Sequence record: PZ386974.1
Source of the DNA: a phage
DNA length: 64,000 nt
Strand: one strand, 5' to 3'
Shown: piece by piece, positions 1 through 64,000 of the stretch
Layout: every line of letters starts with the position of its first letter
How positions within the stretch are numbered: the first letter of the stretch is position 1
The notes under the pieces: model-generated
What the model was told of the DNA's origin: nothing
Seen by the model: the letters and a program-made list of their open reading frames with translations, nothing else
The model's database searches: none
Translations under genes and position numbers: made by a program

Positions 1-353
1 CTATATTGGTCAATAAATCCTTGGTCATCATCACAAACTTGTTGAGTAACTAATTGAGGTTTAACTACATCTAAAACTTCTGCCATATCTTTAGAATAAT
101 GGCGAGCACCTGGAATAATAAGAGTTCGTCCATCTTTTAATTTAAAACGATTAGCTGCACAGACAATTCGTCGTTGATACTTTTGGTTTTCATCCCAATA
201 CAGAGTCTGCCAACAGATTTCAGGAACTTCATCTAAAACATTTTGTTCTGTATATTCACCGCCGTAAGAAGCTAATTTAGCAGCCAGACTTTCCGGAGTC
301 TCACGCGACAAAGCTTTATCTAACAGAGCTAAACGTTCTTTAAAAGTTTTCAT
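1..353 (-). CDS. hypothetical protein, partial (C-terminus beyond window start)
   Basis: ATG at 353-351 overlaps stop of upstream ORF (ATGA); frame open to position 1. Confidence 0.35.
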
Positions 354-679
354 TTAAACCATCCTTTAATACGTTGCCAAATAGATTTTTGTGCTTGTTT
401 ATTTACACCAATCGAACGAATAACCGGTTGTGACTGCTGATATTCTTTATAATCTTCTTTATAGATTTCGTAAGCTGCATCAACAAATGAACTGATCGCT
501 GCCATGTAGTTTTTACGAAGGCCAAATGGCGCGTCATTATTTTCACGAATAACCGTATATTGGCCTGCTTTAATCTTTACAATTGTCCCTAAATAAGCCC
601 CGTGGTACCAAATATCCCATCCTTCTTGAGTAGGTTCTGCACATTTACGAAGTTCGTTAATAATATTCAGCTTATTCAT
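350..679 (-). CDS. hypothetical protein (109 aa)
   Basis: ATG start with GAGGA SD; ATGA-coupled to downstream ORF. Confidence 0.5.
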
Positions 680-689
680 TATGTATTCC

Positions 690-1322
690 TCACAGTACGT
701 TAGTTACAAGGGTAATGATTTCTTTGGACACATTAGGGAAGTCAATGTAAGTATATTTACCACCGATCTTAATCTTAACATCATTTTCAAGAGAAGTAAA
801 CAGCTTTGATTCAGTTTCTGACATGTTGTATGCAAAGATTCTAAGAGAACCATCTCGACGAATTTCGATCTGACGAATACCTAGAACTCGTTTAGCGAAT
901 CGAACTTCTAAGTTACTACGGTTTTCACCAATTTCTTTAACTTCAACTTTATCTTTAATATTTTCAAAAACAAAGTTTGCTAATTCATGCATTTCAGGAG
1001 TAACTCCACGTGCTTTTCTAGTGTTACGTTTCTGAAGAAGTTCTGGAGCATTTTCTTGGGCAAAGAGGTCTGCAGCTTTTTGGATAATATCCATTGCTTC
1101 GCCTGTTGCTACAAGTCCATCACCGGATTTTTCGACTAAACCTTTCTTAATCAATACACCAATGTTAGAGTTAACAACCGATGCATTGTATTCTGCTTCC
1201 AGAGCTTCACGGACATTGGCAGCAGTGGTGAAGTTGTTCTTAATGATATAAACCATTATTGCAGCAGTTTTTTCATTCAGAGCGTTTTCAGAAGCTTTGA
1301 TGATGTAAGTAACTTTAGACAT
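690..1322 (-). CDS. motA: MotA-like middle transcription activator
   Basis: 210 aa; N-terminus MSKVTYIIKAS matches recalled T4 MotA; located beside gene 52 as in T4; GGAGA SD. Confidence 0.75.
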   Translation of the reverse strand: MSKVTYIIKASENALNEKTAAIMVYIIKNNFTTAANVREALEAEYNASVVNSNIGVLIKKGLVEKSGDGLVATGEAMDIIQKAADLFAQENAPELLQKRNTRKARGVTPEMHELANFVFENIKDKVEVKEIGENRSNLEVRFAKRVLGIRQIEIRRDGSLRIFAYNMSETESKLFTSLENDVKIKIGGKYTYIDFPNVSKEIITLVTNVL

Positions 1323-1391
1323 TTTATTTCTCCAATTTGGGTGTTTTGTTTTGATAGGTCTATACTATCATGTTTGAAGCAAAAGTAAACT
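1314..1391 (-). repeat. 78 bp direct repeat copy A (promoter-leader cassette including first 9 nt of motA)
   Basis: Identical to 1635..1712 except one mismatch. Confidence 0.8.
1362..1390 (-). promoter_or_regulatory. early-type promoter cassette (GTTTAC-N17-TAGTAT) with flanking inverted repeat TGATAG/CTATCA
   Basis: Minus-strand GTTTAC at 1390-1385; -10 at 1367-1362; upstream of motA. Confidence 0.5.
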
Positions 1392-1427
1392 TTATTTTGG
1401 GCTCTTTTTCAAAAGCCCTGGTAAAAT

Positions 1428-1643
1428 TTACAAACTCATTTCTTTAATAAGGCTAATAAGTTTTGCCTTTTTAGAACGAAGCTTTTCTAAATGATGTCCA
1501 TTTGAACCGCGAACCACTAAAGAATTGATTTCAACTTCTAAGAAATTTAATTCTTCAACAAGTGCTTTACGTGGAGCATTCATACCAGGTTTAACTTTAC
1601 CGAAACGAGTAGTTGTGTTTTGGGTTAATTTCATTTTAGACAT
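1428..1643 (-). CDS. hypothetical protein (71 aa)
   Basis: ATG with GGAGA SD; shares identical 78 bp promoter-leader with motA. Confidence 0.5.
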   Translation of the reverse strand: MSKMKLTQNTTTRFGKVKPGMNAPRKALVEELNFLEVEINSLVVRGSNGHHLEKLRSKKAKLISLIKEMSL

Positions 1644-1712
1644 TTTATTTCTCCAATTTGGTTGTTTTGTTTTGATAGGTCTATACTATCATGTTTGAAG
1701 CAAAAGTAAACT
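1635..1712 (-). repeat. 78 bp direct repeat copy B (promoter-leader cassette including first 9 nt of 71-aa ORF)
   Basis: Identical to 1314..1391 except one mismatch; period 321 bp. Confidence 0.8.
1683..1711 (-). promoter_or_regulatory. early-type promoter cassette (duplicate of motA promoter)
   Basis: GTTTAC-N17-TAGTAT; upstream of 71-aa ORF. Confidence 0.5.
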
Positions 1713-1721
1713 GTTTTGTGA

Positions 1722-1752
1722 GAAAAATGCACAAAAGGGAGCCGAAGCTCCC
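1722..1752 (-). terminator. intrinsic terminator, UUCG-tetraloop hairpin GGGAGC/GCTCCC plus U-rich tail
   Basis: Stem 1737-1752, T-rich 1722-1736 on minus strand; downstream of gene 52. Confidence 0.5.
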
Positions 1753-1828
1753 TAATCATGTTTGTCCAACCAATACAGCCAAATCACTAGTACAGCTATT
1801 GCACCGAGAAATCCTAAGGCTAGGGCAC

Positions 1829-3154
1829 TCAAAGTGCCTCCAAGTCTTTAGTGTACTCGGTCACAACATCAGTAGACTTCCAATACTCATTTTCTTCTTT
1901 CTTAGCTTTAGCTTCTTCTGCTAGTTTACGTGCTTCGTCGGAAGTGATATGGAAGATGTTAAGACCTACCAGTTTATCGACATGTTCTTTATACATTTCG
2001 ATTTGTGCTAGCTCTTCAGTCAAAGCTTTACGAGTCTTGCCCTGAATCACAATTTCACCTGTAATAACTTTTTTGATGAAGTGTGCCTTAGCAAAAGCCA
2101 GTTTAAATGCTTTTTCAGATTCAAGGATTTTGTTGTCAATACGTTTCTGAACGTAAGTCTTACGGACTTCAACAAAATCTTTGATTAAGTCCACTACGTT
2201 ATCGTAGACAGCTAATTTACCCTTTTCATTAATCACTGTGATGTTTTGAGAACGGCGTTCGATGAGACTAAAATCTTTCATGATTTTTTCATGACGTAGC
2301 TCTTCATCATCAGGAAGCGAGTACTCTTTACGGAACTTCACTTTAAACCCAAAGCCGTGTTCACCACAATCATCTTCCCAAGAGATTAGACCTTTGTCTT
2401 CCAACGGGTCAAGAACCTTACTCACATACGTTTCACGGTCGAATTTATATGGGATTTCAGTTATCTGCATTTGAGTGCGAGATGTGAACTTATATGTTCC
2501 GTGAATCTCATAACGCCCATCAACTTCATGTACTTCACCACGGAATTCCGGGAATTCAACTTTTGGCTTAGTGACATTTTTACCTTGAAGAGCTTGTAAT
2601 ACAGCCTTTTTGACTGATTTAAAACTATGAGGCAGAATATTTGTTGCGTAACCGGTTGCAATACCAGAAACACCATTCAAAAGAACTGTCGGAATAATAG
2701 GAAGATAGAATTTTGGTGGAATGTGTTCTTTATCTTCATGAGCTGGAGCATATTCAGTATCTTTATATACGTTATAGAAATTTTTACTTACACGAGCAAA
2801 AATATAACGAGATGCTGCAGCTTTTTGGACTGTTCTAGAACCAAAGTTGCCTTGGCCATCTAACAGTGGATAGTTGTTGTTCCATGTGTTAGCCATCAAT
2901 GCACCTGCATCTTGTGCAGAAGATTCACCATGGTGATAACCTAAATCTGCAACACCACCTGCAATTGACGCAAGTTTATGAAATTTTTCTTTATTACCAC
3001 GAGCCAAATCTAACGCACGATGAACCACAAAACGTTGAACCGGCTTAAATCCATCAATCATGTTTGGGATTGCACGGTTTTCAACGGTGTACATCGCATA
3101 TGCTAAGGCTTCGTTATCAATAATACTTTTTAGATTACGAGAATTCAATTGCAT
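1829..3154 (-). CDS. 52: DNA topoisomerase II medium subunit (GyrA-like)
   Basis: 441 aa; N-terminus MQLNSRNLKSIIDNEALAYAMYTVENRAIPN matches recalled T4 gp52. Confidence 0.9.
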   Translation of the reverse strand: MQLNSRNLKSIIDNEALAYAMYTVENRAIPNMIDGFKPVQRFVVHRALDLARGNKEKFHKLASIAGGVADLGYHHGESSAQDAGALMANTWNNNYPLLDGQGNFGSRTVQKAAASRYIFARVSKNFYNVYKDTEYAPAHEDKEHIPPKFYLPIIPTVLLNGVSGIATGYATNILPHSFKSVKKAVLQALQGKNVTKPKVEFPEFRGEVHEVDGRYEIHGTYKFTSRTQMQITEIPYKFDRETYVSKVLDPLEDKGLISWEDDCGEHGFGFKVKFRKEYSLPDDEELRHEKIMKDFSLIERRSQNITVINEKGKLAVYDNVVDLIKDFVEVRKTYVQKRIDNKILESEKAFKLAFAKAHFIKKVITGEIVIQGKTRKALTEELAQIEMYKEHVDKLVGLNIFHITSDEARKLAEEAKAKKEENEYWKSTDVVTEYTKDLEAL

Positions 3155-3158
3155 ATTT

Positions 3159-3299
3159 TCACCATATTAATGAACGAATAGCCATTATAACATCTGAAAT
3201 GAAAAGCACTACTTTGATTAGTCCAAACATCACACCATAGTACAGAACCGTAAGCAACAACAAGAGCCCGAAGGCTCCTGCTAAGATTTTCTTAATCAT
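3159..3299 (-). CDS. small hydrophobic peptide (46 aa), below track threshold
   Basis: ATG at 3299-3297; translation MIKKILAGAFGLLLLLTVLYYGV...; TAATG-coupled to upstream small ORF; position equivalent to T4 52.1/ac/stp region. Confidence 0.3.
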   Translation of the reverse strand: MIKKILAGAFGLLLLLTVLYYGVMFGLIKVVLFISDVIMAIRSLIW

Positions 3300-3445
3300 T
3301 ACTCGCCTTTTAATACGTTAAGAAGAGCTAAGACCGCTAAGGTACCTTGTGATACGGCCTGTTGAAATACTGTTGTTTCACCTGTAACTAAAGTGTTAAC
3401 GAATAAAAACGACCAACACAGCAATGCAATAATCCATGCTACCAT
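3299..3445 (-). CDS. small membrane peptide (48 aa), below track threshold
   Basis: ATG at 3445-3443; translation MVAWIIALLCWSFLFVNTLVTGETTVFQQ...; position equivalent to T4 ac/stp region. Confidence 0.3.
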   Translation of the reverse strand: MVAWIIALLCWSFLFVNTLVTGETTVFQQAVSQGTLAVLALLNVLKGE

Positions 3446-3497
3446 TTTAATTACCTCAAAAATAAATTAAAGGCCTATTAAGCTAGGCCCGTATAAA

Positions 3498-3944
3498 TTA
3501 GTAACTCTGCAGAATGAATTTGAAATTATCTGCCAGAAGACGGTTCATTTCAGTGAGTGTTTGATATTCTGATGTATGGTTGCGAGTGAATGCCAGAGCC
3601 AATTGTCCTTTACCATAACCAGTAGTCAGTGGTTTCATGTTCTTAGCTGCAACAAAGATTACATCATATTCAATATTGTTAGTGCCCATGGTACGGGCTA
3701 GTTGCGAACGGCCTTGACGAATGTGAGAAAGAATTGCATCCAACCCTTGTTTAGAACGTTGACGTCCTACAAAGAATCGTGCTGCTACTTGTCGCCAATC
3801 AGATGAACCTTTAACAAAGAAGTAAAAACCTTCGCGAGAACGAAACTCTTTAGAAACTTCAGAACCGTATTCGCCATTACGAACTACTGCAACAACTTCA
3901 CCACCAACTGCCAGAAGGTCTTTACGAGTTAAATATTTGGACAT
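3498..3944 (-). CDS. ndd: possible Ndd nucleoid-disruption protein (148 aa)
   Basis: Size and position (clockwise of 52) match T4 ndd; ATG with GAGGAA SD; identity not verified by alignment. Confidence 0.4.
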
Positions 3945-3988
3945 GCTAATTTCCTCAATTGATTAATGTTTTTGTAATCCATGAGAGC

Positions 3989-4016
3989 ATTATACTCTGC
4001 TCTCAAGAGTTTGTAC
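3989..4016 (-). promoter_or_regulatory. early-type promoter (GTACAA-N-TATAAT) with inverted repeat GAGAGCA/TGCTCTC around -10
   Basis: Upstream of ndd-like ORF. Confidence 0.45.
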
Positions 4017-4020
4017 AATT

Positions 4021-4221
4021 TTATTCGGCTATATCAGAACGTTCAAAAAGCTCTTCAACAGTTAAACATTCAGTGTCATCTTCAATAAAGAATCGAGTCC
4101 AACACGTTGGGGCGATACAGTTATGAGTTTGTCCGGCGATAGAAGCTACACGAATAAGCTGCTGACCATTATTCAGAACAAATTTTTCACCAATTTCAAC
4201 ATCTTTAAAAAGCTTAGCCAT
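4021..4221 (-). CDS. hypothetical protein (66 aa)
   Basis: ATG with GAGGAA SD; own early promoter upstream. Confidence 0.45.
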   Translation of the reverse strand: MAKLFKDVEIGEKFVLNNGQQLIRVASIAGQTHNCIAPTCWTRFFIEDDTECLTVEELFERSDIAE

Positions 4222-4249
4222 TTTGTGTTCCTCGTGTTTCAGTAGGACT

Positions 4250-4279
4250 ACTATACCATAATCCTACCTTGATGTAAAC
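4250..4279 (-). promoter_or_regulatory. early-type promoter cassette (GTTTAC-N18-TATAGT), IR TAGGA.TA
   Basis: Upstream of 66-aa ORF. Confidence 0.45.
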
Positions 4280-4471
4280 AATTAAATTACATTAAAATAT
4301 GTTAAAGCCAACCATGTTCCAGTGAACGAACATGCGATGTAAAAACCCGTATCACAAATTGTTCTTAGTACAATAAGAAGTGCATTTTTCATAAGTACCT
4401 CAATACAATTGAAAATATTATACAAATCATAGGGATACTAAGCAACCATATTCCGATCCACATTTTAGAGC

Positions 4472-4735
4472 TCATATCTCAACTTCCGCGAGTTCCATAT
4501 ATCCTTTGTTGATAACCTCTTTAAGGTCTTTAGAAAGAATAACACTAAAATGGTCGTTCATATGCCCATTAACCAGACGAGTTATTTCGGCTTCAGATGA
4601 CATATAAGGCACGTCTGAGTCCCAATGAGATAGACCCAAATGGGTATAAATCATCCCTTCGTCATCTGCAGTGTTGTACATTGAAACAAATTCGCCTGTT
4701 ACTTTATGTTTTGCGTAGAAAAATTTAAATTTCAT
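4472..4735 (-). CDS. hypothetical protein (87 aa)
   Basis: ATG with AAGAGGA SD; own early promoter upstream. Confidence 0.45.
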   Translation of the reverse strand: MKFKFFYAKHKVTGEFVSMYNTADDEGMIYTHLGLSHWDSDVPYMSSEAEITRLVNGHMNDHFSVILSKDLKEVINKGYMELAEVEI

Positions 4736-4761
4736 GATGTTATCCTCTTTTAGATAGGACT

Positions 4762-4791
4762 ACTATATCATAGTCCTACTTAGTTGTAAAC
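4762..4791 (-). promoter_or_regulatory. early-type promoter cassette (GTTTAC-N18-TATAGT), IR TAGGACTA/TAGTCCTA
   Basis: Upstream of 87-aa ORF. Confidence 0.5.
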
Positions 4792-4803
4792 ACTTTTATG
4801 AAA

Positions 4804-5361
4804 TTAAAGTTGAAGATACCACCCGTTGTAGTTGCTCTTGCGGACGATTTTCTTTAGGTCTTCATGGTCTCCCACAAACTTTATAGAATAAGAGAAGACG
4901 TCAGGTGAGGTTTCTTTGGCATCTAATATAATAATGCAATCTGCGACTCGATGGTTCAAGAAGGGGCCTATATTGATTCCATTACCACCCGGATAATCAC
5001 CACTGTATCCTGTGGTAACCGAAATCCATTTAGAATCCATCTGATGTGTCTTGACTTCTACACGAATTCCACAATATTTGGGATGGGCTAACACGTCCCA
5101 TGCATACGTGTACGGGTCTTCTACATCTTCAATACCTTTATTAACATATCCGTCTAGCCAATTTGCTACTACATACTCTGCAAAGACCGCAACCTTACAA
5201 CGTCGAACTACATCTTCTTTGTTTTGGTCAGGATTTTGGCTCAGGGAATACCGAGCCGTGTCAGCAATCTTCACCTTCATTTCACTAGTCAAAAACTCAT
5301 TCGACAGGATAAATGTCGGAAGATTCTTCAGTCTCAACAGTCCCAAGTTCGTCTTTACCAT
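4804..5361 (-). CDS. possible DenB endonuclease IV (185 aa from internal ATG)
   Basis: Track ORF 4804..5424 trimmed to ATG at 5361 with AGAGG SD; 185 aa equals T4 DenB length; position between ndd and rIIB. Confidence 0.4.
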   Translation of the reverse strand: MVKTNLGLLRLKNLPTFILSNEFLTSEMKVKIADTARYSLSQNPDQNKEDVVRRCKVAVFAEYVVANWLDGYVNKGIEDVEDPYTYAWDVLAHPKYCGIRVEVKTHQMDSKWISVTTGYSGDYPGGNGINIGPFLNHRVADCIIILDAKETSPDVFSYSIKFVGDHEDLKKIVRKSNYNGWYLQL

Positions 5362-5584
5362 AGATACCTCTGATGTGTAGTTCGCCAAAATAAATGCGGT
5401 CACCTTCTTCAAGATATTCTGCATCTACAGGCGGAATTTCAATAACAACTTCGTCGCATTCTAACCAGCCGTAGTGTGCATCGCCGGGATGTTTTACCAA
5501 TTTAGCACAATAAACTGATTTACACTTATGATGACCACGAAGACTAGCAATTTTGGATTCTGATACGTCAAATGGATGAATCAT
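5297..5584 (-). CDS. hypothetical protein (95 aa; denB.1 position)
   Basis: Track start is TTG; first ATG at 5584 follows the rIIB terminator. Confidence 0.4.
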   Translation of the reverse strand: MIHPFDVSESKIASLRGHHKCKSVYCAKLVKHPGDAHYGWLECDEVVIEIPPVDAEYLEEGDRIYFGELHIRGIYGKDELGTVETEESSDIYPVE

Positions 5585-5594
5585 AATTACCCCT

Positions 5595-5619
5595 AAAGAA
5601 AAAGGGGACCGAAGTCCCC
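5595..5619 (-). terminator. intrinsic terminator, UUCG-tetraloop hairpin GGGGAC/GTCCCC plus U-run
   Basis: Immediately downstream of rIIB stop. Confidence 0.55.
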
Positions 5620-5624
5620 AATTA

Positions 5625-6560
5625 TTATTCTGCAAACAATTCAGTAACGTCTGAAATTACTTCATAACGACATGTACGCATCTTAGCATCACCATAGTCA
5701 ACTGGGATGGACACAACATCACGTGGATGAACTTTAACCTTAACAACTTTATCTGAGCTAGAACCAAAGTAACGAATATATGATTTAGCACAAACATGTA
5801 GACCGCGAGAACAAGTTTGTGTATCATCGTCGTTAACTCGAGTACGAGGCATTGAAACAACTTTACCTGGGGAGTTATCAAATGTACCACTATAGCAGTC
5901 TAAATAGTCCTTACGAACTACTTTCCACGCATAGAAATGACCATCTTCAGTGATTTCAATATCGTTTGCAACCAAGAAGTCGAATAAACGTTGTACAGCT
6001 TTTTCGCTTGGGTTTTCTAACAGGTTTTCAAGGAATGGCAGATAGAATTTAAAGTCTTCACCTTTTTCCATGGAATCAATAATACGGTTAACCAGCCCTG
6101 AACGAATCTCTATACCTTGATAAAATAAACTACCACCTTCAATAGTAACATTACCATCAACAAACTTAGTAATAGCTTTCTTGACGTTAATAAGTTCGAC
6201 AGCTTTACTAAGGTTTCCTGCGACCAAATTAGCTTTAATTTCTTCAAAATTTGCATGACTTGATGGGGTCGCATTGTATGCTACGCGTCCTTCAATGATT
6301 GAGATAAATTTAGATGACGCGTTCCATACGATTTCTGGACGATGTCCGCCGATAATAGGTTCATCATTTTCTGGGACCTGTTCTTCGTCTTCAAATTCAG
6401 CTGCTTTCTCTTCAGCTTTAAAATTCTTAACAATCTTACGAAGAGTATCTGTTGAAATGTCGAAGTAATCGGCAATTTCTTTACGGGTCCATTTGCCTGA
6501 TTTGACCAGGTCGTAAGCTTCTAACTGTTCTTCTTGGGACAAGCATTTGATATTGTACAT
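5625..6560 (-). CDS. rIIB: rIIB membrane-associated protein
   Basis: 311 aa; N-terminus MYNIKCL matches recalled T4 rIIB; adjacent to rIIA. Confidence 0.85.
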   Translation of the reverse strand: MYNIKCLSQEEQLEAYDLVKSGKWTRKEIADYFDISTDTLRKIVKNFKAEEKAAEFEDEEQVPENDEPIIGGHRPEIVWNASSKFISIIEGRVAYNATPSSHANFEEIKANLVAGNLSKAVELINVKKAITKFVDGNVTIEGGSLFYQGIEIRSGLVNRIIDSMEKGEDFKFYLPFLENLLENPSEKAVQRLFDFLVANDIEITEDGHFYAWKVVRKDYLDCYSGTFDNSPGKVVSMPRTRVNDDDTQTCSRGLHVCAKSYIRYFGSSSDKVVKVKVHPRDVVSIPVDYGDAKMRTCRYEVISDVTELFAE

Positions 6561-6569
6561 AATGTTTCC

Positions 6570-8783
6570 TTATTTGGCCGCTTCCACGGCCTTCATGAAT
6601 TTAACGATTTGAGCGACCTGTTCTTTAGAAAGAGTACCACGTCGTCCCATGTATTCTGACACAATATGATAATTGGTTTCAAATTCAATAACCATTTTAT
6701 CATCATTATCGTAAGCATTATCTTTAAGCTTATCGAAAATTTTAGCACACAATTCTAACTTCTTATTCAGATCTCTGTTAGTAGCACCTGAGAATCGATT
6801 CCATCCCCAACGATTATTTACTGTTGAAAGTTTTGCAAAATCTTTACTGATTTCTTTGTTCTTAGAGCTAAAATACTTACTAAGGAAGTTGAGCTCTTCA
6901 TTACGAGTAATATGATTCAAATAAGGCTGTGCTCTACGACTTGGTGATACATACTCATCATAATCTACTTTATCGATTAGCATAATATAGTCATTAATTG
7001 ATTTTTCAAACAAACATTCTACTTCACCAAGTTTACGAACTTTCTTAGCAATCTGTGGACGGACTACAGTGAACTCTTTAATACCTGACAAATCAGCAAT
7101 ACGGGTCAAGAAATTGGAGTCATAGTTCAACCAACCTTTATCTGCGTCAAGACATTCAGCATTAGAACGATTACGAACTATAGCATAACCTTGGATTTCA
7201 TCAGCTTCACTCGCCGGAATAAAGAGATCTTCTGATACCCAAACATCGTTTTCATTCTTAAAGAACCGATGAGCACTCGGGGATTTAGGACGAGGCCCAT
7301 TAGAACGAGTCTTGACTTCAATCCATGGCTTAACGATTTGTAAAAGCTCTGAAGTCTTGTACATGTTAATGTTGTCGCCATCAAAGATAACTTTAAGGCG
7401 TTCCAGAAGTTTCATTGCGTCTTCGTCTGTAGGGTCAACGAATAGTACGCTTTTACCAAAACCACGTGGGACTTTACCGGTTAATTTAACCTCGTCTTTA
7501 GACATTTCAATTGAATTAAGAGCTCGCATTAATGGAACACGTCCCTTAACGTCATCAATAACAATTTCAACGTTTTTAATGTTAATGCCAATCAGACTGT
7601 TAATTGAAATAGTTGCAGATGAGCTACCACTTTCACGAATACGACGAAGACGAGGGTCTTCAATGATATCGTATACGACGCCGAGATTACACCATTCGGG
7701 TCCCATTTTAAAACGTTTGTACAACTCAGAATAAGTTAGTTGTTCTTTAGAATATTTCAGAGATTCAATATTAGACCCAGCCTTTTCCATGTATTTGCGA
7801 GCGGTATAGCCAAGAGAATCAATTTCACGGAACACATGGCGCGGGTATTTACAATCAATCCATTTCTTAGAATCTTCAGCGAACAATTTAGCATCGATTT
7901 CTGCAACGCGTTTATGGATATTTGCTACTGTACGTTTATCAAATGACAATGCTTCACGAGACGGGGCTACATCTAGTTCACCCATAGGGAATTTAATATA
8001 AGCTGTAGTGCATCGCGTCATCATCCATGTTTGTTCTTTAATAACACTTCCGATTGGATATACAATACCACCATAAACAGCCATGATATTACCACGTTCA
8101 CCCCATGGAGCTTCCTTGGCCAAATATACATCGTCAAATTCAGGGAAGTATTTGATATCTTTAACACCGCGAACTTCTGCAATATCACCTAGAGGACGCA
8201 TAACATATGCAATTTCAGATGCGAACTTTTCAAAATCTTCTGGGTTAACCGGTACAACTACTTCTACACCCGTACGGTCATCAGGGCCCATCTTATCTAC
8301 GAAGGTTGGCTTAATCTGTGGACCACTGTCATCTTGATAAATTACATAACCACGAACTTCACCGTTGTGATAAGATGTAAGGTTAAACGTATCGGTATAT
8401 GCTAGTGGAGCTTTAGAGCCGAGTCCGAATCCACCAATGAAATCGTTACTCGATGTTTTAGTTGAAGCAAAATATGAGTTATAGATTCCTGGCTCTTCGT
8501 CATTACCTCGAATGGTGAAATCACTCATACCAGGACCAAAGTCTCGAACTACAAAACGCGGGTCTAAACGACCTGGAGCCTGAACAATAAACTTATCAGT
8601 GCAACCATTAAGAATTTGTCCATCGATACAGTTTGTGATTAATTCACGTACACAAGCCAATTCTTTGTTTGTATAAAGGTCATTAGACAAAATCTTATAA
8701 ACTTTGCTATTGCCTTGAATAGTAAATGCTGTGCTCTTACCGCCTGAACCAATAATCGTTTCTTTAGCCGTTTCAATAATCAT
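6570..8783 (-). CDS. rIIA: rIIA protein
   Basis: 737 aa; N-terminal region with DLYTNK...RELITN...PGRLDPRFV...DFGPGMS matches recalled T4 rIIA. Confidence 0.85.
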   Translation of the reverse strand: MIIETAKETIIGSGGKSTAFTIQGNSKVYKILSNDLYTNKELACVRELITNCIDGQILNGCTDKFIVQAPGRLDPRFVVRDFGPGMSDFTIRGNDEEPGIYNSYFASTKTSSNDFIGGFGLGSKAPLAYTDTFNLTSYHNGEVRGYVIYQDDSGPQIKPTFVDKMGPDDRTGVEVVVPVNPEDFEKFASEIAYVMRPLGDIAEVRGVKDIKYFPEFDDVYLAKEAPWGERGNIMAVYGGIVYPIGSVIKEQTWMMTRCTTAYIKFPMGELDVAPSREALSFDKRTVANIHKRVAEIDAKLFAEDSKKWIDCKYPRHVFREIDSLGYTARKYMEKAGSNIESLKYSKEQLTYSELYKRFKMGPEWCNLGVVYDIIEDPRLRRIRESGSSSATISINSLIGINIKNVEIVIDDVKGRVPLMRALNSIEMSKDEVKLTGKVPRGFGKSVLFVDPTDEDAMKLLERLKVIFDGDNINMYKTSELLQIVKPWIEVKTRSNGPRPKSPSAHRFFKNENDVWVSEDLFIPASEADEIQGYAIVRNRSNAECLDADKGWLNYDSNFLTRIADLSGIKEFTVVRPQIAKKVRKLGEVECLFEKSINDYIMLIDKVDYDEYVSPSRRAQPYLNHITRNEELNFLSKYFSSKNKEISKDFAKLSTVNNRWGWNRFSGATNRDLNKKLELCAKIFDKLKDNAYDNDDKMVIEFETNYHIVSEYMGRRGTLSKEQVAQIVKFMKAVEAAK

Positions 8784-8795
8784 ATTTTTCTCTCA

Positions 8796-8996
8796 TCACA
8801 AGTTACGTTTAAAAATTTCTGCTACTTCAAGAAGTTCTTCTTTAGTAGCTGTATCGGTTTGTATTTTATATCGAATTTCTTTAAAGCGTTCTTTAAAGGA
8901 CTCTGCTGACTCGATATCAAAAAATCTTTGGATAAGCCGGAATTCCCGGAGCACTGCTTTATCAAAAAGTTCCAAGTCCACGTTATATGTTCTCAT
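8796..8996 (-). CDS. hypothetical protein (66 aa; rIIA.1 position)
   Basis: ATG start; positional equivalent of T4 rIIA.1. Confidence 0.45.
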   Translation of the reverse strand: MRTYNVDLELFDKAVLREFRLIQRFFDIESAESFKERFKEIRYKIQTDTATKEELLEVAEIFKRNL

Positions 8997-9088
8997 AATA
9001 TTCTCTTCAGTAGATTCCTAGGGCACTATTACTAAAGACCATATAATCTATCATCTTATGTGTAATAGTGCCTCAGGCGATTCAGGAT

Positions 9089-10189
9089 TTACGCTGTGAA
9101 GATTTTATCCCACATCGCAACAACTGCATCTCGATTATACTTCTTCCATACTGCTTCAGCACGTTTAACTCGAGCTTCGTATGTGTCAGTGAATTCTAAT
9201 ACAGCTTTTGTGTAAAGCGCAACTACTTCTTTCTTAGGAGTAGAGGAATCAATTTCTACACGCACAGTATCTGGGTCATATTCGAATGTCGCGTGCGGAT
9301 AATCCTTAAAAACTAACTGGATTACAGGGACACCTTTAGAGATGGCTTCAATAGAACTATTCTCTACCGTACCTGTGTCAGGACACGTATTAATAAGTGC
9401 TTTAGCTGTTTTAAGACGTTCCATAATTTCACTGTGTGGAGCATCAATAATAACAGGATATTTAGCCGGTGGTGCCCATTTACTAGGACAGTATCCTACA
9501 CCATTTTCGCCTAGTGCTTTAATCGCTTCAAGAGCAACATCAGTACGACGCATTTTAGTGTCATAACGTTGTGCACTAATAATCAGATCAGTCGCCGGAA
9601 GAACTTCAGGTTTCTCATTCAAACAAATAACCGGATAATCTTCGGCTTCAAACAACGGATTTGCTCGCCAATAATCATAATCAATTTTGTCAGTCAGACC
9701 CGAAGTCATATAACAATATTTACGTTCAAATTCACGGAAGGCTTTAGTAGGAGCATAACTCTTACCACCATTCTTATGAATTTGAATAGTCTGGTCCCAA
9801 ATTTGAACAATGCCACGAGATACCGGTTCAAATGGTGTTGCCATAAAATTCTTATGAACTTTAGAGAGACCTGCGTCTTTAATTGCCTGAACGGTTAGTT
9901 TGGTCGGTTCCATTGTAACAACGAAATCATACTCATTAATGCCGGCTAGTTCAACAATCTTACGAGCCATAGTATAACTCATACCTAGACTGAATTTAGT
10001 CAGATGACCAACAGGATGATGATTAACTTTCCAATCACCAAATGTGTCATTATCAAAACCGATATAATCAATATCGGCACCGATGGACACAAGATATTTC
10101 AACACATTTAAATGTACTGCTTCAAGACCACCTTGTACACGTTCTGGGTTAAATGGGACTGCGCGAGATGGGATAAACATAACTTTCAT
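9089..10189 (-). CDS. GT-B fold glycosyltransferase, candidate hmC-DNA pentosyl(arabinosyl)transferase
   Basis: 366 aa; C-terminal segment TGTVENSSIEAISKGVPVI resembles GT4-type donor-binding motif; sits where T4 has gene 60/mobA. Confidence 0.6.
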   Translation of the reverse strand: MKVMFIPSRAVPFNPERVQGGLEAVHLNVLKYLVSIGADIDYIGFDNDTFGDWKVNHHPVGHLTKFSLGMSYTMARKIVELAGINEYDFVVTMEPTKLTVQAIKDAGLSKVHKNFMATPFEPVSRGIVQIWDQTIQIHKNGGKSYAPTKAFREFERKYCYMTSGLTDKIDYDYWRANPLFEAEDYPVICLNEKPEVLPATDLIISAQRYDTKMRRTDVALEAIKALGENGVGYCPSKWAPPAKYPVIIDAPHSEIMERLKTAKALINTCPDTGTVENSSIEAISKGVPVIQLVFKDYPHATFEYDPDTVRVEIDSSTPKKEVVALYTKAVLEFTDTYEARVKRAEAVWKKYNRDAVVAMWDKIFTA

Positions 10190-10200
10190 AATTAAGCCTT

Positions 10201-10233
10201 ATTAAAATTAAAATGAAGCTCCCGAAGGAGCTT
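10201..10233 (-). terminator. intrinsic terminator, UUCG-tetraloop hairpin AAGCTCC/GGAGCTT plus U-rich tail
   Basis: Overlaps gene 39 stop codon. Confidence 0.5.
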
Positions 10234-12049
10234 AGGACATCCATTCTTTACGAAGTTCTGAATCATCACCCATCAACATTTCAAAGAGTTCTTTCCAATT
10301 TTCAGGAAGTTTAACTACGTCGTACACAGGGTTCTGAATCATTTCACGATATTCTGACTTTTCAAGGGAGCCTAATCCCTTGATGTATCGAATACTATGC
10401 TTAGGCAGTGTATATTTAACTTCTTCATACTCAGCTACAGTATAAAACCATTTTTGAGTTTTGCCAATTTGTGCAATAATTACAGGTGTTTTAACAAAGC
10501 GAATACGTCCTTGTTCAAACAATTCAGGCCAATTACTAAAGAAAGCAAGCAAAGCTGGATAAATGCTTCCAAGACCGTCATGATCGGCATCAGTCATAAT
10601 TGCAATATTACGATAGTTCGTATTCTCTGCCTTTTCACCAAGAATAAGACCTGTGATAGCACAGATATCAAAGAGCTCTTTGTTCTTCATCATATCAGCA
10701 TATGACATACCCCAGCTATTCATCACCTTACCACGTAATGGGAATCCACCATGTAGTTCACGGTCACGAACATCAATGAGATAACCAATTGCCGAATCAC
10801 CTTCTGTTAAGAACAATGTCGTATCTGCATCTTTACCACATTGGTTAGCTTTAATATGCTTATGAACCTTAGCTTTAGTTGCCTTTTTAGCTGCTTTAGT
10901 TTCTGCAGCCTTTTCTGCCGCCAATTTACGAGCTAATGCTGCTTCAACAATAGGCATAATCAAGGCTTCGTTTTTAAGAAGTGCCTGAGCAATTTTCTTA
11001 GCATCTAATTGGATATGATTACGAATATCACCATATGTTGACGTTAAACGTTCTTTAGTCTGAGAATCAAAACGCATGTTGCTCATGTCTCTAATAAACA
11101 TCAACATTGTGAGACATTCTTTAACACGAGCTTTAGTGACTTCAATACCCTTATATTTCTTTTTAATACCGGGCAAAAGATGTTCGCAGATATCATCCAT
11201 TACACATTCAACATGATGACCACCATTTTTAGTATGGATGTTATTCACATAAGTTAAATGACGGAAGCCATCTGGTGATGTTGTGAATGCTATAGAGACT
11301 TTATCATTTTCTTGAATGATGTTATCTTCGCCAAATTGTTTAGCAAATCGTTTAAAATTACCATCAACCTTTTTACCATTAAATGTGAACTTGATATCAG
11401 GATAAACGACTGCCAACGTTTGAAGTCGGTCTAAAGTAATATCTAAATAAACTTGAGATAAATTATGCTCTTCAAATGAAGAGAAATCAGGAGTGAAGAT
11501 TACTTTAGTGCCTTTACCTTTAGATTTCTTAGAAGACCATGATTTGTTTTCCATTCCGTTTGAACAGTTAACAGTGATTTCATTTTCGCCATCTGACGTG
11601 ATGCCTGTAAACAACGTAGAGAAGATATTAGTTAAACTACTCCCGACGCCGTTCATACCACCAGTCTTGCGTTCAGAGTCATCACCAAAGTTACCACCGG
11701 CCTTTGGAATAGTCCAGGCTGCTACAGGCCCAGGAATTTGTTCACCTGTTTGGTCTGTAACTAAACCTTGAGGAATACCACGTCCGTTATCTTCCACCGA
11801 AACTTGATTATTTTTAATTTGCACATCAATTTTATTTGCAAACTTAAATGATGTACGAATAGCTTCATCAACCGAGTTGTCAATAATCTCATCGATTAAT
11901 TTAACCAGACCAGGAACATATTCAACTTGCTGATATTTACCAAACAAAAAACGCTCATGTGCTTCTTTGGCCGAAGAACCAATATACATACCACTGCGTT
12001 TCTTAATATGTTCTACATCTGACAATACCTTAATTTCATTTTTAATCAT
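10232..12049 (-). CDS. 39: DNA topoisomerase II large subunit (GyrB-like), unsplit
   Basis: 605 aa single ORF; N-terminus MIKNEIKVLSDVEHIKKRSGMYIGS matches recalled T4 gp39; GAGGAGA SD. Confidence 0.9.
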   Translation of the reverse strand: MIKNEIKVLSDVEHIKKRSGMYIGSSAKEAHERFLFGKYQQVEYVPGLVKLIDEIIDNSVDEAIRTSFKFANKIDVQIKNNQVSVEDNGRGIPQGLVTDQTGEQIPGPVAAWTIPKAGGNFGDDSERKTGGMNGVGSSLTNIFSTLFTGITSDGENEITVNCSNGMENKSWSSKKSKGKGTKVIFTPDFSSFEEHNLSQVYLDITLDRLQTLAVVYPDIKFTFNGKKVDGNFKRFAKQFGEDNIIQENDKVSIAFTTSPDGFRHLTYVNNIHTKNGGHHVECVMDDICEHLLPGIKKKYKGIEVTKARVKECLTMLMFIRDMSNMRFDSQTKERLTSTYGDIRNHIQLDAKKIAQALLKNEALIMPIVEAALARKLAAEKAAETKAAKKATKAKVHKHIKANQCGKDADTTLFLTEGDSAIGYLIDVRDRELHGGFPLRGKVMNSWGMSYADMMKNKELFDICAITGLILGEKAENTNYRNIAIMTDADHDGLGSIYPALLAFFSNWPELFEQGRIRFVKTPVIIAQIGKTQKWFYTVAEYEEVKYTLPKHSIRYIKGLGSLEKSEYREMIQNPVYDVVKLPENWKELFEMLMGDDSELRKEWMS

Positions 12050-12090
12050 GTTGTCTCCTCGTTATGAAGGTATTCTATCATCCGAAATCT

Positions 12091-12112
12091 AAAGCAAAAA
12101 GGGCCGAAGCCC
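12091..12112 (-). terminator. intrinsic terminator, UUCG-tetraloop hairpin GGGC/GCCC plus UUUUU
   Basis: Between 39.1-position ORF and gene 39. Confidence 0.5.
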
Positions 12113-12535
12113 TTATTTAAATTTAATTTTCTGAAGTGCATCAATTGCAGCCAAACGCCCTTGTTCACTTTTAACTGTAATGACCACATCGCCTGATACG
12201 ATCACCGAACCATCAACAAATTCTATAGAGCCTTTTTTGAAATCGACAGCTGTATCTGGTTCCGGAACTTCTTCAAAGAATTTAAATTCTGCACCATAAA
12301 GCAGAATATCACCTTGCATACTAATGATTGTACGTCCAGGTCCATCGGTTTCAGCGGCAATCATTGAAACACCGTAACCAATCATCTCTTCTACAATAAA
12401 ATCTCTTGATAATAAAACTGTATGCAGAGTAGTGTTAAGACGTTTACCAGTTGTATTAAGAATTCTCAAGAAATTATCTTCTTGACCTTTGATAATACGA
12501 TATTTCTTACCAACTTCAAAACCTTTAAAAGCCAT
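12113..12535 (-). CDS. hypothetical protein (140 aa; 39.1 position)
   Basis: ATG start; followed by UUCG-loop terminator. Confidence 0.5.
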   Translation of the reverse strand: MAFKGFEVGKKYRIIKGQEDNFLRILNTTGKRLNTTLHTVLLSRDFIVEEMIGYGVSMIAAETDGPGRTIISMQGDILLYGAEFKFFEEVPEPDTAVDFKKGSIEFVDGSVIVSGDVVITVKSEQGRLAAIDALQKIKFK

Positions 12536-12537
12536 AA

Positions 12538-12717
12538 TTAACCCTTCTTAAGTAAGTCGTAAAAACCACCGTTCACATGTTTAGGAGCAGAAACCCGACG
12601 AGTAGACAGACGATGACATTCAGGGCAAACATCGTTTTCTCGTTCAGAAATCCTTTTAATTTTTTCATATTCATGGCCACAATCTTCAGATTGGCATTTA
12701 TAGTCGTATAACGGCAT
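12538..12717 (-). CDS. FmdB-like zinc-ribbon protein (59 aa), below track threshold
   Basis: Translation [59 protein letters not shown]; two CxxC pairs; TAATG-coupled to upstream ORF. Confidence 0.45.
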   Translation of the reverse strand: MPLYDYKCQSEDCGHEYEKIKRISERENDVCPECHRLSTRRVSAPKHVNGGFYDLLKKG

Positions 12718-13130
12718 TATTGTTCCTTAAAGTGAGCTTTCAACATTTGATACAAAGACCATGCCTGGTCATTATTTTCGATAGTAATCGTCATCACAGG
12801 AAATTCAGACAATTCGTCAAGTTCACCAGAATCTTGCTCTTCGGACGCTTGATATGGATTTCCAACTTCGTCAAAGAACTCTGCTTCATTCGTGGAGAGC
12901 CAGATAAAGTTTTCATCAAGGATATCACCACCTGTTGCGTATCCAACCATGCCAGTAGATGTCACAATTTTAGTAGGACGACCAAGATGGTCAACATCTA
13001 ATACTTTAAATGGTTCCATGCCAAGACGTCGTGCATAAATCCCATTATCAGTGTGGTCTTTAATAAACTCTTCTTGGGCACGTTTATCTATGAACTGATA
13101 CCATTTATTAACTTCAAATTTATTAGCCAT
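12717..13130 (-). CDS. hypothetical protein (137 aa; goF position)
   Basis: Track start is TTG; ATG at 13130 with GGAAGGAA SD. Confidence 0.5.
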
Positions 13131-13357
13131 TAGTAAGTTTCCTTCCAATAAGTTGTGCCGTTTTCAGTGATTTCACGGAAGATACCATAGATAGGCATTT
13201 CATCGCCGAGTTTTTCGTAAACGTAAACCACTTCGGTGTAGCATAAAAATTCGGTCCAGTTTTTCTGTACAACAACTAAATCAGGATTAAACAGAACATC
13301 TTCAAACTCATCAATGTTTGAATCAGTAGTTACGTTTTTAATGATTTGACGTTTCAT
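13130..13357 (-). CDS. hypothetical protein (75 aa; cef position)
   Basis: Track start at 13402 lies inside promoter element; ATG at 13357 with AGGAGA SD. Confidence 0.4.
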
Positions 13358-13385
13358 AATATTCTCCTCTTGTTTTGATAGGTCT

Positions 13386-13413
13386 ATAGTATCATAGGCC
13401 ATAGTTGTTGTAC
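13386..13413 (-). promoter_or_regulatory. early-type promoter cassette variant (GTACAA ... TACTAT AGACCTATCA)
   Basis: Upstream of 75-aa ORF. Confidence 0.4.
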
Positions 13414-13414
13414 A

Positions 13415-13939
13415 TCATTTTAGCAAAATAAAATCAACTTGTTCTGCCAATGAACGTCTAAACATTAATTGACAACTTCCGAGGATGAAATCAGGTGCTT
13501 CATAGACAGCGATGTAGTATCCTTTAGCTTTCAAGAGTTCAACATCCACCTGGTCATCAAACCATGCATAAACCGCGTCAACACTTTCAAATCCAAAATA
13601 GAACCCTTGAGCCCAATCTTCACTCAATTCAAATGTGTGCTCAATTCTATGGTATCTTAAGATATTTTGTTCAAGGAGTTTGTCTTCATTTACTGTAGGA
13701 CGATTAGGGACATTATAGTTGTCGCCGTGATGGTAGAAGTTACCTGAGATTATTCCGTGTTTATCAAGGAACTCCCATGTTTCTTCAGAGTTGTCGGTGC
13801 CAGACCAACCGTATGGCGAGCGAGGTTCTTTATTCCAAGAGGTTTCCCAAATTCTGACGGCTTTACCGTCTTCGATAGCAATTCCTGGTAATGATTCACG
13901 TTGAGTACAAAAACTACGTTCTACGCGGTAAACTAACAT
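13415..13939 (-). CDS. hypothetical protein (174 aa; motB position)
   Basis: ATG with GAGGAGA SD; own early promoter. Confidence 0.5.
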   Translation of the reverse strand: MLVYRVERSFCTQRESLPGIAIEDGKAVRIWETSWNKEPRSPYGWSGTDNSEETWEFLDKHGIISGNFYHHGDNYNVPNRPTVNEDKLLEQNILRYHRIEHTFELSEDWAQGFYFGFESVDAVYAWFDDQVDVELLKAKGYYIAVYEAPDFILGSCQLMFRRSLAEQVDFILLK

Positions 13940-13965
13940 ATTATTCTCCTCTGGTTGATAGGTCT

Positions 13966-13994
13966 ATAATACCAAAACCAGAGGAGAAGTAAAC
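13966..13994 (-). promoter_or_regulatory. early-type promoter cassette (GTTTAC-N17-TATTAT AGACCTATCA)
   Basis: Upstream of 174-aa ORF. Confidence 0.5.
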
Positions 13995-13998
13995 AACT

Positions 13999-14418
13999 TT
14001 ATGCGAAAGCCGCTGGGCTATATTTTTTAATTTGGAATTCAGGAACTACCATGAACTGTCCAGCAAAAACAATATTGTAGAGCTTGACGCCATCTTCTAT
14101 CCAACGGTCGCTAATAAATCCGGCGATTTGCTTAGTTTTCCATGGCGTTCCATCAGTTGCCGCAGCAATAGTGAATTCATGGTCTTTTTCAACAGAAACT
14201 GATCTGCATAGTCCCCATTTGAACGCACGTTCTTCTGGCTCAATGAACTGGCTTGAGACGTAGCCAATATTACCATTGGCATCACGAACTTTAACTTGGT
14301 TACGACCAAAAACCGGATCACTCACAGAAAGAACTTCAACCAACTTCCCGGCAACTTTAGAGCGAGAAGCAACAGATACATATACGTAATCACCTGTAGA
14401 GAGATTTACAATATTCAT
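13999..14418 (-). CDS. hypothetical protein, tandem paralog family member A (139 aa)
   Basis: Shares C-terminal motif GFISDxWIEDGxKLYNIVFxGxF with next two ORFs. Confidence 0.5.
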   Translation of the reverse strand: MNIVNLSTGDYVYVSVASRSKVAGKLVEVLSVSDPVFGRNQVKVRDANGNIGYVSSQFIEPEERAFKWGLCRSVSVEKDHEFTIAAATDGTPWKTKQIAGFISDRWIEDGVKLYNIVFAGQFMVVPEFQIKKYSPAAFA

Positions 14419-14427
14419 AATAATTCC

Positions 14428-14892
14428 TTAAGCTTTACGAGGAGACACATAGCGAGTGATTTCAGATTCTTTAACAACTCGGAAGTCACCTAAGAATACG
14501 ATATTGTATAACTTTTCACCATCTTCAACCCATTGGTCACTAATGAAGCCACACATAGTATCAGTTTTGCTTGGATAACCGTATTCATCGATGAAGTCAA
14601 ATTCTTTATCGGTTATAAATTCAACGCCTTTGCAAAGGGCCCATTTGAACTGTGTAGTAGGCTCAACGATATCGCTTGAAGCAAAGTGGGCACTTACACG
14701 AGTTTCCAAGAATTTAGGACTTACATAGGCGAACTGAGTTTCAGTTTTTCCAGAACTAGGAATGATTCGAACTTTAACTTCTTTAATACGTCCCATGCCA
14801 TTTGTGCGAAGTCCGACAACTTCAACCAGACGACCTGCGGCTTTAGAACGGGATGCAGTTGATACACGCTTAATTTCACCAATATTAATCAT
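14428..14892 (-). CDS. hypothetical protein, tandem paralog family member B (154 aa)
   Basis: Start moved to ATG at 14892 by alignment with paralog A (MINIGEIKRVSTASRSKAAGRLVEV); track start lies in promoter element. Confidence 0.5.
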   Translation of the reverse strand: MINIGEIKRVSTASRSKAAGRLVEVVGLRTNGMGRIKEVKVRIIPSSGKTETQFAYVSPKFLETRVSAHFASSDIVEPTTQFKWALCKGVEFITDKEFDFIDEYGYPSKTDTMCGFISDQWVEDGEKLYNIVFLGDFRVVKESEITRYVSPRKA

Positions 14893-14923
14893 ATTTTTTC
14901 TCTCTTTGTTTAAATTGAATTCA

Positions 14924-14951
14924 TTATACTCCATCCATCCTTGGATGTACA
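14924..14951 (-). promoter_or_regulatory. early-type promoter cassette variant (TGTACA ... TATAAT)
   Basis: Upstream of paralog B; overlaps track-predicted N-terminal extension. Confidence 0.4.
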
Positions 14952-14954
14952 ACA

Positions 14955-15449
14955 TTAATTTAGAATATTAACCATAGCACTACGTGGAACTACACTAAAA
15001 TCACCTGCATGAACAACGTTCAGAAGTTCAACACCGTCTTCAATCCACTGATCAGTTACCCATCCACTCACTGGACCTGCGAACGGACGTCGAATTGAAA
15101 CAGCTTTACACAACAAATCAGTAGGCTCAATAGGCTTAATCAGAGTACCGTACATACAAGCGATATCCATATCAATACAGATGTCTTTAACGGGTTCTAC
15201 TTCTTCAATCAACAGTTCAAAGTCAGTGCTTGGAATGGCGGTAGTAGAAATTGTACCGTGTGAATTTTTAATTTCTAAGAATAACCAAGGGCCTTCAGCT
15301 TGTTTGATGAAGTTAACAATAGTGAAACTATTACCTTGAGTGGCACCTAAAATTTCACAAAACTTTTCATAAGCTCGCACTGAAGCACCGTACCAGTTGA
15401 TTTGTTTTTCGTCTTTCATGATGTAAGTAGCCGTAGTATTGATGTTCAT
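14955..15449 (-). CDS. hypothetical protein, tandem paralog family member C (164 aa)
   Basis: C-terminal motif WVTDQWIEDGVELLNVVHAGDF shared with paralogs A/B. Confidence 0.5.
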   Translation of the reverse strand: MNINTTATYIMKDEKQINWYGASVRAYEKFCEILGATQGNSFTIVNFIKQAEGPWLFLEIKNSHGTISTTAIPSTDFELLIEEVEPVKDICIDMDIACMYGTLIKPIEPTDLLCKAVSIRRPFAGPVSGWVTDQWIEDGVELLNVVHAGDFSVVPRSAMVNILN

Positions 15450-15480
15450 AATGTTTTTCCTGTTTGGTTAAGATAGAAAG

Positions 15481-15510
15481 ATTATACTCCAACCATCCTT
15501 GGTTGTAAAC
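15481..15510 (-). promoter_or_regulatory. early-type promoter cassette (GTTTAC-N18-TATAAT) with spacer hairpin CAACCA/TGGTTG
   Basis: 30 bp identical to 56985..57014; upstream of paralog C. Confidence 0.5.
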
Positions 15511-15515
15511 TGATT

Positions 15516-16193
15516 TTATCGCTGTTTTACACTTAACGGGTCAGGATTCTCAGGGACATCTTCAAGGCCAAGCGCATAACGCTGAGCATATTTTAACATC
15601 AAAATATCTTTAGCACAATCATGAATACTATCATGAGCAACGAATCCTTTTAGCGTACCCATCGGTAATGGACACATACTTAATCCTCGTGTCAACGAGT
15701 AAGCTTCGATTGCCGTACGAATATCACGTTGAGCCCAGAATTTAACCGGTTCTAATTTATCAGTATCAATCTCTGGTTCAAGAACACCTTCATCACGATA
15801 GAGGTCACGAATCAAATCGACCAAGATCGGGAAGTCAAAGCTCATACCGCGGCACCACATCTGTGATTTCCATTGGTCAACTTTATTAGCTCGACAATAA
15901 TCTAAAAAGATTTTAATGCCTTCAAGCGTAGTGACATCGTCTTCAGACGGAGCCAAGTTTTTACGCGCTTCAGCCGATTGTTCTTTCCACCATTTCATAG
16001 TGGATTTAGCGAAAACTCGCTTCCCTTTCTGAGAAGCTAAATTAAATTTAATTCGCTTACCTCGTTGAACAAGTTCTTCAAATGATTCAACAACTTCAGG
16101 GTCGGAATTATATGCAATAACCGCAAGGTCAATAACAGCCGCTTTTGATGTATTGCCGAATGTTTCAAAATCTATAATAACATCAGTGCTCAT
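15516..16193 (-). CDS. dexA: exonuclease A (DEDD-type)
   Basis: 225 aa; N-terminal DFETFG exonuclease motif; adjacent to dda as in T4. Confidence 0.75.
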   Translation of the reverse strand: MSTDVIIDFETFGNTSKAAVIDLAVIAYNSDPEVVESFEELVQRGKRIKFNLASQKGKRVFAKSTMKWWKEQSAEARKNLAPSEDDVTTLEGIKIFLDYCRANKVDQWKSQMWCRGMSFDFPILVDLIRDLYRDEGVLEPEIDTDKLEPVKFWAQRDIRTAIEAYSLTRGLSMCPLPMGTLKGFVAHDSIHDCAKDILMLKYAQRYALGLEDVPENPDPLSVKQR

Positions 16194-16202
16194 AATTTTC
16201 TC

Positions 16203-17516
16203 TCAAATAAAATGGACGTCAAACCGGCCACGAGTTGTGCCGACATACAATAACTGTTTAGCTAATTCCGAATCAGCATAATGGATACACGGTGTATAAA
16301 CAAAGGCCGTGTCAACAGACATACCCTGGGCCTTATGGAAGGTTGATACTGGTAGTGCCTTCACCTTAGTGAACATACGTTTAGCATCCCAGAATTCGCT
16401 CCATGGAGCTTTACCACCTTTATTCCAGAATTTGTATGTTTCTGCGGCCTTAGCCAAAAACAAATTGAATTTATAAAGCTCTTCTTCTGAAGAAATAACC
16501 TTTATATCTTCGCGGATGTATTCTTCATCATCCCCATATGTTTCTACTGTAAGATTCCAGTATCGTATCATATATTCGCCTGAAACACCACGTGCTTTAA
16601 CGAATGTAGACGTTTCTACAGCATCTCGAATACGAACGAATTGCCCGTTATTGAAAAGCATTTCGGTCATATTTTTACAATCTAGCTTATATGTCTTAGT
16701 AAATGGCTCTTGTAGAACAATGACTTCGTCTTTAATAAATGGTTTTTCTGTTTCAAGAAGTTTTCGGCGAATAATTGAATTTAACTTGTCCACCGACTTA
16801 TTTGTGAATGCCATCATTCGATTTTCGAAAAGGTCTTCAGGAGTTTTAACGACATTAAAATAGTTCGTCATATACGATTTAAGGTCTGTATATCCATGAA
16901 CACCATGCCCGTCAACTACTTTATCGTAAATCCATTTGCCATTACGAATATCAGTCGCAACATCAATAATTGGTGCATTGCTACGTTTAACTTCTGTAAG
17001 GTTGCATTGCACGAAGTCTTTGTGAGTGAAGAAAGGACTTAGATACGCAGTTGATTCGCCTGGATCTACCGGACGAATCTGGCATCGGTCGCCGATTCCA
17101 ATTACTGTACACCATTTAGGGATACTAGCTAACATTATTTTAAACAGAGAACGGTCGCACATTGACGCTTCATCAAATAACAGTACACGACACAAGGCTA
17201 AGTCGGGAACCTTTTTCTGTTCAAACAATACGTTTTCTTCGTATGTAGTTGGGTTGATTTTAAGAATGCTATGAATAGTCGATGCTTCTTGACCAGCAAG
17301 TTTGCTTAGAACCTTTTTAGCAGCATGTGTAGGGGCTGCTAAAATAATGCCTGATTCTCCGGCAGAAATAAGAGCTTCAACGATGAATCTAGTAAGGGTT
17401 GTTTTACCTGTACCAGCAGGCCCATTAATAGTTACGTGATGTTTCTTTTCTTTAATAGCTTTCATAACAACGTTGAAGGCGTTTTTCTGGCCTTCAGTCA
17501 AATCATCAAATGTCAT
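16203..17516 (-). CDS. dda: Dda DNA helicase (SF1)
   Basis: 437 aa; MTFDDLTEGQKNAF...GPAGTGKTT matches recalled T4 Dda. Confidence 0.9.
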   Translation of the reverse strand: MTFDDLTEGQKNAFNVVMKAIKEKKHHVTINGPAGTGKTTLTRFIVEALISAGESGIILAAPTHAAKKVLSKLAGQEASTIHSILKINPTTYEENVLFEQKKVPDLALCRVLLFDEASMCDRSLFKIMLASIPKWCTVIGIGDRCQIRPVDPGESTAYLSPFFTHKDFVQCNLTEVKRSNAPIIDVATDIRNGKWIYDKVVDGHGVHGYTDLKSYMTNYFNVVKTPEDLFENRMMAFTNKSVDKLNSIIRRKLLETEKPFIKDEVIVLQEPFTKTYKLDCKNMTEMLFNNGQFVRIRDAVETSTFVKARGVSGEYMIRYWNLTVETYGDDEEYIREDIKVISSEEELYKFNLFLAKAAETYKFWNKGGKAPWSEFWDAKRMFTKVKALPVSTFHKAQGMSVDTAFVYTPCIHYADSELAKQLLYVGTTRGRFDVHFI

Positions 17517-17824
17517 CGTAAAGTCCCTGCAATTGGAATACTAACAATACGGCCTGTGTCCAGGATTCGTTGATACAATCTTTGCGTCTCCGCATCTAGT
17601 TTAATGTGTTTCATTTCGAGCTTATTAAACCAGAACTTACGCGGAGTTTCGACCATTCTTAGAACTCCCATTTTTAAATCTGTTTTATACTGTGTTTTCA
17701 AAGTATCGAAAACTTTATCTGCAATATCCTTTCTAAAAAATACTGCAGGACGATGCTCATCAAGTGGAACCGGGACAGTAAATCCTTCCATATCTCGATA
17801 AACTATTGCATATACATAAACCAT
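17513..17824 (-). CDS. hypothetical protein (103 aa; dda.1 position)
   Basis: ATG start overlapping dda stop region. Confidence 0.5.
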   Translation of the reverse strand: MVYVYAIVYRDMEGFTVPVPLDEHRPAVFFRKDIADKVFDTLKTQYKTDLKMGVLRMVETPRKFWFNKLEMKHIKLDAETQRLYQRILDTGRIVSIPIAGTLR

Positions 17825-17826
17825 AA

Positions 17827-18573
17827 TTAACCTTTAATCAGTTGGAATAATGATGCGCTAAGTGGTAGGCCACGTTTCAATTTTAATTTACCAATGAAAC
17901 CAATCTTTTCAAAACGTTGCAGACCTTGGATAACTTTATCATATGTATCGAAAAGCGATTCAGCGTCAGTTAATTTAGTTTTAGTTTTCCAGTCAGAGCC
18001 TTTAAGAAGAACATTGAGTTTAGTAAGTTCATGGCCTTCTGCTTGATGTGAGCCATTAATGCGTGCTTTCAAAGCAACAATTCTAAGTTTAGATTCGTTA
18101 GATAAAGGTTGATTTTTCATCATGTTCGCCATATGCTTAACACGATTTTCACGTTTTGCTCGGATTTTTAAAATAGTGCCATAAACCTTTTTAATTTGGG
18201 CCCATTTCTTCTCGTCGAGATTAAGTTTCTCTACTTTACGGGCAGAAGGATTAGCGATACGTCTTGCAATGGCATCACGTTTCTCAATAAGTTCTTCTAA
18301 TGTTAAATCAGAACGAGCCGTGTTATATTTTTTCTTAACTGGGATGACATTACCTTTAATGTAGCCTATATCATTATTAAAACGTTCTAAGGATAATTTC
18401 TCACCTTCAACAGAGTTATTAAAAGATTCACCTGAGTAAGCGCAGACCTTTTGATCAAGAATGTTTTTAAGGTAATTAAAGTCTAAGTTAAAATCCTTAG
18501 AGCGTCTCTTCGCAGAAGCTCTGGTGTGGTCAAGACGACGATTGATTTTGTTAATTTTATTATTTGATAACAT
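17827..18573 (-). CDS. srd: Srd (sigma-70-like decoy/regulator)
   Basis: 248 aa; N-terminus MLSNNKI.KINRRLDHTRASA matches recalled T4 Srd; position between dda and mod genes. Confidence 0.65.
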   Translation of the reverse strand: MLSNNKINKINRRLDHTRASAKRRSKDFNLDFNYLKNILDQKVCAYSGESFNNSVEGEKLSLERFNNDIGYIKGNVIPVKKKYNTARSDLTLEELIEKRDAIARRIANPSARKVEKLNLDEKKWAQIKKVYGTILKIRAKRENRVKHMANMMKNQPLSNESKLRIVALKARINGSHQAEGHELTKLNVLLKGSDWKTKTKLTDAESLFDTYDKVIQGLQRFEKIGFIGKLKLKRGLPLSASLFQLIKG

Positions 18574-18622
18574 AATATTTTCCTCTGTCTTACGGACGTT
18601 AGGTCATTTAGCTGATAGGTCT

Positions 18623-18650
18623 ATAATATCATGCCCTCAGGTAGTGTACA
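18623..18650 (-). promoter_or_regulatory. early-type promoter cassette variant (TGTACA ... TATTAT AGACCTATCA)
   Basis: Upstream of srd. Confidence 0.4.
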
Positions 18651-18725
18651 CTCTTTTTTCGTAAAATGCTTTAATTTTTTATGTGTTATAATGGTTCTGA
18701 GTTCCATCCGGTTATTCCAATCCAG

Positions 18726-19334
18726 TCAGTAACTGACAATAGACAGATTCCAAATTGTATAACGTCCATCTTGAATAATAGAATCTACACGCAGTGTAGT
18801 CCCTATAGGGAGCATAAATTCACATTCGTCAGATATAAGTCTAGCATTAGACCGTCTTGTCGCTTCAGGGAAAGCTCCATTGAACTCACAAGATGGCGCA
18901 GCCAGAATCATGTTAAGCATATGTTCACGGAAGTTGAAAGCAAATGATGCATCTTTGATGCAGAACATATTAAATGTTCCATAAAAATTATATGAAGCGA
19001 AGTTACGTGCTACACCAAACACCGGACTAAAGCTCATTACTCTGTCAAATTTAATAATACTACCAATGCCTTTATCATCAAGTGTGGCCATAGTTTTCTT
19101 AGAGATTCCACGATACATTGTCTCAGGAACAGAAGACGTCCAATTTCTACGAACGATTGAACTTAACTCCTGTTGAATACAGTCTGGCTTGTTTTCCATA
19201 CACTGCCAAAGGATGCTTTGTTCATTATCGTTGAATTGACTATCAATTTCGTACTGCAATACATCTTGATATTCGGGGTTTTGAGCACGACGAACCATTT
19301 CTTCAATTTCACACTCGTTATACGGCATAAACAT
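18726..19334 (-). CDS. modA: ADP-ribosyltransferase, ModA-like
   Basis: 202 aa; R (YRG), S-x-S and E-x-E motifs; paralog of adjacent ORF; T4 order srd-modA-modB. Confidence 0.5.
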   Translation of the reverse strand: MFMPYNECEIEEMVRRAQNPEYQDVLQYEIDSQFNDNEQSILWQCMENKPDCIQQELSSIVRRNWTSSVPETMYRGISKKTMATLDDKGIGSIIKFDRVMSFSPVFGVARNFASYNFYGTFNMFCIKDASFAFNFREHMLNMILAAPSCEFNGAFPEATRRSNARLISDECEFMLPIGTTLRVDSIIQDGRYTIWNLSIVSY

Positions 19335-19362
19335 TTAGGTTTCTCCTCTGGTTGATAGGTCT

Positions 19363-19390
19363 ATAGTATCATCGTCCTTGTTGTTTGTAC
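19363..19390 (-). promoter_or_regulatory. early-type promoter cassette variant (GTACAA ... TACTAT AGACCTATCA)
   Basis: Upstream of modA-like ORF. Confidence 0.4.
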
Positions 19391-19391
19391 A

Positions 19392-19973
19392 CTAAAAATT
19401 CAACATTTTCAAATGAATGATTTTGTATAATCGAGATAAAGGGTCATATTCTAAGTCTTCAATTTCAACAATCTCAAATCTAGAGATACCTGAGACCATG
19501 TACTCTTGTTCAGATTCAATCATATCTAGGACGTCAACACGCTTTTCTTCCATAACATGCTTAGGGTTCTTTCCGGCGAGTACAATGTTAACCATGTTTT
19601 GGTAGTAATCAAAAATGAATGGAGCATTCCTGAGACTAAGAATAGTGTACGTCTGATATTCCCAACTCCCAGAGAATTGACGAGCTGTACTGAAATCAGT
19701 TGTGAACGATGTTACTCGTCCAGGAGACCAATGGCATCCAACAGAAAGAAGTGAAAGACGTTCTACTTCTTCTGGAGTTACACCACGGTAGAGTTCTACT
19801 GGTACTGTAGAAGTCATATGCTTACGAACAAGATGGTCTAATTCATAGTGGAAATCCGGGTCTTCCTTAGAATCGGTGCAAGCCCAGAGAATGTTTTGTT
19901 CTTGGCGGGTGAATTTGCTATCAATCAGATTTGTTAGGTATTCACGTTCTTGAAGTTCAGATTGACATGTCAT
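19392..19973 (-). CDS. modB: ADP-ribosyltransferase, ModB-like
   Basis: 193 aa; YRG...SFTT...EQE motifs; paralog of previous ORF. Confidence 0.5.
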   Translation of the reverse strand: MTCQSELQEREYLTNLIDSKFTRQEQNILWACTDSKEDPDFHYELDHLVRKHMTSTVPVELYRGVTPEEVERLSLLSVGCHWSPGRVTSFTTDFSTARQFSGSWEYQTYTILSLRNAPFIFDYYQNMVNIVLAGKNPKHVMEEKRVDVLDMIESEQEYMVSGISRFEIVEIEDLEYDPLSRLYKIIHLKMLNF

Positions 19974-20000
19974 GATAGACCTCCATTTAAAGATAAGCCT

Positions 20001-20029
20001 ATCATAACACGAGAGGAGGGAATGTAAAC
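20001..20029 (-). promoter_or_regulatory. early-type promoter (GTTTAC-N17-TATGAT)
   Basis: Upstream of modB-like ORF. Confidence 0.45.
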
Positions 20030-20189
20030 TACTTTTTAAGCTTTCCTACTAAAGGTCCATCAGGGCCAGGTTGTTCTAACATGAATAACGATGCTTTAAA
20101 AAGCAATGTCAACCCTTTCACCATTCGATACCATGTCTCAAAGTCTTTTTCCTTGATTTCTAGTAAGAATTTCTCTTTCAATTTCTCTT

Positions 20190-20369
20190 TCATTTCCAAG
20201 GACTCCATGGTGGAGGGTCATCATAATAAGAGGCGAGGTCTTTCAGGACATCTAATGGTAAACTAAAGCCATGACGCTGTATAATACTATCTAGTTCATC
20301 AACAAGTTCACTACGATGCACTTTAGGAGCCTCAACTTCAGGCTCGTCAAACATACTCATAAGGTCCAT
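20190..20369 (-). CDS. hypothetical protein (59 aa)
   Basis: Track start is GTG; first ATG at 20369. Confidence 0.35.
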   Translation of the reverse strand: MDLMSMFDEPEVEAPKVHRSELVDELDSIIQRHGFSLPLDVLKDLASYYDDPPPWSPWK

Positions 20370-20370
20370 A

Positions 20371-20835
20371 TTATTCACCTAAATAAAAACTAGCAGGTTC
20401 AGAGAATGTTTCTAGTGCTACACCTTTTGTCTTAAAAAATTTCCAAATAGCTCGTTGCAAATGGATTAAATCTGCTAATGATGTAATAAAGTATTTTTTG
20501 GCAAAATACGTATGGTCTCGCTTTTCAAACAGGTCTAAACGCTTTTCAGGATTCACATAAACCGCATTTTCTGTGGATTCATACCCTAAGTCCTTTATGC
20601 CTTCTTCAAGACTAAACGGAGAATTTTTAGAACGAGTAATAGCTCCAACTCGCTCTACACGAATTTTGTAACCTTTAGGAATCTGCAATTTGCAGAATTC
20701 TTCTACGATATATTGCGGATTATTTAGACTTTTGTTAATGAGAATAGCTATTTCTAGTGGAGTCTTATCTTCTACTGGTATATGTTTAAACGACTTGGCT
20801 TCAAGCAAGTACATTTTAAATAACATAGCATCCAT
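20371..20835 (-). CDS. hypothetical protein (154 aa; mrh position)
   Basis: ATG start. Confidence 0.5.
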   Translation of the reverse strand: MDAMLFKMYLLEAKSFKHIPVEDKTPLEIAILINKSLNNPQYIVEEFCKLQIPKGYKIRVERVGAITRSKNSPFSLEEGIKDLGYESTENAVYVNPEKRLDLFEKRDHTYFAKKYFITSLADLIHLQRAIWKFFKTKGVALETFSEPASFYLGE

Positions 20836-21014
20836 TATAATTTCCTCGATGGTTCACCCATATAAAGTTTTACAATACGTTCGCCTTCATCTTCGACGAG
20901 CTTTTCTTCATGTTTCTGGAATTCTTTAGCCATATTCTCTTCAAGAACATCCAGCCAATCTTCTGGACCGACACCATAGTCCCAGCTTTTAAACCATTTA
21001 ACTATCTTGTTCAT
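20835..21014 (-). CDS. hypothetical protein (59 aa)
   Basis: Track start is TTG; ATG at 21014 ATGA-coupled to upstream ORF. Confidence 0.35.
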   Translation of the reverse strand: MNKIVKWFKSWDYGVGPEDWLDVLEENMAKEFQKHEEKLVEDEGERIVKLYMGEPSRKL

Positions 21015-21211
21015 TCGCAGCTCCCTGAGCTTGAACCACAATCAGAATAACTTGACCCAGAATCACCAGGCCAAGACGATACGTATGAATGATTATAACT
21101 TGAAGAGCTTGAAGCATTAATCTGTTTTGTTTTTGGACGAACAACTTCTTCCATCATTCCGTCACCAATGTATTCCCAACTTTTTTCGTGTGTATCAGGA
21201 ATAGGCATCAT
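21011..21211 (-). CDS. hypothetical Ser-rich protein (66 aa)
   Basis: Track start is GTG with hydrophobic extension; ATG at 21211. Confidence 0.35.
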   Translation of the reverse strand: MMPIPDTHEKSWEYIGDGMMEEVVRPKTKQINASSSSSYNHSYVSSWPGDSGSSYSDCGSSSGSCE

Positions 21212-21224
21212 ACCTTCGCCTGGT

Positions 21225-21452
21225 TTAACAGCAAATAACTTCTTCAGTATCGTAAGCATTAATTGTTCCTCGAACAAAACGAACACCACCATCATCCCAG
21301 CGGATTTCGGCATTAAATTTGATGTCTTCACCGTCCATCATGAAAGAATGTACCACAACATCATCATAGTATCCAAGACCGTACTTTAATGAAACTTCTT
21401 GAGCAATCAAAGCGCCTAATGTGTTATTAGGTTTAATCCAACGATTTAACAT
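21225..21452 (-). CDS. hypothetical protein (75 aa)
   Basis: ATG start; weak promoter-like element upstream. Confidence 0.4.
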   Translation of the reverse strand: MLNRWIKPNNTLGALIAQEVSLKYGLGYYDDVVVHSFMMDGEDIKFNAEIRWDDGGVRFVRGTINAYDTEEVICC

Positions 21453-21519
21453 ATTGTTCTCCTCTTGAGTAAGTAAGAATATCTTAACACAGTTTTTAGT
21501 GGTTGTAAACTCTAGAAAC

Positions 21520-21545
21520 GAAAAAAGGAATCCCGAAGGATTCCT
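21520..21545 (-). terminator. intrinsic terminator, UUCG-tetraloop hairpin AGGAATCC/GGATTCCT plus U6
   Basis: Immediately downstream of soc. Confidence 0.6.
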
Positions 21546-21553
21546 TAAATTAT

Positions 21554-21790
21554 TTAACCACTTACTGGTGTAGGGGTAAACATTGCAGCGTTCTTAGTTT
21601 TCCAAGTTGCTGCGTCAGAAACGACATCAGAATAAGCTGCCTTTTCTGACGGAAAGATTTGGTAATGGGAATCTGCAATTCGATGTTCGTTTGAATAAAT
21701 CTCAAACGGTACAGAAACTTCCATACCTTTAACTTCTTTACCTTCACCAGCTGGACGTGTAAAGGTTTTGATATTAACGTAACCACCCAT
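21554..21790 (-). CDS. soc: small outer capsid protein Soc
   Basis: 78 aa; GYVNIKTF...HYQ.FPSEKAAYS matches recalled T4 Soc; AAGGAG SD; terminator downstream. Confidence 0.7.
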   Translation of the reverse strand: MGGYVNIKTFTRPAGEGKEVKGMEVSVPFEIYSNEHRIADSHYQIFPSEKAAYSDVVSDAATWKTKNAAMFTPTPVSG

Positions 21791-21835
21791 AATTAACTCC
21801 TTTGTTGTTTAATTACAGGTGTATTTATAACTTAA

Positions 21836-22357
21836 TTAGTAACCATTATCCTGGCGTTCAAAGTTGTGTTGGTTTTTCAAGTAGTAAAGTTTAAAGATTT
21901 CTTCAGCAGTAAGACCAAGACCTTGGAACATATTCAGAACAAAGTGGAGGATATCAATCATTTCAAATTTAATTTCAAGCTGGTCTTCAGGAGACAGTTC
22001 ATCGATACGACGATTTCGATATTCAGCATGTTGTGCCTTCCACGGCTTCCATACACTGCTGGCGGCTTTTTCACCATTGCTCATACCACCAAGTGAAGTC
22101 AGCAGTTCACGAAATTCATCATCAATATAATCTTTCTGATTACGCAGCCAATCAACAACATCACCAGCAGTGGCCAATTCATCAGGATGTTTGTTATGTT
22201 CAGGCTTGTCATTTGCCAGACGAACCTGTAAAGATTTCTGCATATCAAGCATTACCTGCAGTGGGTCTTTATCTTCGTGAATCAGAGCATTAAAATAAGC
22301 TTCTTCTGCTTTATCAACACCAGAAATAAGTTGTGAACATTCGTTAAAGTGTGCCAT
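21836..22357 (-). CDS. 56: dCTP pyrophosphatase (MazG-like)
   Basis: Start set to ATG at 22357 (MAHFNEC...) with AAAGGAA SD; matches recalled T4 gp56. Confidence 0.85.
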   Translation of the reverse strand: MAHFNECSQLISGVDKAEEAYFNALIHEDKDPLQVMLDMQKSLQVRLANDKPEHNKHPDELATAGDVVDWLRNQKDYIDDEFRELLTSLGGMSNGEKAASSVWKPWKAQHAEYRNRRIDELSPEDQLEIKFEMIDILHFVLNMFQGLGLTAEEIFKLYYLKNQHNFERQDNGY

Positions 22358-22445
22358 TATTTTTCCTTTCAATTCAGTATAAGAGAGTTAATTCTAACAT
22401 TAATTTTATAAAGCGTAATAAATAATAGGTAACTAAGGAGATATT

Positions 22446-22643
22446 ATGTTTAAACTTCCATCGTTAATCAACGCTATTAAAGGCAATAAAAAGAAAACTG
22501 CTATCGCTGCAATAGTTGTAGGTGGCATTATTTCATGGAACTTCGGGATTGCACCATTGTTAGTTGCCCATGGTATTATAGTTCCTTCTGTTCCATTGGA
22601 TACTGTAGTTGATTTGGCCTTTGCTATTATAGGGCTTGTTTAA
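22446..22643 (+). CDS. small membrane protein (65 aa), only convincing plus-strand gene
   Basis: ATG with TAAGGAG SD 6 nt upstream; hydrophobic; fills the gap between gp56 start and gp61 stop. Confidence 0.45.
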   Translation: MFKLPSLINAIKGNKKKTAIAAIVVGGIISWNFGIAPLLVAHGIIVPSVPLDTVVDLAFAIIGLV

Positions 22644-23662
22644 ATCTTCGAATAACGAGATAATCTCATTTTAGCATGCAACCCACTTGAAATATTCTGT
22701 TTCATATATTCTAAAATTTCTTGTGGTGTTGCATTTTCTTTCATTACCATATCATTCACATCCTTTGATCTCCATGGAGCTCGATCCCAGAACATGACAC
22801 GTTCGCCTGCATCAACTAATCGCTTCATGCGAGCTATAGTATCCGGATGCCTAGGTTCATTATCCATTACCCATACCCGACGCTCTTTAAATGGTACCAC
22901 ATCTAAATCTATTGAGCCGCCTGTAATAGCGATTGCGTTGGGTATGAATAAACTATCAATAGGACCTTCCATTACCCAGACGTCCCCTTCCTTAACACGT
23001 TCAACACCATAAATTTTTGTTGCAGACTCAAACGCTTTAATAGTGATATATTTCTGAGGAGCATCTTTACGAAGTGCACGTCCTTGGAACGACTCTGCCT
23101 TCCCATCTTTATTAAAAATAGGAATCACTAAACGCGGTTCAGGAATCTCTTTCTTATACGTACCCGGTTGAATCTTGTTGACCAATTTAGGCCATTCTAA
23201 TGTGAACCATAATCTGTTCCATGATTCTTTAGGAATGCATCGAGACTTAACATATTTCACAATAGGATGCTCTTCAGGCAGCTTGTCCAGACGAGAACAA
23301 GACGGCAAAGAATTTATAGTCTTTTTCTCCGGTTCTGGTTTATGTTCAGGAACCTTTTCAATCTTTGGTTCCATTCTAGCTTTTTCTTTACGAACTTCCA
23401 TTAGATACTCACGATAAAGCTCTTCATCATACTCTTTTAAGTATCCGGAAATTGTATTGTGGTATTGACAGTTATAGCAATGTACATTACCAGGAGTACC
23501 GCCATAATACCACCCGCGAGCTTTCATTGCATCTGTCTGGGAGTCGCCACAAACTGGACATCGAAACGTTAATTTAAATGTGCTTGAATTATTGATTTGT
23601 CTAAAACGAGGGAGGTGAGAAAACGCACGATAAGCAAATTCATTATCTATCCATTCAGCCAT
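22640..23662 (-). CDS. 61: DNA primase
   Basis: 340 aa; zinc ribbon CPVCGD...CYNC and Toprim EGPID; matches recalled T4 gp61. Confidence 0.9.
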   Translation of the reverse strand: MAEWIDNEFAYRAFSHLPRFRQINNSSTFKLTFRCPVCGDSQTDAMKARGWYYGGTPGNVHCYNCQYHNTISGYLKEYDEELYREYLMEVRKEKARMEPKIEKVPEHKPEPEKKTINSLPSCSRLDKLPEEHPIVKYVKSRCIPKESWNRLWFTLEWPKLVNKIQPGTYKKEIPEPRLVIPIFNKDGKAESFQGRALRKDAPQKYITIKAFESATKIYGVERVKEGDVWVMEGPIDSLFIPNAIAITGGSIDLDVVPFKERRVWVMDNEPRHPDTIARMKRLVDAGERVMFWDRAPWRSKDVNDMVMKENATPQEILEYMKQNISSGLHAKMRLSRYSKI

Positions 23663-23701
23663 AGTATTCTCCAGAGGCCTTAAATTAATAAGGCCATCTT
23701 A

Positions 23702-24169
23702 TCACAACTTATTAATATTTACTTTAATTCGCTTTCTTTTCTTGGAAGGAATTTGTTCTGGACCTTTATTTACGACTGCACCCGTAGTTGTTCCTGATGC
23801 AATAGCTTGAGGACTGCCGCCTGAATCACCAGCAACCATATCCTCAAATAAAGGGAGTTCTTTAAATATTTCTTTCTGTTGTTCTTCCGTAATGTTATAG
23901 CGTGAAGCTACAGCACTCCAAGCAGACATCATTGATGCCATTCCATTAAGACCTGGAACAGTGCTCATCATTCGCTTCATTGAACGAACTGAAGCATGAA
24001 AAGGTGTATACGCCGCTTTTTCTTCGGGAGTAGAAGGACGTTTAAGAACACTTCCACGTTCATCGATGATTTTGGCTTCGTATGCTTTCCATTCGGTAAA
24101 AGGTTTTTGCATTAGTCGAATAAACTTATATGCATAAACAGAATCTATTGCAGTGTTAATAATACCCAT
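23702..24169 (-). CDS. hypothetical protein (155 aa; 61.1 position)
   Basis: Track start is TTG; ATG at 24169 with AGGAGG SD. Confidence 0.5.
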   Translation of the reverse strand: MGIINTAIDSVYAYKFIRLMQKPFTEWKAYEAKIIDERGSVLKRPSTPEEKAAYTPFHASVRSMKRMMSTVPGLNGMASMMSAWSAVASRYNITEEQQKEIFKELPLFEDMVAGDSGGSPQAIASGTTTGAVVNKGPEQIPSKKRKRIKVNINKL

Positions 24170-24188
24170 AGGTACCTCCTGAGTATAT

Positions 24189-24386
24189 TTAATCAATTAC
24201 AAAGATTGCTTTGGCACCATTTATATCTGTGACTTCATATGTAGTGCCTTCATACTGTGGAATATTCCAAATTACACCATCATTAGCTTTTACGCTAATA
24301 TGGTATTGGTGTTTTGAAACAACTTCATAATCTTCAAAACTTGTAAAAACACTAATTTTAGAACCAGTGCAAATTGCAGTAGTCAT
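24189..24386 (-). CDS. hypothetical protein (65 aa)
   Basis: ATG with GAGG SD. Confidence 0.4.
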   Translation of the reverse strand: MTTAICTGSKISVFTSFEDYEVVSKHQYHISVKANDGVIWNIPQYEGTTYEVTDINGAKAIFVID

Positions 24387-24387
24387 T

Positions 24388-25038
24388 TTAACCTCGATTC
24401 ATAAATGCATTAAATATTTGGTCATCAACAGAAATTTCTAATTCGACTTCAATTGCTTCAGCCTTTTCTTCAGGTGGTAATTCGTATCCACACACTACAA
24501 TTTTTTCATCGATATCAAAATATACAGAAGCAATACGATTAATGTTATTTTCAGTTAAGTCCAAATCAACATCAACGTCTTTTTGGCCTACACTTAGAGG
24601 ATAACTAATACGGGTTATTTTATTATCTTTAACAAAGAGTCCACCAACATACTCTGTACTACGTTTGAAGTCTACACGTTTCCGAATTGAAAGATATGAT
24701 ACATCTTTACCGTGAGCTCGGCTCATAGGACATAATGAATAACTAGAATAAGAGATGTCAAATCCTACACCTTCAATATGAGCCAACGCGTCATGATTAA
24801 ACCAATTATAATCATATGCCAAATCCATTATATTGTAATATGTGAAAGGCACAGGATTAACATCATATGTTGTACCTTTAAAATCTGCCCAGGCAACGAT
24901 TTCGTTATCTTTAACAATTACAAAAATTACACCGAGATGGTATCCGTTATTATTTTCATTAGGCGTTATATTATAACATTGTGCATTAGGAAATTTACCA
25001 TATTTAAATGGTGCGTTTTTGTGCATATAATAAATCAT
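24388..25038 (-). CDS. hypothetical protein (216 aa; 61.2 position)
   Basis: Track start is GTG; ATG at 25038 with AGGTG SD. Confidence 0.5.
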   Translation of the reverse strand: MIYYMHKNAPFKYGKFPNAQCYNITPNENNNGYHLGVIFVIVKDNEIVAWADFKGTTYDVNPVPFTYYNIMDLAYDYNWFNHDALAHIEGVGFDISYSSYSLCPMSRAHGKDVSYLSIRKRVDFKRSTEYVGGLFVKDNKITRISYPLSVGQKDVDVDLDLTENNINRIASVYFDIDEKIVVCGYELPPEEKAEAIEVELEISVDDQIFNAFMNRG

Positions 25039-25039
25039 A

Positions 25040-25333
25040 TTATTCACCTGTGATTTCGGTTACGATATCTTTGTTATCGAAATTAGGGTCACAATACAAG
25101 ACATAGTTGTACTGCATGATACCACCAGACTTAAGTTGTTCAACAACTTTATTAACCATATTAGGACGGTCTCGTTTAGTGATGTTCATGATATCAGAGA
25201 AGATTTGTTGTTCAACATCTTCTTGATTTGCAGTCATTGACCACTCACAGAGGTCTTTATCATAACCTGCCGTAACTGGAGCCGGTGTACATGATACTGC
25301 AAGTAAGATTGCTGCCAATGATAACTTTTTCAT
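25040..25333 (-). CDS. sp: Spackle-like periplasmic superinfection-exclusion protein
   Basis: 97 aa; signal peptide MKKLSLAAILLAVSC; 97 aa as in T4 Sp; position 61.3; AAGGAG SD. Confidence 0.55.
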   Translation of the reverse strand: MKKLSLAAILLAVSCTPAPVTAGYDKDLCEWSMTANQEDVEQQIFSDIMNITKRDRPNMVNKVVEQLKSGGIMQYNYVLYCDPNFDNKDIVTEITGE

Positions 25334-25362
25334 TTTAACTCCTTAGTTGATTTGATAGGACT

Positions 25363-25392
25363 ACTATACTATAGTCCATCTATAATGTAAAC
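25363..25392 (-). promoter_or_regulatory. early-type promoter cassette (GTTTAC-N18-TATAGT)
   Basis: Upstream of sp. Confidence 0.5.
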
Positions 25393-25396
25393 AAGT

Positions 25397-25645
25397 TTAT
25401 TCTTTTTCGCGAATAATAATTACTTGTTGAGGCTGCTGAGCAGATTTCTTTTCGGCAACGATAGACCAAATTAAAGTTCCAATCCAACCAACCATCGTCC
25501 AGTTAAAGAGTAAAGATACAAAGAAGATTGCTGTTGTGCTTTTTGTGCCACGAATAAGTGCGATTATCCAAGGCAACATGTAAATGATGATTGAACCAAT
25601 ACCTGCGATTAAAACTGCTACTGAACTAGCTACGAATAATTCCAT
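25397..25645 (-). CDS. small membrane protein, two predicted TM helices (82 aa; 61.4 position)
   Basis: Hydrophobic segments; own early promoter. Confidence 0.5.
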   Translation of the reverse strand: MELFVASSVAVLIAGIGSIIIYMLPWIIALIRGTKSTTAIFFVSLLFNWTMVGWIGTLIWSIVAEKKSAQQPQQVIIIREKE

Positions 25646-25673
25646 GTTAATTTCCTCTTGATTTGTTATGTTT

Positions 25674-25703
25674 ATAGTATCTTATTTTAACTTTGGTGTA
25701 AAC
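25674..25703 (-). promoter_or_regulatory. early-type promoter (GTTTAC-N18-TACTAT)
   Basis: Upstream of 82-aa membrane ORF. Confidence 0.45.
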
Positions 25704-25706
25704 CAA

Positions 25707-26075
25707 TTAGTTAAATTTGTTTAAACGTTCAATACACTGGATGTAGTTATTCGCTATTTGTTTCTGGGTAGGCTCTTTACCGGTTGTTTCAACATAGCGA
25801 ATGAATGCGATTTCAGTAGCCTGTAAGCAATGTTCTTTAACGCGTTGTTCTTTTGACAATGCTACAGTATCAGAGTCACGATACCGTTGAGCATGAGCAT
25901 CAGCTTGAATCATTCGATTACCTACAGTAACCGGGTCTTCCACTTCAACTTTAGGTTGGTCATACTGTTTAACATTCGGATTGTAAATCAATTGGCCAAC
26001 GTTATTAGGGATAAAGCCATGGGCACCACATCCGGTTAATCCGAATACCATTGCTAAAGCGATTAATTTTTTCAT
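25707..26075 (-). CDS. putative lipoprotein (122 aa)
   Basis: Signal peptide with lipobox LTGC (MKKLIALAMVFGLTGC). Confidence 0.5.
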   Translation of the reverse strand: MKKLIALAMVFGLTGCGAHGFIPNNVGQLIYNPNVKQYDQPKVEVEDPVTVGNRMIQADAHAQRYRDSDTVALSKEQRVKEHCLQATEIAFIRYVETTGKEPTQKQIANNYIQCIERLNKFN

Positions 26076-26146
26076 TTCAATTTCCTCTGTAGTTGATAGA
26101 AAGATAGTAACACAGTATGCGGTGCTTGTAAACAGTTTATTTAAAA

Positions 26147-26335
26147 TTATCGAAAATCTGCTTCGAAAACTTTCTCGTCATTAACAAATGCTTTAACCAG
26201 TGCACTGTTCACTTCAGCAAGTTGTACCGTAACCCACTCGATTTCTTCGCGATCACCTGATAACATGATATCTTTAGTGAACATCTCACCGCTTTTAAAC
26301 CAGCCAATAAAAGTAACTTTAGTTAATTTGCTCAT
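26147..26335 (-). CDS. dmd: Dmd-like antitoxin (discriminator of mRNA degradation)
   Basis: 62 aa; FxGWFK..MFTK...AEVN.ALVKAF pattern matches recalled T4 Dmd; position 61.5 next to gene 41. Confidence 0.6.
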   Translation of the reverse strand: MSKLTKVTFIGWFKSGEMFTKDIMLSGDREEIEWVTVQLAEVNSALVKAFVNDEKVFEADFR

Positions 26336-26649
26336 ATTTCCTCACAGAATGCCCATTCAGCATGATAAACTGTAGCACCTTTAGTATCATTCATTTGAAC
26401 TACATCTACCGGAGAAATTACTCGATAGAGACGTGGTTCACCTCCATAAGAGCGTGCTGCTCGTCCTGCATAAATCTTTGCTAAACCGATATCTTCAGTA
26501 AAGAATACACGATCCAAGTTTTTCTTACGTCCAGTTTCAGACAGAACTCCTGTTTCCTCAGGAGGACAAAGCATGTTTTCGATGTTAGCTGAACTACTTG
26601 AACCGTGATAAAAAATCTTAAATTCTGCTTTACAATCGATGGTTTTCAT
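26332..26649 (-). CDS. hypothetical protein (105 aa)
   Basis: ATG; ATGA-coupled to dmd. Confidence 0.5.
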   Translation of the reverse strand: MKTIDCKAEFKIFYHGSSSSANIENMLCPPEETGVLSETGRKKNLDRVFFTEDIGLAKIYAGRAARSYGGEPRLYRVISPVDVVQMNDTKGATVYHAEWAFCEEI

Positions 26650-26675
26650 TTTGTTCTCCAGTAGTTGATAGGTCT

Positions 26676-26704
26676 ATAATAACACAACTACTGGAGAAGT
26701 AAAC
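26676..26704 (-). promoter_or_regulatory. early-type promoter cassette (GTTTAC-N17-TATTAT AGACCTATCA)
   Basis: Upstream of 105-aa ORF. Confidence 0.5.
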
Positions 26705-27079
26705 TTAAAAATGTAATTTAGATACATCTGCGTTGATTTCACTTTGGTTTGCGTCATATGCAATTAAACGAACCGCTTTAGATGGGTCATTCAATGCATA
26801 GAAATGATGGAACATTGCTCGAACGATATCACCATTTACGAGTTCTACCTGGATAGGAGAACCTTTTTCGAGTTGGAAATGTTCATAAGCTTTGATGGTT
26901 CGCAGATAATCAAGTTTTTGATTTCCGGCTCCAACGATTTGTACGATACGTTTGCCCATGTTTTCCATACGAGATACAATAGATTTAGGAGCAAGAATAA
27001 CGTAGGTTGCCAGCGGAGAAACTACTTCAACAGTTGTGTTTTCGGTGATTGCAGTAAAAATTGCTTGAGACATATTCAT
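26705..27079 (-). CDS. hypothetical protein (124 aa)
   Basis: ATG; own early promoter. Confidence 0.5.
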   Translation of the reverse strand: MNMSQAIFTAITENTTVEVVSPLATYVILAPKSIVSRMENMGKRIVQIVGAGNQKLDYLRTIKAYEHFQLEKGSPIQVELVNGDIVRAMFHHFYALNDPSKAVRLIAYDANQSEINADVSKLHF

Positions 27080-27108
27080 AATGTTTTCCTCTTGGTTGGT
27101 GTAAGTAC

Positions 27109-27138
27109 ATCATATCATGCCTAGAGGAAGATGTAAAC
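27109..27138 (-). promoter_or_regulatory. early-type promoter (GTTTAC-N18-TATGAT)
   Basis: Directly after gene 41 hairpin; upstream of 124-aa ORF. Confidence 0.45.
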
Positions 27139-27140
27139 CC

Positions 27141-27161
27141 CGAAAGGAGACCGAAGTCTCC
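27141..27161 (-). terminator. UUCG-tetraloop hairpin GGAGAC/GTCTCC (weak U-tail on minus strand, T5 on plus)
   Basis: 7 nt downstream of gene 41 stop. Confidence 0.35.
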
Positions 27162-27167
27162 TTTTTA

Positions 27168-28610
27168 TTAAAATTTTAACTCATTGGCTAAGCTATCTAG
27201 GTCAGCACGTGTTGCTTTGGCTTTACCTACGCGTTCCGTACGATTCACCTCTGCCTGACGCATCTGAGCACCTGCGTTTTCATTTACTGTGTTAGGTGTG
27301 TTCATGCCTTCTTGCTCAATCTCGATCCATTTCTGGTTGCCTTTACGTACACCCATCAGGAATTTATTCCACTTATTCTTATCACCATATCGTGATTTTA
27401 TTTGTTTGATAAGTTGTTGTTCAGCTTGTGCAAGTTCTTCGGTTTCAATTACGGCCAACATGAAATCTGCCGTTGCTGGTAAACCTGCTGATTCTGCGAT
27501 ATCACTCATGTTCATGTCTGAAGCATCCCATGCTGCACGTCCTACTTGAGCTGCAGTCCATAGAACTGTTTCAGATTCTACTGCTAATGCACGAAGTTCT
27601 TCTGCGATAGCTTTAACTAATGTGTAGCTATTTTCAGTGTAAACTCTGATACGACAAGACCCACAAATACCTAAGTAATCAACCATGATTACAGACGGCA
27701 CAAAGTTCTTCTTAAGTTTTAACTCATTAAGCAATGCACGAAATGTATTAGCATTAGCTCCACCAGTAGGATACTGTTTAACTACTAAACGTCCTAATGT
27801 GGATTTTGAACGCCATTTTTCCATCTTGGCTTTATATTCAGCATAAGATACGTTACCATCATCGATATCATCGAGTGATACGTCAAGCATGTTTGCATCT
27901 ATACGCTTAGCACAAACTTCTTCAGCCATTTCCATGGAAATATAAAGAACATTATGACCTGTTTGAAGATAATCTGCAGCAAGTGAACAAAGGCCTAAAG
28001 ATTTACCAACGTTAACACCGGCCATTAAAACATTCAGTGTACCGGTTTCAGCACCACCTTTAGTGATTTTATTCAGAATGTTTAATTTGAACGGGACCTT
28101 ACGTGCTTTATTTAGATAAGAAAGCCAGCGTGCTTCGTAGTCTTCCATCCAGTCATGTCCAACATAACTATCAAACGAAATTGAAAGTGCTTGACGCATA
28201 ATATCAGGAATAGCTCCTACGTCAGGCATTTTCTTGTTACGTTGTTCTGGAGGTAGTTCAGCATTAGACTGAATCTCAATGATTTTGGATGTAGCATTAT
28301 ACATCGCTTTTTGCTGGACATATTTCTCAGTTTCTTTAACCAACCATTCATGGTCTTCAGGAGTATCAGCCAATTTTTCAATTAGGTCTGAAGTTCCTTT
28401 ATATTCTGCTTCAGTTAAAGAACTATTATCTAAAGCCACCTTTAATGCATTGATAGATGGCATTGCATTATATTCGTTAACGTGGCTCTTTATAATTTTA
28501 AAGACGTTTTTTGCCGGTCCACGCTCAAAATACTCAGAATCCATATAAGGCCAGACCTTAGAAAAATAAGCCTGGTCATATACTAGATGAGACAAAATAA
28601 TTTCTACCAC
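27168..28610 (-). CDS. 41: replicative DNA helicase (DnaB-like)
   Basis: 480 aa; MVEIILSHL... and Walker A GVNVGKS match recalled T4 gp41; start codon is GTG after AAGGAG SD. Confidence 0.9.
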   Translation of the reverse strand: MVEIILSHLVYDQAYFSKVWPYMDSEYFERGPAKNVFKIIKSHVNEYNAMPSINALKVALDNSSLTEAEYKGTSDLIEKLADTPEDHEWLVKETEKYVQQKAMYNATSKIIEIQSNAELPPEQRNKKMPDVGAIPDIMRQALSISFDSYVGHDWMEDYEARWLSYLNKARKVPFKLNILNKITKGGAETGTLNVLMAGVNVGKSLGLCSLAADYLQTGHNVLYISMEMAEEVCAKRIDANMLDVSLDDIDDGNVSYAEYKAKMEKWRSKSTLGRLVVKQYPTGGANANTFRALLNELKLKKNFVPSVIMVDYLGICGSCRIRVYTENSYTLVKAIAEELRALAVESETVLWTAAQVGRAAWDASDMNMSDIAESAGLPATADFMLAVIETEELAQAEQQLIKQIKSRYGDKNKWNKFLMGVRKGNQKWIEIEQEGMNTPNTVNENAGAQMRQAEVNRTERVGKAKATRADLDSLANELKF

Positions 28611-28619
28611 GATAACTCC

Positions 28620-28961
28620 TTAAAAGAATTTAAATTTTTTCTTGGTCCGTTCATTAAAAGCTTGTTGTACTTGCATTGTAACACATTTTTCAACATGTGG
28701 TGCAAGTTCTGCTTTTCTGTCCTGATCAAGAACTGCAAAGTCCATTACGATTTTACCATCAACCCAGTCTAGTTTTGTAATATAGACTATATGATGGGAA
28801 CCGTCTTCAAGTGTAATCAGAATCTCTTGAATGACATTTTCCATTGCTGAACGGACAATTTTAAGAGATTCATTAAACACTCGTTCTTTGCGAATGTCTT
28901 CCCCTTCCGAAGAAGGGGATTCATCAACGATTTCTAGATTTAAATCATCGAGATTATTCAT
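28620..28961 (-). CDS. 40: gp40-like protein (113 aa)
   Basis: Position between uvsX and 41 as in T4; track start is TTG, ATG at 28961. Confidence 0.45.
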   Translation of the reverse strand: MNNLDDLNLEIVDESPSSEGEDIRKERVFNESLKIVRSAMENVIQEILITLEDGSHHIVYITKLDWVDGKIVMDFAVLDQDRKAELAPHVEKCVTMQVQQAFNERTKKKFKFF

Positions 28962-30126
28962 CGAAATCTTCCATTTCGTCAAGGTCGTTTTCTATATCTG
29001 CTGCAGATGGAGCATCAGAAGTTTTAACCGGAACTTTAGTTGTTGCTTTGCAATTAATAAGGTCGTTAACAGCGTCATCAACTTCTTTAATAGAAGAGAT
29101 AGCACCTAGTTTATATTTAGTTTCAATTGCATCTCGGAAAGGTTTGTGTTTAAACAAAGGTCCCCAGAATTCTACACAATCAGTAGCTTTAGCACGCCAT
29201 GATTTTTCTTCACGAATCATTTCACCTGTTTCTTCGTCAAGGAATTCACGAGCATACCAACCGGCTTTAGGCTTAACTACAAAACCAATTTCAGTTGCCA
29301 TTTCTAACAAGCCACTGAATGGGTCAATACCGCCATCAAAATTAACCGTGATTGGGAAAGTAGATTTCTCTTTAACTGTACGAGATTTTTCTGCTTTCAA
29401 CGTGAAGTCATAACCGGTCAATTCTGTACCTTCTTTAACCTGACGTTTAGAGATAAAGAATACAGTGTTAGCAGAGTAAAGAATACCTGTACCACCACCC
29501 ATAATCTCTTTAGGATACAATCCGCCGATTTCCATTGCTGTATGGTTGATTGCAACACACGGAATATCTTTAATAGTCAGATAAGGAGTCACAATGCGGA
29601 ACAGAGATTTAAGTGCCTTAGCACGAGACATATCACCTACAACTTTCTCGTTCAACGCATCTTCGGTTTCTTTCTTAGATGCAGTATTACCAATCGAGTC
29701 AATAAAGATAATAACTTTATCACCGCGTTCAATAGCATCAAGCTGATTAGTCATATCAACTTTAAGTTGTTCGACAGATTGAATCGGAGTATGAACTACA
29801 CGGTCTAAATCAACACCCATTGAACGAAAATAAGATTCTGAAGCACCAAATTCCGAATCATAGAACAAACAAATTGCATCTTTATATTTCTTCATATATG
29901 CTGCAACCATGGTCAGTCCAAACAATGTTTTAAAATGTTTAGAAGGAGCAGCAAAAATAGTTAAGCCTGATTGCAACCCGGCATTCAGTGCACCACCTAA
30001 TGCAATATTCAACATCGGAATACGAGTAGGGACTTCATCACGATTATTAAACAGCTTAGACTTAGTCAAGTCTGCAGTCATTTTAGAAGTAGAAGCTTTA
30101 ATCAGACGAGATTTTAAATCAGACAT
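28954..30126 (-). CDS. uvsX: UvsX RecA-like recombinase
   Basis: 390 aa; RecA fold motifs; matches recalled T4 UvsX length and position. Confidence 0.9.
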   Translation of the reverse strand: MSDLKSRLIKASTSKMTADLTKSKLFNNRDEVPTRIPMLNIALGGALNAGLQSGLTIFAAPSKHFKTLFGLTMVAAYMKKYKDAICLFYDSEFGASESYFRSMGVDLDRVVHTPIQSVEQLKVDMTNQLDAIERGDKVIIFIDSIGNTASKKETEDALNEKVVGDMSRAKALKSLFRIVTPYLTIKDIPCVAINHTAMEIGGLYPKEIMGGGTGILYSANTVFFISKRQVKEGTELTGYDFTLKAEKSRTVKEKSTFPITVNFDGGIDPFSGLLEMATEIGFVVKPKAGWYAREFLDEETGEMIREEKSWRAKATDCVEFWGPLFKHKPFRDAIETKYKLGAISSIKEVDDAVNDLINCKATTKVPVKTSDAPSAADIENDLDEMEDFDE

Positions 30127-30224
30127 TGTATTTTTCCATAGGCATCATTATATTTTACTCATGTTTAAAAGATAAGACGATTATATACTAAGGGTTATAC
30201 AGCATTTAAAACTTTAAATGGCTC

Positions 30225-30773
30225 TTAACGAGCCCATTTGATGATTTCTGTAATCAAACCATTACGTTCGCTTGCATTAAATCCTATAACTTTGTTAGCA
30301 CCATCATGATTAAGTAATTGATACGTTTGGATTTTGTTATGAATTGCAAACTCTTCAAAATGTGAAATGACTGTATTAAAACCGAATGAAGACAAAGTAA
30401 TAAGGTCGTCTTCAAAACTTTCAGTCATTTCGTTACGTGTTAAAATAATTGTGAACACATCATGGTTTTGGCAAAGACGAACATAATCCTGTTCATAAAC
30501 ATCAAGAACCGAGTCCGCATCTTGTCGAATACGTCCATAAACCCAGTTACTAATATATCCACGGTCTAACAGATAAATCTTAGTAGGGTCTAAATAATTC
30601 AACATCGTTTCGAAACAGCCAACTTCATTTCGAGACTTAACATCGAAACGTCCATCAACCGTTCGTTTAGGGAAATCAATCTTTACATATCTTTCACTAA
30701 TTTCCATTATGTCATTAATGAAAGTTGTTTTACCAGCATTATCCGGGCCATCTACTAAAATAATTTTAGCCAT
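30225..30773 (-). CDS. P-loop kinase-like protein (182 aa)
   Basis: Walker A GPDNAGKTT near N-terminus; small nucleotide/sugar kinase-like size. Confidence 0.5.
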   Translation of the reverse strand: MAKIILVDGPDNAGKTTFINDIMEISERYVKIDFPKRTVDGRFDVKSRNEVGCFETMLNYLDPTKIYLLDRGYISNWVYGRIRQDADSVLDVYEQDYVRLCQNHDVFTIILTRNEMTESFEDDLITLSSFGFNTVISHFEEFAIHNKIQTYQLLNHDGANKVIGFNASERNGLITEIIKWAR

Positions 30774-30774
30774 T

Positions 30775-31674
30775 TTATTCCTCGATTACGACATCTTCGT
30801 ATTTAGGTATATTATACGGCGAAGAAATTAAAGCATTAAAGTAGATGAACTCACCAAGACCTGGATGGAATACTTCTTCAGGATTTTCGAAATATTGAAT
30901 CTTCGGACGTCCTTTAAGAATTTGATAGTACTCAGTTTTAGTTGGTTTAAAAATTCGAATCAGCGCTTCTTCAGGATACTTATTTCTGTCGAAGCTATTA
31001 TTTGGATCGGTTATATAAAGCGGTTGGCCTAATTGAATTGCACATTCAACCACTTGTTCAAAACGATAGCATGGGTCACTAATTCGAAATGGATGAAAAA
31101 TACCATCTAGATGAATAGGAGCCAAATCACCTACAAGACGCTGCATGATGGAAGGACGTATAACTTTCTGCGTTACGATAATCTTATTACCATCTGCACC
31201 TGCGTTAACCAGCACTTCTTTTTGACGTTCATTCAACACAGTAGTTTGAAGTGAACGATTAACAGACAACATGTCGGTTTTTAAGAATTCATCAATATAA
31301 AAACGTGGTTTATTAGGGTCTGCAGTGATATTGAAATTGAATTCTACGTCAAAAGCGCCATCATATCCAGTGATATCTGTGATTAGAAAATCACAATCAT
31401 AATAAGCAATTAATGAATCAACCACAAATTCATTTTCAGACCAGAAATATTTACGAGTGTTATACGCGTTATCTTTATACCATAATGGAACAAACTTAAA
31501 TTCTGGGAAAAGACGTTCACATTCTTTAATATCAGATGCATTACGTGGATATGTAATCACATCGCCTGGATTAGCACGGTGCAAATGAAGTTGGAAGTTG
31601 CCATCCTTAAGGATAGCATACTGTCCAGTTTCATAAGACCGCATACTCAAAATAGGTACGCGGAAAATAGCCAT
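30775..31674 (-). CDS. hypothetical protein in beta-glucosyltransferase position (299 aa)
   Basis: Occupies T4 beta-gt locus between 42 and uvsX; no recognisable motif; TAATG-coupled to gene 42. Confidence 0.45.
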   Translation of the reverse strand: MAIFRVPILSMRSYETGQYAILKDGNFQLHLHRANPGDVITYPRNASDIKECERLFPEFKFVPLWYKDNAYNTRKYFWSENEFVVDSLIAYYDCDFLITDITGYDGAFDVEFNFNITADPNKPRFYIDEFLKTDMLSVNRSLQTTVLNERQKEVLVNAGADGNKIIVTQKVIRPSIMQRLVGDLAPIHLDGIFHPFRISDPCYRFEQVVECAIQLGQPLYITDPNNSFDRNKYPEEALIRIFKPTKTEYYQILKGRPKIQYFENPEEVFHPGLGEFIYFNALISSPYNIPKYEDVVIEE

Positions 31675-32390
31675 TAGTCAAGAAATCCTTTAACATAATC
31701 AAAATCACGTTCAAACACATGGGCACTTACCATGGTATGAGTATAATCACCAACTTCTACACCACATTCGTTAGCGATATAATGAAGTAATTTTCCTTGG
31801 AGATAAAAATCCAACTGCATAACAACAGCACAGTTCTGAGAACGCATATGACAGTGGGTATAAAGCTTACCATCGCGAATATAATAAGTCACTGAGTCAG
31901 TACATGGATATTCAAGCGTTTCGTCCGAATCAAGCAAAGCCTGATCAGAACTTTCTAGAATTTGGAACACAACTCTTCGAGAGTTAGGCTTCTCTTTAAG
32001 TTCTTTTAGAAGAGCCGGTAATTGGGCCGCAATGCGAGGACCATAGAAAGTGTTGAAGTTCGCAGGCAAAGCATCTGATTTTGGTTTAGAAATAAATTTA
32101 GCGACATTAGGATATGCTTTAAACGCTTCTTCTGCATCAGTACCACCAGAAATCATAAACTTCCAGAAGTCTTCGGCATATTCATAAGAGATGCGGTTAA
32201 TACGTGGGTCGGTCATTTTGAATGATGATGGATTGTCAACAACTACTGTCATGGACCCGATTTCATTACAACGTCCAATACGAGAATTAGTTACGAATTC
32301 GGGGTTTTCTAAAATTTCACGATTGACTGCTTTAAATGCGGTTTGAAAATCTGCGGCTTTGATATATTTCATTGTGTTATGTTTTCCCAT
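31674..32390 (-). CDS. 42: dCMP hydroxymethylase (thymidylate synthase family)
   Basis: 238 aa; active-site region YPCTDSVTYYIRDGKLYTHCHMRSQN parallels TS/gp42 PC(H)...YQRSxD core. Confidence 0.65.
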   Translation of the reverse strand: MGKHNTMKYIKAADFQTAFKAVNREILENPEFVTNSRIGRCNEIGSMTVVVDNPSSFKMTDPRINRISYEYAEDFWKFMISGGTDAEEAFKAYPNVAKFISKPKSDALPANFNTFYGPRIAAQLPALLKELKEKPNSRRVVFQILESSDQALLDSDETLEYPCTDSVTYYIRDGKLYTHCHMRSQNCAVVMQLDFYLQGKLLHYIANECGVEVGDYTHTMVSAHVFERDFDYVKGFLD

Positions 32391-32432
32391 GTTTACCTCA
32401 ATACAATTTATTATATACTCAATTCGTAAAGC

Positions 32433-32672
32433 TTATTTGAATTTCTTGGCAATGTTGATATAACGTAAAGCTTCAGAATCTATACTTCCAAGAACACTAT
32501 GAAGGAATGCATCAGTGTAGTATTCCAATTGAACAGGTTCTTTAATCACTTTAGCCGCTTTGGTTTCAAACAGGCCCATAAGGGCCTTTTTAAGAATTTG
32601 TTCGTTAGTGTTCAGTTTAATAGTCAAAATCTCTTCGTTAAGATTATAATTAAAAGTTTTTCTAGAAATCAT
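32433..32672 (-). CDS. hypothetical protein (79 aa)
   Basis: ATG ATGA-coupled to upstream ORF. Confidence 0.4.
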   Translation of the reverse strand: MISRKTFNYNLNEEILTIKLNTNEQILKKALMGLFETKAAKVIKEPVQLEYYTDAFLHSVLGSIDSEALRYINIAKKFK

Positions 32673-33838
32673 TCCGGGTACCTCAAAGCGTCATCAGAGT
32701 TAGTTATATCAATAATAGATATAGAGTTTTCTGCTAACCCGTTTTTAGATAATTGACGTTTATAATACCTTTCACAATATGTACACGTTGACCCACAGAT
32801 TTCATTAGCACAATCAAAATCTGGATGTCTGAACCACCTTTTTTCTAAAAAGCCATCTAACAAAGAGGTTTCAATATTTACTGTATGTGAAAACTCAGTC
32901 TCATTTTCAAGAGTGAAAATAGTCTCTAAAGGCTTCCACAGTTCTAACAAATTACCTTCAAACTTTTCAGAAGCGTATGCTTCAAGAACTTTCAAAATGT
33001 AGTCTGTGCTACCTGTACGTCCTGAAACTTTGAATTGAGTGATACCAATATCATTATAAAGTTTCAAATCTTGAGGACGAACAAAACGAGTTCTCAACCA
33101 ATTAAATGGGTCTGTATCACGAGCTTTAATACAGTGCTGCATTGGATATCCGTTTAAGGATTTAGCATCATCAGCTGTAACATCAGTACTATGGAAAATA
33201 TAGCAAGAGTCACGATAGCTACAATGTGTTGTATACCCTTTACCAGCATTAGAACAGAACTCGTTTACAAGAACTTCAAATATTATATTGTTCTTATTGC
33301 AAAACTCTGCTGCACGCTTCAGGAAAGAAACTGAACGGTTCTTATGAATTCCGCAACAGACCTTTTTGATGTTATATTGGTCATGCAAGTATTTGATTTG
33401 AGTTACAGCATCGACATGTAGAATTGTTGAAACTTCAATCTCAATATCTTTATTGACTTCACGAACAATTTCCATAACAACAGGGTTAGCGATAGTAATA
33501 CGCCATACGCCTATTGACCAAAGATACTGAACATAATCCTGAATAGCTTTCTTCTTCCACTCAACTAGTTCTCTTTTTGAACCAGGATTTATCGTGTTGA
33601 GTGTATAGTTAAAGCAAATACCTAATTCGTTACAACGTTTAACGTAATCTTCTAACATCTTTTTGTCAACGTCAGGAAGCCTAAAATCAGGTCTGGCTGC
33701 TACAAAAGCCATTTCTCTTGTAGAGCCGTATACTTCGTTTATCAAGCTATTAGGATAAGTTTTATTGAGCTCTACGATTTTATCAAGAAGAGCTAAATCA
33801 AAATTCGTTCCGATTTTAAAAGTATTCATTTTTTGCAT
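32669..33838 (-). CDS. Cys-rich enzyme of unknown function (389 aa), candidate Fe-S protein
   Basis: C-terminal CANEICGSTCTYC (CX4CX3CXYC) plus internal CSNAGKGYTTHCSYRDSC cluster; embedded in sugar module. Confidence 0.5.
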   Translation of the reverse strand: MQKMNTFKIGTNFDLALLDKIVELNKTYPNSLINEVYGSTREMAFVAARPDFRLPDVDKKMLEDYVKRCNELGICFNYTLNTINPGSKRELVEWKKKAIQDYVQYLWSIGVWRITIANPVVMEIVREVNKDIEIEVSTILHVDAVTQIKYLHDQYNIKKVCCGIHKNRSVSFLKRAAEFCNKNNIIFEVLVNEFCSNAGKGYTTHCSYRDSCYIFHSTDVTADDAKSLNGYPMQHCIKARDTDPFNWLRTRFVRPQDLKLYNDIGITQFKVSGRTGSTDYILKVLEAYASEKFEGNLLELWKPLETIFTLENETEFSHTVNIETSLLDGFLEKRWFRHPDFDCANEICGSTCTYCERYYKRQLSKNGLAENSISIIDITNSDDALRYPE

Positions 33839-33884
33839 CTCGCGTTAATTGATGCGATGGTTTTTGCAGGTCTTACTTAAATTA

Positions 33885-34286
33885 TTATAGGTTCGGTTTA
33901 TATGATTTAAATGTTTCGAATTCGCCTTTATTCATAAGAGCTTTGAATTCGTCGGGACGCATAGCTTTGTCGTCGATAATCCAATCATATACTGGTTTAT
34001 GTGTTAGCAAATTATGGTACTTCAAACCAATGTTTTCCAAGTTCTGAATCAGACTTGGGAGAATGTCAATTGCTATACGACCAGGACCTACTGACTTCAT
34101 ACCGCGAGCAGTGTAAAGCGTTATGGTATGCCCTGCATCATACAGGGCATTAATGGCAGACACCATTTCGACGTCTGGTTTGAAGTTCACGTAATCACGA
34201 TTGTTATTCCACTCTGTTATACAATCATCGACATCAAAATAAAGATTAAGCATGTTTTCTACACGGTGCATTAGATTCGTTCCCAT
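33885..34286 (-). CDS. HAD-superfamily phosphatase-like protein (133 aa)
   Basis: Motif I FDVDDCIT near N-terminus and DD motif DWIIDD near C-terminus. Confidence 0.5.
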   Translation of the reverse strand: MGTNLMHRVENMLNLYFDVDDCITEWNNNRDYVNFKPDVEMVSAINALYDAGHTITLYTARGMKSVGPGRIAIDILPSLIQNLENIGLKYHNLLTHKPVYDWIIDDKAMRPDEFKALMNKGEFETFKSYKPNL

Positions 34287-35956
34287 TGATGAGTGATATC
34301 GCCACCGATTGGACGGTAAGAAACACCAGTTTCTTTATCAGTTAGTACCCATTTACCAGGATTTTTTGTAATCAGAGTAGCCGTTACAGGTTCTGCTACG
34401 TCATAACTAATAGAGCCGTCTTGAAGTACACGGCCCATGTTACGTAATTGCTTAGTCAGAAGTTCCATACCTTTATAATATGCGGCTACCGCTTTAAGTG
34501 GATTATTCTTGAAATAACCACCTAATGCAATCCAGATAATTGCTACGGCCAAATGATGATACTCGTTAAACGAACTCAGCTTTCCATATTTGTAAATTAA
34601 TGGATTGATGTTAATAGTCACATTACAAGTTGTTTCGTCAATAGTAAACTGTCCCCAGGTCGGATTAGCGTTGAATTCATCATAACCTGAAACAGCATAA
34701 AGCACTTTAGCTTCATCATACAATTTTGGCCCGTAAATCTTGGTTTCACCAAAATATCCACGAGGGTCGATAAACTTGACTTCGCCGTTATCAGTAATCA
34801 TAGTATTACTGAAGTTCGGGTCACCATGAATAACAGAGTACTGTCCCTGAGAACGGTTATGATAACGAATAAGGTGTTCTAAAGCTTGTTTCAGCATTGG
34901 CTTCAGACGCCCAATCTTAGTGTAGTTCACATGGGTGATTTTACCAAATGAATCAATCAATGGTTGAATGCTTTCACAACGATCAATAACTTTCGTATAG
35001 AATTCTTTAGTGAAATCACGACGAACAGTTTCAGGACTTACAAAATAAGTGTCTGTGCTGAATTTCAGTGCATCTAAAATTGCATCAACAATTTGTGGAC
35101 GAGCAAGACTTGATTTGGATTTAATATATTCAAATGCCGGCTTACCTTTAATGCGTTCCATTTCAAAGTTATTTTCATTAACAGAAACTAACTGAGGAAC
35201 TGAATCTGATTTCACTTTAAGATACCATGAAATCTCATCTTTCTGAAGAGCTCGACCCTGTTCGGTTAATGCGAATTTAGTTACAGTTTCTTCACCAATT
35301 TCAACTGCATTAAAACTACGATTAAGTTCACGAACTTCATGAGCTTTTTCAAGTTTAGGCATATCACCTAAATCAATTAGATTCATAAGCTCTGATTTAT
35401 TGAATGCGCTGCCGTAAAGGAATTCTACGAAATCACGTCCTTTGCAGTATTCATGAATTTCCTCATCGGTAGAACCCATATAGAATTCCCAGTCTTTGAA
35501 CTGATAAATTCCTACAACATTACCACCTGTTGAACCTACGTTAGTGATATTTTCACCGTCGAAATTATATCGACATTCGTCACCCTTAACATAGATTGCG
35601 TTAACATTCCAAGACCATGAACCAAAATCGGGAATAATATCACACCAGTTAACAATTACATTATGGCCGTCTAAATCTTTGTGTAATTTAGCAAGAGCAT
35701 AAGCAGAACCATACGCTTCATCAACTGTGCGAATAGTCACATTGAACCCTTCTTGCTCACAATAAGCTCGAACAGTTTCAGCAAATTTTGAATGAACTAC
35801 TACAATAATTTCATCTGCGCCAAGGTCAGAATAAATTGTATACAAATTGCTCAGAATAGTGTCTTGTTTATAGTTAACAAGCACCTTAGGAATATGATGC
35901 GTTATTGGATATAAACGAGTCGCCAGTCCAGCACCAAGAATAACAGCTTTTTTCAT
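34271..35956 (-). CDS. bifunctional sugar-1-phosphate nucleotidyltransferase / APH-like sugar kinase
   Basis: N-terminus ILGAGLATRLYPIT (G-x-G-T-R-L NTase motif); C-terminal HGDPNFSNTMITDNGEVKFIDPRG (Brenner kinase motif). Confidence 0.7.
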   Translation of the reverse strand: MKKAVILGAGLATRLYPITHHIPKVLVNYKQDTILSNLYTIYSDLGADEIIVVVHSKFAETVRAYCEQEGFNVTIRTVDEAYGSAYALAKLHKDLDGHNVIVNWCDIIPDFGSWSWNVNAIYVKGDECRYNFDGENITNVGSTGGNVVGIYQFKDWEFYMGSTDEEIHEYCKGRDFVEFLYGSAFNKSELMNLIDLGDMPKLEKAHEVRELNRSFNAVEIGEETVTKFALTEQGRALQKDEISWYLKVKSDSVPQLVSVNENNFEMERIKGKPAFEYIKSKSSLARPQIVDAILDALKFSTDTYFVSPETVRRDFTKEFYTKVIDRCESIQPLIDSFGKITHVNYTKIGRLKPMLKQALEHLIRYHNRSQGQYSVIHGDPNFSNTMITDNGEVKFIDPRGYFGETKIYGPKLYDEAKVLYAVSGYDEFNANPTWGQFTIDETTCNVTININPLIYKYGKLSSFNEYHHLAVAIIWIALGGYFKNNPLKAVAAYYKGMELLTKQLRNMGRVLQDGSISYDVAEPVTATLITKNPGKWVLTDKETGVSYRPIGGDITHQWERI

Positions 35957-35997
35957 GTTGAAGTCCTCATTGGTAAGTAGGAGTATTGTACACTATT

Positions 35998-36141
35998 CTA
36001 GTTAAAGCATTCATACTTTGCTTGTAGTCCAATCATAATCCATCCAATTACAAGTGTTGGAATCATTACTGGAGCCGTTAAGCTCCAGTAGATAGTCATG
36101 ACAAGCATCAATAGTAAAAGTCCTATTGTTATTGCTTTCAT
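35998..36141 (-). CDS. small membrane peptide (47 aa), below track threshold
   Basis: ATGA-coupled to SIS gene stop; translation MKAITIGLLLLMLVMTIYWSLTAPVMIPTLVIGWIMIGL... Confidence 0.3.
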   Translation of the reverse strand: MKAITIGLLLLMLVMTIYWSLTAPVMIPTLVIGWIMIGLQAKYECFN

Positions 36142-36773
36142 TGTTCGCCTCGTAACATGGCACCTAGTGCACCGCCTGGATGGAACTTAAGGAAGTCATT
36201 AGAGGTAAATCCACGCTCAGACGAAAGGTTGATAGCGAACGTATCGATAAGCGCTAACAACAATGTAGTGGACATAGTCGGAGCTAAAGAGTTCTCGTCA
36301 ACTTCTACCGCGATACCGGTACAGAACGTATAATCAAAAAGAGCTTCGTATTCTTGTGGAATGTCAGGGTTACAATGTAACAGAATCTGTTTAACCTGAG
36401 GACGAATCATACGAAGATGTTTAGCAACACCTATCATTTCTTCAGTCTTACCAGAACGACTGATGTGAACTAATACATCATTAGGTGCAATAAATCCTGC
36501 GTCACCATGAGAATAATGCCCGGTGTTCAAGTACATACTCGGGATACCGAGTGAAGCAAATGTCTCAGAAGCTTTAGTTGCAATATTAGCATTCTTACCA
36601 ACACCTGTAATAATTACTCGGCTTTCATAATTACTAAGTCCTGGGCGTCGAAGAGTTTCTAGAATAGCATTATAACGAGCAGGGTTTTGACTAATTACTT
36701 TGGCCATAGCGGCCAAAGAAGAAGCTTGTTTTATGATTGCGTCAATAGCGATAGTAATAGGAGTAGTTTTCAT
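36138..36773 (-). CDS. SIS-domain sugar-phosphate isomerase (KdsD/GutQ-like arabinose-5-phosphate isomerase type)
   Basis: 211 aa; GVGKNANIA...HGDAG...SRSGKTEE...LAPTMSTT match SIS/API motifs. Confidence 0.7.
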   Translation of the reverse strand: MKTTPITIAIDAIIKQASSLAAMAKVISQNPARYNAILETLRRPGLSNYESRVIITGVGKNANIATKASETFASLGIPSMYLNTGHYSHGDAGFIAPNDVLVHISRSGKTEEMIGVAKHLRMIRPQVKQILLHCNPDIPQEYEALFDYTFCTGIAVEVDENSLAPTMSTTLLLALIDTFAINLSSERGFTSNDFLKFHPGGALGAMLRGEQ

Positions 36774-36813
36774 ATTTCTCTCATTTAATTAGTTTACCGT
36801 CCATGTCATTATA

Positions 36814-39525
36814 TCAAAAATCGAACATATCGAACAGAGATGCTTTCTTCTCGTAATCGAGTTTCGCTGCTGATGTGAATCCTTCAAGTGGTTTAATAAA
36901 TGTCTTCTCAAGGAGAACAGTGTAGTCCATCCAATGAAGTACGTCGTCTTTAATTAAATCTGTGATTTCAGTACCAGAAGGCCATGCGATACATTTATCA
37001 CCGAATGGGTTTCCTTCACGTAAAGGCAGAACATATACTTTTTCACCTTCTACAACTTGCGGCGCATCGATATTACCTTTGATAGCCCGGTTATACGTCA
37101 GAATTCCACGAATATGGAACGGGCATTTGGGACCAGGGAATCCACCGACGTCATATTTAGCAATGTTATTCGCAGAAGATACCGACGCGATGCTAATATA
37201 ATTCAATTGACGGAATTCTTTTTCAAACTCTTTAAAATATTCTTGTAATGATTCTTCACCTTCTTGAAGCATACGACGAATACATTCCTTAAGAGCTTTC
37301 TGTACTGCTTTAGGGGTCGAAGATTTCTGAGTCTCTAGACCCATGATTTTGAGTTTAGGCTCAGCGTATCTGGTTCCTTCCATATCCCACACGTTTAATG
37401 CATAACGTTTCTTACCAGTCCAAAATCCGCCAATACCTTTAGAACCAAGCGGAGGCCCAGCGATAGCTTCTCGGTCCATGAACATTAAGTGTTGTTTATT
37501 GTTCATGTATTCACACATTTCACGGAAACCTCTATCAATAGCAGGTTCCATACGTTCACGTGCAAACTTATCTAAGAAGTCTACCCAATGGTTGGTATCA
37601 CGGAATTTAGATTCACCAACCTTATCGATAATTTTATCAGCAGATACGTAAATAGAGTCTGTATCACCATAAAGAACGAAAGCTTCACCTTCTGTACCAC
37701 AAACTTCATTCAGATATTCATTAACTTTACGTTCAATCCACTGTAAAGCCATTTGCCCGAATGTTGTGATTGCAGTAGCATTACGCAAATCATAATAACG
37801 GAACCAAACGTTGCCAAGTGCACCATAAAGTGAGTTGATGAGCAATTTACGGTTAATTTGTGCAGTCATACCTGCAACTTCAGTACGTTGAGCTCTAAAC
37901 AACATTTCGTTAAGAGATTTAGCAGACAACTTTTTAATCTTTTCTTTAATCTCATCACTGAAGTCGAAACGATAATCAACATCTAATGGTTCGTCAACAG
38001 AAAGATTAGGATTATGCAATGCCTCTTTAATTATTTCACCATTGCGTTGAGCCGCAAGCATATAACCTTTGTGTTCTTTACGTTGATTAAAGACTTTAGT
38101 GATTTCAGTTGGAACAACACCGTCACGGTCTTTATAATACATCATGCCGTTAGGAGAACAACTGTACACATCAGAAGGACGTTCAGCAACAGCGTTAATA
38201 TAATCATGCAATGGAGCTACTTTAAACGTTCCTGCTATTGTTTCTGGGCTAATATTCACTTGGCGAATAATACTTGGATACAGAGATGTGAGGTCGAAGC
38301 TCATCACATATTTGTATCGATTTGGAATAGGTTCCTTAACAAAAGCGCCAGGATAAGGTTGAACCGGATGAGAACGACCTTGTGGAATCACCTTGTTCTG
38401 CTCTTTAAGGCTATTAAAAATAATAGCATCCCATGTTTTAATTGGGCTAAACACAGATTGAATCTGTATCTTAGCATAATAACCCATGTCCAAGCTCAAG
38501 TTAATGAACTGACGTTTACCATCAATTTGCAATACACGATACACGTCGATAATGTTATAAGAAATATATCGTTGGTGATTGCTTTCACGAAGCTTAGAAA
38601 TAGGGCCGTCATATTTCAGTTTACCAACGTTCAATTCAAATTCTGAAATGTAATCCAGAGAATACGACGGTTGATTGGTAAAAGAGAATTTTTTGTAAAG
38701 GTCAATGTAATCAAGAACAGAGATACCGAACAATGTAATGATTTCACGAGAACCATACATGTTTTCGATAACTTTAACACGAGTTTTACGATGTGGTGAT
38801 AAACGTTTCGCAGTAGATTCGCCAAAAATATTCTTGATTCGGTTATACACATATGGAATATCAAATGACTCAACGTTCCATCCAGTCAAAATGACAGGAG
38901 TTTTCTGTTGCCAGAAGTTGAGATATTCCATCAACAATTCTTTTTCATTATCGAACGGCATATAAATGATTTTATCGATAATTTCGGATGGAACTTCATC
39001 ACCACCTTGTTCTTGAAGCTTAGCCGCAATTTCGATAGACCATTCTTCCACATTACCGTATGGAGAATTCAAAAGGTCAAATACGTAGAACCTGTCGTCA
39101 ATTGAGTCATAATGGGTGATAGCATCAATCGGATGTTTTGCTTGTGACGGCTCAGGGAACCCGTCCGGAGATGTTACTTCGATGTCGAAGTTAGCCACAC
39201 GAATTTTTGTATGGTCGTATTTGATTTCATAGTTATAAGTGTCAGACAAATACGCCAATTTGAAATCGTCCATGCCAAGTGCTTCAAGTCCGATATCTTC
39301 CATGCGTTTAATCCATTGGGAGGCATCACGCATATTAGCGAACAACTTACGAGTACACGGCTTACCGTAGATATCGAAATATTTCGTAGCCTGACTTTCT
39401 GGACAATGAGCAAACAGTGATGGTTTATATTCTACTTCACGAGTACGTTCACGGCCATTAGAATCGATGTAACGTTCAAAAATTGAATCACCAATCTGTT
39501 CAACCGTTAAGTAAAATTCTTTCAT
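36814..39525 (-). CDS. 43: DNA polymerase (family B)
   Basis: 903 aa; sequence appears essentially identical to RB69 gp43 as recalled (MKEFYLTVEQIGDSIFERYIDSNGRER..., YGDTDS). Confidence 0.95.
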   Translation of the reverse strand: MKEFYLTVEQIGDSIFERYIDSNGRERTREVEYKPSLFAHCPESQATKYFDIYGKPCTRKLFANMRDASQWIKRMEDIGLEALGMDDFKLAYLSDTYNYEIKYDHTKIRVANFDIEVTSPDGFPEPSQAKHPIDAITHYDSIDDRFYVFDLLNSPYGNVEEWSIEIAAKLQEQGGDEVPSEIIDKIIYMPFDNEKELLMEYLNFWQQKTPVILTGWNVESFDIPYVYNRIKNIFGESTAKRLSPHRKTRVKVIENMYGSREIITLFGISVLDYIDLYKKFSFTNQPSYSLDYISEFELNVGKLKYDGPISKLRESNHQRYISYNIIDVYRVLQIDGKRQFINLSLDMGYYAKIQIQSVFSPIKTWDAIIFNSLKEQNKVIPQGRSHPVQPYPGAFVKEPIPNRYKYVMSFDLTSLYPSIIRQVNISPETIAGTFKVAPLHDYINAVAERPSDVYSCSPNGMMYYKDRDGVVPTEITKVFNQRKEHKGYMLAAQRNGEIIKEALHNPNLSVDEPLDVDYRFDFSDEIKEKIKKLSAKSLNEMLFRAQRTEVAGMTAQINRKLLINSLYGALGNVWFRYYDLRNATAITTFGQMALQWIERKVNEYLNEVCGTEGEAFVLYGDTDSIYVSADKIIDKVGESKFRDTNHWVDFLDKFARERMEPAIDRGFREMCEYMNNKQHLMFMDREAIAGPPLGSKGIGGFWTGKKRYALNVWDMEGTRYAEPKLKIMGLETQKSSTPKAVQKALKECIRRMLQEGEESLQEYFKEFEKEFRQLNYISIASVSSANNIAKYDVGGFPGPKCPFHIRGILTYNRAIKGNIDAPQVVEGEKVYVLPLREGNPFGDKCIAWPSGTEITDLIKDDVLHWMDYTVLLEKTFIKPLEGFTSAAKLDYEKKASLFDMFDF

Positions 39526-39584
39526 TTAATTTCCTTTAGACGAGTTATTGTCTTTTGTTTGTTGATGAACTTATTATACTCCAA

Positions 39585-39602
39585 ATGGGACCGAAGTCCC
39601 AT
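39585..39602 (-). terminator. UUCG-tetraloop hairpin ATGGGAC/GTCCCAT (terminator-like or RNA-stability element)
   Basis: Between regA stop and gene 43 start; short U-tail; TATAAT follows on minus strand. Confidence 0.3.
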
Positions 39603-39606
39603 TGCT

Positions 39607-39975
39607 TTAATTACCAATTGTATATTTTGCTTTCAAAGTCCAGTCATCTTTCTGTTTAAAAGAGATAACACGGAAGTTATTAGTCAGGCCAAACAGATCT
39701 TCACGAGCAGAGTCTTCAATAACAATCAATCCCCAGTCTTCAAGCAACTGGGCAATCGAATCACGTCGTTGGTAGTCTTCACCATCAATATCAACTTGAC
39801 GCCCGTCCATACGCAACATTTCTTTAAAGTGGACGATGTAATATTTACCTTGCTTTTGGAGGATATGACAGGACTGATAAAGAACTTTATCCTTGTTATT
39901 AGCGATGCCCATACGGGTCAGAGTCTCTTTGACTTTAAGAAAATCTTCGGGGTTCTTCAATTTAATTTCAATCAT
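39607..39975 (-). CDS. regA: RegA translational repressor
   Basis: Start set to ATG at 39975 (MIEIKLKNPEDFLKVKETLTRMGIANNKDKVLYQSCHILQK) matching recalled T4 RegA, 122 aa. Confidence 0.8.
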   Translation of the reverse strand: MIEIKLKNPEDFLKVKETLTRMGIANNKDKVLYQSCHILQKQGKYYIVHFKEMLRMDGRQVDIDGEDYQRRDSIAQLLEDWGLIVIEDSAREDLFGLTNNFRVISFKQKDDWTLKAKYTIGN

Positions 39976-39977
39976 TT

Positions 39978-40541
39978 TTACCATTCCAATGCTAATTTTT
40001 TAAATTGTTTTTGTTCTTTCACATTTTTTGTAACTTCTTTGAGAAACTCATCAGTGACCATGGCCTTCAGTTCTTTAAGGACTATTGGCAACTTGTTATT
40101 TTTTTCAAGGAGCCGCTTATACTCAGTAGCATCATTCATGTTGATTGTGTAACGTTTCATCAACAGTTTGATAACTAGTAACTCTGAAGTGTCTTCGACT
40201 AGTTTAGCCCATTTAGAGAATCGACGACCACGCGGAATTGCCGCCATCATATAGTTGAAGTGCGCTTCATCACTTAATTCAGAACCGACTAAGTTCATCA
40301 TGTAAACAGCTGGCATACATTCTGGAAACTGGGATAATGAGTTCTCAACCATAAATTTTGAGTAGTCAACCTGAGCAATTGACATAGGTTTCTTTTCATT
40401 AATAGCATTAATGATTTTAAAGAATTCATTCTCAGGTTTTTCTTTAAACATATCAGCACATTTTTGAATCGCATCAGCGTCATTAGACTTCCATGCAATT
40501 TGGTGCTCGTTAAGCCGGACGTCATCATCGAATAAGTTCAT
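39978..40541 (-). CDS. 62: clamp loader small subunit
   Basis: 187 aa; matches recalled T4 gp62 (…[15 protein letters not shown]). Confidence 0.85.
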
Positions 40542-40542
40542 A

Positions 40543-41505
40543 TTATTTCCAAGTCAGTTCGCAGGTCAGTTGAAGAAGCATATACATAACATGTAATTCA
40601 ATATTACTTGCTAATCCATGAAACTTGTTGTTTTCGCCTGCAATTTCATAAAGCGAAATAATACTTTTACCAGGTGCAACTTGGTCATAACATTCTGAAA
40701 CTAATTTATCGATGAACCATGAATAATCTGCGGCATATTTTGGAGCTAATGCACGAAGCTGTTTGATATCTTTGTTCTTCATTGCTTCGATAACATCAGA
40801 GACTGTGCCACGGTCATTAGTTACGATAGACAAAATACCCGCATCAAGAACACCTTTAGACGAGTACTGGTCTAATTGGCCAATTGTACGACGAAAGTCC
40901 GGGAAGTTCTTTTTAACCAGAGCTGCAACAACTTTCATATCAGCGATTTCGATATTTTCATTCTTACAGATTTCAACCATACGATGAATCATTTTCTTCA
41001 TCATCGAGATTTTATCTTCTTCGGTTGGACGTCCGAATTCGATAACTCGACAACGACTACGTAACGGTTCGATAATTCCATCGATGTTGTTGGCAGTAAT
41101 AATAATAGAACAGTTACTAGAGAATTCTTCCATAAACGTACGAAGGTGACGTTGTGATTCGGCGAGACCACTACGATCAAATTCATCAATAACAATAACT
41201 TTAGGCTTGCCTTCCATTGAGACTGAACGAGCGAATGCAGTTAATGGACCACGCACAAAATCAATCTTACAATCAGAACCGTTGACGAACATCATTTCGG
41301 CATTGATATCATTACATAATGCTTTTGCTACGGTTGTTTTACCTGTACCAGGAGAAGGAGAGTGCAAAATAATATGAGGAAGTTTTCCTTTAGATACTAA
41401 AGACTTGAATGTTTCATGGTCATACGCAGGCAGAATACATTCGTCAATGGAAGAAGGACGATATTTCTGTTCTAGAATGTGTTCTTTGGAATTGATAGTA
41501 ATCAT
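40543..41505 (-). CDS. 44: clamp loader large subunit (AAA+)
   Basis: 320 aa; [18 protein letters not shown]...[10 protein letters not shown] matches recalled T4 gp44. Confidence 0.9.
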
Positions 41506-41580
41506 GTAATTTTCCTCATTATCATTAAACTGGAGGATTTCTCCTCCATAATCGTACTACATTAAACGTAAAGCTTTGAC

Positions 41581-42267
41581 TTAGAAGTCGTGAGTAGAAT
41601 CGGCTTCCATCGCAATAACATAACTTACTTGAGAGCTTTCAAACTTAGCTGCAACTTTATCACCAGCTCCCCACAACATTACTTTATAGTTACCTGGCTG
41701 AATTTTCATATTAGCCATATTGATTACGAAGTTAAAGTTGTTAGAACCATCATAATCAGTAAGAGTCAAAGAATACTTAGGACGAGTTAGTCCAGAATCT
41801 TCAACTTTATTATAACCATTGATAACAATTTTACCATCTTTATTTGTAATAGCAATTGTATCAATCTGGAGACCACGTGAAACTCGAAGCAATTGTTGAA
41901 GGTCTTCAGCTTTAATTTCAGTAATCACAGAAGCCACCGGGAATTGAATTGGCTTATTAGGAAAAACAATGGTGCTCTTGTCGGCAGCAGGCCAATAAAC
42001 TGTGGAACGTGTATCTGCAATTTTAATATTGCCGTCAGTGTGCATTGAAATTTCAGCATCGTCAGACACTAGACTCAAAATGCTTAAGAAGCTATTCAAA
42101 TCATAAAGTGCTACGTCAAAATCAATTTCATCAGAGATATTTGCTTCCGCATAAGTGGTGCCATTAACTGCACGAGTCATAATAAATTTACCTTGACTCA
42201 GCAGAATGCCGGAGTTAATAGAGGCAAAGTTTTTCAGAATAGCGATAGTATCTTTAGACAGTTTCAT
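41581..42267 (-). CDS. 45: sliding clamp
   Basis: Start set to ATG at 42267 (MKLSKDTIAILKNF...), 228 aa as T4 gp45; AAGGAAA SD. Confidence 0.9.
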   Translation of the reverse strand: MKLSKDTIAILKNFASINSGILLSQGKFIMTRAVNGTTYAEANISDEIDFDVALYDLNSFLSILSLVSDDAEISMHTDGNIKIADTRSTVYWPAADKSTIVFPNKPIQFPVASVITEIKAEDLQQLLRVSRGLQIDTIAITNKDGKIVINGYNKVEDSGLTRPKYSLTLTDYDGSNNFNFVINMANMKIQPGNYKVMLWGAGDKVAAKFESSQVSYVIAMEADSTHDF

Positions 42268-42309
42268 TTTATTTCCTTTCAAGACAATTCAAAGTTTATA
42301 ACAAATTTA

Positions 42310-42726
42310 TTATGCAGCAACCATCTGCTTTTTAATAGCTTCAGGCAGTGATTCAATATATTCTGGAATTTTAGAAGCAACAATTTCACCAGCTGCAATT
42401 AGTTGTTCGTCGGCATCAACACAGTAAAAATCTTCAAGGCGTTCAGAACCGTCTTTATCAAGAACGATTTTAGCACCTGCTTCGATAGAATCTTTATAGT
42501 GCTTACGCATCAAATGAATCCACATATCAGACACATCGTTATCAATAAAACCATAAATCATAAAACGAGTTTCTTGTGGCAAAGATTGGAGTTTTTTAGC
42601 ACTTGCGTCATCACAATGCAGGACCCATGCTTTACGAACACGATTATGGTTATGCGGGTTAGCGTCAGTACGGATAGAAGTAACTTTCAGATCAGCAGCG
42701 GTAAAACCTTTAGCAGTAGTAAACAT
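42310..42726 (-). CDS. rpbA: RNA polymerase-binding protein RpbA-like (138 aa)
   Basis: Position between 45 and 46 as in T4; size similar; not sequence-verified. Confidence 0.45.
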   Translation of the reverse strand: MFTTAKGFTAADLKVTSIRTDANPHNHNRVRKAWVLHCDDASAKKLQSLPQETRFMIYGFIDNDVSDMWIHLMRKHYKDSIEAGAKIVLDKDGSERLEDFYCVDADEQLIAAGEIVASKIPEYIESLPEAIKKQMVAA

Positions 42727-42738
42727 ATTATTTCTCTC

Positions 42739-42939
42739 TTATTCGTAGAAGTCGGTAACTGTCCATGCGGAATTGCGATTAGACATTATTTTATTATACT
42801 CATCTTTAAAAGCAGATTTGAGCATTTGTTCAGTAACAATATGTTCTTCACCTGAAAACGTATTGGTCAAAACATATTTTTTAATTTCAGGGACAACGAG
42901 AAGATGTTGGCCAGTTGAATACTCCATGTTGTTCTCCAT
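42739..42939 (-). CDS. hypothetical protein (66 aa)
   Basis: ATG start. Confidence 0.4.
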   Translation of the reverse strand: MENNMEYSTGQHLLVVPEIKKYVLTNTFSGEEHIVTEQMLKSAFKDEYNKIMSNRNSAWTVTDFYE

Positions 42940-42981
42940 TTAATTTGATGTGGTCATTATAACCACATCGTGTTAAAGCGT

Positions 42982-44670
42982 TTATGAAACAGTCATTACA
43001 GTAAATCGTCCAACTTTGCTCATCCGAAGATGTTGTCCATAACGTTGAGGGTCATGGTCTCGATGAGAGATAATGAACACATTAGTATTTTGTAAACTTC
43101 CAAGAATGGTATCTATAGCCTTAACAGCCTCAGAATCGACAGCCCCGTCAAAAACCTCATCAAGAATCAGAGTGTTGATTTTAACACCAGAGACCTTTTC
43201 AGCAATATCTCTCCATGTAAACAACAATGCGATATCGATACGTGCCTTTTCACCTTGACTAAATGAAGCATAACTAAAATCTTCACGACCACGTGATTTT
43301 ATAGATTCATTGAATTCTTCGTCAATAGAAAACACGTAATCAGCTTCCATGATTTTAAGATAATGGTTAATCTGCTTGTTGAACAGAGGCACATATTTTT
43401 TAATGATAGCACCTTTAATACCAGAATCTTTTAACATATCTGTGATAATACCACGATGGTATTTTTCAAGAACGATATCCGATTTTGTTTTAATGATTTT
43501 ATCAAGTTCTTTTTGAAGCAAAGCTATCTCATCGGCATGGTCGATAAATTCTGCTGAGGCTTGCTCTATTGCAGCTTTAACTTTCTTAGCTTTATCAATA
43601 GTGGCAATCATTGCTTGTTTCTTGGTATGAATATCAGATGCAAGGTCCTGTTTAGTCTTAACATTAGCTCTATATTCGTCCACTAGGACACTCAGATTAT
43701 CTCTGTGACATGTAAGTTGCTCGAATGAGTGATTACATTCGTGAAGCTTATCGGTAATCTTAGAGACAATAGGATCACCCTGGTGCAACTGTGATGCACA
43801 AGTAGGACATGTGCCACCATCATGATACATCTTAATAACTTTGTTGTATGAGTCGATTTTAGATTTAATCAAGAATGCTTCTTGTCCTATCTTGTTGAAT
43901 GCCTCAGTAGGGTCTTCATCAAGAACGATATTAAGTAGTCGCTCATTAGCTTCTTCGATTTCTGCTTTTAATGAACGAGCTTCTTTGGCTAGGTCGTCAT
44001 ACATATTCTGTAGACGCGCTACATTATCACCAGATAATTTCTTTTGACGTTCGATATTCTCGTTATAAATCTTAATTTGTTGGATAACACCATCTTTCTT
44101 GGCATCGAGAACTTGTCCCTGGGAATTAAGTTCTCGAACTTGAGACTTATTGATTTTATCCATTTCGGCGAGTGTGCCGACTTCTAAAAGGTCTTCGACA
44201 AGTTTTCTACGAGCAGGGGTGCTAAGAGCCATGAAAGGGGTATACCCTGCCGTCCCAAGCACAACGATCTGTTTAAAAGACGCGTATGACATTCCGATGC
44301 TACGTTCAAATTCTTCTTGGAAGTCACGACTGCTGGCAGATTCATCGAGACGAACACCGTCAACGGAGATTTCGAAAATATTGGGCTTTTGGCCACGTCT
44401 AATGAAGTATTTTTTATCATCGAATTCCATCCAAAGCTCAACTAAGAGCTCTTTCTTGTTCGTGCTATTAATGATTTGTCCTTTCTTAACATCACGAAAT
44501 GGTTTACCGAAAAGTCCGAAAGTAATGGCTTCTAACATCGTAGATTTACCACCGCCATTTTTACCAGTGATTAATGTCTTTTGGACTTTATCTAATTGGA
44601 TATCAATAGGATTCCCACCTACCGACATGATGTTTTGATAACGAACACGATTTAATTTAAATGATTTCAT
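42982..44670 (-). CDS. 46: recombination endonuclease subunit (SbcC/Rad50-like)
   Basis: 562 aa; Walker A GKNGGGKST; coiled-coil centre with CPTC zinc hook; matches T4 gp46. Confidence 0.9.
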   Translation of the reverse strand: MKSFKLNRVRYQNIMSVGGNPIDIQLDKVQKTLITGKNGGGKSTMLEAITFGLFGKPFRDVKKGQIINSTNKKELLVELWMEFDDKKYFIRRGQKPNIFEISVDGVRLDESASSRDFQEEFERSIGMSYASFKQIVVLGTAGYTPFMALSTPARRKLVEDLLEVGTLAEMDKINKSQVRELNSQGQVLDAKKDGVIQQIKIYNENIERQKKLSGDNVARLQNMYDDLAKEARSLKAEIEEANERLLNIVLDEDPTEAFNKIGQEAFLIKSKIDSYNKVIKMYHDGGTCPTCASQLHQGDPIVSKITDKLHECNHSFEQLTCHRDNLSVLVDEYRANVKTKQDLASDIHTKKQAMIATIDKAKKVKAAIEQASAEFIDHADEIALLQKELDKIIKTKSDIVLEKYHRGIITDMLKDSGIKGAIIKKYVPLFNKQINHYLKIMEADYVFSIDEEFNESIKSRGREDFSYASFSQGEKARIDIALLFTWRDIAEKVSGVKINTLILDEVFDGAVDSEAVKAIDTILGSLQNTNVFIISHRDHDPQRYGQHLRMSKVGRFTVMTVS

Positions 44671-44915
44671 ATGTATTCTCTTCGAATGAAGTCCTCTACA
44701 TATTTTAACATGTCATCTCTATCAGCAAAATATTCATCTAGTTCTGCATACATAACAACACCTGGCGCGTACTCACAGGTAACATACATTGTTCCAAAGA
44801 AACTAGGAGTTGATTCCTCGTAATTCTCAGTCCATTCAACGATACCAATATAACCGTCACCAATACTAAATTCATGACGATGGATTTCATAATCAGTCTT
44901 CGTCATTATACGCAT
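44667..44915 (-). CDS. hypothetical protein (82 aa; 46.1 position)
   Basis: Track start is TTG; first ATG at 44915. Confidence 0.4.
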   Translation of the reverse strand: MRIMTKTDYEIHRHEFSIGDGYIGIVEWTENYEESTPSFFGTMYVTCEYAPGVVMYAELDEYFADRDDMLKYVEDFIRREYI

Positions 44916-45150
44916 CCTCAATACACGCTTCAGCCATTTTAAGAATAGAGCCAGGAGTATCGTTGTCCATTATATTAAAGCTAAATTCAATAGCCCAGTC
45001 GGTGCAGACATGAACTGCTTTAACTTCATTGCCTTCAACGCGTAATGGCTCAATCCAATACTTGATAGTGTTCTCGAATCCATCATCATCTTTAACGTCA
45101 ATTTCAACTTCAAGGTTGAGTCCAGCATTGTTAAATTCATCTAAAGTCAT
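44893..45150 (-). CDS. hypothetical protein (85 aa; 46.2 position)
   Basis: ATGA-coupled to gene 47. Confidence 0.4.
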   Translation of the reverse strand: MTLDEFNNAGLNLEVEIDVKDDDGFENTIKYWIEPLRVEGNEVKAVHVCTDWAIEFSFNIMDNDTPGSILKMAEACIEDAYNDED

Positions 45151-46166
45151 TGTGTTGCCTCGATATAAAGTTCGTTGGAATATTTGACCAGCGCTTCTCT
45201 GTCTTCGTCTGAGATATCTGGAATCGCGTCAATATATTCTTTAATGATATCTTGAAGTGATTTAATCTCTATTTCCTGGTCGTCATCAGATTCAACACTG
45301 TTATCAACTTTAGAAACCATACGAAGAGAGTGAACTACTTTTTCAAGTTCAGATTCAAACTTAGTCAACTCTGAATCGATTTCTGATACTATAACACGTA
45401 CGGCTAGATTAGTATAATCAGAATAATTGATTTTGCCTTTAAACGGATAAGTGATTCGTCGATGCCATGTTGTTTCATTAGGAATAAATTCCATACGTTC
45501 AACATCAGTGTCAAATACCCAGAATCCTCGAGGGTCGTTCTCATCGCCTGCAGTAAGGGTCCATGGTGTCCCAATATATTTGACGTTAGCAGCTTCAGAG
45601 ATTGTGTGGAAGTGGCCGGACCAGACTTGTTTATAGGTCTTTAAGAAATCAGGTTCAAGCCCATGAGACTTCATTCCTTTATAGAAATAAAAGCCATTCA
45701 GTTCCCAGTGCCCAACACAATACGCTGCGGAAGAAGTCTTGATGTGCTCTAAGATTTCACCTGTATTTTCTTCACACATCCATGGAACGATATCAATCAG
45801 ACATCCGTCAAAATCTACAGTAGTTGGATGTTCATAAATAGTAAAGTTTTCAAATTGAGTTAACAATTCAGAAACAGTGTTAGGTGTTATTGTATTCTTA
45901 AACGCCATGTCATGGTTTCCTATCGTGACATGAACGTGAATGCCTGCTTTAGAAATCATATCAACGATTTCACGATTGAATTCCATTGTACGATGTGTTA
46001 TTGCTTTACGGACGTCAAACCAATCACCGTACTGAATCCAAGTTTTAATCCCGTGTTTCTTAGAGTATTCAATTGCTTGTCGAATACCATCACGTTGAAT
46101 ATCTTGAACCCATGGGTCGTCTTGTTTGACTCCGATATGGAAGTCGCCTAAGTGCAAAATTTTCAT
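45147..46166 (-). CDS. 47: recombination endonuclease subunit (SbcD/Mre11-like)
   Basis: 339 aa; phosphoesterase motifs (LHLGDFH, GNHD); matches T4 gp47. Confidence 0.9.
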   Translation of the reverse strand: MKILHLGDFHIGVKQDDPWVQDIQRDGIRQAIEYSKKHGIKTWIQYGDWFDVRKAITHRTMEFNREIVDMISKAGIHVHVTIGNHDMAFKNTITPNTVSELLTQFENFTIYEHPTTVDFDGCLIDIVPWMCEENTGEILEHIKTSSAAYCVGHWELNGFYFYKGMKSHGLEPDFLKTYKQVWSGHFHTISEAANVKYIGTPWTLTAGDENDPRGFWVFDTDVERMEFIPNETTWHRRITYPFKGKINYSDYTNLAVRVIVSEIDSELTKFESELEKVVHSLRMVSKVDNSVESDDDQEIEIKSLQDIIKEYIDAIPDISDEDREALVKYSNELYIEATQ

Positions 46167-46212
46167 ATTATTTCCTCATTAGTTAATTCATTTTATCATC
46201 CGTTTATAAAGC

Positions 46213-46236
46213 AAAAAAGGAACTCCGAAGAGTTCC
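46213..46236 (-). terminator. intrinsic terminator, UUCG-tetraloop hairpin GGAACTC/GAGTTCC plus U6
   Basis: Upstream of gene 47. Confidence 0.55.
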
Positions 46237-46409
46237 TATCCACATAATACACCGTACAGAGGCTCATTTGAACTTTTAAATCGAATGGGCTTGTACGTAA
46301 TAGTTCCTTCGGCTTTAGCTTTATCATAAGACTCTTTAAAACGTCTCATTCTTTCTGCTTTGCCTTTACGGATTTTATCGAAATTTTCAGAAGTCGGGAT
46401 GTTCGTCAT
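46236..46409 (-). CDS. hypothetical basic protein (57 aa), below track threshold
   Basis: ATG with GAGGTG SD; stop overlaps UUCG-loop terminator. Confidence 0.3.
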   Translation of the reverse strand: MTNIPTSENFDKIRKGKAERMRRFKESYDKAKAEGTITYKPIRFKSSNEPLYGVLCG

Positions 46410-46448
46410 GCATAAGCACCTCTCAGAAAATGCCTAAATCAATTTCTC

Positions 46449-46655
46449 TCATCGTTTCCACCATTTCTTAACTTGAAATGAATCGACCCACACGAGTTGT
46501 TTTGGGTCTGCCTTTACAATAGGCGGACAAATTTCTGTAATAGAACCGTCGTGATATTCCTTTTCAGAAATTTTAACACAAAGAGGACCTCCCAATTTAA
46601 GGGTGAACCCTGCGTTCAGCTTCAGACGTTTAAACTTTGTTTGAACTAGCGCCAT
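46449..46655 (-). CDS. hypothetical protein (68 aa)
   Basis: Track start is TTG; first ATG at 46655. Confidence 0.35.
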   Translation of the reverse strand: MALVQTKFKRLKLNAGFTLKLGGPLCVKISEKEYHDGSITEICPPIVKADPKQLVWVDSFQVKKWWKR

Positions 46656-46953
46656 TAATGATGTCCTCAATAGCCTGACGAGTAGTAACCCACTGGATTT
46701 TAATTAACTTGTCATTGTACGGTTGTCGTAGAATATCCCGAGATTTCTTAATAGCATATTCGTAAGCTTCGAAGTTGTTTTGAATTGCTGCTTCTTGAGC
46801 ATGAGCATAAAGACGGTTTAGTTCAAAACGATTCTTTTTAAGAATCTTTTCGGATTTTTTACGTGCTTCAGCTTCATTTTTCTTTTGGATTTCTTGTAGC
46901 ATTTTAGCTACTGCATCTTCTGCTTCTTTATTTTCAATAATCTCGGTAGTCAT
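46630..46953 (-). CDS. hypothetical protein (107 aa)
   Basis: ATG start. Confidence 0.45.
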   Translation of the reverse strand: MTTEIIENKEAEDAVAKMLQEIQKKNEAEARKKSEKILKKNRFELNRLYAHAQEAAIQNNFEAYEYAIKKSRDILRQPYNDKLIKIQWVTTRQAIEDIINGASSNKV

Positions 46954-46954
46954 A

Positions 46955-47164
46955 TTATCTCATTAAATTAAAATAAAAACGTCCATCCTCTTCAATACAG
47001 AACTCATACTCAACCGGAGTCCCGTTTATTGAAAATGACACGTCATGTGGGTTCAAAGGGTCGATGTCAAAATTAATTTTAAATTCACGACCCAACAGTT
47101 TTACCAAATAAGGGATTGCTTCGTCAAAAGGTTCTTCTAAGTAGTTAGAGATGTCAATTGTCAT
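46955..47164 (-). CDS. hypothetical protein (69 aa)
   Basis: Track ORF overlaps gene 55; trimmed to ATG at 47164 just after gene 55 stop. Confidence 0.4.
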
Positions 47165-47711
47165 CCTCATATAAAAAATCCAAACTAGGCGAATCGCTAA
47201 CAACTTCCTTCTTTTCAGCCCCAGGAGCTTTATAAGCGGATTCTTCATAATGCGTCATTTTATCGTAGATGTCTTGAATAAACGTTTCATCTACCAACGC
47301 TACCATATCATCGTCATGACTGTCATAGACATTATGAACGAAGTAACTATATTTCTTTGCAACTTCCTTACGTTCTTTTTTGATACGTTGGACAAAAGCA
47401 TTAAAACAAGCTCGAGTTATGTATGCATGTGGGTTATTGTACTTAGTTTCGTCGAAATTATGAAGTCCCTTAATAGAGGCTTCAATCCCATCTGCAATCA
47501 TCTCCTGCTTCCAAGACTGGGTATATCCTGAAAAGTTGAAACGTTTGGACAGGCCTTCGGCGATAAGCATAATTGCTAAACCGATGGTATCATTCTGACG
47601 AATAATTTTGTTTGGGTCTTTATTATTTAAGAGCTCCTTTTTCCACTCGATTATAGCGGCGAGAAGCTCTTTATTATTCACATAGTTATTTTTAGGTTTT
47701 TGTTCAGTCAT
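47154..47711 (-). CDS. 55: late-transcription sigma factor
   Basis: Start set to ATG at 47711 giving 185 aa; internal …[48 protein letters not shown] matches recalled T4 gp55. Confidence 0.85.
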
Positions 47712-47783
47712 AAGTACCTCTTGGCTCAATTCATAGGTCTATTATATCATAATATTTAGAGACCTATCTTAAAGCACGAGATA

Positions 47784-48053
47784 CTATCGGAGCAAACAAT
47801 AAGCCTGAAACACTTTTTCCATTAAACGTTTGAACTCATGGATATCGATATAAAACTCAGTAAGACCGGCATTATAAAGAAAATCTAAAAAGTTATCATG
47901 TGTTTCGTTATAGTCGCCTTCGTTTAATTGAGATACATGAGTTTCCCAAAAACCAACACCTTTAACGAATGGAAAATACGTGACTTTCATGAAGTTATCG
48001 ACGTAAAATTCGCCCAGCTTTTCTTCAGTTATACTGATTCGAGTTAATTTCAT
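47784..48053 (-). CDS. hypothetical protein (89 aa)
   Basis: ATG; ATGA-coupled. Confidence 0.45.
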   Translation of the reverse strand: MKLTRISITEEKLGEFYVDNFMKVTYFPFVKGVGFWETHVSQLNEGDYNETHDNFLDFLYNAGLTEFYIDIHEFKRLMEKVFQAYCLLR

Positions 48054-48277
48054 TTTAGTTCCTTTGCTGCTTCAAGAGCAGCATCCAGCGAATCAAATTG
48101 GTCAACGAAATCAATATTCAACGCATCGTCAACCGTAGCATATAACCACCATTGTTTGAATTCATATTCTAGGATAAATCCAGGCCCTTCAATCTGAGGA
48201 AGACCTAGACTATTTGTACCAACTTCGTAACCAGCTAGACGCAGGTCATTAATCAAAGTTTCTGTTAATACGCTCAT
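48050..48277 (-). CDS. hypothetical acidic protein (75 aa)
   Basis: ATG; ATGA-coupled. Confidence 0.45.
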   Translation of the reverse strand: MSVLTETLINDLRLAGYEVGTNSLGLPQIEGPGFILEYEFKQWWLYATVDDALNIDFVDQFDSLDAALEAAKELK

Positions 48278-48606
48278 TTTACCGCCTTAACAATTTTAAG
48301 GTCAACGAATTTTTTCTTACGTTGATTTTTCATACGACGGATAGTCTTTTCAGAGATTTCATGTTTCTGATAAGCTTTAGATTCAACACCAAATGCAGCA
48401 ACGTCAAATTCAGAAAGAATATATTGTACTAGAATTTCACGAATAGAATTACGTCCAATTTTCTGGTCGTGTTTTTGCATGATTTCGTAAAGACGGAATT
48501 CCCATGCGTCAAGAACTTGAGGAGTAACAATATTGCCAGATTCCAGAAGAGCAACAACTTTATCGAAAGCGAAAGAATTAACTACGTTTTTGATTTTAGT
48601 AGACAT
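48274..48606 (-). CDS. hypothetical protein (110 aa)
   Basis: Track ATG at 48645 lies inside promoter -10; ATG at 48606 has GAGGAA SD. Confidence 0.45.
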   Translation of the reverse strand: MSTKIKNVVNSFAFDKVVALLESGNIVTPQVLDAWEFRLYEIMQKHDQKIGRNSIREILVQYILSEFDVAAFGVESKAYQKHEISEKTIRRMKNQRKKKFVDLKIVKAVK

Positions 48607-48643
48607 ATTATTTTCCTCGGTTATTTTATTATCCAACGAGAGC

Positions 48644-48672
48644 ATTATACTCTGCTCCCAAGAGTCTGTACA
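48644..48672 (-). promoter_or_regulatory. early-type promoter variant (TGTACA-N17-TATAAT) with IR GAGAGCA/TGCTCTC
   Basis: Upstream of 110-aa ORF. Confidence 0.45.
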
Positions 48673-48912
48673 CTATTTTTTAAGCATGAAAAGTAAGTAA
48701 TTTGTATCACGTGGAGTAATATCAACACCCATATCAAAGATGCCTTTATAGATCGGGTATTTGTTTTCGGTTGTATCGAAGCTGAAACTATTTCCATCAC
48801 AACTAACAGTAATAGCATCTGTTAAAATGTCATACTCAATCCTAACAATTGAATCCCCAATTTTAACGTCGAGGTGTTTTTTGAATTTGATAAAATCTAA
48901 TTCTTGGGCCAT
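48673..48912 (-). CDS. hypothetical protein (79 aa)
   Basis: ATG; own promoter. Confidence 0.45.
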   Translation of the reverse strand: MAQELDFIKFKKHLDVKIGDSIVRIEYDILTDAITVSCDGNSFSFDTTENKYPIYKGIFDMGVDITPRDTNYLLFMLKK

Positions 48913-48943
48913 GATATTTTCCTCATTTTAAGACGATAGGAAG

Positions 48944-48972
48944 ATAATAACATGTCTTCCTATCGTTGTACA
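48944..48972 (-). promoter_or_regulatory. early-type promoter variant with IR GATAGGAAGA/TCTTCCTATC around -10
   Basis: Upstream of 79-aa ORF. Confidence 0.4.
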
Positions 48973-48975
48973 TTA

Positions 48976-49176
48976 TTAACCGAACTTTTTAGCGCCTTTC
49001 CAGCCTTCGTACATAACTGCACAAGTCAGTAGTACAGCGTGCTGGCATTCTTTGTATTTGTAAATCCAGAACCAGCGTAAGAAGTCTTCATCCTCAACGC
49101 CGTTGAGTTTCATATTGGCAAAGAATTCGGCACGTTCTTCACGAAGCTTTTGCGATAACATAGATTCAGGATTCAT
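48976..49176 (-). CDS. hypothetical protein (66 aa)
   Basis: ATG start. Confidence 0.4.
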   Translation of the reverse strand: MNPESMLSQKLREERAEFFANMKLNGVEDEDFLRWFWIYKYKECQHAVLLTCAVMYEGWKGAKKFG

Positions 49177-49307
49177 TTTGTGTTCCAGGCCCCATTTTCA
49201 TCGATGAACTTAATCCAGTCATTTACAGACCATTTAGTTGTATCACCCTTTGGATTAACATTTAAAGTATATAATCCCTGCTTAAAAAGCATTCGTTTGA
49301 TATTCAT
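49173..49307 (-). CDS. hypothetical small protein (44 aa)
   Basis: Track ORF 49173..49400 overlaps next gene by 86 nt; ATG at 49307 has GAGGAA SD. Confidence 0.3.
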   Translation of the reverse strand: MNIKRMLFKQGLYTLNVNPKGDTTKWSVNDWIKFIDENGAWNTK

Positions 49308-49314
49308 AATTTCC

Positions 49315-49608
49315 TCAACTGTAACGATAACATTCGTTAGCTTTACGTTTGGCTTCAGTATGAGAAGTATTATAATCATAATCTTCTTTACTGTAAACAT
49401 CTTTTTTCAACTTACGAACTTCTTTGCGGAGTTGTCGATTCATTTCATTCTTGACTTCAGAATCAACGCCTTTCATACGTTTCCATTTATCTGAGCGGAA
49501 AATGTTTTCAACCATGTCTTTGTGGCTAACACCGTCAGGAGCTTTACGCTTACCAAAATAGTCGTAATCGCGAACTTTCAAATCTTTACGACGATATGTT
49601 TTACCCAT
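49315..49608 (-). CDS. hypothetical basic protein (97 aa)
   Basis: Track start is TTG; ATG at 49608 with GAGGT SD. Confidence 0.4.
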   Translation of the reverse strand: MGKTYRRKDLKVRDYDYFGKRKAPDGVSHKDMVENIFRSDKWKRMKGVDSEVKNEMNRQLRKEVRKLKKDVYSKEDYDYNTSHTEAKRKANECYRYS

Positions 49609-49615
49609 AAGTACC

Positions 49616-49864
49616 TCAGAGGTTGATCGATACAACGCGTTTGATAAAATTCACTTCACTTACTGAAAGGTCTTTAAGACCGATTGATTCTAAACGCTGA
49701 GTAAGCGTCAACATCGGGATATAATCCCATTGAGTTTTATTTGCTTGATAAGTACGAACGCCATTAGCAATTTCAACATGCAAATCGGAAATGGTAATGA
49801 ATACCGGATGCTCGTCATTAACTTTAAGGGTTAGAACAACCTTCTTTGAATCTAAACTAATCAT
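49616..49864 (-). CDS. hypothetical protein (82 aa)
   Basis: ATG; ATGA-coupled. Confidence 0.45.
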   Translation of the reverse strand: MISLDSKKVVLTLKVNDEHPVFITISDLHVEIANGVRTYQANKTQWDYIPMLTLTQRLESIGLKDLSVSEVNFIKRVVSINL

Positions 49865-50043
49865 GGCTTAATTTCCTTCGCAATTGAACAGAAGATACTA
49901 CGGTCACAAAGCATTTCACCAATTTCTGGATATTTGATTGAACGGTACCAAACATCCAGGCTTGAAACTCTGGTTATCTGTACTGCATTACCGTTGACAG
50001 AATAGTACTGGTCAACCTTAATTTCTTTATCTTCAATTGTCAT
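49861..50043 (-). CDS. hypothetical protein (60 aa)
   Basis: Track start is GTG with junk-like extension; ATG at 50043 with AGAGGAA SD. Confidence 0.4.
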   Translation of the reverse strand: MTIEDKEIKVDQYYSVNGNAVQITRVSSLDVWYRSIKYPEIGEMLCDRSIFCSIAKEIKP

Positions 50044-50209
50044 TTTGTTTTCCTCTGTGGTAGATGGTGCTAATCTTAACATATCTATCGAGGATGTAAA
50101 CTGTTTTATGAAAATATTTTTGATTTGAGAGGGGCACAAGGAGATAATGAAGTGAAGATTCCAATGGATTATATTAGAAATGAGATAAAGAAGACCAGGC
50201 GGCACCTGG

Positions 50210-50533
50210 TCAATCTTCTATGATATCAGAGTCATATCCTAATGAAATCAAGGACTTTTTAAACTCTGCAATATTCTTTTGTTTCTTATCATTTAAAAAT
50301 ATGACAGGATAACGAATATTAAGTGAAGTGAATCCTGCACGTTTAGCAAGAGATACGATTAAAGGACGGTCATATTCAATCTTACCATTATTAGTGAGGA
50401 CTTTATAAAATGTATAAGGAGCATTGAGCTCCTTTAAAAGTTTTGTAACAGTATAACATCCTGGACAACGTCCTACTTCTTCAGGGATGCCATAGATTTC
50501 AATCTTGTTCTTTAAGTTCGAGTTTTGTTCCAC
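50210..50533 (-). CDS. nrdH: NrdH-like glutaredoxin (107 aa)
   Basis: CPGC redox motif; position between nrdG and 55; start set to GTG at 50533 after AAGGAA SD (track extension is hydrophobic low-complexity). Confidence 0.5.
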   Translation of the reverse strand: MEQNSNLKNKIEIYGIPEEVGRCPGCYTVTKLLKELNAPYTFYKVLTNNGKIEYDRPLIVSLAKRAGFTSLNIRYPVIFLNDKKQKNIAEFKKSLISLGYDSDIIED

Positions 50534-50817
50534 GAGAAATAATTCCTTGGTAAGCCCAATAAGGAGGATTAACAGAATCCTCGCCAGAGTTTTCTTCAGG
50601 AAAATAAACCTGGATAACAAATCCAGACTCATCAAAGGTAAAATAAACCGTAGGCAGTTCACCTAACAATTCGACACGAGCATTAATTTCTTCTAGATCT
50701 CGTTCACGTCCAGCCCAAAAAACTAGGATTTAGACTACATTCATAGAAATAATAGTCATTACCGAACATATCAAAACCTTTCCAACTCTCTACCACATAC
50801 CGCTCAAAACTAATCAT
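50499..50817 (-). pseudogene. ORF interrupted by a +1 frame change at a T6 run (programmed frameshift, pseudogene or sequencing error)
   Basis: ATG at 50817 opens 37 codons then TGA at 50706-50704; +1 frame is open from 50729 to stop at 50501-50499; frames overlap at minus-strand TTTTTT (plus 50717-50722). Confidence 0.3.
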
Positions 50818-50819
50818 AA

Positions 50820-51035
50820 TTAAGCCTTTTTATCAAGAACAGAATTCAGTTTATTAGTAATTTTGTCCAAACGTTCATTGAATTCGCTGGAGGATAAACC
50901 CTTTTCTGGAGAAATTAAACTAATCACGAAAAATACACCAGTAAAAGGAATAAGAAAAATAGCTCCAACTGCCATAAACAAAAAGAACGTTACAGTTGTA
51001 AGAAAATCAGCTAAACCTTTACGAAATTTATACAT
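50820..51035 (-). CDS. small membrane protein (71 aa)
   Basis: ATG; hydrophobic segments. Confidence 0.45.
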   Translation of the reverse strand: MYKFRKGLADFLTTVTFFLFMAVGAIFLIPFTGVFFVISLISPEKGLSSSEFNERLDKITNKLNSVLDKKA

Positions 51036-51145
51036 ATTTACCCTTAATTAACTAAGCATTGATAATCATTAAACTATATTGCGAATAAAATTCTGGGCCA
51101 AAACGAAAAATCATATCATTTATAGTATCCATAATATAATTCAAT

Positions 51146-51616
51146 TTAATCATGTTTCCACACCCCATCGGTATTTGACCAAAGTCGCTGATTATCTGAT
51201 CCTCGCCACAGCTTTTTAGTCGGAAGATTTTTCTCATACTTCCCATCAATAATAACATCAACATATTTAAGCATTTCTAGTTGTTTAATATCTTCAAACT
51301 TATATCCTGTCCACAACCAAATGCTTTTATTGGGATAAAGATTTTTTACTGTTTGAACAATGCGATGAATAACATCTCGGTTATCAGGATAGAGAGGGTC
51401 TCCTCCGGTTATAGTTAATCCTTCTATATAATCATTATTCAAACATTCAATTAATTGTTCTAGTGTCTCTCCAGTGAATGGAACACCGTTTCTAGCATTC
51501 CATGTTGATTTATTATAACACCCTTCGCATTTATGCAAACAACCTGTGACGAAAAGAACGACCCTGCAACCAGGGCCATTCACAAAATCGCAAGGATAAA
51601 ATCTATCATAATTCAT
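51146..51616 (-). CDS. nrdG: anaerobic ribonucleotide reductase activating protein (radical SAM)
   Basis: 156 aa; N-terminal CDFVNGPGCRVVLFVTGCLHKCEGC; ATGA-coupled to nrdD. Confidence 0.85.
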   Translation of the reverse strand: MNYDRFYPCDFVNGPGCRVVLFVTGCLHKCEGCYNKSTWNARNGVPFTGETLEQLIECLNNDYIEGLTITGGDPLYPDNRDVIHRIVQTVKNLYPNKSIWLWTGYKFEDIKQLEMLKYVDVIIDGKYEKNLPTKKLWRGSDNQRLWSNTDGVWKHD

Positions 51617-53430
51617 TGGTGTTTAACCCTATGCATGATTTCTTTATTTTTGCCTAGATTAAATCCGCGTTCGTTCGGGTTTCCAAGATAACCACACGTT
51701 CTTCTTATTGTGTTCATCTTTTTAGGATCAGTTTCTCCACAAATAGAACAAACAAATCCGTTTTCAGTAGGAGTCATTTCATGGGTACTTCCACACGTAA
51801 AACATTTATCTACTGGCATATTAACACCAAAATAATCTAAATGTTGTGCAGCATAATCCCAGACAGCCTCAAGTCCCTTTAAATTGTTTTTCATATCTGG
51901 AAGTTCAACATAAGAAATGTGACCACCTGACGCAATGAAATGATATGGCGCTTCACGAGAAATCTTTTCAAACGGAGTAATATTTTCTTCTACTGAAACA
52001 TGGAAACTATTAGTGTACCAGCCTTTATCAGTGACATCCTTTACACTTCCATATTTTTCCGTGTCGAGTTTACAGAAACGATAACACAAGTTTTCAGCAG
52101 GAGTAGAATACAAGCTAAAAGCAAAACCGGTTCTTTCGGTCCACTGTTTAAGATGAGTATTCATTTTAGTTAAAATTTCTTGTCCAATATCACGACCGAC
52201 AAGAATATTCAATTCGTGAATACCAATGTATCCTAGGGACACTGAACTTCTACCGTTTTTAAATAACTCAATTATATCGTCATCAGGTTTAAGACGGACC
52301 CCGAATGCACCTTCTTGGTAAAGAATAGGAGCAACAGTCGCTTTAACCCCTTTTAAGGAACTAATTCTACACATCAAAGCTTCAAAACACAAATCCATTC
52401 GTTCATCGAACAATTCGGCAAATTTCTGTTCATTGAACTGTGTTCCAATATAAGAATCTAATGCGATACGAGGAAGATTCAGTGTTACAACACCGAGATT
52501 ATTACGTCCATCAAGAATTTCATTACCGGTCGAATCTTTCCATACGCTCAAGAAACTACGGCAACCCATTGGAGAAACAGGAACTGAAGAACCGGTAATA
52601 GCTTTATTATTCTTAACCGAAATAATATCAGGATACATTCTTTTGCTTGCGCACTCTAGAGCAAGCTGCTTAATATCATAGTTCGGATCATCTTTATAAA
52701 GATTAACACCTTCTTCAACAAACATAACAAGCTTAGGGAAAATAGGAGTTATTCCATCACGACCAAGACCTTTAATGCGGTTTTTAAGAATTGCCTTCTG
52801 AATCATTCGTTCAGTCCAATCGGTTCCCGTACCAAATGTAATTGTTACAAAAGGCGTTTGTCCGTTTGAACTAAAGAGAGTATTTACTTCATATTCATAA
52901 GCTTGGAATGCGTCATAGACATCTTTTTCTGTTTTGGATTGAGCATAATTCAACGCATCAGCGATTTGCCATTTTTCTGCATCTTCAATATGTTTTGCAT
53001 AGGTGCGTTTAACATAAGGAGAAAGTACTTTATCTACATTAGCAAAAGTCGTTCCGCCATACTGGTGAGAAGCAACTTGTGCGGTAATTTGTGCCATAAT
53101 TGCAGTAGCAACGCCAATAGATTTAGGCGTTTCAATTTGAGCATTGCCTAATTTAAATCCATTCTCAAGCATCCCATTTAAATCGACTAAACAGCAATTA
53201 GTAAATGGAAGAGCAGGAGAATAATCAATATCATGCATGTGAATGATTCCGCTTTCATGCGCATTCATAATAAAAGACGGGACCATATTTTTGGCAATGT
53301 GCTTAGACACAATACCAGCCATAAGGTCCCGTTGAGTTGGAAAAACACGAGAATCTTTATTAGCATTCTCGTTTAAAAGGTCTTTATTAGTTTTATGAAT
53401 TAATCCTTCAATTTCTTTTTCAATTTTCAT
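51613..53430 (-). CDS. nrdD: anaerobic ribonucleoside-triphosphate reductase, intact
   Basis: 605 aa; C-terminal zinc ribbon and glycyl-radical region (RTCGYLGNP); single uninterrupted ORF. Confidence 0.9.
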   Translation of the reverse strand: MKIEKEIEGLIHKTNKDLLNENANKDSRVFPTQRDLMAGIVSKHIAKNMVPSFIMNAHESGIIHMHDIDYSPALPFTNCCLVDLNGMLENGFKLGNAQIETPKSIGVATAIMAQITAQVASHQYGGTTFANVDKVLSPYVKRTYAKHIEDAEKWQIADALNYAQSKTEKDVYDAFQAYEYEVNTLFSSNGQTPFVTITFGTGTDWTERMIQKAILKNRIKGLGRDGITPIFPKLVMFVEEGVNLYKDDPNYDIKQLALECASKRMYPDIISVKNNKAITGSSVPVSPMGCRSFLSVWKDSTGNEILDGRNNLGVVTLNLPRIALDSYIGTQFNEQKFAELFDERMDLCFEALMCRISSLKGVKATVAPILYQEGAFGVRLKPDDDIIELFKNGRSSVSLGYIGIHELNILVGRDIGQEILTKMNTHLKQWTERTGFAFSLYSTPAENLCYRFCKLDTEKYGSVKDVTDKGWYTNSFHVSVEENITPFEKISREAPYHFIASGGHISYVELPDMKNNLKGLEAVWDYAAQHLDYFGVNMPVDKCFTCGSTHEMTPTENGFVCSICGETDPKKMNTIRRTCGYLGNPNERGFNLGKNKEIMHRVKHQ

Positions 53431-53900
53431 TTTAAACTCTTTCTAAGCTGCTTTTTGAATGAAGCTATTAATTGTGTTTTAGTGTCAGATTCATTATATT
53501 TAAATCCTCTTTGAAGCATCTCAGTCATCATTTCCTCTTTACCTAGTCTTGAGAACTCTTTAGTTTTGTCTGGAACAAAATTAGGATGGATATTATTATC
53601 AGAATAATCTTGTTTCAAATAAGCAAGAAGAGCTTCAAGCCATTCGAGGTAATCAACGTTTTGACCTTTAAGACCAGAACGGTTGAACTTATGCTTCATT
53701 TGACCTTCTGCTGCGTTGCACAGGTTACATAGTAAACCACGAACCTTACCTGCTTTTGGCCCGTTTAATTCATGGTCGTGGTCAAGATGGTTACCTTGAA
53801 CATCAGGGTCTAATTCACGGTGGCAAATAGGACACTTACCGTTCTGTGCATCATAAAATTTTTGTTTTTCTTCTTTATATTTTGCGCCTGATAATAACAT
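53427..53900 (-). CDS. 49: endonuclease VII (Holliday junction resolvase)
   Basis: 157 aa; CPICHRELD...H-N-H-like motifs; length equals T4 gp49. Confidence 0.85.
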   Translation of the reverse strand: MLLSGAKYKEEKQKFYDAQNGKCPICHRELDPDVQGNHLDHDHELNGPKAGKVRGLLCNLCNAAEGQMKHKFNRSGLKGQNVDYLEWLEALLAYLKQDYSDNNIHPNFVPDKTKEFSRLGKEEMMTEMLQRGFKYNESDTKTQLIASFKKQLRKSLK

Positions 53901-53935
53901 GATAAACCCTTACCTTAAATAGATAAGGGTATTTA

Positions 53936-54349
53936 TTAACTTAAACGTCTTTCTAAATATTCAATGTATTCTGCGGCTGCTTGCATCAGGTTACCTTCAT
54001 AGCCGTCGTTATTTTCTTGTCCGGCTAATTTAGCTAATGCATAAGAAATTCGTTCACCTTCGAATTCACCAAGTCCGCCATCACAAACTTCTTGGTCAAT
54101 TTCTTCGAGTTCATCTATTGAATGGGATTCCCAGAAGCACCAAAGAGAAGTATCACGGTCATAGATGCAAAGTTTCTCACCTGTGTTCAACATCACTTCG
54201 ATAATGCCATGGTCGCCATAACCATCTTCGGTAGTAGTACCAATTACCTTGATGATTGTTCCTTTCTTTAATTCAGGAAACTTGACTTGTAGTTCTTCAT
54301 CTTCTTTAACAATCTTGAACCATTTACCGCGAGTTTCAGAAATATTCAT
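53936..54349 (-). CDS. hypothetical acidic protein (137 aa)
   Basis: Track start extended through hydrophobic junk; ATG at 54349. Confidence 0.45.
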   Translation of the reverse strand: MNISETRGKWFKIVKEDEELQVKFPELKKGTIIKVIGTTTEDGYGDHGIIEVMLNTGEKLCIYDRDTSLWCFWESHSIDELEEIDQEVCDGGLGEFEGERISYALAKLAGQENNDGYEGNLMQAAAEYIEYLERRLS

Positions 54350-54350
54350 A

Positions 54351-54521
54351 TCAATATTCTCTATAAAAGTTACGATGAGAACGTTTAGCTTTGCGAAGCT
54401 GACGTTTAGTAGGACGAACTGTAAATGGTTGTCCAGAGAAAAAATTCGGATCGGTTTTAATAAGCAAATACCAATCATGCTTGCCATTTTTTAATAAACG
54501 GTACAATAATTTAACTTGCAT
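54351..54521 (-). CDS. hypothetical basic protein (56 aa)
   Basis: Track start is TTG; ATG at 54521 with GGAAGAG SD. Confidence 0.3.
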   Translation of the reverse strand: MQVKLLYRLLKNGKHDWYLLIKTDPNFFSGQPFTVRPTKRQLRKAKRSHRNFYREY

Positions 54522-54822
54522 AATAATCTCTTCCCATTTCCATATCAATTAATTCATTTATTGAAGGTTCATCATAACACGTTTCTTCGTCGTTGTAAAA
54601 TGTTTCGACGTCTGGCTCGACCGTCTCCCATCGAGCCGAATACCACGGTTTAACCGCGGAGCTTATTGAGCTCTTCATAATCAATCCAGGATTCTAGTCC
54701 GGATGGTAAAGCCGATTCAATTTCCCAAAGAAGCTCTTCAATTTTTTGAAGACGATCTAATTCTTCAACAGGAATAGTAACCATTGATGGAGCTCTTGCT
54801 GCACTAATATCGTAAATCATAT

Positions 54823-55038
54823 TTACCCCAGTTTAACCATGCAATCGCCGTATTTCCATTTAGAAATAGACTTTTCGCCATTAGAATAATAAACTTCGAG
54901 TTTAGCACGATTATTTTTAATTTGAATAACCTTGGCTGTCATCAAAGTTCCATACCCATAGTAAACTGCAACTTCATCACCTACATACACCGCGTTTCCA
55001 CGGTAGTCATGGATATAATCAGTTCCTTTAAGCATCAT
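54823..55038 (-). CDS. hypothetical protein (71 aa)
   Basis: ATG; ATGA-coupled to nrdC. Confidence 0.45.
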   Translation of the reverse strand: MMLKGTDYIHDYRGNAVYVGDEVAVYYGYGTLMTAKVIQIKNNRAKLEVYYSNGEKSISKWKYGDCMVKLG

Positions 55039-55298
55039 TTAAAATATTCCCGCAGTTGATCAAATCCACCGATCGAAGTTCCATCAGGAGCAAACACCTG
55101 AGGCATCGTCAACCCAACATGTGTTTCACGTCCTAGTTTATTCAGAAGCTCGTCAATTTTTTCTTCATCAAATACACCTTTCTCTGGCATCACGTTAATG
55201 AATTCGAACGGCTGTTTCTTAACAGTCAGCAATCGTTTCGCATTATCACAATAAATGCATTTATGAATAGTAGAGTCATACCCGTACACTTTAAACAT
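55035..55298 (-). CDS. nrdC: glutaredoxin/thioredoxin NrdC
   Basis: Start set to ATG at 55298 (MFKVYGYDSTIHKCIYCDNAKRLL...) giving 87 aa as recalled T4 NrdC; AAAGGA SD. Confidence 0.85.
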   Translation of the reverse strand: MFKVYGYDSTIHKCIYCDNAKRLLTVKKQPFEFINVMPEKGVFDEEKIDELLNKLGRETHVGLTMPQVFAPDGTSIGGFDQLREYFK

Positions 55299-55704
55299 TA
55301 TTTTTCCTTTCATCAATTAAATATGCAATGCCAAATACAATACATGTAATAAAACCTGTGATACAGATAGAAACCAACAACACTGTACCAAAGAACCAAA
55401 TCAAGTTATCTTTAGTAGTTTGTTTGATATCCATCTCACGAATTTCTATAGCTATCGTATCACCTTTATTCAGAAGCGTATAAAACGATGGCGATACACG
55501 CCTGTCAAAAACTCGTCCTTGCTCATCTTTATAGACGGCAATAAATTCTAATTTAGAATATTTTCCTGTAGATTGACCTGAGATTAGCTCTACTACCTCC
55601 ACAGGAATTACTTTAGTTTCCATGTAAGTATTCTGGCTGTTCCAAATGAACGGGATGATGGCAAAAACTAAAGCTGCAATAAAACAACGAAGACTATATC
55701 TCAT
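55291..55704 (-). CDS. membrane protein (137 aa, two hydrophobic segments)
   Basis: ATG; TAATG-coupled. Confidence 0.5.
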   Translation of the reverse strand: MRYSLRCFIAALVFAIIPFIWNSQNTYMETKVIPVEVVELISGQSTGKYSKLEFIAVYKDEQGRVFDRRVSPSFYTLLNKGDTIAIEIREMDIKQTTKDNLIWFFGTVLLVSICITGFITCIVFGIAYLIDERKNNV

Positions 55705-56009
55705 TATAATGTTCTCTCAAATTTGTGGAAGCATTTACGGCATTTCAATTTCAAGTTATCACTGGTCCAGTTAACCAGTTGGACTTGGATAGTTCCACAT
55801 TCTGGGCATGGGTGTTTTGCTGCCGATTTGGCAGCATTTTCACGTCGTTCAACCATTTTCATTATTTCGTTCCATGCTGGAGGAACGAACTCTTCTTCAC
55901 CATGAATTTTATCTCGCTGAACAAATTCAATCTTTGAACTATCATCAATAAACTTAACTAAGCCATGATTAGTGCTCATATCAATATCCTCTAGAAGACG
56001 TAGGTTCAT
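55704..56009 (-). CDS. zinc-ribbon protein (101 aa)
   Basis: CPECG...CRKC pairs; TAATG-coupled. Confidence 0.5.
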   Translation of the reverse strand: MNLRLLEDIDMSTNHGLVKFIDDSSKIEFVQRDKIHGEEEFVPPAWNEIMKMVERRENAAKSAAKHPCPECGTIQVQLVNWTSDNLKLKCRKCFHKFERTL

Positions 56010-56956
56010 TATAACACCTCAATGGCATTTCGTAAACCATCCGCTTTCGCGTTCAGAGCTTTTAACGATTTAGTCTGTTCTTTAATCTGGGCTTCGACTT
56101 CTTTAAGACGAGATTTGAGATATTCACGTTCTTCGCTCAAGTTGTCAACTTTTTCTACTTTAGGTTCTTTAATAGTCTTAAGTTTATACTCGTTAGGGTT
56201 CTTCAACTTAATTTGAATGCGAGAACTGAATAACATCGAACCGTTATCTTCGGTTTCGTCATACATTTCTACTACGTCCATGATTCTTAACATCATGCGA
56301 AGTTTATAAGACAGCGAACGAACGGTTTTATTGTGCTTCTTAATTTCTTCAGCTTTCATGGTGCCGAGATTACGTGAGTAGTAATAAGGAACCTGGATAT
56401 CAATTGACAATGATGCGTTACCATTACCTGTTGGTTTGAATACTGCAGTAACCCAATCTTTAACATGAACTTTATTTGTACGATCATCGCCACCAGTGAA
56501 TAATTTACGAGAATGTTTAAAAAGCATATTCACTTGGTTATTGAATTCACAAGCAAATTTATCAGCAAATTTAGTTTCAGGAATGGTAGATAACCAATCA
56601 GCCAAATGAGTCTTTTTAACATCATTAACAATAGTGAATTCAACCAAATCGGTTTTAGATGTCACAGATTTAATAAAGCTCGGCTTCATAAAGTTTTTAA
56701 TGTTATCGCGAGCTACAGTAGAAGATAATAAACGAGAACGTTTGAACCATTGAAGCAGCGTCCCTAATGAATGAGAATATGCATTTTGAGTATCTTTACA
56801 GATATGATTTTCTTGGCCTGTGTATGTAAGAAAATCACGAAGAATACTATAAACCACACCTTTATGTGGAACATCAGTCCAAGCACCAGTAGCACGTTGA
56901 GCGTGAGCGTTAGCGATAAGACCGGCAAAGTATTCAATGTAATGTGAACGTGTCAT
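56009..56956 (-). CDS. hypothetical protein with C-terminal coiled coil (315 aa)
   Basis: ATG; own promoter cassette. Confidence 0.5.
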   Translation of the reverse strand: MTRSHYIEYFAGLIANAHAQRATGAWTDVPHKGVVYSILRDFLTYTGQENHICKDTQNAYSHSLGTLLQWFKRSRLLSSTVARDNIKNFMKPSFIKSVTSKTDLVEFTIVNDVKKTHLADWLSTIPETKFADKFACEFNNQVNMLFKHSRKLFTGGDDRTNKVHVKDWVTAVFKPTGNGNASLSIDIQVPYYYSRNLGTMKAEEIKKHNKTVRSLSYKLRMMLRIMDVVEMYDETEDNGSMLFSSRIQIKLKNPNEYKLKTIKEPKVEKVDNLSEEREYLKSRLKEVEAQIKEQTKSLKALNAKADGLRNAIEVL

Positions 56957-56984
56957 AATATTTTCCTCTCGTTAAGATAAATTC

Positions 56985-57014
56985 ATTATACTCCAACCAT
57001 CCTTGGTTGTAAAC
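56985..57014 (-). promoter_or_regulatory. early-type promoter cassette (GTTTAC-N18-TATAAT), spacer hairpin
   Basis: 30 bp identical to 15481..15510; upstream of 315-aa ORF. Confidence 0.5.
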
Positions 57015-57018
57015 TGAT

Positions 57019-57978
57019 TTATGATTTTAACGCATTCATTGCGTTAAAAAGTTTAGAATACTGCAACTGGAGATTCGTTACAACACTTTGAGCATCACGA
57101 AGCTTAGCTTGTGCTTTGTCAAGTTCAACAGACAGTTGGTCCATAGTGGCCTTGATTTGATTGTAATGGTAATCTTCGACCGGAAGAAGGTCATTAGAAA
57201 CATTTAGTTTTACTGCAGACAGTTTGCACACATTTGGCAAACCTTTAAACATTGATTTACCCGAAGTAGAATAAGCACTTAGGACTTCGGCCTGTTCAAT
57301 TGGGGTCCCAGTAAGCGATGCTTCAAACGTTGCATTTTCCTTTTTAAGATTTTGATAATATTCGGAGTCTTTGTGCCACCATGGCGCAGGAACCTTTTTA
57401 CCAATAGATACACGAGCCTGGATAGCGATATGGCCCTTATTCTTGATAGGGTTGATAATATTAAGCTCACGAGAATAAATTGCTTTAATCTGGTGGATAT
57501 TATCACCTAACACTTCCAATGCTTGGTGGAATACACGAGCAACGTTATCATTCTTAGGTTTATACGTAAGAGTGAACTCATTCTCACTGATAACCATGAT
57601 TTCCAACTTATCGTAAGTATATTTCAAATGTTTCATGTTAATTGCTTGAGGACGAATACGAGAAGCAATGGCCATCAGATTGTTAAGGTTATTCCGGAAC
57701 TGCTTAGCGAAATATTGACCTTCACCGCCAATACAAAAATTACGAAGTTTCTGTTTGGCCAATAAACGGCTGAACTCACCATTTTTAATGAACTCTTTAA
57801 CGGGTGTGTTAGTAACGCATTCAAATTGGGTAAACATACGAGAAGTAATCCCATAATATGAACAGATTTCCTCAATCTCTTCAGGAGTCTTTACAGGCAT
57901 ACGGATAGGATTAGGTCCTGGAGTATATGCGTTCGAGGTAAATTCTTTGATAAGTTCTCTACGTGTAATAAAAGCCAT
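57019..57978 (-). CDS. hypothetical protein with C-terminal coiled coil (319 aa)
   Basis: ATG; own promoter cassette. Confidence 0.5.
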   Translation of the reverse strand: MAFITRRELIKEFTSNAYTPGPNPIRMPVKTPEEIEEICSYYGITSRMFTQFECVTNTPVKEFIKNGEFSRLLAKQKLRNFCIGGEGQYFAKQFRNNLNNLMAIASRIRPQAINMKHLKYTYDKLEIMVISENEFTLTYKPKNDNVARVFHQALEVLGDNIHQIKAIYSRELNIINPIKNKGHIAIQARVSIGKKVPAPWWHKDSEYYQNLKKENATFEASLTGTPIEQAEVLSAYSTSGKSMFKGLPNVCKLSAVKLNVSNDLLPVEDYHYNQIKATMDQLSVELDKAQAKLRDAQSVVTNLQLQYSKLFNAMNALKS

Positions 57979-58004
57979 TTTATATTCCTCATGTTGAAAA
58001 ATTT

Positions 58005-58034
58005 ATTATACTCCAACCATCCTTGGTTGTACAT
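58005..58034 (-). promoter_or_regulatory. early-type promoter cassette variant (TGTACA ... TATAAT), spacer hairpin
   Basis: 28/30 identical to 15481..15510; upstream of 319-aa ORF. Confidence 0.45.
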
Positions 58035-59029
58035 CATTCCTTAAGAAGTTTTACTACTTGAATAAGATTAGCTCGTTCTGTTTTATTTTTACCGTTTAAG
58101 CCTGCTAATCGTGAGATTTCATCGTCAGTCTGTTGAATAGTTACATTAAGTTCGTTAATCAAAGCTTCAAAGTATTTGATTTGCTCAGCATGTTTTGATT
58201 CAAATTTCTGAACCGGAATAACGTCTTGGTTCAGTTCATCAATAAGGTCTTTAAGAGCATCTTCTTGGTTGATATCATATTCAACTTCTTTTATTTCTTC
58301 AACTAGCTCGTCTTTATATCTAACGTCTTTTAGTCCTGGTGCTGGTCCTGAAATCTCTTCTTTAAGAGTACAAACATACCCAATACGGTATCCAGTGCCG
58401 TCTCGCTTGATATCAACTTCGTCGATAAATCCACAATGTTTGAGACCAGAGCCGATTAGGTCAAAATATCCTTGACGACGTCCTTCAAACGTTACACGAA
58501 CTACTAAGACAGTTTTGCCTGCAATCTTTTGAAGCTCACATTTATAAAAGTCAGTTGAACCTGAATAACGTGGATGAGTTTTAAAGTTCATCTGACGATC
58601 TAGGCCCATTTGTAAACGTGCTGTTACGGCCATAAAACGTGTTTGGTTCTCGTTAAGATGAGCAACAATCCATTTCAAAGGCATTTTACACTGTTCACGA
58701 CCGAACAAATCAGTACGTCCTAGATTACGCAGGATGTTGTTAGAGTTAATCATCGACAGAACGTTAAGTTTATTCAGCGCGCTGAAGATTCCATCAGCCA
58801 TTGATTTTCCGTAGCCTTTACACGCTTTAATAAGCGCTCGCGGTAGATTAGTATAGATTTCAGACGGCATATGAAAATCAAATTTACTAACCAGTAATTG
58901 ATGAACTTGGATAGCAATTCGTTCATAATTAAGCGCTCTGCGATCATTATGGTCTTTAAACCACACTTTAATCTGTGAAGCACATAAACCGTTAATTTCA
59001 TGTTTTATCGCATCAGATGTAATGCTCAT
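58034..59029 (-). CDS. hypothetical protein with C-terminal coiled coil (331 aa)
   Basis: ATG; own promoter cassette. Confidence 0.5.
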   Translation of the reverse strand: MSITSDAIKHEINGLCASQIKVWFKDHNDRRALNYERIAIQVHQLLVSKFDFHMPSEIYTNLPRALIKACKGYGKSMADGIFSALNKLNVLSMINSNNILRNLGRTDLFGREQCKMPLKWIVAHLNENQTRFMAVTARLQMGLDRQMNFKTHPRYSGSTDFYKCELQKIAGKTVLVVRVTFEGRRQGYFDLIGSGLKHCGFIDEVDIKRDGTGYRIGYVCTLKEEISGPAPGLKDVRYKDELVEEIKEVEYDINQEDALKDLIDELNQDVIPVQKFESKHAEQIKYFEALINELNVTIQQTDDEISRLAGLNGKNKTERANLIQVVKLLKE

Positions 59030-59091
59030 AACTATTTCCTCAGATTGAATTGGAACTCAAAACCATTATAACCCGTCCTTGGGTAAAGCGT

Positions 59092-59619
59092 TTATGCGTG
59101 AACCGTCTTTAAACGTTCTTCAAATTTCCGAAGAGTACTAATACGTTCTGCTTTCTGTTTTGTATAGTTTGCAATACGTTCCGAAGTGAGAGCGTATCGT
59201 TCGTTTACTGTTTCTTTCATGAAGTCAGGGATTTCACGAGAAGCTTTAATTTCATCAAACTTATCGAGTACTGCCTGGTCTTCAGCGATTAAATTTTCGT
59301 ACATCTCGATATCTTTCTTAATAAACTCGATATCTTCCTGGGTTACTTTGGATAAACGAGATGCTTTATCCTTTTTGTACTGCTCGTTAGTTTCACGAGA
59401 CCAGAATAATGTACGGTTTTTGTTAGTGTTTTTGTAGACTTCCACAATTCCAACTGAATCGATGATAACAATCCAATTCCAGCGAGATTTGAAAATCTGA
59501 CCTCCATCTACGGTAATCTCGTTACCATAAGCAACGTCATTAAAGAACTTGCTTTGTGCTTCAGATTTAAATTTACCGTCGTTATAATTTACCAGGTTGA
59601 AAATATCTTTAGCGTTCAT
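59092..59619 (-). CDS. hypothetical protein (175 aa)
   Basis: ATG; own promoter cassette. Confidence 0.5.
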   Translation of the reverse strand: MNAKDIFNLVNYNDGKFKSEAQSKFFNDVAYGNEITVDGGQIFKSRWNWIVIIDSVGIVEVYKNTNKNRTLFWSRETNEQYKKDKASRLSKVTQEDIEFIKKDIEMYENLIAEDQAVLDKFDEIKASREIPDFMKETVNERYALTSERIANYTKQKAERISTLRKFEERLKTVHA

Positions 59620-59646
59620 GTTTTACCTCCAGTAGTTGATAGGTCT

Positions 59647-59675
59647 ATAATAACATAACCATAGACCTTGTAAAC
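59647..59675 (-). promoter_or_regulatory. early-type promoter cassette (GTTTAC-N17-TATTAT AGACCTATCA)
   Basis: Upstream of 175-aa ORF. Confidence 0.5.
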
Positions 59676-59677
59676 AA

Positions 59678-59965
59678 CTAAAAGAAACTTTTTTCGGTAT
59701 TTTTTCCACTGAACCAAACCGACTTCGGGATTTTTTGTAATTTTTCAGATTTAAGTTTCTCTTCCTGTTCTTTCTTATATACACCCTTGTCGTACTGGAG
59801 CATCTCTATGGCATTCTTTTGCAAACGATCTAAGGTAATTAAGGCTTTAGTTTTTCCTTTCAAGGAAGAGTCCTGGCGAACCTCCTCGCTATATTGCATC
59901 GTAGAACTAACCATACGATGAGCATAGAGTTCGACTGCGGCTTTAATTTTTTGCATAAAATCCAT
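59678..59965 (-). CDS. hypothetical protein (95 aa)
   Basis: ATG start. Confidence 0.45.
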   Translation of the reverse strand: MDFMQKIKAAVELYAHRMVSSTMQYSEEVRQDSSLKGKTKALITLDRLQKNAIEMLQYDKGVYKKEQEEKLKSEKLQKIPKSVWFSGKNTEKSFF

Positions 59966-60102
59966 AACATATCCTCTTTGATTTGTACATCATTATTTTA
60001 AATATTTCTATGCCCTCAGTAGGTTCCTAGTGTCCTTCTTTGAGGTAAGCCATATGATTATTCATCTTTATGGCTTTTGTTACCTCAGAACTTCCTATAA
60101 GC

Positions 60103-61083
60103 TTATTTCAGTAAAGTTACTTCGGAGATTTCCTCCCAACCATCTTTATCAGTTGAAATAAAATCTGCTACATAAAGAGCCGTACGTAATGATACATTGC
60201 GAAGACGAGATACGTTAGCCTTCATCCAGGACAATGCTTTGTACGTTTCAGCATCAGTCAGACCACGTTTCTGCATCATGTCAGTAGATAATATTACGTC
60301 TTCAACTCGAACCATAATCTCTTCATTAGAGTGTACTCCAAGGTCGAGATACACTGAACGAGATACTAAAGCTTGAAGGTGTGGGGCAAGTTTCGAACCA
60401 CGTTCTAACTCTTTATCGATATCAACGTTTGTAATGAAAACGATAGTACCTTCAAACTCAAATTCTTTATCAATACCCTTATCATCAAGATAAGATGACG
60501 CAGTGCTCCAACAAACTTTGCGTTTATCTCCGGTATCTAATGCTGCTTTAAGAAGGTTCAAGATATCCATATCAGAGAATACATCAACATCGTCGATTAA
60601 GAGAACGCTGTCTGCATCACGGTTGAGCCAAAGTTGTTCGTAAAGGCCGATACCAGAGATTTTACCATTAATGCTTTTGTATTTGATGAAACCATTATCA
60701 TTAGCATTATTAAGTGCTTTATCCAGAGAATACGTCTTACCAATACCGGCTGCACCTGAAATGATGAGTGAACGAATTTTGCCATCGATAATGCCATTCG
60801 TCATCATGTTCATTACTTTAAAGCGTTTGTTGATACGAGTTTTCATATCTTCAGTGCTTTCAACAACTGCAACTGGTGATGTCTCAACTCCTTCCATTAC
60901 GATGTCTGATTTGAAGACCCATACTCCACGTTCAGAACCATCAATCATAACGAAAATTTTACCATCACCTAAGTGGGAACATTCAGGATTAAGCTTTGCT
61001 GGGAACCATGTCTTTGTGGCGACATAAGAACCAGAGATTTCGTTATTACGATAGATACCTTTTTTGATTTGAACGTTGAACAT
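60103..61083 (-). CDS. P-loop ATPase (AAA-like), 326 aa
   Basis: Walker A GAAGIGKT and Walker B LLIDDVD; start set to ATG at 61083 with GGAGAA SD. Confidence 0.6.
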   Translation of the reverse strand: MFNVQIKKGIYRNNEISGSYVATKTWFPAKLNPECSHLGDGKIFVMIDGSERGVWVFKSDIVMEGVETSPVAVVESTEDMKTRINKRFKVMNMMTNGIIDGKIRSLIISGAAGIGKTYSLDKALNNANDNGFIKYKSINGKISGIGLYEQLWLNRDADSVLLIDDVDVFSDMDILNLLKAALDTGDKRKVCWSTASSYLDDKGIDKEFEFEGTIVFITNVDIDKELERGSKLAPHLQALVSRSVYLDLGVHSNEEIMVRVEDVILSTDMMQKRGLTDAETYKALSWMKANVSRLRNVSLRTALYVADFISTDKDGWEEISEVTLLK

Positions 61084-61121
61084 TTTATTCTCCAATTTAC
61101 TCATTTCGTTTCGATAGGTCT

Positions 61122-61149
61122 ATAATAACATATCCTAAAAGCATGTACA
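61122..61149 (-). promoter_or_regulatory. early-type promoter cassette variant (TGTACA ... TATTAT AGACCTATCGA)
   Basis: Upstream of P-loop ATPase gene. Confidence 0.4.
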
Positions 61150-61177
61150 CTACTTTTTAAAAATATTTTAACCCCCT

Positions 61178-61196
61178 AAAGGGACCCGAAGGTCCC
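61178..61196 (-). terminator. UUCG-tetraloop hairpin GGGACC/GGTCCC (terminator-like)
   Basis: Downstream of secreted-protein ORF; weak U-tail. Confidence 0.35.
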
Positions 61197-61201
61197 CACA
61201 T

Positions 61202-61483
61202 TTACTTATCGCACTTAGCAACATAATTAGGCATATCACAGAATACGGAGCGAGTAACTACTCGACCCTTTGACCATGCTTCAGTTGCTTGTCCGGCAGT
61301 GCTATTAATATAGCTTGATTTGATATTCTCAATACCCTGAGAATGTGATGCATTTACCGAACCGTTGGAAGGCCCAGAAGACTGGTTACCACCAGCTCCT
61401 GCACTACCGCTGGCTGCACCCGTGGTAGCACCAACAGAGAACGCCATCATTACTGCGAATAAACCAATTACTAATTTTTTCAT
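61202..61483 (-). CDS. secreted Gly/Ser-rich protein (93 aa)
   Basis: N-terminal signal peptide MKKLVIGLFAVMMAFSVGA; two C-terminal Cys. Confidence 0.5.
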   Translation of the reverse strand: MKKLVIGLFAVMMAFSVGATTGAASGSAGAGGNQSSGPSNGSVNASHSQGIENIKSSYINSTAGQATEAWSKGRVVTRSVFCDMPNYVAKCDK

Positions 61484-61514
61484 ATTTACCTCAAGTGAAT
61501 GGTTATTTATCTAT

Positions 61515-62504
61515 TTATTTATAGTAAGAATTATGATTTTCGAGATAGACTTGCTCAAGGAAATCATCCCAGAAACTCATATCTACTTTTTGTTGCATAC
61601 CGTTCTTAGCGGCTTGTTCTGATGCTTGTTCAACTTGGTCAACGATATCTTCTAGGAATTCTTGTACAGTTTTAAACGTATGTTTACCAAGCTTAACATC
61701 GAGAATAAATGGAGCATCCTGAAGCGGGTAAACCAGGTCACCGGTTTTGTAAATTTCCAATAATTGAAGTCCACCACGACATGCATGACTCAATGCTTTC
61801 CAGTCAATACCTTCGTTGGCTTCCGCCTTACGAGCACGTTCACCATAGTTCTCTTCCAGTTTAACCAGGATGGCATTGAACTCTTTATTGGTTAACGTGT
61901 CTTGGAATTTACGGTCCAACAGATTATAGAATGTTTGCTTACCTGTTTTCTCGTTTTCGGTTTCAACCCACGAAGCAAATTCACCTACAGGCAGAACATT
62001 CTTCATATGTGATAAACGAATTACTGCACCATTATCAAAGTATTGTCCCCATTCATTAGAACGTTTAAGGGCTTGTCGAAGAACAGCCAGTCGAGAACCC
62101 TTGACACCGTATTTAGAAGCTTGCTTACGGACATACCCTAAATAAGATTTCATGTTAGTGGTATAGAAACGAGACCTGTTATCTTGAATATACTTCCATA
62201 CATCAGGCAAATCAGATTTAACTACTAGACTTTGTGGAGTGTGAAGCATATCTAATGCGACGGTTTCACCATCTGCAGCTAGTTTAAAGAAATATTTGAG
62301 ACTATATAACTCATGGTCCACGTCGTCTTTTGTGTTCTTAGAAGATGTGTTATTCGTGTTCTTGCTCATATGTTCTTTAACGTTACCGGTCAAGATATCA
62401 CGAGCATGAGGGACATAAATTTCTTTAAAATCAACGTCAGATTCTGGGGTAGACGTTCCATAAAGGTGGCTACCAAAGTAGCCTTTCATAATTGTTTTCA
62501 TCAT
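61515..62504 (-). CDS. Pol-beta superfamily nucleotidyltransferase-like protein (329 aa)
   Basis: N-terminal GSHLYGTSTPESDVDF (G-S-x9-D-x-D) motif. Confidence 0.55.
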   Translation of the reverse strand: MMKTIMKGYFGSHLYGTSTPESDVDFKEIYVPHARDILTGNVKEHMSKNTNNTSSKNTKDDVDHELYSLKYFFKLAADGETVALDMLHTPQSLVVKSDLPDVWKYIQDNRSRFYTTNMKSYLGYVRKQASKYGVKGSRLAVLRQALKRSNEWGQYFDNGAVIRLSHMKNVLPVGEFASWVETENEKTGKQTFYNLLDRKFQDTLTNKEFNAILVKLEENYGERARKAEANEGIDWKALSHACRGGLQLLEIYKTGDLVYPLQDAPFILDVKLGKHTFKTVQEFLEDIVDQVEQASEQAAKNGMQQKVDMSFWDDFLEQVYLENHNSYYK

Positions 62505-62974
62505 TTAGCCTTATATTCAAGAGTAGGACAGACTTTTTCTTTACGAGCTTTAAGGTATTCACCTATTAATGATTTCTTACGTTCAATAGGCGCAAGTCCA
62601 TTTTTAATTCGTTCTTGGTTTTGTGCAATGAGCTCAATTTCTTTATAATATTTTCTGTCGTTATATTTGTCTAACAACCAAGACGGACCAATTACCGCCC
62701 CGACAGCAATAAGAACCATTACTGATATTGTTAAAATGCCTATACCAATTGAAGCAGGAACTAATGTCCATAAACTACTAAAGACAAAGAATTTAGTTAA
62801 AATTTCTTGGCCAATGATTGCGGCACCTGCTAAAGTTGCAAATCCAACAATTGAAACAGCCAATACCGGAATAAACGTTTTCCAAAAATAAGCACATAAT
62901 GTTTTCGGACGATTCCATGTACTATTGAACGTGGCATAAATTTTAAAGTGCCAAGAGTTTTCATTGATAATCAT
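62501..62974 (-). CDS. membrane protein (157 aa)
   Basis: Multiple hydrophobic segments; ATGA-coupled. Confidence 0.5.
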   Translation of the reverse strand: MIINENSWHFKIYATFNSTWNRPKTLCAYFWKTFIPVLAVSIVGFATLAGAAIIGQEILTKFFVFSSLWTLVPASIGIGILTISVMVLIAVGAVIGPSWLLDKYNDRKYYKEIELIAQNQERIKNGLAPIERKKSLIGEYLKARKEKVCPTLEYKAK

Positions 62975-62983
62975 AATAATTCC

Positions 62984-63514
62984 TTATTTCAAAGTCGGGA
63001 TAATAGAATCGAGATAAGCTTTAAGAGCAACTGCTTCATCTTTGTCTAATGTAATGATATGTTGACGAAGGTCGTCAATTTGACGAATAACTACAACATC
63101 ACCGTCTTCATAAGAAGGATTAACGCTCAGGACTGTTGTATAGTCAGGGTTGTCCTGATTTGTAATAAAAGCATTACGACATTTAGCCCATTGAAGTTTG
63201 GCCTTTTTGGCTGTTTCAGATTCCATGAATTCTTTCACTTTAGCGACGAATGTTTTCCAATTATTAATAGAAAAACATTCGTCTTCTGTTTCGATATTAA
63301 CCCCACTATAAAGTCCGTGATAAAAACGAACTTGAAGGTCTTCATCAATGTTAATTACAGATGCATGGCCTGGTGGATTGAGTTTCAAAATCTTGTCCAG
63401 TTCCATAGGAAGAATAGTAACAGCATCATCTTCTTGCGTCAGAACGTAAGCATAACCGCGTTTTTCAATACATAAATCACCAAACAATTCAGTTGTTTCA
63501 ATTACAGTTTTCAT
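62984..63514 (-). CDS. hypothetical protein (176 aa)
   Basis: Track start is TTG; ATG at 63514 with GGTGA SD. Confidence 0.5.
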   Translation of the reverse strand: MKTVIETTELFGDLCIEKRGYAYVLTQEDDAVTILPMELDKILKLNPPGHASVINIDEDLQVRFYHGLYSGVNIETEDECFSINNWKTFVAKVKEFMESETAKKAKLQWAKCRNAFITNQDNPDYTTVLSVNPSYEDGDVVVIRQIDDLRQHIITLDKDEAVALKAYLDSIIPTLK

Positions 63515-63515
63515 A

Positions 63516-63695
63516 TTATTCACCAATTAAAGTTTCAACAAAATTCACCAAAGCATTCTGGCAAGCGTCAACCTGATTTTCATAAAAGTCTCCGTTATCA
63601 TTTACCGCATGATAAGCTACATCATTCAAATCTGAATCGGCTTCACGTAAGTCATGGATAAGGTCCATCAATTTATTAGCTTGTTCACGGGTCAT
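63516..63695 (-). CDS. hypothetical acidic protein (59 aa), below track threshold
   Basis: Translation MTREQANKLMDLIHDLREADSDL...; ATGA-coupled to upstream 36-codon ORF. Confidence 0.3.
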   Translation of the reverse strand: MTREQANKLMDLIHDLREADSDLNDVAYHAVNDNGDFYENQVDACQNALVNFVETLIGE

Positions 63696-63802
63696 TTTAC
63701 CATACTCGTTTCAATAAGATTCACTATGCCGTTTACCATGTTATAAGTAAACATCGGATAATTGTATTGTACTACAACATAAGCGATAAGCAAAAGTTTC
63801 AT
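63692..63802 (-). CDS. small hydrophobic peptide (36 aa), below track threshold
   Basis: ATG with GGAGAA SD directly downstream of promoter cassette. Confidence 0.25.
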   Translation of the reverse strand: MKLLLIAYVVVQYNYPMFTYNMVNGIVNLIETSMVK

Positions 63803-63830
63803 TTTGTTCTCCGTTCGTTTTGATAGGACT

Positions 63831-63860
63831 ACTATAACATAGTCCTATCAAGTTGTAAAC
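63831..63860 (-). promoter_or_regulatory. early-type promoter cassette (GTTTAC-N18-TATAGT), IR TAGGACTA/TAGTCCTA
   Basis: Upstream of small ORF chain and 176-aa ORF. Confidence 0.45.
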
Positions 63861-64000
63861 TACCGATTGTGTTTTAAATGTTGATAAAGTTCTTCAACTT
63901 GTTTAGGGTCCAAAACAATTAAGTCATTTTCTTGACGAAGATAAATCCATCCCTTATCCCCAGGGCCATTTTTACAAAACATCACCGTCGTCATATCGTC
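63860..64000 (-). CDS. hypothetical protein, partial (N-terminus beyond window end)
   Basis: Open frame from window end to TAG at 63862-63860. Confidence 0.35.
   Translation of the reverse strand, partial: DDMTTVMFCKNGPGDKGWIYLRQENDLIVLDPKQVEELYQHLKHNR

Follow-up and report, generated by a model that had tools for sequence, protein, structure and literature searches.

How does an essential regulator gene come to share its promoter, its leader and its first three codons with an unrelated neighbour, and what does such sharing mean for the genome that carries it? The question is raised by motA and by a 71-aa open reading frame (ORF71) beside it in the window analysed here, the whole 64,000-nucleotide stretch of sequence record PZ386974.1, which derives from an RB69-like coliphage of the T4 type (genus Mosigvirus). 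Our answer, held with considerable confidence, is that the repeat is a PeSL-type pair of cassettes around a dispensable ORFan, set in a variable Mosigvirus slot that is bounded by gene 52/motA.1 on one side and by motA on the other. The process – the PeSL shuffling of T4-type phages – is a known one and will not surprise a T4 specialist; the locus is new to the PeSL literature searched.

Genes at the locus

In order of transcription, all on the minus strand, the locus comprises gene 52, a 26-aa ORF, ORF71, motA and an arn.4-like gene, and some 150 Mosigvirus records match positions 600-2000 at 97-99.4% identity. Gene 52 (1829-3154; ORF list and annotation), which encodes the medium subunit of DNA topoisomerase II, forms the conserved upstream flank. 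The 26-aa hydrophobic ORF (1752-1832), read from the sequence and annotated at the same coordinates in HX01, begins with a TTG that overlaps the gp52 stop; it occupies the position of T4 motA.1 and is the upstream boundary of the slot. In ESCO47 and VR5 the nucleotide sequence at the motA.1 position differs, and a hydrophobic peptide is still encoded. From the ORF list come ORF71 (1428-1643; PHROG 6200) and motA (690-1322; 210 aa), the activator of middle transcription, whose product bears the label MotA in more than 100 related records. The arn.4-like gene (350-679; ORF list and annotation) follows.

A promoter–leader–start cassette in two copies

The initial annotation had described two 78-nt stretches, identical save for one base, that bring promoter, Shine-Dalgarno (SD) sequence and three codons before motA and before an unrelated 71-aa ORF, and both observations hold. 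When the repeat is compared with the window by BLAST, 1314-1391 (copy 1, serving motA) and 1635-1712 (copy 2, serving ORF71) lie 321 nt apart and differ at a single one of their 78 positions (77/78), which is G at 1341 and T at 1662 on the plus strand. A repeat search places them in a single direct-repeat family of 86 nt (1314-1399 and 1635-1720; 95%) with the same spacing, and no tandem-repeat array was found. The repeat opens with TTTAGACAT, which on the minus strand reads ATG TCT AAA, the first three codons of both genes (1314-1322 in copy 1, 1635-1643 in copy 2); past Met-Ser-Lys, motA and ORF71 show no relationship.

Judged by its motifs, each copy is built as a T4-type early promoter, a design that consists of UP element, -35, TGn and -10 and has an extended consensus common to early promoters (PMC2988021). 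On the minus strand, both copies have the -35 hexamer GTTTAC (1385-1390 and 1706-1711), a 17-nt spacer ending in TGA – the TGn of an extended -10 – and the -10 hexamer TAGTAT (1362-1367 and 1683-1688); ahead of GTTTAC, in an A/T-rich upstream region, stands AAAATAAA in copy 1 and CACAAAACA in copy 2. The A-rich leader of 28 nt (1334-1361 in copy 1) opens with AGACCTATCAAAAC in both copies and is predicted to be unstructured (RNA fold of copy 1: dG -1.7 kcal/mol, z +0.57). It leads to the SD sequence GGAG (1330-1333 and 1651-1654), then AAATAAA (7 nt) and then ATG, a stretch located at 1320-1333 and 1641-1654.

For PeSLs of the T4 group, the published pattern is TTTACW-N17-TAYWAT, immediately preceded by a stem-loop and ending on its 3' side in SD and start codon, with about 100 bp of sequence conserved (PMC4122927, PMC2839356). 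Both copies have TTTACT, 17 nt and TAGTAT, the last preceded by TGn: the -35 matches the consensus in full, and the -10 of the window has one mismatch (G at the Y position), which puts it one base further off than the fully matching TATTAT of relatives. A generic sigma-70 scan of the window listed neither copy. By position and by sequence, copy 1 is orthologous to the stretch ahead of motA in T4, an identity of 80% extending over 86 nt when Tequatroviruses are compared.

The likeness between the copies is exceptional within the window. A search with the 49-nt core pattern, allowing up to three mismatches, returned two sites only in 64 kb and no occurrence in 100 dinucleotide-preserving shuffles. 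When the 17 early-promoter cassettes of this strand are compared pairwise, copies 1 and 2 are 98.7% identical over 75 nt, and for the remaining 135 pairs the mean is 42.7% (sd 10.1) and the highest value 68%; as the pair stands so far above all the others, the common promoter consensus is insufficient to account for its identity, and the shuffles and the 135 pairs together rule out a likeness owed to chance or to consensus only. The window holds no third full copy: matches at other early promoters cover just 14-46 nt, and a single related cassette, at 61081-61150, is 68% identical. An assembly artefact is ruled out by more than 70 independently sequenced genomes with the same arrangement.

Stem-loops and predicted expression

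A stable stem-loop lies upstream of each copy, as in the PeSL description. The one directly upstream of copy 2 (1736-1753), following gp52 and the small membrane ORF, is a terminator-like hairpin, GGGAGC-UUCG-GCUCCC plus a U-rich run, that was picked up by a consensus scan and by a minus-strand fold (dG -15.7 kcal/mol, z -3.74). It is palindromic, and the scan lists it on the plus strand with the tail AATCATGTTT; the U-rich run, UUUUGUGCAUUUUU, is found on the minus strand only. In the SA79RD and KAW3E185 records it is annotated as a rho-independent terminator.

The second stem-loop (1385-1432, minus strand), between the ORF71 stop and the motA promoter, overlaps the -35 of copy 1. Its predicted stability (dG -17.8 kcal/mol, z -5.65) was reached by none of 200 shuffles. 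The inner hairpin (1399-1418), GGGCUUUU-GAAA-AAGAGCCC, has a stem that recurs, with one compensatory pair, in six different sequences from three genera; in the outer stem, 1422-1431 in the ORF71 stop region pairs with 1385-1394, the -35 hexamer of the motA promoter included. The SA79RD record labels this stem-loop, too, a terminator. As no U-tract follows it, efficient termination behind ORF71 appears doubtful, and in genomes that carry ORF71 part of the transcription from the upstream promoter probably continues into motA. Neither the leader nor the hairpins gave an Rfam match better than E = 0.7.

The leader also recalls a known site of RNA processing. The motA RNA of T4 is a good RegB/S1 substrate, with the site consensus GGAGRAYARAA (PMC1702504), and the RB69 regB gene has been reported as divergent (PMC3014915). 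In the cassette, GGAGAAAUAAA agrees with this T4 consensus at nine of 11 positions, deviating at positions 7 and 8, within the leader predicted to be unstructured; the related cassette at 61081-61150 carries the exact T4 RegB consensus, GGAGAAUAAAA. A shut-off of the RegB type common to ORF71 and motA is plausible on this footing. Copy 1 resembles the early promoter and RegB leader of T4 motA (Uzan et al. 1990, cited in PMC3014915; Durand et al. 2006, PMC1702504) in having a GGAG SD followed by an A-rich tract predicted to be single-stranded, and differs from it not only in the imperfect site but also in its setting, as T4 has a single cassette and an empty slot.

Presence and absence among Mosigviruses

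When the distance from the gene 52 terminator to the motA ATG was measured in 22 Mosigvirus loci, 11 gave 425-429 nt and carry ORF71; the other 11 gave 105-110 nt, exactly one 321-nt period shorter. The short loci have a single cassette, which stands in the upstream context of copy 2 and runs straight into motA. On a larger scale, about 150 database records hold the locus and 76 of them – about half – encode ORF71 at an identity of at least 95%. A scan of IMG/VR with MotA yielded only two loci, both without ORF71, and the comparison is therefore based on GenBank phage records. The deletion variants that the initial annotation had suggested seeking in lysates exist in nature, in that roughly half of the sequenced Mosigviruses are without one 321-nt unit.

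Carriers and non-carriers of ORF71 are intermixed in neighbour-joining (NJ) trees of both flanks: F2 (without ORF71) nests with HX01 and ST0 (with ORF71), and APCEc01 (with) and JK36 (without) bear one ICTV species label. The indel is observed and exact; the direction and the number of the events behind it would be matters of reconstruction. A tandem double ORF71, the reciprocal product expected of unequal crossing-over, was not found in 94 records (94 places). Where megablast counts two places per record, the second is most simply an off-diagonal match of one copy to the other, in genomes whose copies are very similar, rather than an extra locus.

The slot in other genera

The same position accommodates other genes outside Mosigvirus. 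Dhakavirus JS10 has an unrelated 75-aa ORF (ORF75) in place of ORF71, the two cassettes and the hairpin around it being the same, and ORF75 recurs in about 138 records, mostly of Tequatroviruses, in the same slot and with 97-100% amino-acid identity; in the Moonvirus Merlin the slot holds three ORFs, namely an ORF75 homologue and two more. Between JS10 and CM8, identity is 96-100% over about 390 nt and 50-76% in the flanks. This tract opens at the CTATCAA box that directly follows the -10, takes in ORF75, the hairpin and the second promoter with its leader, and closes at ATG TCT AAA. CM8 combines an upstream promoter of the T4 type with a downstream promoter of the Dhakavirus type. Because the high-identity tract stops inside the cassette, the conserved ends of the motA cassette are, to judge from this alignment, junctions of cross-genus cassette exchange.

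An intergenic ORFan subject to indel or replacement in relatives is a hallmark of PeSLs, and both are found here (the 321-nt indel, and ORF75 in JS10 and CM8). The suggestion in the initial annotation that the repeat might be a recombination hotspot gains support from three sides: the exact 321-nt loss in about half of some 150 Mosigviruses, the mixing of carriers on the flank trees and the ORF75 tract that ends inside the cassette.

Haplotypes shared between the two positions

The near-identity of the copies in the window is not general. It falls to 85-95% in ten other Mosigviruses that carry ORF71, with distinct haplotypes, and to about 70% over the whole cassette in Dhakaviruses. HX01 and ST0 combine the spacer ATGTGC and the leader AAAACAACCAAATTGG in the upstream copy, and TTTTGC and AAATACTAATTTGG in the motA copy. 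Recombinant combinations of these haplotypes occur in the window, NHEP11, UGJNEcP2 and SA79RD; in the window, each copy combines TTTTGC as spacer and TAGTAT as -10 with a leader of the upstream type. TAGTAT itself is present in both copies in the window and NHEP11, in one copy in vB_EQ1 and APCEc01, and in the single copy of mar005P1. In Dhakavirus, the spacer variant is the same in both copies of a given genome – TTCTGC in JS98, TTATGC in VR5 – a pattern that is, as far as these sequences tell, concerted evolution.

It is against these mosaics that an explanation by selection without recombination between the cassettes has to be weighed. The copies would then be alike as strong early promoters with optimal leaders, one ancient event would have spread through recombination in the flanks, and the repeats would be no preferred sites of exchange. 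Such an account can draw on the extended consensus common to T4 early promoters (PMC2988021), on the TATAGACCTATCAA box, which also stands in other cassettes of the window, and on the disagreement between the two flank trees, which indicates that general recombination is frequent; the mixing of carriers could reflect a single ancient deletion or insertion spread by recombination of flanking genes. We nevertheless consider it unlikely, given that the identity of the pair covers non-consensus positions (the spacer and the 28-nt leader) when other pairs do not exceed 68%, that the TTTTGC and ATGTGC spacers, the G or T in the -10 and the leader types each occur in either paralogous position among genomes, that JS98 and VR5 have each their own spacer variant in both copies, and that the ends of the indel, like those of the cross-genus ORF75 tract, fall within the cassette.

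Age of the arrangement

Dhakaviruses JS98 and VR5 have the same order of elements as the window: terminator, cassette, ORF71 homologue, hairpin, cassette and motA. Compared with JS98, the window is 71.8% identical in ORF71 and 72.7% in motA at the nucleotide level, and 55.6% and 56.9%, respectively, at third codon positions. As the order is common to both genera and ORF71 is as diverged as motA, the two-cassette arrangement is, by this measure, older than the split between Mosigvirus and Dhakavirus. ORF71 is present in most Dhakaviruses sampled. The informative segment of the leader haplotypes is too short to serve as a guide to the ancestral Mosigvirus; the comparison with Dhakavirus favours an old ORF71-carrying state.

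These findings bear directly on the proposal of the initial annotation, which had seen in the repeat a recent cassette-mediated insertion: ORF71 and a copy of the promoter, leader and start of motA would have newly entered the genome, and the near-identity would be a sign of youth. The 77 matches in 78 positions, and the absence of ORF71 from about half of the Mosigviruses, from RB69-type annotations and from T4, are what such an event would leave behind; yet the proposal is contradicted by the architecture shared with JS98 and VR5, by an ORF71 that has diverged as far as motA and by the ten other carriers in which the copies are far less alike, and we regard it as very improbable. Relatives that share the arrangement without the repeat identity, which the initial annotation had itself named as evidence against its reading, are largely what the Mosigviruses and Dhakaviruses present.

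How, then, did an old duplication come to look young? In a pairwise comparison with the closest relative, vB_EQ1, the window shows 13 differences across 103-2600, of which seven fall within 1336-1365, inside copy 1, and six of these seven make copy 1 equal to copy 2. This clustering in a patch that raises the identity between the copies is the reason why the 77/78 match is best explained as the recent homogenisation of an old duplication. The haplotypes and the comparison with vB_EQ1 mark 1336-1365 as a putative conversion or recombination patch, which could have arisen by conversion between the copies within one genome or by recombination with a co-infecting relative, for instance an NHEP11-like phage, whose cassette was already converted.

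A recombination model and its relation to known systems

Direct repeats of about 80 nt would offer a substrate to the homologous recombination machinery of the phage. Recombination in T4 is said, from work by Singer et al. in 1982, to be efficient on homologies of about 50 bp or more, and a direct repeat of 78 nt should therefore be adequate. Exchange or conversion between the copies, or with co-infecting relatives, would shuffle the spacer, -10 and leader haplotypes and would have homogenised the copies of the window; crossing-over between the copies would drop a unit of 321 nt, made up of ORF71 with its stem-loop and a single cassette, and leave the ORF71-less form. With the -10/+1 box and the SD/ATG TCT AAA ends as homology anchors, unrelated ORF cassettes such as ORF75 could enter the slot across genera.

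The locus would illustrate, at population scale, the gain, loss and exchange of small early genes in T4-type phages with essential neighbours left undisturbed, and in it the regulatory cassette of the essential regulator motA would double as recombination homology. For phage engineering and for quality control in phage therapy, it would be a predictable site of spontaneous 321-bp deletions, and the slot a natural insertion site that provides immediate-early expression signals.

In the PeSL model, recombination between two flanking cassettes deletes the ORFan as a mini-circle or permits its insertion or replacement (PMC2839356, PMC4122927). The pair described here shares with PeSLs (Arbiol et al. 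2010; Comeau et al. 2014) the succession of stem-loop, A/T-rich region, sigma-70-type promoter, SD and start codon over about 80-100 bp; the flanking of an ORFan by two such cassettes; the exact loss of the ORF and one cassette in relatives, as published for RB49 ORF192 in comparison with phi1 (PMC2839356, PMC4122927); and the swap of the ORF for an unrelated one in other relatives. Unlike in the published cases, the downstream cassette serves the essential regulator motA rather than another ORFan, and the repeat reaches three codons into both reading frames. The roughly 50:50 distribution among about 150 genomes and the mosaics of paralogous haplotypes also go beyond the pairwise comparisons of the PeSL papers. 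Neither of these papers, nor any other literature searched, mentions the 52/motA.1-motA slot in Mosigvirus, Dhakavirus or Tequatrovirus, and none of the literature searched links PeSLs with RB69 or Mosigvirus.

A dedicated, site-specific or nuclease-driven route aimed at the motA promoter – homing-like, or by integration of a mini-circle through a specific enzyme – is hardly credible here, even if the PeSL authors detected mini-circles and left 'homologous or site-specific recombination' both possible (PMC2839356, PMC4122927) and even if three genera use the same slot, for the slot is without a nuclease or recombinase (neither Pfam nor the PDB gave a match for ORF71, and the 75-aa ORF75 is an ORFan) and the junctions lie in shared sequence, as expected for homology-driven exchange.

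Homology-driven exchange between PeSL-type cassettes remains the preferred reading. Another class of accessory gene invites comparison. The morons of lambdoid and other tailed phages, described by Hendrix and colleagues, are accessory genes with their own promoter and a downstream hairpin that sit between conserved genes and are present or absent among relatives; they are usually expressed from the prophage and are not known to be flanked by a duplicate of the neighbour's promoter and leader. ORF71 shares with them a promoter of its own, a hairpin behind the gene, a place between conserved genes and a patchy presence among relatives; it differs in that its promoter would be a lytic immediate-early one and is itself the putative recombination substrate.

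ORF71 and its possible role

The sole family match of ORF71 is PHROG 6200, a family without assigned function; a Pfam search gave no hit (best E = 0.16), and a Foldseek comparison of its model with the PDB found generic helical-hairpin matches only (E >= 0.8). None of these searches – Pfam, PHROG or fold – points to a nuclease or recombinase. A search of 5.8 billion proteins gave only eight clusters, all of which fit Mosigvirus or Dhakavirus ORF71 by length and identity. AlphaFold (pLDDT 76) predicts a basic, disordered N-terminus and, behind it, two helices (23-44 and 50-70) that form a hairpin.

With the expression signals of MotA, ORF71 is probably made immediately after infection, and perhaps it is shut off as MotA is. 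Its presence in about every second natural Mosigvirus marks it as a conditionally useful accessory gene, probably specific to particular hosts or defences. A bolder idea builds on this timing of expression: selection and recombination together would hold the copies alike because ORF71 needs the exact timing, dose and RegB-type shut-off of MotA, the protein, a small helical hairpin, would take part in or modulate the MotA/AsiA/sigma-70 takeover, or would serve it as an accessory for particular hosts, and the promoter and leader of motA would in addition form a cross-genus 'landing pad'. We put this forward only tentatively, as a long shot. Were it true, the -10/+1 box and the SD/start ends of the landing pad would let ORF71, ORF75 and others swap among Tequatro-, Mosig-, Dhaka- and Moonviruses.

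Exchange upstream of motA and changes within its promoter cassettes

The slot upstream of motA, which in the window holds the 71-aa gene ORF71, is occupied in other phages by an unrelated 75-aa ORF, ORF75. Between JS10 (a Dhakavirus) and CM8 (a Tequatrovirus), a tract of ~390 nt – comprising leader, ORF75, hairpin, promoter and leader – is 96–100% identical, whereas the flanks are only 50–76% identical. The tract thus reflects a recent cross-genus transfer into the slot, which in Merlin (a Moonvirus) contains an ORF75 homologue and two additional ORFs. The two promoters of CM8 are of different types: T4-type upstream and Dhakavirus-type in front of motA.

In the window, the −10 hexamer of each of the two near-identical promoter–leader cassettes preceding motA and ORF71 has T replaced by G (positions 1365 and 1686; C on the plus strand, G on the minus strand); TATTAT has become TAGTAT, which is further from consensus. 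NHEP11 has this variant in both copies, vB_EQ1 and APCEc01 in the upstream copy only, and mar005P1 in its single copy. In the hairpin following ORF71, the outer stem pairs 1385–1394, containing the motA promoter's −35 hexamer, with 1422–1431, the region of the ORF71 stop codon (minus strand). In single-stranded DNA, or in RNA from read-through, this pairing would make the −35 region inaccessible.

Related cassettes elsewhere in the window

A third relative of the motA cassettes, 67–68% identical to the pair, lies at 61081–61197 (minus strand) and reads GTGTAC, 17 nt, TATTAT and then TAGACCTATCGAAACGAAATGAGTAAATTGGAGAATAAAATG. Upstream of it stands a hairpin, GGGGACC-TTCG-GGTCCC (61181–61197), and its Shine–Dalgarno context, GGAGAAUAAAA, matches the T4 RegB/S1 consensus exactly. 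Three further early promoters on the minus strand (−35 starts at 59675, 26704 and 13994) have GT(T/A)ATTATAGACCTATCAAC and a GGAG leader in common, with 64–68% mutual identity over 75 nt. Their sequences suggest that extended promoter/+1 boxes form a broader family, which could supply dispersed homology for rearrangements.

Another two early-promoter cassettes that resemble each other (4243–4296 and 4755–4808, minus strand; 54 nt, 81% identity, spacing 512 nt) enclose an 87-aa ORF (4472–4735) and small ORFs. In each, a stem-loop (TAGGACTA...TAGTCCTA) overlaps the −10 box, as in another subclass of the promoter-early stem-loop (PeSL) cassettes, described by Arbiol et al. (2010, PMC2839356).

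Neighbouring ORF and classification of phage F2

At the end of gene 52, a 26-aa hydrophobic ORF, (M)SALALGFLGAIAVLVIWLYWLDKHD (1752–1832, minus strand), begins with a TTG that overlaps the stop codon of gene 52 (TTGA); the HX01 record annotates this ORF, but most others omit it. Its position is that of T4 motA.1. At the motA.1 position in ESCO47 and VR5, the nucleotide sequences differ, the coding of a hydrophobic peptide is kept and the overlap is ATGA.

The taxonomy line of phage F2 (NC_054913.1) reads Tequatrovirus, yet at this locus the phage shares 98% identity with Mosigvirus genomes, and both flank trees cluster it with HX01 and ST0; F2 may be misclassified or a mosaic.

Follow-up and report, generated by a model that had tools for sequence, protein, structure and literature searches.

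The stretch of DNA analysed here (the window) comprises 64,000 nt of the phage record PZ386974.1 and belongs to a Mosigvirus, a T-even, RB69-like phage with an identity of about 95-97% to RB69 and 98% to phage moskry. A search for promoter cassettes and their comparison gave 28 sites, each labelled in the following by its minus-strand coordinate on the -35 side and listed together with one 321-bp module (Pe, early promoter; z, fold z score):

1320..1390, minus: Pe upstream of motA; RB69 Pe:162713; repeat family D5; GTTTAC, 17-nt spacer, TGA-TAGTAT, AGACCTATCA, UTR with RegB-type SD GGAGAAATAAAATG; left copy of an 86-nt direct repeat
1392..1712, minus: 321-bp module of an ORF and one cassette, with the 86-nt direct repeat at its borders
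1641..1711, minus: second cassette copy, 95% identical, upstream of a 71-aa ORF (1428..1643, phrog_6200); UUCG terminator hairpin AGGGAGCttcgGCTCCCT just upstream (about 1736-1753)
3942..4018, minus: Pe upstream of ndd; RB69 Pe:165022; 8-bp stem TGAGAGCA/TGCTCTCA (4005-3998 / 3989-3982) flanking the -10 TATAAT
4219..4279, minus: Pe upstream of ndd.1; RB69 Pe:165283; 11-bp stem GGTAGGATTAT/GTAGTCCTACT (4268-4258 / 4251-4241), -10 TATAGT in the loop, z -3.4
4733..4791, minus: Pe upstream of RB69ORF270c homologue; RB69 Pe:165795; 10-bp stem GTAGGACTAT/GTAGTCCTAT (4779-4770 / 4763-4754), z -2.3
13355..13415, minus: Pe (ATGTAC variant) upstream of cef; RB69 Pe:6863; AGACCTATCA block, no significant stem
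13937..13994, minus: Pe upstream of motB.2; RB69 Pe:7443; 13-bp hairpin TTCTCCTCTGGTT (13988-13976, -29..-17) / AACCAGAGGAGAA (13956-13944, +4..+16), z -4.9
14890..14952, minus: Pe (TTGTAC) upstream of motB; RB69 Pe:8387; spacer-internal palindrome ATCCA-AGGA-TGGAT
15447..15510, minus: Pe upstream of motB.1-like gene; RB69 Pe:8947; family D4; spacer-internal palindrome AACCA-AGGA-TGGTT
18571..18651, minus: Pe (GTGTAC) upstream of srd; RB69 Pe:12088; AGACCTATCA block, 43-nt UTR
19332..19392, minus: Pe (GTGTAC) upstream of modA; RB69 Pe:12829; AGACCTATCA block, no stem
19971..20029, minus: Pe upstream of modB; RB69 Pe:13466; 11-bp hairpin TATGATAGGCT (20006-19996, -12..-2) / GGTCTATCATG (19981-19971), z -2.1
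21450..21510, minus: Pe upstream of mrh.2; RB69 Pe:14950; terminator hairpin AAGGAATCCttcgGGATTCCTT, then a T-run, ahead of it
25331..25392, minus: Pe upstream of sp (spackle); RB69 Pe:19020; 10-bp stem GATGGACTAT/GTAGTCCTATC (25380-25371 / 25364-25354) flanking the -10
25643..25703, minus: Pe upstream of imm; RB69 Pe:19331; no stem (MFE 0)
26073..26133, minus: Pe upstream of imm.1; RB69 Pe:19761
26647..26704, minus: Pe upstream of RB69ORF040c homologue (then dmd); RB69 Pe:20537; 14-bp hairpin TTCTCCAGTAGTTG (26698-26685) / CAACTACTGGAGAA (26667-26654) burying the SD, z -6.3
27077..27138, minus: Pe upstream of RB69ORF041c homologue; RB69 Pe:20971; 9-bp anti-SD pairing TTCCTCTAGG/CCAAGAGGAA; GGAGACttcgGTCTCC hairpin just upstream of the promoter
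48604..48673, minus: Pe (GTGTAC) upstream of 55.2; RB69 Pe:42515; 7-bp stem GGGAGCA/TGCTCTC flanking the -10
48910..48973, minus: Pe (ATGTAC) upstream of RB69ORF075c homologue; RB69 Pe:42816; 13-bp stem ACGATAGGAAGACA/TATCTTCCTATCGT (48966-48953 / 48946-48933), z -3.9
50041..50101, minus: Pe upstream of 55.6; RB69 Pe:43945; 5-bp anti-SD pairing TCCTC/GAGGA, z -3.4
54519..54600, minus: weak promoter-like site (TTTTAC), partly within an ORF; score 18.5; RB69 Pe:48639
55977..56037, minus: weak promoter-like site (score 17.4) overlapping the nrdC.3 end, ahead of nrdC.2; missing from the RB69 list
56954..57014, minus: Pe upstream of nrdC.3; RB69 Pe:51019; twin of 15510; spacer palindrome AACCA-AGGA-TGGTT
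57976..58034, minus: Pe (ATGTAC) upstream of nrdC.5; RB69 Pe:52042; same spacer palindrome as 57014
59617..59675, minus: Pe upstream of nrdC.8; RB69 Pe:53683; 11-bp stem AGGTCTATGGT/ATTATAGACCT (59668-59658 / 59651-59641)
61081..61150, minus: chimeric Pe upstream of nrdC.10; parts of RB69 Pe:55296 and Pe:55018
63800..63860, minus: Pe upstream of a 36-aa ORF and tk.1; RB69 Pe:57689; 13-bp stem TTGATAGGACTAT/GTAGTCCTATCAA (63851-63839 / 63832-63820), z -5.8

The first site (1362-1390) and the last (63831-63860) agree with the range given in an earlier note on this DNA. All 28 sites have the orientation of the genes, about 26 are truly intergenic (the exceptions 56037 and 54600 each extend into the 3' end of the preceding ORF), and each is followed by an SD and an ATG start codon, with a predicted 5' UTR of 20-43 nt. 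The genes downstream are small early genes, mostly of unknown function, in agreement with the earlier proposal of cassettes in front of accessory genes, and no site lies in the 21.5-kb core replication block from 27138 to 48673 (P ~9e-5).

Early promoters of an RB69-like phage

The repeated elements are real, and their frequency is far above chance, which bears out the earlier note on this point. With a position matrix derived from intergenic matches, for which the scores are consequently circular, a score of at least 16 was reached by 28 minus-strand sites, by no plus-strand site, and by 0-1 sites in shuffled sequences. The relaxed motif T[TG]TAC-N17/18-TANNNT has 34 minus-strand and 9 plus-strand matches in the window, the strict form GTTTAC-N16-19-TATAAT was found 4 times (0.11 expected), and TATAGACCTATCA occurs in 8 exact copies, every one on the minus strand, and 14 times with up to two mismatches (1.7 expected). 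The enrichment is restricted to this phage-specific extended motif, whereas a generic TTGACA/TATAAT scan of the window gave none (62 found, 61.4 expected). The -35 is GTTTAC, with GTGTAC in 9 of the 28 sites, TG is present at -15/-14 in 20, and the upstream region has 72% A+T compared to 63% for the window. The 30-mers at 15481-15510 and 56985-57014 are indeed identical, and these copies of family D4 agree in 92% of positions across 50 nt.

What did not hold is the description of the -10 as lying most often within a TGATAG/CTATCA inverted repeat: TGATAG adjoins the -10 in just 2 of the 28 sites, the duplicated pair 1390 and 1711. CTATC is found in 16 sites as part of the conserved start block AGACCTATCA (-6..+5), with the complementary arm present or absent, and the presumed stem is thus mostly this block.

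The assignment to T4-type early promoters was correct, as 27 of the 28 sites coincide with early promoters predicted for RB69, lying 12-15 nt from their 5' ends (Nolan et al., 2006, Virol J 3:30). That study predicted 58 such promoters and already noted GTTTAC and the C-rich positions -3..-1, and the promoters matched here were therefore already known. The motif set represents the early promoters, about 28 in number, at which the host polymerase starts on the DNA of an RB69-like Mosigvirus, a kind of element that has been described before. The order within a cassette is an A/T-rich UP-like region, the -35 GTTTAC, a 17-18-nt spacer, an extended -10 (TGn-TAnnnT), a start block AGACCT-A(+1)-TCAA whose +1 we infer from the position of the -10, and a leader of 20-43 nt ending in a RegB-type SD; this SD (GGAGAAnAAAATG) ends many leaders (1390, 1711, 61150, 13994, 26704, and 63860). 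Host RNA polymerase would fire these promoters immediately after infection, and each small early gene would therefore be served by its own transcript and by read-through RNA from upstream.

Site-specific inverted repeats and predicted hairpins

About half of the cassettes carry site-specific inverted repeats that vary from site to site in sequence and register, and some eight or more of the 28 have no meaningful stem. The fold z is below -2 in 9 of 28 sites. A spacer pairs better with the start region of its own site than with start regions from elsewhere in the set (permutation p<5e-5), and the same applies to its own UTR (p=0.005). In a pattern scan of IMG/VR, stems of at least 6 bp were present in 11 of 22 promoter-like matches, compared to 5 of 74 chance matches (Fisher p=1.8e-5). 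Compensatory changes were found between copies (GAGAGC/GCTCTC in the window, GGGACC/GGTCCC at the T4 promoter 7215 upstream of motB, in the same register as the ndd stem), within the spacer palindrome (AACCA..TGGTT and ATCCA..TGGAT), and between orthologues (GATAGG/CCTATC and GGTAGG/CCTACC); an orthologue of the 63860 cassette (L112) has a compensatory A:T to G:C change. The sense RNA is more stable than the antisense RNA in 25 of 34 cassettes, with 63 compared to 40 G-U pairs, in a set that includes related sequences and hence makes the p-value optimistic.

The 5' arm of the repeat lies in the spacer or discriminator, with the predicted start between the arms or inside the 3' arm, and only an RNA initiated at a more distant upstream promoter could therefore fold into the hairpin. 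All functional consequences of the hairpins are inferred. A few of them look, by their predicted folds, like switches that would silence translation of read-through RNA. In this putative class (motB.2, ORF040c, modB, and more weakly ORF041c and 55.6), the 3' arm comprises the SD or the AUG; the read-through RNA would be translationally silent and possibly protected from RegB, and the promoter's own transcript would be unstructured and translatable. At motB.2, the hairpin buries the SD with the predicted start site between the arms, and four lineages retain it although their arm sequences differ, the predicted folds being -16 to -24 kcal/mol for the read-through RNA and about 0 for RNA starting at +1. 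In each lineage, the 5' arm finds its best or nearly best partner in the 3' arm of that lineage, except for two closely related Klebsiella-type sequences. The modB hairpin buries part of the SD plus the AUG, and T4 has an equivalent (GATAGCTTC/GGAGGCTATC). SD burial is not family-wide, as the mean SD-unpaired probability was 0.299 with the own upstream sequence and 0.312 with those of other sites (p=0.35), and short anti-SD matches (TCTCC/GGAGA) could partly reflect a preference for pyrimidine-rich spacers.

The hairpins of the other class flank the -10 (ndd, ndd.1, ORF270c, sp, ORF075c, nrdC.8, and the tk.1 leader ORF) at a distance of 4-25 nt from the SD, on its upstream side, and may act as an RNA-level insulator, attenuator, or 3'-end stabiliser. 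Hairpins of this type are not conserved at orthologous genes of T4 and the window phage: that of sp has no T4 counterpart, and the hairpin of the T4 promoter 20612, upstream of dmd, is missing from its nearest equivalent in the window, 26133.

Rearrangements and alternative explanations

For two of the differences from RB69 and moskry, the crossover falls within a promoter cassette, in support of the modular gene shuffling suggested earlier. The 321-bp module occurs in 76 phage records and is lacking in many others, including RB69 and moskry; among Mosigvirus genomes, some have it and others do not, and its joint cannot be placed within its 86-nt repeat. In the chimeric cassette 61150, the terminator, -35, spacer, and -10 match RB69 Pe:55296 and the UTR matches Pe:55018, the join lies within the shared TGTTATTATAGACCTATC (-10/start block), and RB69ORF102c is absent from the window. 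Gene 61.4 of RB69 and moskry is deleted here, and the deletion ends at 26154, about 20 nt upstream of the imm.1 promoter -35. For indels as a whole, the suggestion fares less well, as they show no clear clustering at early promoters. Of the 7 structural differences from RB69, 3 touch an early promoter and 2 lie directly next to late ones, and an early promoter stands at about 25% of gene junctions anyway. Being mutually similar over about 40-90 nt, the cassettes also offer short homologies for recombination, which would add, delete, or swap the intervening small genes, as in the promoter-early stem-loop (PeSL) model. We give a probability of roughly 0.8 to the reading as a whole, namely sigma70 early promoter cassettes, about half of them with hairpins formed only in read-through RNA, that double as recombination homologies; of this, the analysis itself shows the motif statistics, the orthology to RB69 promoters, the stem statistics, the covariation, and the two joints.

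The stem-loops could instead be transcription terminators or attenuators, acting on RNA polymerase that comes from upstream promoters, the function proposed by the PeSL authors. Arbiol et al. (2010) saw lacZ expression lowered by one phi1 stem-loop to the same extent as by the rrnB T1 terminator, and in 3-5 cassettes of the window the -35 is indeed closely preceded by a canonical UUCG-type hairpin and T-run (at 1711 and 21510, and ahead of 27138 and 61150). The tested phi1 stem is, however, a G-tract/C-tract hairpin unlike those of the window, and no promoter-internal hairpin is followed by a T-run, the tails being AACGAACG, CTTAAAAT, GAAACACG, and similar; we regard termination as a rather unlikely role. 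That the stems have no function is somewhat less probable still. Templated (quasi-palindrome) mutation and copying of cassettes between sites, followed by neutral persistence, would account for the coming and going of -10-flanking hairpins at orthologous genes and for the clear spread of cassettes as families, and templated mutation can mimic compensatory change, as in quasi-palindrome mutagenesis of T4 rII. Such an origin does not sit well with the motB.2 SD hairpin, which has unrelated arms in four lineages and a different register in Klebsiella-type phages, or with intermediates that are G-U pairs and not mismatches.

The repeats might also act as DNA, with cruciforms that open the -10 or are cut by endonuclease VII to become recombination hot spots. 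Several stems have the -10 hexamer in their loop, and two recombination joints fall inside cassettes, but both are in cassettes without a significant stem (fold z -0.3 to +1.1). Moreover, many stems need sense-strand G-T pairs, which are A-C mismatches on the other strand, the sense folds are the more stable ones in most cassettes, and stemless promoters score as well on the promoter matrix as stemmed ones, which makes this explanation improbable. Least credible, and in our view very improbable, is a role of the palindromes as operators, bound by a dimeric protein of the phage to shut off early promoters. The shut-off of T4 early promoters is not completely understood (Uzan and Miller, 2010), and the repeats overlap the -10 and +1, but at least a third of the promoters lack a repeat, and the arms differ between sites (GGACTA, GGAAGA, GGTCTAT, GAGAGC) while their complementarity is kept, which indicates base pairing and not sequence recognition.

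Relation to known systems

The window shares with the RB69 early promoters (Nolan et al., 2006) the -35 GTTTAC, the TGn-extended -10, the A-rich upstream region, the C-rich -3..-1 positions, the orientation, and the placement before early genes and novel ORFs, with 27 of 28 positional orthologues. It differs by an extra duplicated copy (1711), by the chimeric copy (61150), by the absence of a separate counterpart of Pe:55018, and by site 56037, which is not in the RB69 list.

The likeness to PeSLs put forward in the earlier note is partial. The PeSLs of phi1/RB49 (Arbiol et al., 2010), and of PST/T4 and nt-1/KVP40 (Comeau et al., 2014), have the same layout of AT-rich region, early promoter, stem-loop, SD, and ATG, the same clustering in variable regions before small genes of unknown function, and recombination joints inside cassettes. 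Their stems likewise occupy the interval from -35 to -10, extend across the -10, or stand upstream of the -35, and about half of the cassettes here have stem-loops in positions listed for PeSLs (Arbiol et al., 2010); these fit published PeSL subclasses. In contrast to PeSLs, only about half of the promoters have any stem, the promoter-internal hairpins all lack a U-tract, and the stems are not of the G-tract/C-tract type and mostly not of the upstream AGNA-loop-TCNT type drawn for PST, the upstream terminator-type hairpin of T4/PST (Comeau et al., 2014) being present in only 3-5 of 28 sites. A PeSL catalogue for the RB69 group was not found in the papers cited here.

With their RegB-type SD, many window leaders resemble T4 early leaders that contain RegB target sites (GGAGAAUAAAA). 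The documented substrates of RegB include T4 motB.2, and secondary structure inhibits the enzyme (Durand et al., 2006); a link of the hairpins to RegB protection is conceivable on this basis. The SD-burying hairpins resemble those of T4 e, soc, 49, and I-TevI, in which the SD and/or AUG is paired in RNA initiated upstream. There, the promoter lies within the DNA encoding the 5' arm (Uzan and Miller, 2010), and its own transcript therefore lacks that arm and is translatable. The T4 promoters are late ones (gp55, TATAAATA) and expression is delayed until late, whereas those of the window are early sigma70 promoters, and the predicted effect is the reverse: translation would occur only from the immediate-early transcript.

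Early promoters on the minus strand

The stretch examined here is an early region in which nearly every gene lies on the minus strand:

First half: arn, motA, 52, ndd, denB, rIIB, rIIA, 39, the motB genes, dexA, dda, srd and modA/modB
Second half: 56, 61, imm, dmd, 41, uvsX, 43, 45, 46, 47, 55, nrdD, 49 and the nrdC cluster, to near tk

The only plus-strand ORF that we noticed with an annotated counterpart in relatives, 22446..22643 between 56 and 61, corresponds to RB69ORF029w and moskry_49. More than 150 T-even phage genomes match a 5-kb sample of the window at 95–99% identity (best 98.4%); identity is 97–98% to Escherichia phage moskry (genus Mosigvirus) in a full-length alignment, and 95–97% to RB69, the type Mosigvirus.

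That a promoter-like motif recurs on the minus strand at more than 20 sites, as the earlier note had claimed, is borne out by several counts. The strict pattern GTTTAC-N16-19-TATAAT is found four times in the window vs 0.11 expected, and two of these matches are the 30-mers at 15481-15510 and 56985-57014, which are indeed identical at 30/30 positions. The sequence TATAGACCTATCA is present in exactly eight copies, all on the minus strand, and the relaxed pattern T[TG]TAC-N17/18-TANNNT has 34 matches on the minus strand and nine on the plus strand. With a two-block weight matrix at a score of at least 16, 28 sites were obtained on the minus strand, none on the plus strand, and 0–1 in shuffled sequences; the matrix was trained on intergenic matches, so that its scores for these are circular, but the contrasts with the plus strand and with the shuffles keep their value. 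Chance was rejected as the source of the repeats. A generic TTGACA/TATAAT scan of the window showed no enrichment (62 found vs 61.4 expected) and was discarded as a detector, since it does not discriminate in DNA this rich in A+T; the signal resides in the phage-specific extended motif.

The 28 sites, each named here by the highest coordinate of its minus-strand cassette, are uniform in architecture. Of the −35 elements, 18 read GTTTAC and nine xTGTAC, the spacer has 17 or 18 nt throughout, and a TG at −15/−14 is present in 20/28. Upstream of the −35, A+T is modestly enriched (72% vs 63% in the whole window), as in an UP-like region, and every site is followed in gene-strand orientation by a Shine-Dalgarno (SD) sequence and a start codon; the predicted leaders are 20–43 nt long. 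From the position of the −10 hexamer, the +1 is predicted at the A of AGACCT-A-TCAA. The pentamer CTATC occurs in 16/28 sites inside a conserved −6..+5 block (AGACCTATCA, AGTCCTATCA, CTTCCTATCG), and as this block is conserved with or without a complementary arm, CTATCA is mainly a start-site consensus rather than a hairpin arm. The idea that the −10 mostly lies within a TGATAG/CTATCA stem thus had to be abandoned: only 2/28 sites, 1390 and its duplicate 1711, have TGATAG beside the −10.

In RB69, 58 early promoters (Pe) have been predicted, with coordinates in the supplement, and were described as having a GTTTAC −35, an A-rich −40..−44 region and, at −3..−1, preferentially C (Nolan et al., 2006). 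When mapped onto RB69, 27/28 sites lie 12–15 nt from the 5′ end of a predicted Pe, a distance that is the fixed offset of the 51-nt model used in that study. The sub-threshold site 49398 likewise maps to one of these promoters; site 56037 has no counterpart among these RB69 predictions. The GenBank/RefSeq records of T4 carry no promoter features and thus offered no cross-check. A promoter-free block of 21.5 kb (27138 to 48673; P ~9e-5), which contains 41, uvsX, 43, 45, 46, 47 and 55, corresponds to the RB69 gap from Pe:20971 to Pe:42515. Together with the small ORFs of unknown function, this block agrees with the placement of promoter-early stem-loop (PeSL) cassettes in hyperplastic regions, 5′ of ORFans: nine of the ten ORFs searched, all in PHROGs of unknown function, are cassette-associated, and the tenth (54 aa, 20029..20193) is upstream of cassette 20029, whose downstream gene is modB (19392..19973). 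Judged by motif and map position, the 28 elements are the predicted early sigma70 promoters of an RB69-type phage, which is already established knowledge; for annotation, they provide a map of about 28 early units that are predicted to be independently transcribed.

Stem-loops within the cassettes

We folded the sense strand from the −35 to the ATG at each of the 28 sites and compared the energies with dinucleotide shuffles, which gave z < −2 in 9/28 sites and a mean z of −1.3. In a stricter control, each spacer was paired with the downstream segments of all other sites. For a spacer, the −8..+6 region of its own site is a better pairing partner than that of another site (p<5e-5), and the same is true of its own UTR (p=0.005 when stem length is scored, 0.04 for energy). 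A stable stem-loop is present in about half of the sites and absent from at least eight. The stems fall into four classes:

Stem-loops of the minus-strand cassettes, with stem lengths and, in classes 1 and 2, downstream genes
Class 1, spacer paired with start region, −10 in the loop: 63860 (tk.1 leader ORF) 13 bp; 48973 (ORF075c) 13 bp; 59675 (nrdC.8) 11 bp; 4279 (ndd.1) 11 bp; 4791 (ORF270c) 10 bp; 25392 (sp) 10 bp; 4018 (ndd) 8 bp; 48673 (55.2) 7 bp
Class 2, spacer/discriminator paired with SD or AUG: 26704 (ORF040c) 14 bp; 13994 (motB.2) 13 bp; 20029 (modB) 11 bp, AUG included; 27138 (ORF041c) 9 bp; 50101 (55.6) 5 bp
Class 3, 5-bp palindrome within the spacer: 15510; 57014; 58034; 14952
Class 4, canonical UUCG-type terminator hairpin 5′ of the −35: 3–5 sites

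Several comparisons argue that pairing is maintained while sequence changes. Site 4018 reads ACTCTTG-AGAGC-AGAGTATAAT-GCTCT, and the T4 promoter 7215, 5′ of motB, reads ACTCTTG-GGACC-AGAGTATAAT-GGTCC. Site 14952 differs from its three relatives at just two spacer positions, which are mutually complementary (AACCA..TGGTT vs ATCCA..TGGAT), and L112, the counterpart of 63860 in IMG/VR, has GGTAGG...CCTACC vs GATAGG...CCTATC in the window. As an internal control, IMG/VR was scanned with the pattern GTTTAC-N17/18-TATAGTAGT: stems of at least 6 bp are present in 11/22 of the matches that precede an SD and ATG, as compared to 5/74 chance matches (Fisher p=1.8e-5).

Two explanations of such stems were rejected. 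One is a palindromic operator: the arms vary in sequence between sites but remain complementary, which argues against a sequence-specific operator. The other, for the promoter-internal stems, is intrinsic termination: there is no T-run after any stem of classes 1 to 3, and these are hence not canonical intrinsic terminators. In Rfam, nothing in the window matched at or above the gathering score. On the plus strand, antisense hairpins flanking the −10 were flagged as terminator-like at 4755-4778 and 13381-13400, owing to a T-rich tail that derives from the −35 region's complement. On the sense strand, G-T pairs are frequent in the stems. The sense fold is more stable than the antisense fold in 25/34 cassettes, with 63 vs 40 G-U pairs, and as these sequences are not independent, the comparison only suggests a structure at the RNA level rather than at the DNA level.

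Structural differences between relatives

Seven structural differences of at least 30 nt distinguish the window from RB69:

1392-1712: 321-bp module present in the window; crossover within an early-promoter cassette
61143-61517: replacement, RB69ORF102c absent; crossover within an early-promoter cassette
26154: gene 61.4 missing; one side adjoins early promoter 26133
~21830: indel between soc and 56; adjoins a late TATAAATA promoter
53936: ORF087c missing; adjoins a late TATAAATA promoter
54789-55035: replacement, 245 nt in the window vs 214 nt in RB69; junction elsewhere
59932-60102: 169 nt in the window vs 27 nt in RB69; junction elsewhere

The 321-bp module consists of a 71-aa ORF (1428..1643; phrog_6200, unknown function) together with one cassette, and is flanked by the two copies, 95% identical, of an 86-nt direct repeat (family D5). 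It is found in 76 phage records and is missing from many others, many Mosigvirus genomes among them. The ORF and motA have a common leader and the common first codons MSK. In the second case, cassette 61150 is a chimera in which terminator, −35, spacer and −10 correspond to RB69 Pe:55296 and the leader to RB69 Pe:55018, with the join within the shared TGTTATTATAGACCTATC; RB69ORF102c is replaced by a 93-aa ORF (61202..61483; phrog_2243) that is preceded by a TATAAATA late-promoter-like sequence. As far as the alignments can tell, these two within-cassette crossovers are direct examples of the PeSL mechanism.

Gene 61.4 (204 nt) is present in RB69 and moskry, where it is apparently translationally coupled to dmd, and not in the window. 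The extra stretch at 59932-60102 holds a weak promoter-like site, 59990 (score 12.2). The indels at ~21830-21873 (soc.1/soc.2-type ORFs) and 53936 (RB69ORF087c), seen relative to both RB69 and moskry, end exactly at late promoters, those of soc and gene 49, and late-promoter junctions therefore also serve as indel boundaries.

Altogether, two junctions lie inside early cassettes, one adjoins a cassette, two are at late promoters and two elsewhere. Three of seven at early promoters is no significant excess, as about a quarter of gene junctions have an early promoter anyway. The proposal that the cassettes mediate gene shuffling is thus exemplified by the two internal crossovers, but not by a preference of indels for early promoters. 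The cassettes account for differences in small-gene presence between Mosigvirus isolates, and the finding chiefly reconfirms, for the RB69 group, what has been published on T-even early promoters and on modular shuffling of the PeSL type. The earlier note's interpretation is partly supported; the stem that it named was largely mistaken.

A possible translational gate and known systems

In every hairpin-bearing cassette, the 5′ arm would lie upstream of the predicted +1. RNA begun at the cassette's own promoter therefore could not form the hairpin, and only RNA from an upstream promoter could. Read-through from upstream promoters is one of the main routes by which T-even phages express their prereplicative genes (Hinton, 2010), and at T4 e, soc, 49 and I-TevI, RNA from a promoter within the 5′ arm of a hairpin can be translated, but longer RNAs are silent (Uzan and Miller, 2010). 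Class 2 cassettes may follow the same logic, with an internal promoter that is early here. An anti-SD or anti-AUG arm would be built into the spacer/discriminator of the gene's early promoter; upstream-derived RNA would fold and bury the ribosome site, and only the own-promoter transcript would be translated. Synthesis would thereby be limited to the first minutes of infection, and the polycistronic RNA would stay intact for downstream genes. We tentatively propose such a gate for some early genes of T-even phages (motB.2, modB, ORF040c, perhaps others), with a probability of roughly one in three.

Predicted folds of sites 13994, 26704, 20029 and 50101 are consistent with this proposal, as the SD/AUG is paired in upstream-derived RNA and free in own RNA: the unpaired probability of the SD is 0.00–0.06 in read-through RNA and 0.35–0.71 in own RNA. 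As a property of the whole family of 28 sites, SD burial was not found (0.299 with the own upstream segment vs 0.312 with those of other sites, p=0.35) and was rejected.

The best case is motB.2, where the arrangement is kept in four lineages with differing arms:

Mosigvirus: arms TTCTCCTCTGGTT/AACCAGAGGAGAA
JS98-like: arms TTCTCCTCATG/CATGAGGAGAA
T4-like: 17-bp stem, −10 in the loop
Klebsiella-type: arms GATGACCTC/GGAGGTCATC, in another register, with the AUG buried too

The relatives came from an alignment-based search, as a single-protein locus search gave only three close relatives. Because the arms are in different registers between lineages, an RNAalifold/MAFFT consensus was replaced by per-lineage folds and a matrix of each 5′ arm against the 3′ arms of all lineages. 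The predicted MFE of read-through RNA is −16 to −24 kcal/mol in the four lineages, and that of RNA from the +1 is about 0; own pairing is best or near-best in each lineage, except in two closely related Klebsiella-type sequences. At modB, an equivalent arrangement is present in the window and in T4. At ORF040c, the anti-SD TCTCC directly 3′ of GTTTAC is kept in several T-even lineages and becomes TCCTC where the SD is GGAGG.

T4 motB.2 is a documented substrate of RegB, which is blocked by secondary structure (Durand, 2006); since RegB needs single-stranded GGAG, a buried SD would probably be RegB-resistant too. Many cassette leaders end in GGAGAAnAAAATG (e.g., 1320-1345, 13937-13950, 26647-26660 and 61081-61100), in agreement with GGAGAAUAAAA, the 11-nt consensus that has been reported for RegB/S1 targets in early mRNAs of T4.

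In class 1, the SD stays outside the hairpin, and there is no conservation of these hairpins between orthologous genes of T4 and the window phage; candidate roles are those of an RNA insulator, an attenuator or a 3′-end stabiliser, or they may be a neutral by-product.

If the proposed gate is real, several early genes have a promoter interleaved with a hairpin that tells their own transcript from read-through RNA. This would be a simple, portable means by which a protein, for instance the ADP-ribosyltransferase ModB, could be restricted to a short period, and it would be relevant to engineered phage gene cassettes whose expression is to be independent of the place of insertion.

The resemblance to PeSLs, also pointed out in the earlier note, holds for the order of promoter, stem-loop, SD and ATG, for the clustering in variable regions and for the recombination within cassettes. 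Stems of published PeSLs lie "most commonly between -35 and -10 or overlapping the -10". The resemblance has limits: in the window only about half of the promoters carry a stem, the stems are not G/C tracts, few are of the upstream type drawn for PST/T4, and terminator activity of the internal stems is doubtful. On hairpins that enclose an early promoter, searches of the literature yielded just the review by Uzan and Miller (2010); the early-promoter gate is absent from the reviews and papers examined, and older T4 literature may have it. The class 2 sites would work like the family of T4 e, soc, 49 and I-TevI without being members of it, as the internal promoter is late (TATAAATA) in that family and early sigma70 in the window. 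An early-promoter gate, if real, would mirror the late-promoter gates of that family.

Follow-up and report, generated by a model that had tools for sequence, protein, structure and literature searches.

The two small hydrophobic open reading frames (ORFs) adjoining each other upstream of gene 52 in the window, i.e., in the whole 64,000-nt stretch of phage DNA analysed here, are, as judged by sequence comparison, the Mosigvirus orthologs of the known early T4 genes ac and 52.1. We are highly confident in the explanation that combines this orthology with an Ac product that would act as an acridine-sensitizing inner-membrane hairpin and with 52.1 probably being coupled to ac. Both are real genes, beyond chance open frames, since they match curated or clustered protein families and evolve under purifying selection across genera. 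The finding itself is ordinary, as both ORFs are counterparts of already annotated T4 genes: the pair is known, and the window adds one more copy of these two T-even genes and lacks stp.

Genomic organization of the locus

The features of the locus are listed here.

3299..3445, minus strand: ac, 48 aa, reading MVAWIIALLCWSFLFVNTLVTGETTVFQQAVSQGTLAVLALLNVLKGE
3159..3299, minus strand: 52.1, 46 aa, reading MIKKILAGAFGLLLLLTVLYYGVMFGLIKVVLFISDVIMAIRSLIW
3297..3301, minus strand: TAATG stop/start overlap of ac and 52.1, read directly from the sequence
3155..3158, minus strand: spacer of 4 nt, TGGTGAAAATATG, between the 52.1 stop codon (TGA) and the gene 52 ATG
3454..3457, minus strand: Shine–Dalgarno (SD) sequence GAGG of ac, 8 nt 5′ of the ac ATG
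1829..3154, minus strand: gene 52, DNA topoisomerase II medium subunit, 3′ of the pair (identified by Pfam and PHROG)
3498..3944, minus strand: ndd, nucleoid disruption protein, 5′ neighbour of the pair (PF06591, Phage_T4_Ndd, E = 4e-89)
3989..4017, minus strand: sigma-70-type promoter-like site, TGTACA-17-TATAAT, 5′ of ndd (consensus scan only, 10/12 matches)
3458..3490, minus strand: intrinsic-terminator-like hairpin GGGCCUAGCUUAAUAGGCCU with an interrupted U tract, after ndd (terminator scan)
3258..3283, minus strand: 11-bp RNA hairpin with a C(UUCG)G tetraloop, spanning 52.1 codons 6–14 (fold energy)

On the minus strand, the junction of the two ORFs reads GGCGAGTAATGATTAAG, where the TAATG arises because the ac TAA and the 52.1 ATG have base 3299 in common. 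The initial annotation had described two strongly hydrophobic ORFs of 48 and 46 aa joined by a TAATG overlap and flanked by an ndd-like ORF and gene 52, and this description holds in full: both ORFs and the overlap are present on the minus strand, the grand average of hydropathy (GRAVY) is 1.21 for the ac product and 1.80 for the 52.1 product, and both flanking genes match their Pfam families (E = 4e-89 for ndd and E = 8e-78 for gene 52). As a background for the hydropathy values, 103 ATG-initiated ORFs of 40–60 aa in the six frames of the window have a mean GRAVY of 0.15, with values of at least 1.3 in three ORFs and at least 1.5 in one. The Pfam model matched by the gene 52 product is PF00521 (DNA_topoisoIV); the same protein matches phrog_551 (DNA topoisomerase II) with E = 4e-217. 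The promoter-like site at 3989..4017 is the nearest candidate promoter for ndd, ac, 52.1, and gene 52.

A 401-nt query over the pair matches 155 phage genomes at an identity of at least 80%, and 152 of these 155 at an identity of at least 95%. The best-matching annotated records that we examined, including HX01, ATK47, and SSE1, belong to Mosigvirus, and by sequence the window is assigned to a Mosigvirus, that is, an RB69/HX01-like T-even phage. The ATK47 annotation names the two ORFs “acridine resistance protein” and “putative membrane protein, similar to T4 gp52.1,” and in HX01 both are annotated as well, the upstream one under the name Ac. The gene order in T4 is ndd–stp–ac–52.1–52, and when T4 Ac and T4 52.1 were searched against the whole window with tblastn, the only significant matches were exactly these two ORFs; an alignment test of family membership placed them inside the Ac and DUF7396 families. 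The suggestion that the pair lies where T4 carries ac and 52.1 is thus borne out as orthology by BLASTP, PHROG, Pfam, and gene order.

The third T4 gene placed in this interval, stp, is the part of the suggestion that did not stand. The gap between ndd and ac has only 52 nt; a terminator hairpin and the SD sequence lie inside it, and it contains no ORF. This hairpin (3458..3490; fold energy −11.4 kcal/mol, z = −2.2), also a putative terminator in the ATK47 annotation, occupies the place of T4 stp, so that ac is preceded by a terminator in the window and by stp in T4. Alignment with T4 Ac and Stp, proposed earlier as a check, succeeded for Ac (BLASTP, 37% identity over 35 aa, E = 2e-7) and failed for Stp, whose best tblastn match in the 64 kb had E = 0.19 and lay elsewhere than in the ndd–ac gap. 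No 26-aa ORF of the Stp type (PF08133, starting with MSNFHNEH) follows ndd within the 52-nt gap; the MSNFHNEH motif is absent in all Mosigvirus-type loci examined, and present in most Tequatrovirus, Gaprivervirus, and Dhakavirus loci. Located in the corresponding ndd-to-52 interval of T4, Stp activates the PrrC anticodon nuclease; with 26 aa, it is soluble and not a membrane peptide, is not hydrophobic, and is unrelated to either ORF. Hence, of the initial proposal that such small peptides affect host membrane and restriction functions, the restriction part does not apply to these two ORFs.

Conservation and predicted structure of Ac

The product of the upstream ORF belongs to phrog_2501, which is matched by both the window Ac (E = 3e-22) and T4 Ac (E = 2e-25). 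A profile search for the family yielded 29 clusters at 90% identity, with proteins named acridine resistance protein from RB33, RB68, T6, and KP179. The window Ac is 58% identical to Ac of RB32, whose record carries the remark “more similar to RB69,” and thereby falls into the RB69/RB32 subtype. Its genomic position is that of the family, from the ndd side (with or without stp) to 52.1, on one strand, and with the stop codon overlapping the 52.1 start. No model in the Pfam copy searched matches the window Ac, though family members carry a precomputed PF26944 tag, and an NCBIfam search gave no match near any cut-off. Ac and 52.1 were also considered as paralogs of each other, which is ruled out by an hhalign probability of 0.1%.

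Among 27 cluster representatives of Ac, residues W11, T18, V26, Q29, and Q33 are invariant, and S25 and G34 are nearly so. G34 of the window Ac aligns with G38 of T4 Ac, in a column conserved in at least 90% of the 27 sequences, and the G38R substitution in T4 Ac leads to acriflavine resistance (preprint 10.1101/2025.06.30.662393). The ratio dN/dS is 0.14–0.47 among other Ac pairs; the value of 0.80 for the window–T4 pair is saturated and unreliable.

AlphaFold2 with the family alignment yields two helices in Ac, at residues 2–21 and 27–45, linked by a loop at residues 22–26 (GETTV), with a mean pLDDT of 87, i.e., Ac is predicted to form a helical hairpin. Helix 1 has the character of an ordinary transmembrane segment; helix 2, with its lower hydrophobicity (mean H about 0.4), carries the conserved Q/S/G residues (Q29, Q33, G34) on one face. 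The same two-helix architecture was given to T4 Ac by ESMFold (preprint 10.1101/2025.06.30.662393). In PDB, the best sequence match to Ac had E = 1.3, and a Foldseek search with the AlphaFold2 model returned nothing below E = 2; Foldseek is of little help for Ac and 52.1, as short helical models are uninformative.

Thus, the window Ac and T4 Ac (NP_049877, UniProt P18924) have in common the slot directly 5′ of 52.1 and overlapping it, the protein family, the predicted two-helix structure, a similar size (48 and 51 aa, respectively), and the core W..T....SVF.QA..QG, including the glycine that is the G38R site. They differ in that identity is only 32–37%, and in their C-terminal ends: the window Ac ends in KGE, with the 1-nt overlap at TAATG, whereas T4 Ac ends in ND, with an 8-nt overlap, ATGATTAA.

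Conservation and predicted structure of the 52.1 product

The downstream ORF is 72% identical to T4 gp52.1 over all 46 aa (E = 2e-18), scores 79.4 bits against the Pfam family DUF7396 (PF24129; gathering cut-off 27) with residues 1–46 covering the 46-position model, and matches phrog_3595 at E = 9e-23. T4 gp52.1 (NP_049876, UniProt P18922) likewise has 46 aa, belongs to PF24129 and phrog_3595, and shares with the window peptide the N-terminal MIKKIL, the core YYGVMFGLI.VVLFISDVIMA, and the terminal SL(I/V)W; in both phages, the stop codon lies 4 nt before the gene 52 ATG. Differences are seen in the N-terminal third, which reads AGAFGLLLLLTV in the window and GYSLALAALLVA in T4.

The ratio dN/dS for 52.1 is 0.05–0.25 in most pairs and reaches 0.48 (five genera; synonymous sites near saturation), and the 27 C-terminal residues are almost invariant; in most pairwise comparisons, 52.1 is under stronger purifying selection than Ac. 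The product is predicted to be a fully hydrophobic helical membrane peptide: AlphaFold2 with the family alignment gives one continuous helix at residues 2–45 (mean pLDDT 96), and the few polar residues, K/Q29, D36, and S43, plus S35 and R42, align as a stripe. Neither the sequence nor, via Foldseek, the AlphaFold2 model of 52.1 has matches in PDB. An exhaustive profile search of 1.84 billion representatives returned only nine clusters at 50% identity, and hence the 52.1 family is narrow; in the sequences searched, both the Ac and 52.1 families are confined to T-even-like phages. T4 deletions removing ac together with most or all of 52.1 (GT7-like, sa-delta-9) are viable, and 52.1 is dispensable in T4 in the laboratory.

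Probable translational coupling and exchange of the upstream peptide

The comparison set comprised seven GenBank representatives (Mosigvirus, two Tequatrovirus, two Gaprivervirus, Dhakavirus, and Jiaodavirus) and 17 IMG/VR loci. All of them share one layout: a hydrophobic ORF of 43–55 aa overlaps 52.1, which is followed by gene 52. The overlap of the upstream ORF with 52.1 is 1, 4, 7, or 8 nt (7/7 GenBank and 17/17 IMG/VR), 52.1 has 46 aa wherever it is complete, and the distance from its stop to the gene 52 start is 4–8 nt in the GenBank representatives and in 16/16 IMG/VR loci with gene 52 located.

The occupant of the upstream slot, however, is not always Ac. In VR7, Bp7, and their relatives, it is a phrog_9347 peptide, and a divergent contig (L025) has a third type of slot peptide, of 43 aa. 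Both were considered as divergent Ac proteins and ruled out by hhalign, with probabilities of 4% for the VR7/Bp7 peptides and 1% for the 43-aa peptide. The phrog_9347 peptides (VR7 ORF281c, Bp7 gp095, and the JS98-like ones) share with Ac the slot and the overlap with 52.1; they have 53–55 aa and two hydrophobic segments, often end in ND, and have no homology to Ac detectable at that hhalign probability. This non-homologous replacement of the upstream peptide is possibly new, and it is not specific to the window.

Ribosome-binding signals are unevenly distributed over the three genes. In the window, the energy of the anti-SD duplex is −6.9 kcal/mol for ac, −4.2 kcal/mol for 52.1 (AAGG), and −2.8 kcal/mol for gene 52; the corresponding averages across the lineages are −6.5 kcal/mol (upstream gene) and −1.7 kcal/mol (52.1). 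The strong SD sequence is always on the upstream gene, and T4 52.1 has essentially none. The combination of overlap and SD pattern is the expected signature of termination–reinitiation coupling, and the translational coupling proposed in the initial annotation gains support from the overlap in all lineages, the strong SD of ac, and the weak SD of 52.1; in particular, coupling is favoured by 52.1 usually having no SD of its own. Most synthesis of the 52.1 peptide would then come from ribosomes that have just finished ac and start again at the AUG overlapping its stop codon. With its start only 4 nt past the 52.1 stop, gene 52 probably receives ribosomes from the string as well. As 52.1 of the window has a weak SD, coupling here may be less obligatory than in T4.

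In T4, ac and 52.1 transcripts are early. In a mass-spectrometry study of T4-infected cells, neither Ac nor gp52.1 was detected (Class_P = NA), which is unsurprising for such small hydrophobic products; with no peptide seen by this method, the evidence for translation of 52.1 is evolutionary only.

RNA hairpin within 52.1

The 5′ third of 52.1 contains an RNA hairpin (3258..3283), its start being 17 nt 3′ of the A of the AUG. Its fold energy is −16.5 kcal/mol, with z = −2.9 relative to dinucleotide shuffles and z = −3.4 (p = 0.002) relative to 500 synonymous recodings. In eight sequences representing two hairpin types, codons 5–22 fold better than 500 synonymous recodings (z from −3.4 to −4.6, p ≤ 0.002); the effect is weaker in KP179 (z = −1.6), and the C-terminal control segment of 52.1 shows no folding excess over synonymous recodings. 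The structure differs between lineages: where the window has its single CUUCGG hairpin in 52.1, two other hairpins are found in T4-type phages, and a further one in KP179. In 13 distinct T4-type sequences, 169/169 pair cells are paired, and all variation in helix 2 of the T4 type keeps the pairing, with one pair changed from C–G to U–A by a double change. Since these very sequences served to derive the structure, and the lineages are related, the evidence for selection is suggestive, not conclusive. An Rfam search of positions 1600–4400, with E up to 1, gave no match, and in the ATK47 record the 3258..3283 hairpin is called a putative terminator by ARNold.

A selected RNA hairpin in 52.1 may be new, and again is not specific to the window. 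It could possibly act as a roadblock favouring reinitiation at the SD-poor 52.1 start, or, equally only as a possibility, could work before gene 52 as an attenuator or as a barrier to processing. We also considered a MotA-dependent middle promoter at this place (TGCTT-N12-TAnnnT, in T4 and in the window), and rejected it: its spacing falls about 2 nt short of that in the 20 good matches of the window, and the variation between lineages preserves pairs, which fits an RNA structure better than a MotA box. A 26-aa ORF 3′ of gene 52, considered as a relative of T4 MotA.1, was found to be unrelated.

These observations bear on whether the peptides themselves matter. One could imagine that ac and 52.1 are mainly translated leaders that, together with the RNA hairpin, bring ribosomes to gene 52, the peptides being of minor importance. 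The tight packing of the three cistrons, with a 1-nt overlap and a 4-nt spacer, agrees with that, as do the little or no SD of 52.1 in most lineages and the weak SD of gene 52 in many, the structured RNA element that every lineage has in the first third of 52.1, and the tolerance of the upstream slot to unrelated replacement peptides. We nevertheless consider a leader role very improbable, as the C-terminal 27 residues of 52.1 stay nearly invariant although synonymous sites are saturated (dN/dS mostly 0.05–0.25), and a single missense change in T4 Ac, G38R, has a phenotype, so the sequence of the peptide matters; moreover, T4 still grows after loss of ac plus the initial two thirds of 52.1, so that gene 52 expression is not strictly dependent on them. 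That the ORFs are chance, unexpressed open frames in AT-rich phage DNA has next to no probability: although they are short (46–48 aa) and the peptides of their T4 orthologs went unseen by mass spectrometry, conservation with purifying selection over at least five T-even genera effectively refutes this, and the matches to curated family models, the strong SD of ac, and the genetic phenotype of T4 mutations inside the ac ORF all argue for genes. The preferred reading is that of two coupled genes for conserved peptides, and the coupling architecture with the embedded hairpin offers a compact natural system for termination–reinitiation at start codons lacking an SD sequence.

A further reading would unite all these elements, i.e., the exchangeable two-helix peptide, the overlap, 52.1, gene 52, and the selected hairpin, into one functional module. 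We regard it as unlikely. Here, the hairpin starting 17–21 nt after the SD-poor 52.1 start would hold the terminating ribosome and drive reinitiation, and gp52.1 would be the membrane partner of either the upstream peptide or the T4-type topoisomerase II, the latter being membrane-associated according to a remark in the RB32 annotation; the slot would be swapped among unrelated families because its target would be a variable host envelope component such as AcrB. In a weaker variant of the module, the ac or 52.1 peptide would underlie the phage-induced stimulation of phosphatidylglycerol synthesis. According to a review, a function stimulating this synthesis post infection maps to the sa-delta-9 interval and is lost in T4 sa-delta-9; the same review describes loss of the stimulation also in mutants whose only missing functions are dCTPase, endonuclease IV, and Alc, which points away from ac and 52.1.

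Ac and acridine sensitivity

What Ac does can be approached through its T4 ortholog. After deletion or mutation of ac, T4 reaches a titre four orders of magnitude higher on plates with acriflavine, and expression of Ac alone in Escherichia coli sensitizes the cells to acriflavine by 3 logs, with no toxicity by itself (preprint 10.1101/2025.06.30.662393). Ac-expressing cells are also hypersensitive to ampicillin; the authors take this as a sign of impaired efflux and propose that Ac, located in the inner membrane, blocks the AcrAB–TolC efflux (preprint 10.1101/2025.06.30.662393); the block is cited in PMC13250531 and restated, as an assumption, in a 2026 PNAS paper. By analogy with T4, the window Ac would be an inner-membrane helical hairpin of about 50 aa that causes acridines to build up in cells infected by the phage or expressing Ac. 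The acridine phenotype of Mosigvirus Ac is thus extrapolated, given the only 32–37% identity to T4 Ac.

A natural point of comparison is AcrZ, a 49-aa inner-membrane peptide of E. coli that binds AcrB. AcrZ and Ac are alike in size and membrane location, and the analogy would be functional only, provided that the efflux hypothesis holds. AcrZ is a single helix, whereas Ac is a predicted hairpin; Ac would inhibit efflux, whereas AcrZ aids it for some substrates. We found no sequence similarity between Ac and AcrZ (tblastn; PDB search below E = 1), and no AcrZ-like fold was found for Ac by Foldseek against PDB (nothing below E = 2).

Accumulation of acridines may have two causes, since net accumulation cannot tell uptake from efflux. 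According to the classical Silver model, Ac raises inward permeability rather than blocking efflux; for that, it would either perturb the bilayer or, by oligomerizing along the polar side of helix 2, form a small selective conduit, with acridines entering faster as a result. In the early T2/T4 work, as far as it is described in the preprint, cells infected with ac+ phage took up more dye (preprint 10.1101/2025.06.30.662393), and the properties of helix 2, moderately hydrophobic with the conserved Q/S/G on one side as in pore-lining helices, would suit a conduit, as would the lack of similarity of Ac to any AcrB-binding peptide in the PDB, tblastn, and Foldseek searches. On the other hand, a leaky pore is hard to reconcile with viable counts that were not reduced by Ac expression (1.5e9 versus 2.3e9 CFU/ml), and the ampicillin hypersensitivity, as read by the preprint authors, also speaks for impaired efflux. 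As the older model stands and no similarity to AcrZ was found, we hold only tentatively, at somewhat less than even chances, that Ac binds and blocks the AcrAB–TolC pump, and consider increased uptake rather unlikely.

If true, a phage peptide disabling a multidrug efflux pump would be of practical interest. The divergent Mosigvirus Ac, with its invariant core, could help to define the key residues if the interaction between Ac and AcrAB–TolC is tested.

Peptides encoded upstream of 52.1

The gene for the conserved membrane peptide 52.1 and its overlap with the preceding gene remain constant despite a changing upstream neighbor. The position overlapping the 52.1 start is taken by Ac (phrog_2501) in some T-even genera, by phrog_9347 peptides in others, and by a third type, of 43 aa, in the divergent contig L025. 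These occupants, differing by T-even genus, are unrelated small hydrophobic two-helix peptides. Slot peptide genes overlapping the 52.1 start were located in the following compared loci:

L007, 841-1008
L008, 778-939
L012 and L017-L023, about 1340-1508
L025, 1370-1501

In T4, ac and 52.1 are among several small membrane peptide genes of the sa-delta-9 interval (52.1 to denB); deletion of the interval as a whole abolishes the phage-induced stimulation of phosphatidylglycerol synthesis (PMC6071114).

RNA hairpin within 52.1

RNA folding and comparison with synonymous recodings point to a stable RNA hairpin inside the 52.1 gene, in the 5' third of its reading frame:

3258-3283, minus strand, hairpin in the window
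L003 (T4) 6297-6333, minus strand, equivalent segment
Columns 18-54, the hairpin region in alignment A5

The stability of this segment is well above that of the synonymous recodings (z -3.4 to -4.6). The hairpin is capped by a CUUCGG tetraloop in Mosigvirus, and T4-type phages have two different hairpins in its place; all variation among the T4-type sequences keeps the pairing, with one compensatory pair. No match for the hairpin was found in Rfam.

Flanking features

The window phage lacks stp, the gene for the activator of the PrrC anticodon nuclease, as does every Mosigvirus-type locus examined (L009, L010, L024), and the stp position is filled by a terminator-like hairpin following ndd. 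Two further GC-rich hairpins, each with a C(UUCG)G tetraloop followed by a U tract, look like terminators, and a consensus scan yielded three promoter-like sites (all window, minus strand):

1736-1753, hairpin after the 26-aa ORF/gene 52 unit
1752-1832, 26-aa ORF, TTG start, MSALALGFLGAIAVLVIWLYWLDKHD
3446-3497, interval between ndd and ac that contains the terminator-like hairpin
3989-4017, promoter-like site upstream of ndd
4250-4278, promoter-like site upstream of the ndd.1-like ORF
4762-4790, promoter-like site upstream of the next ORF after the ndd.1-like one
5604-5619, hairpin upstream of the DenB-position ORF (4804..5424)

In two of the three promoter-like sites the same scan shows TTTACA separated by 17 nt from a TG-extended TATAGT, a pattern resembling T4 early promoters.

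The 26-aa ORF, the third small and hydrophobic one, shares bases with the stop codon of gene 52 (CTTTGA) and is annotated as hypothetical in HX01. The equivalent position in T4 is occupied by MotA.1, to which the 26-aa product shows no similarity.

Public records

Klebsiella phage KP179 (MH729874; L006, about 1110-1250) encodes a clear 46-aa homolog of 52.1, MIKKILIGAALVAALLLILYYGMIYGVVYIVLFISDVIVQIGSLIW, missing from the GenBank annotation. KP179 and TH41 also carry an extra 57-aa membrane peptide (phrog_5941) between ndd and ac. In the ATK47 record (KT184309; L001, 1700-1846), the note attached to the Ac CDS repeats the Ndd text ("binds host HU protein..."), a minor slip in public annotation.
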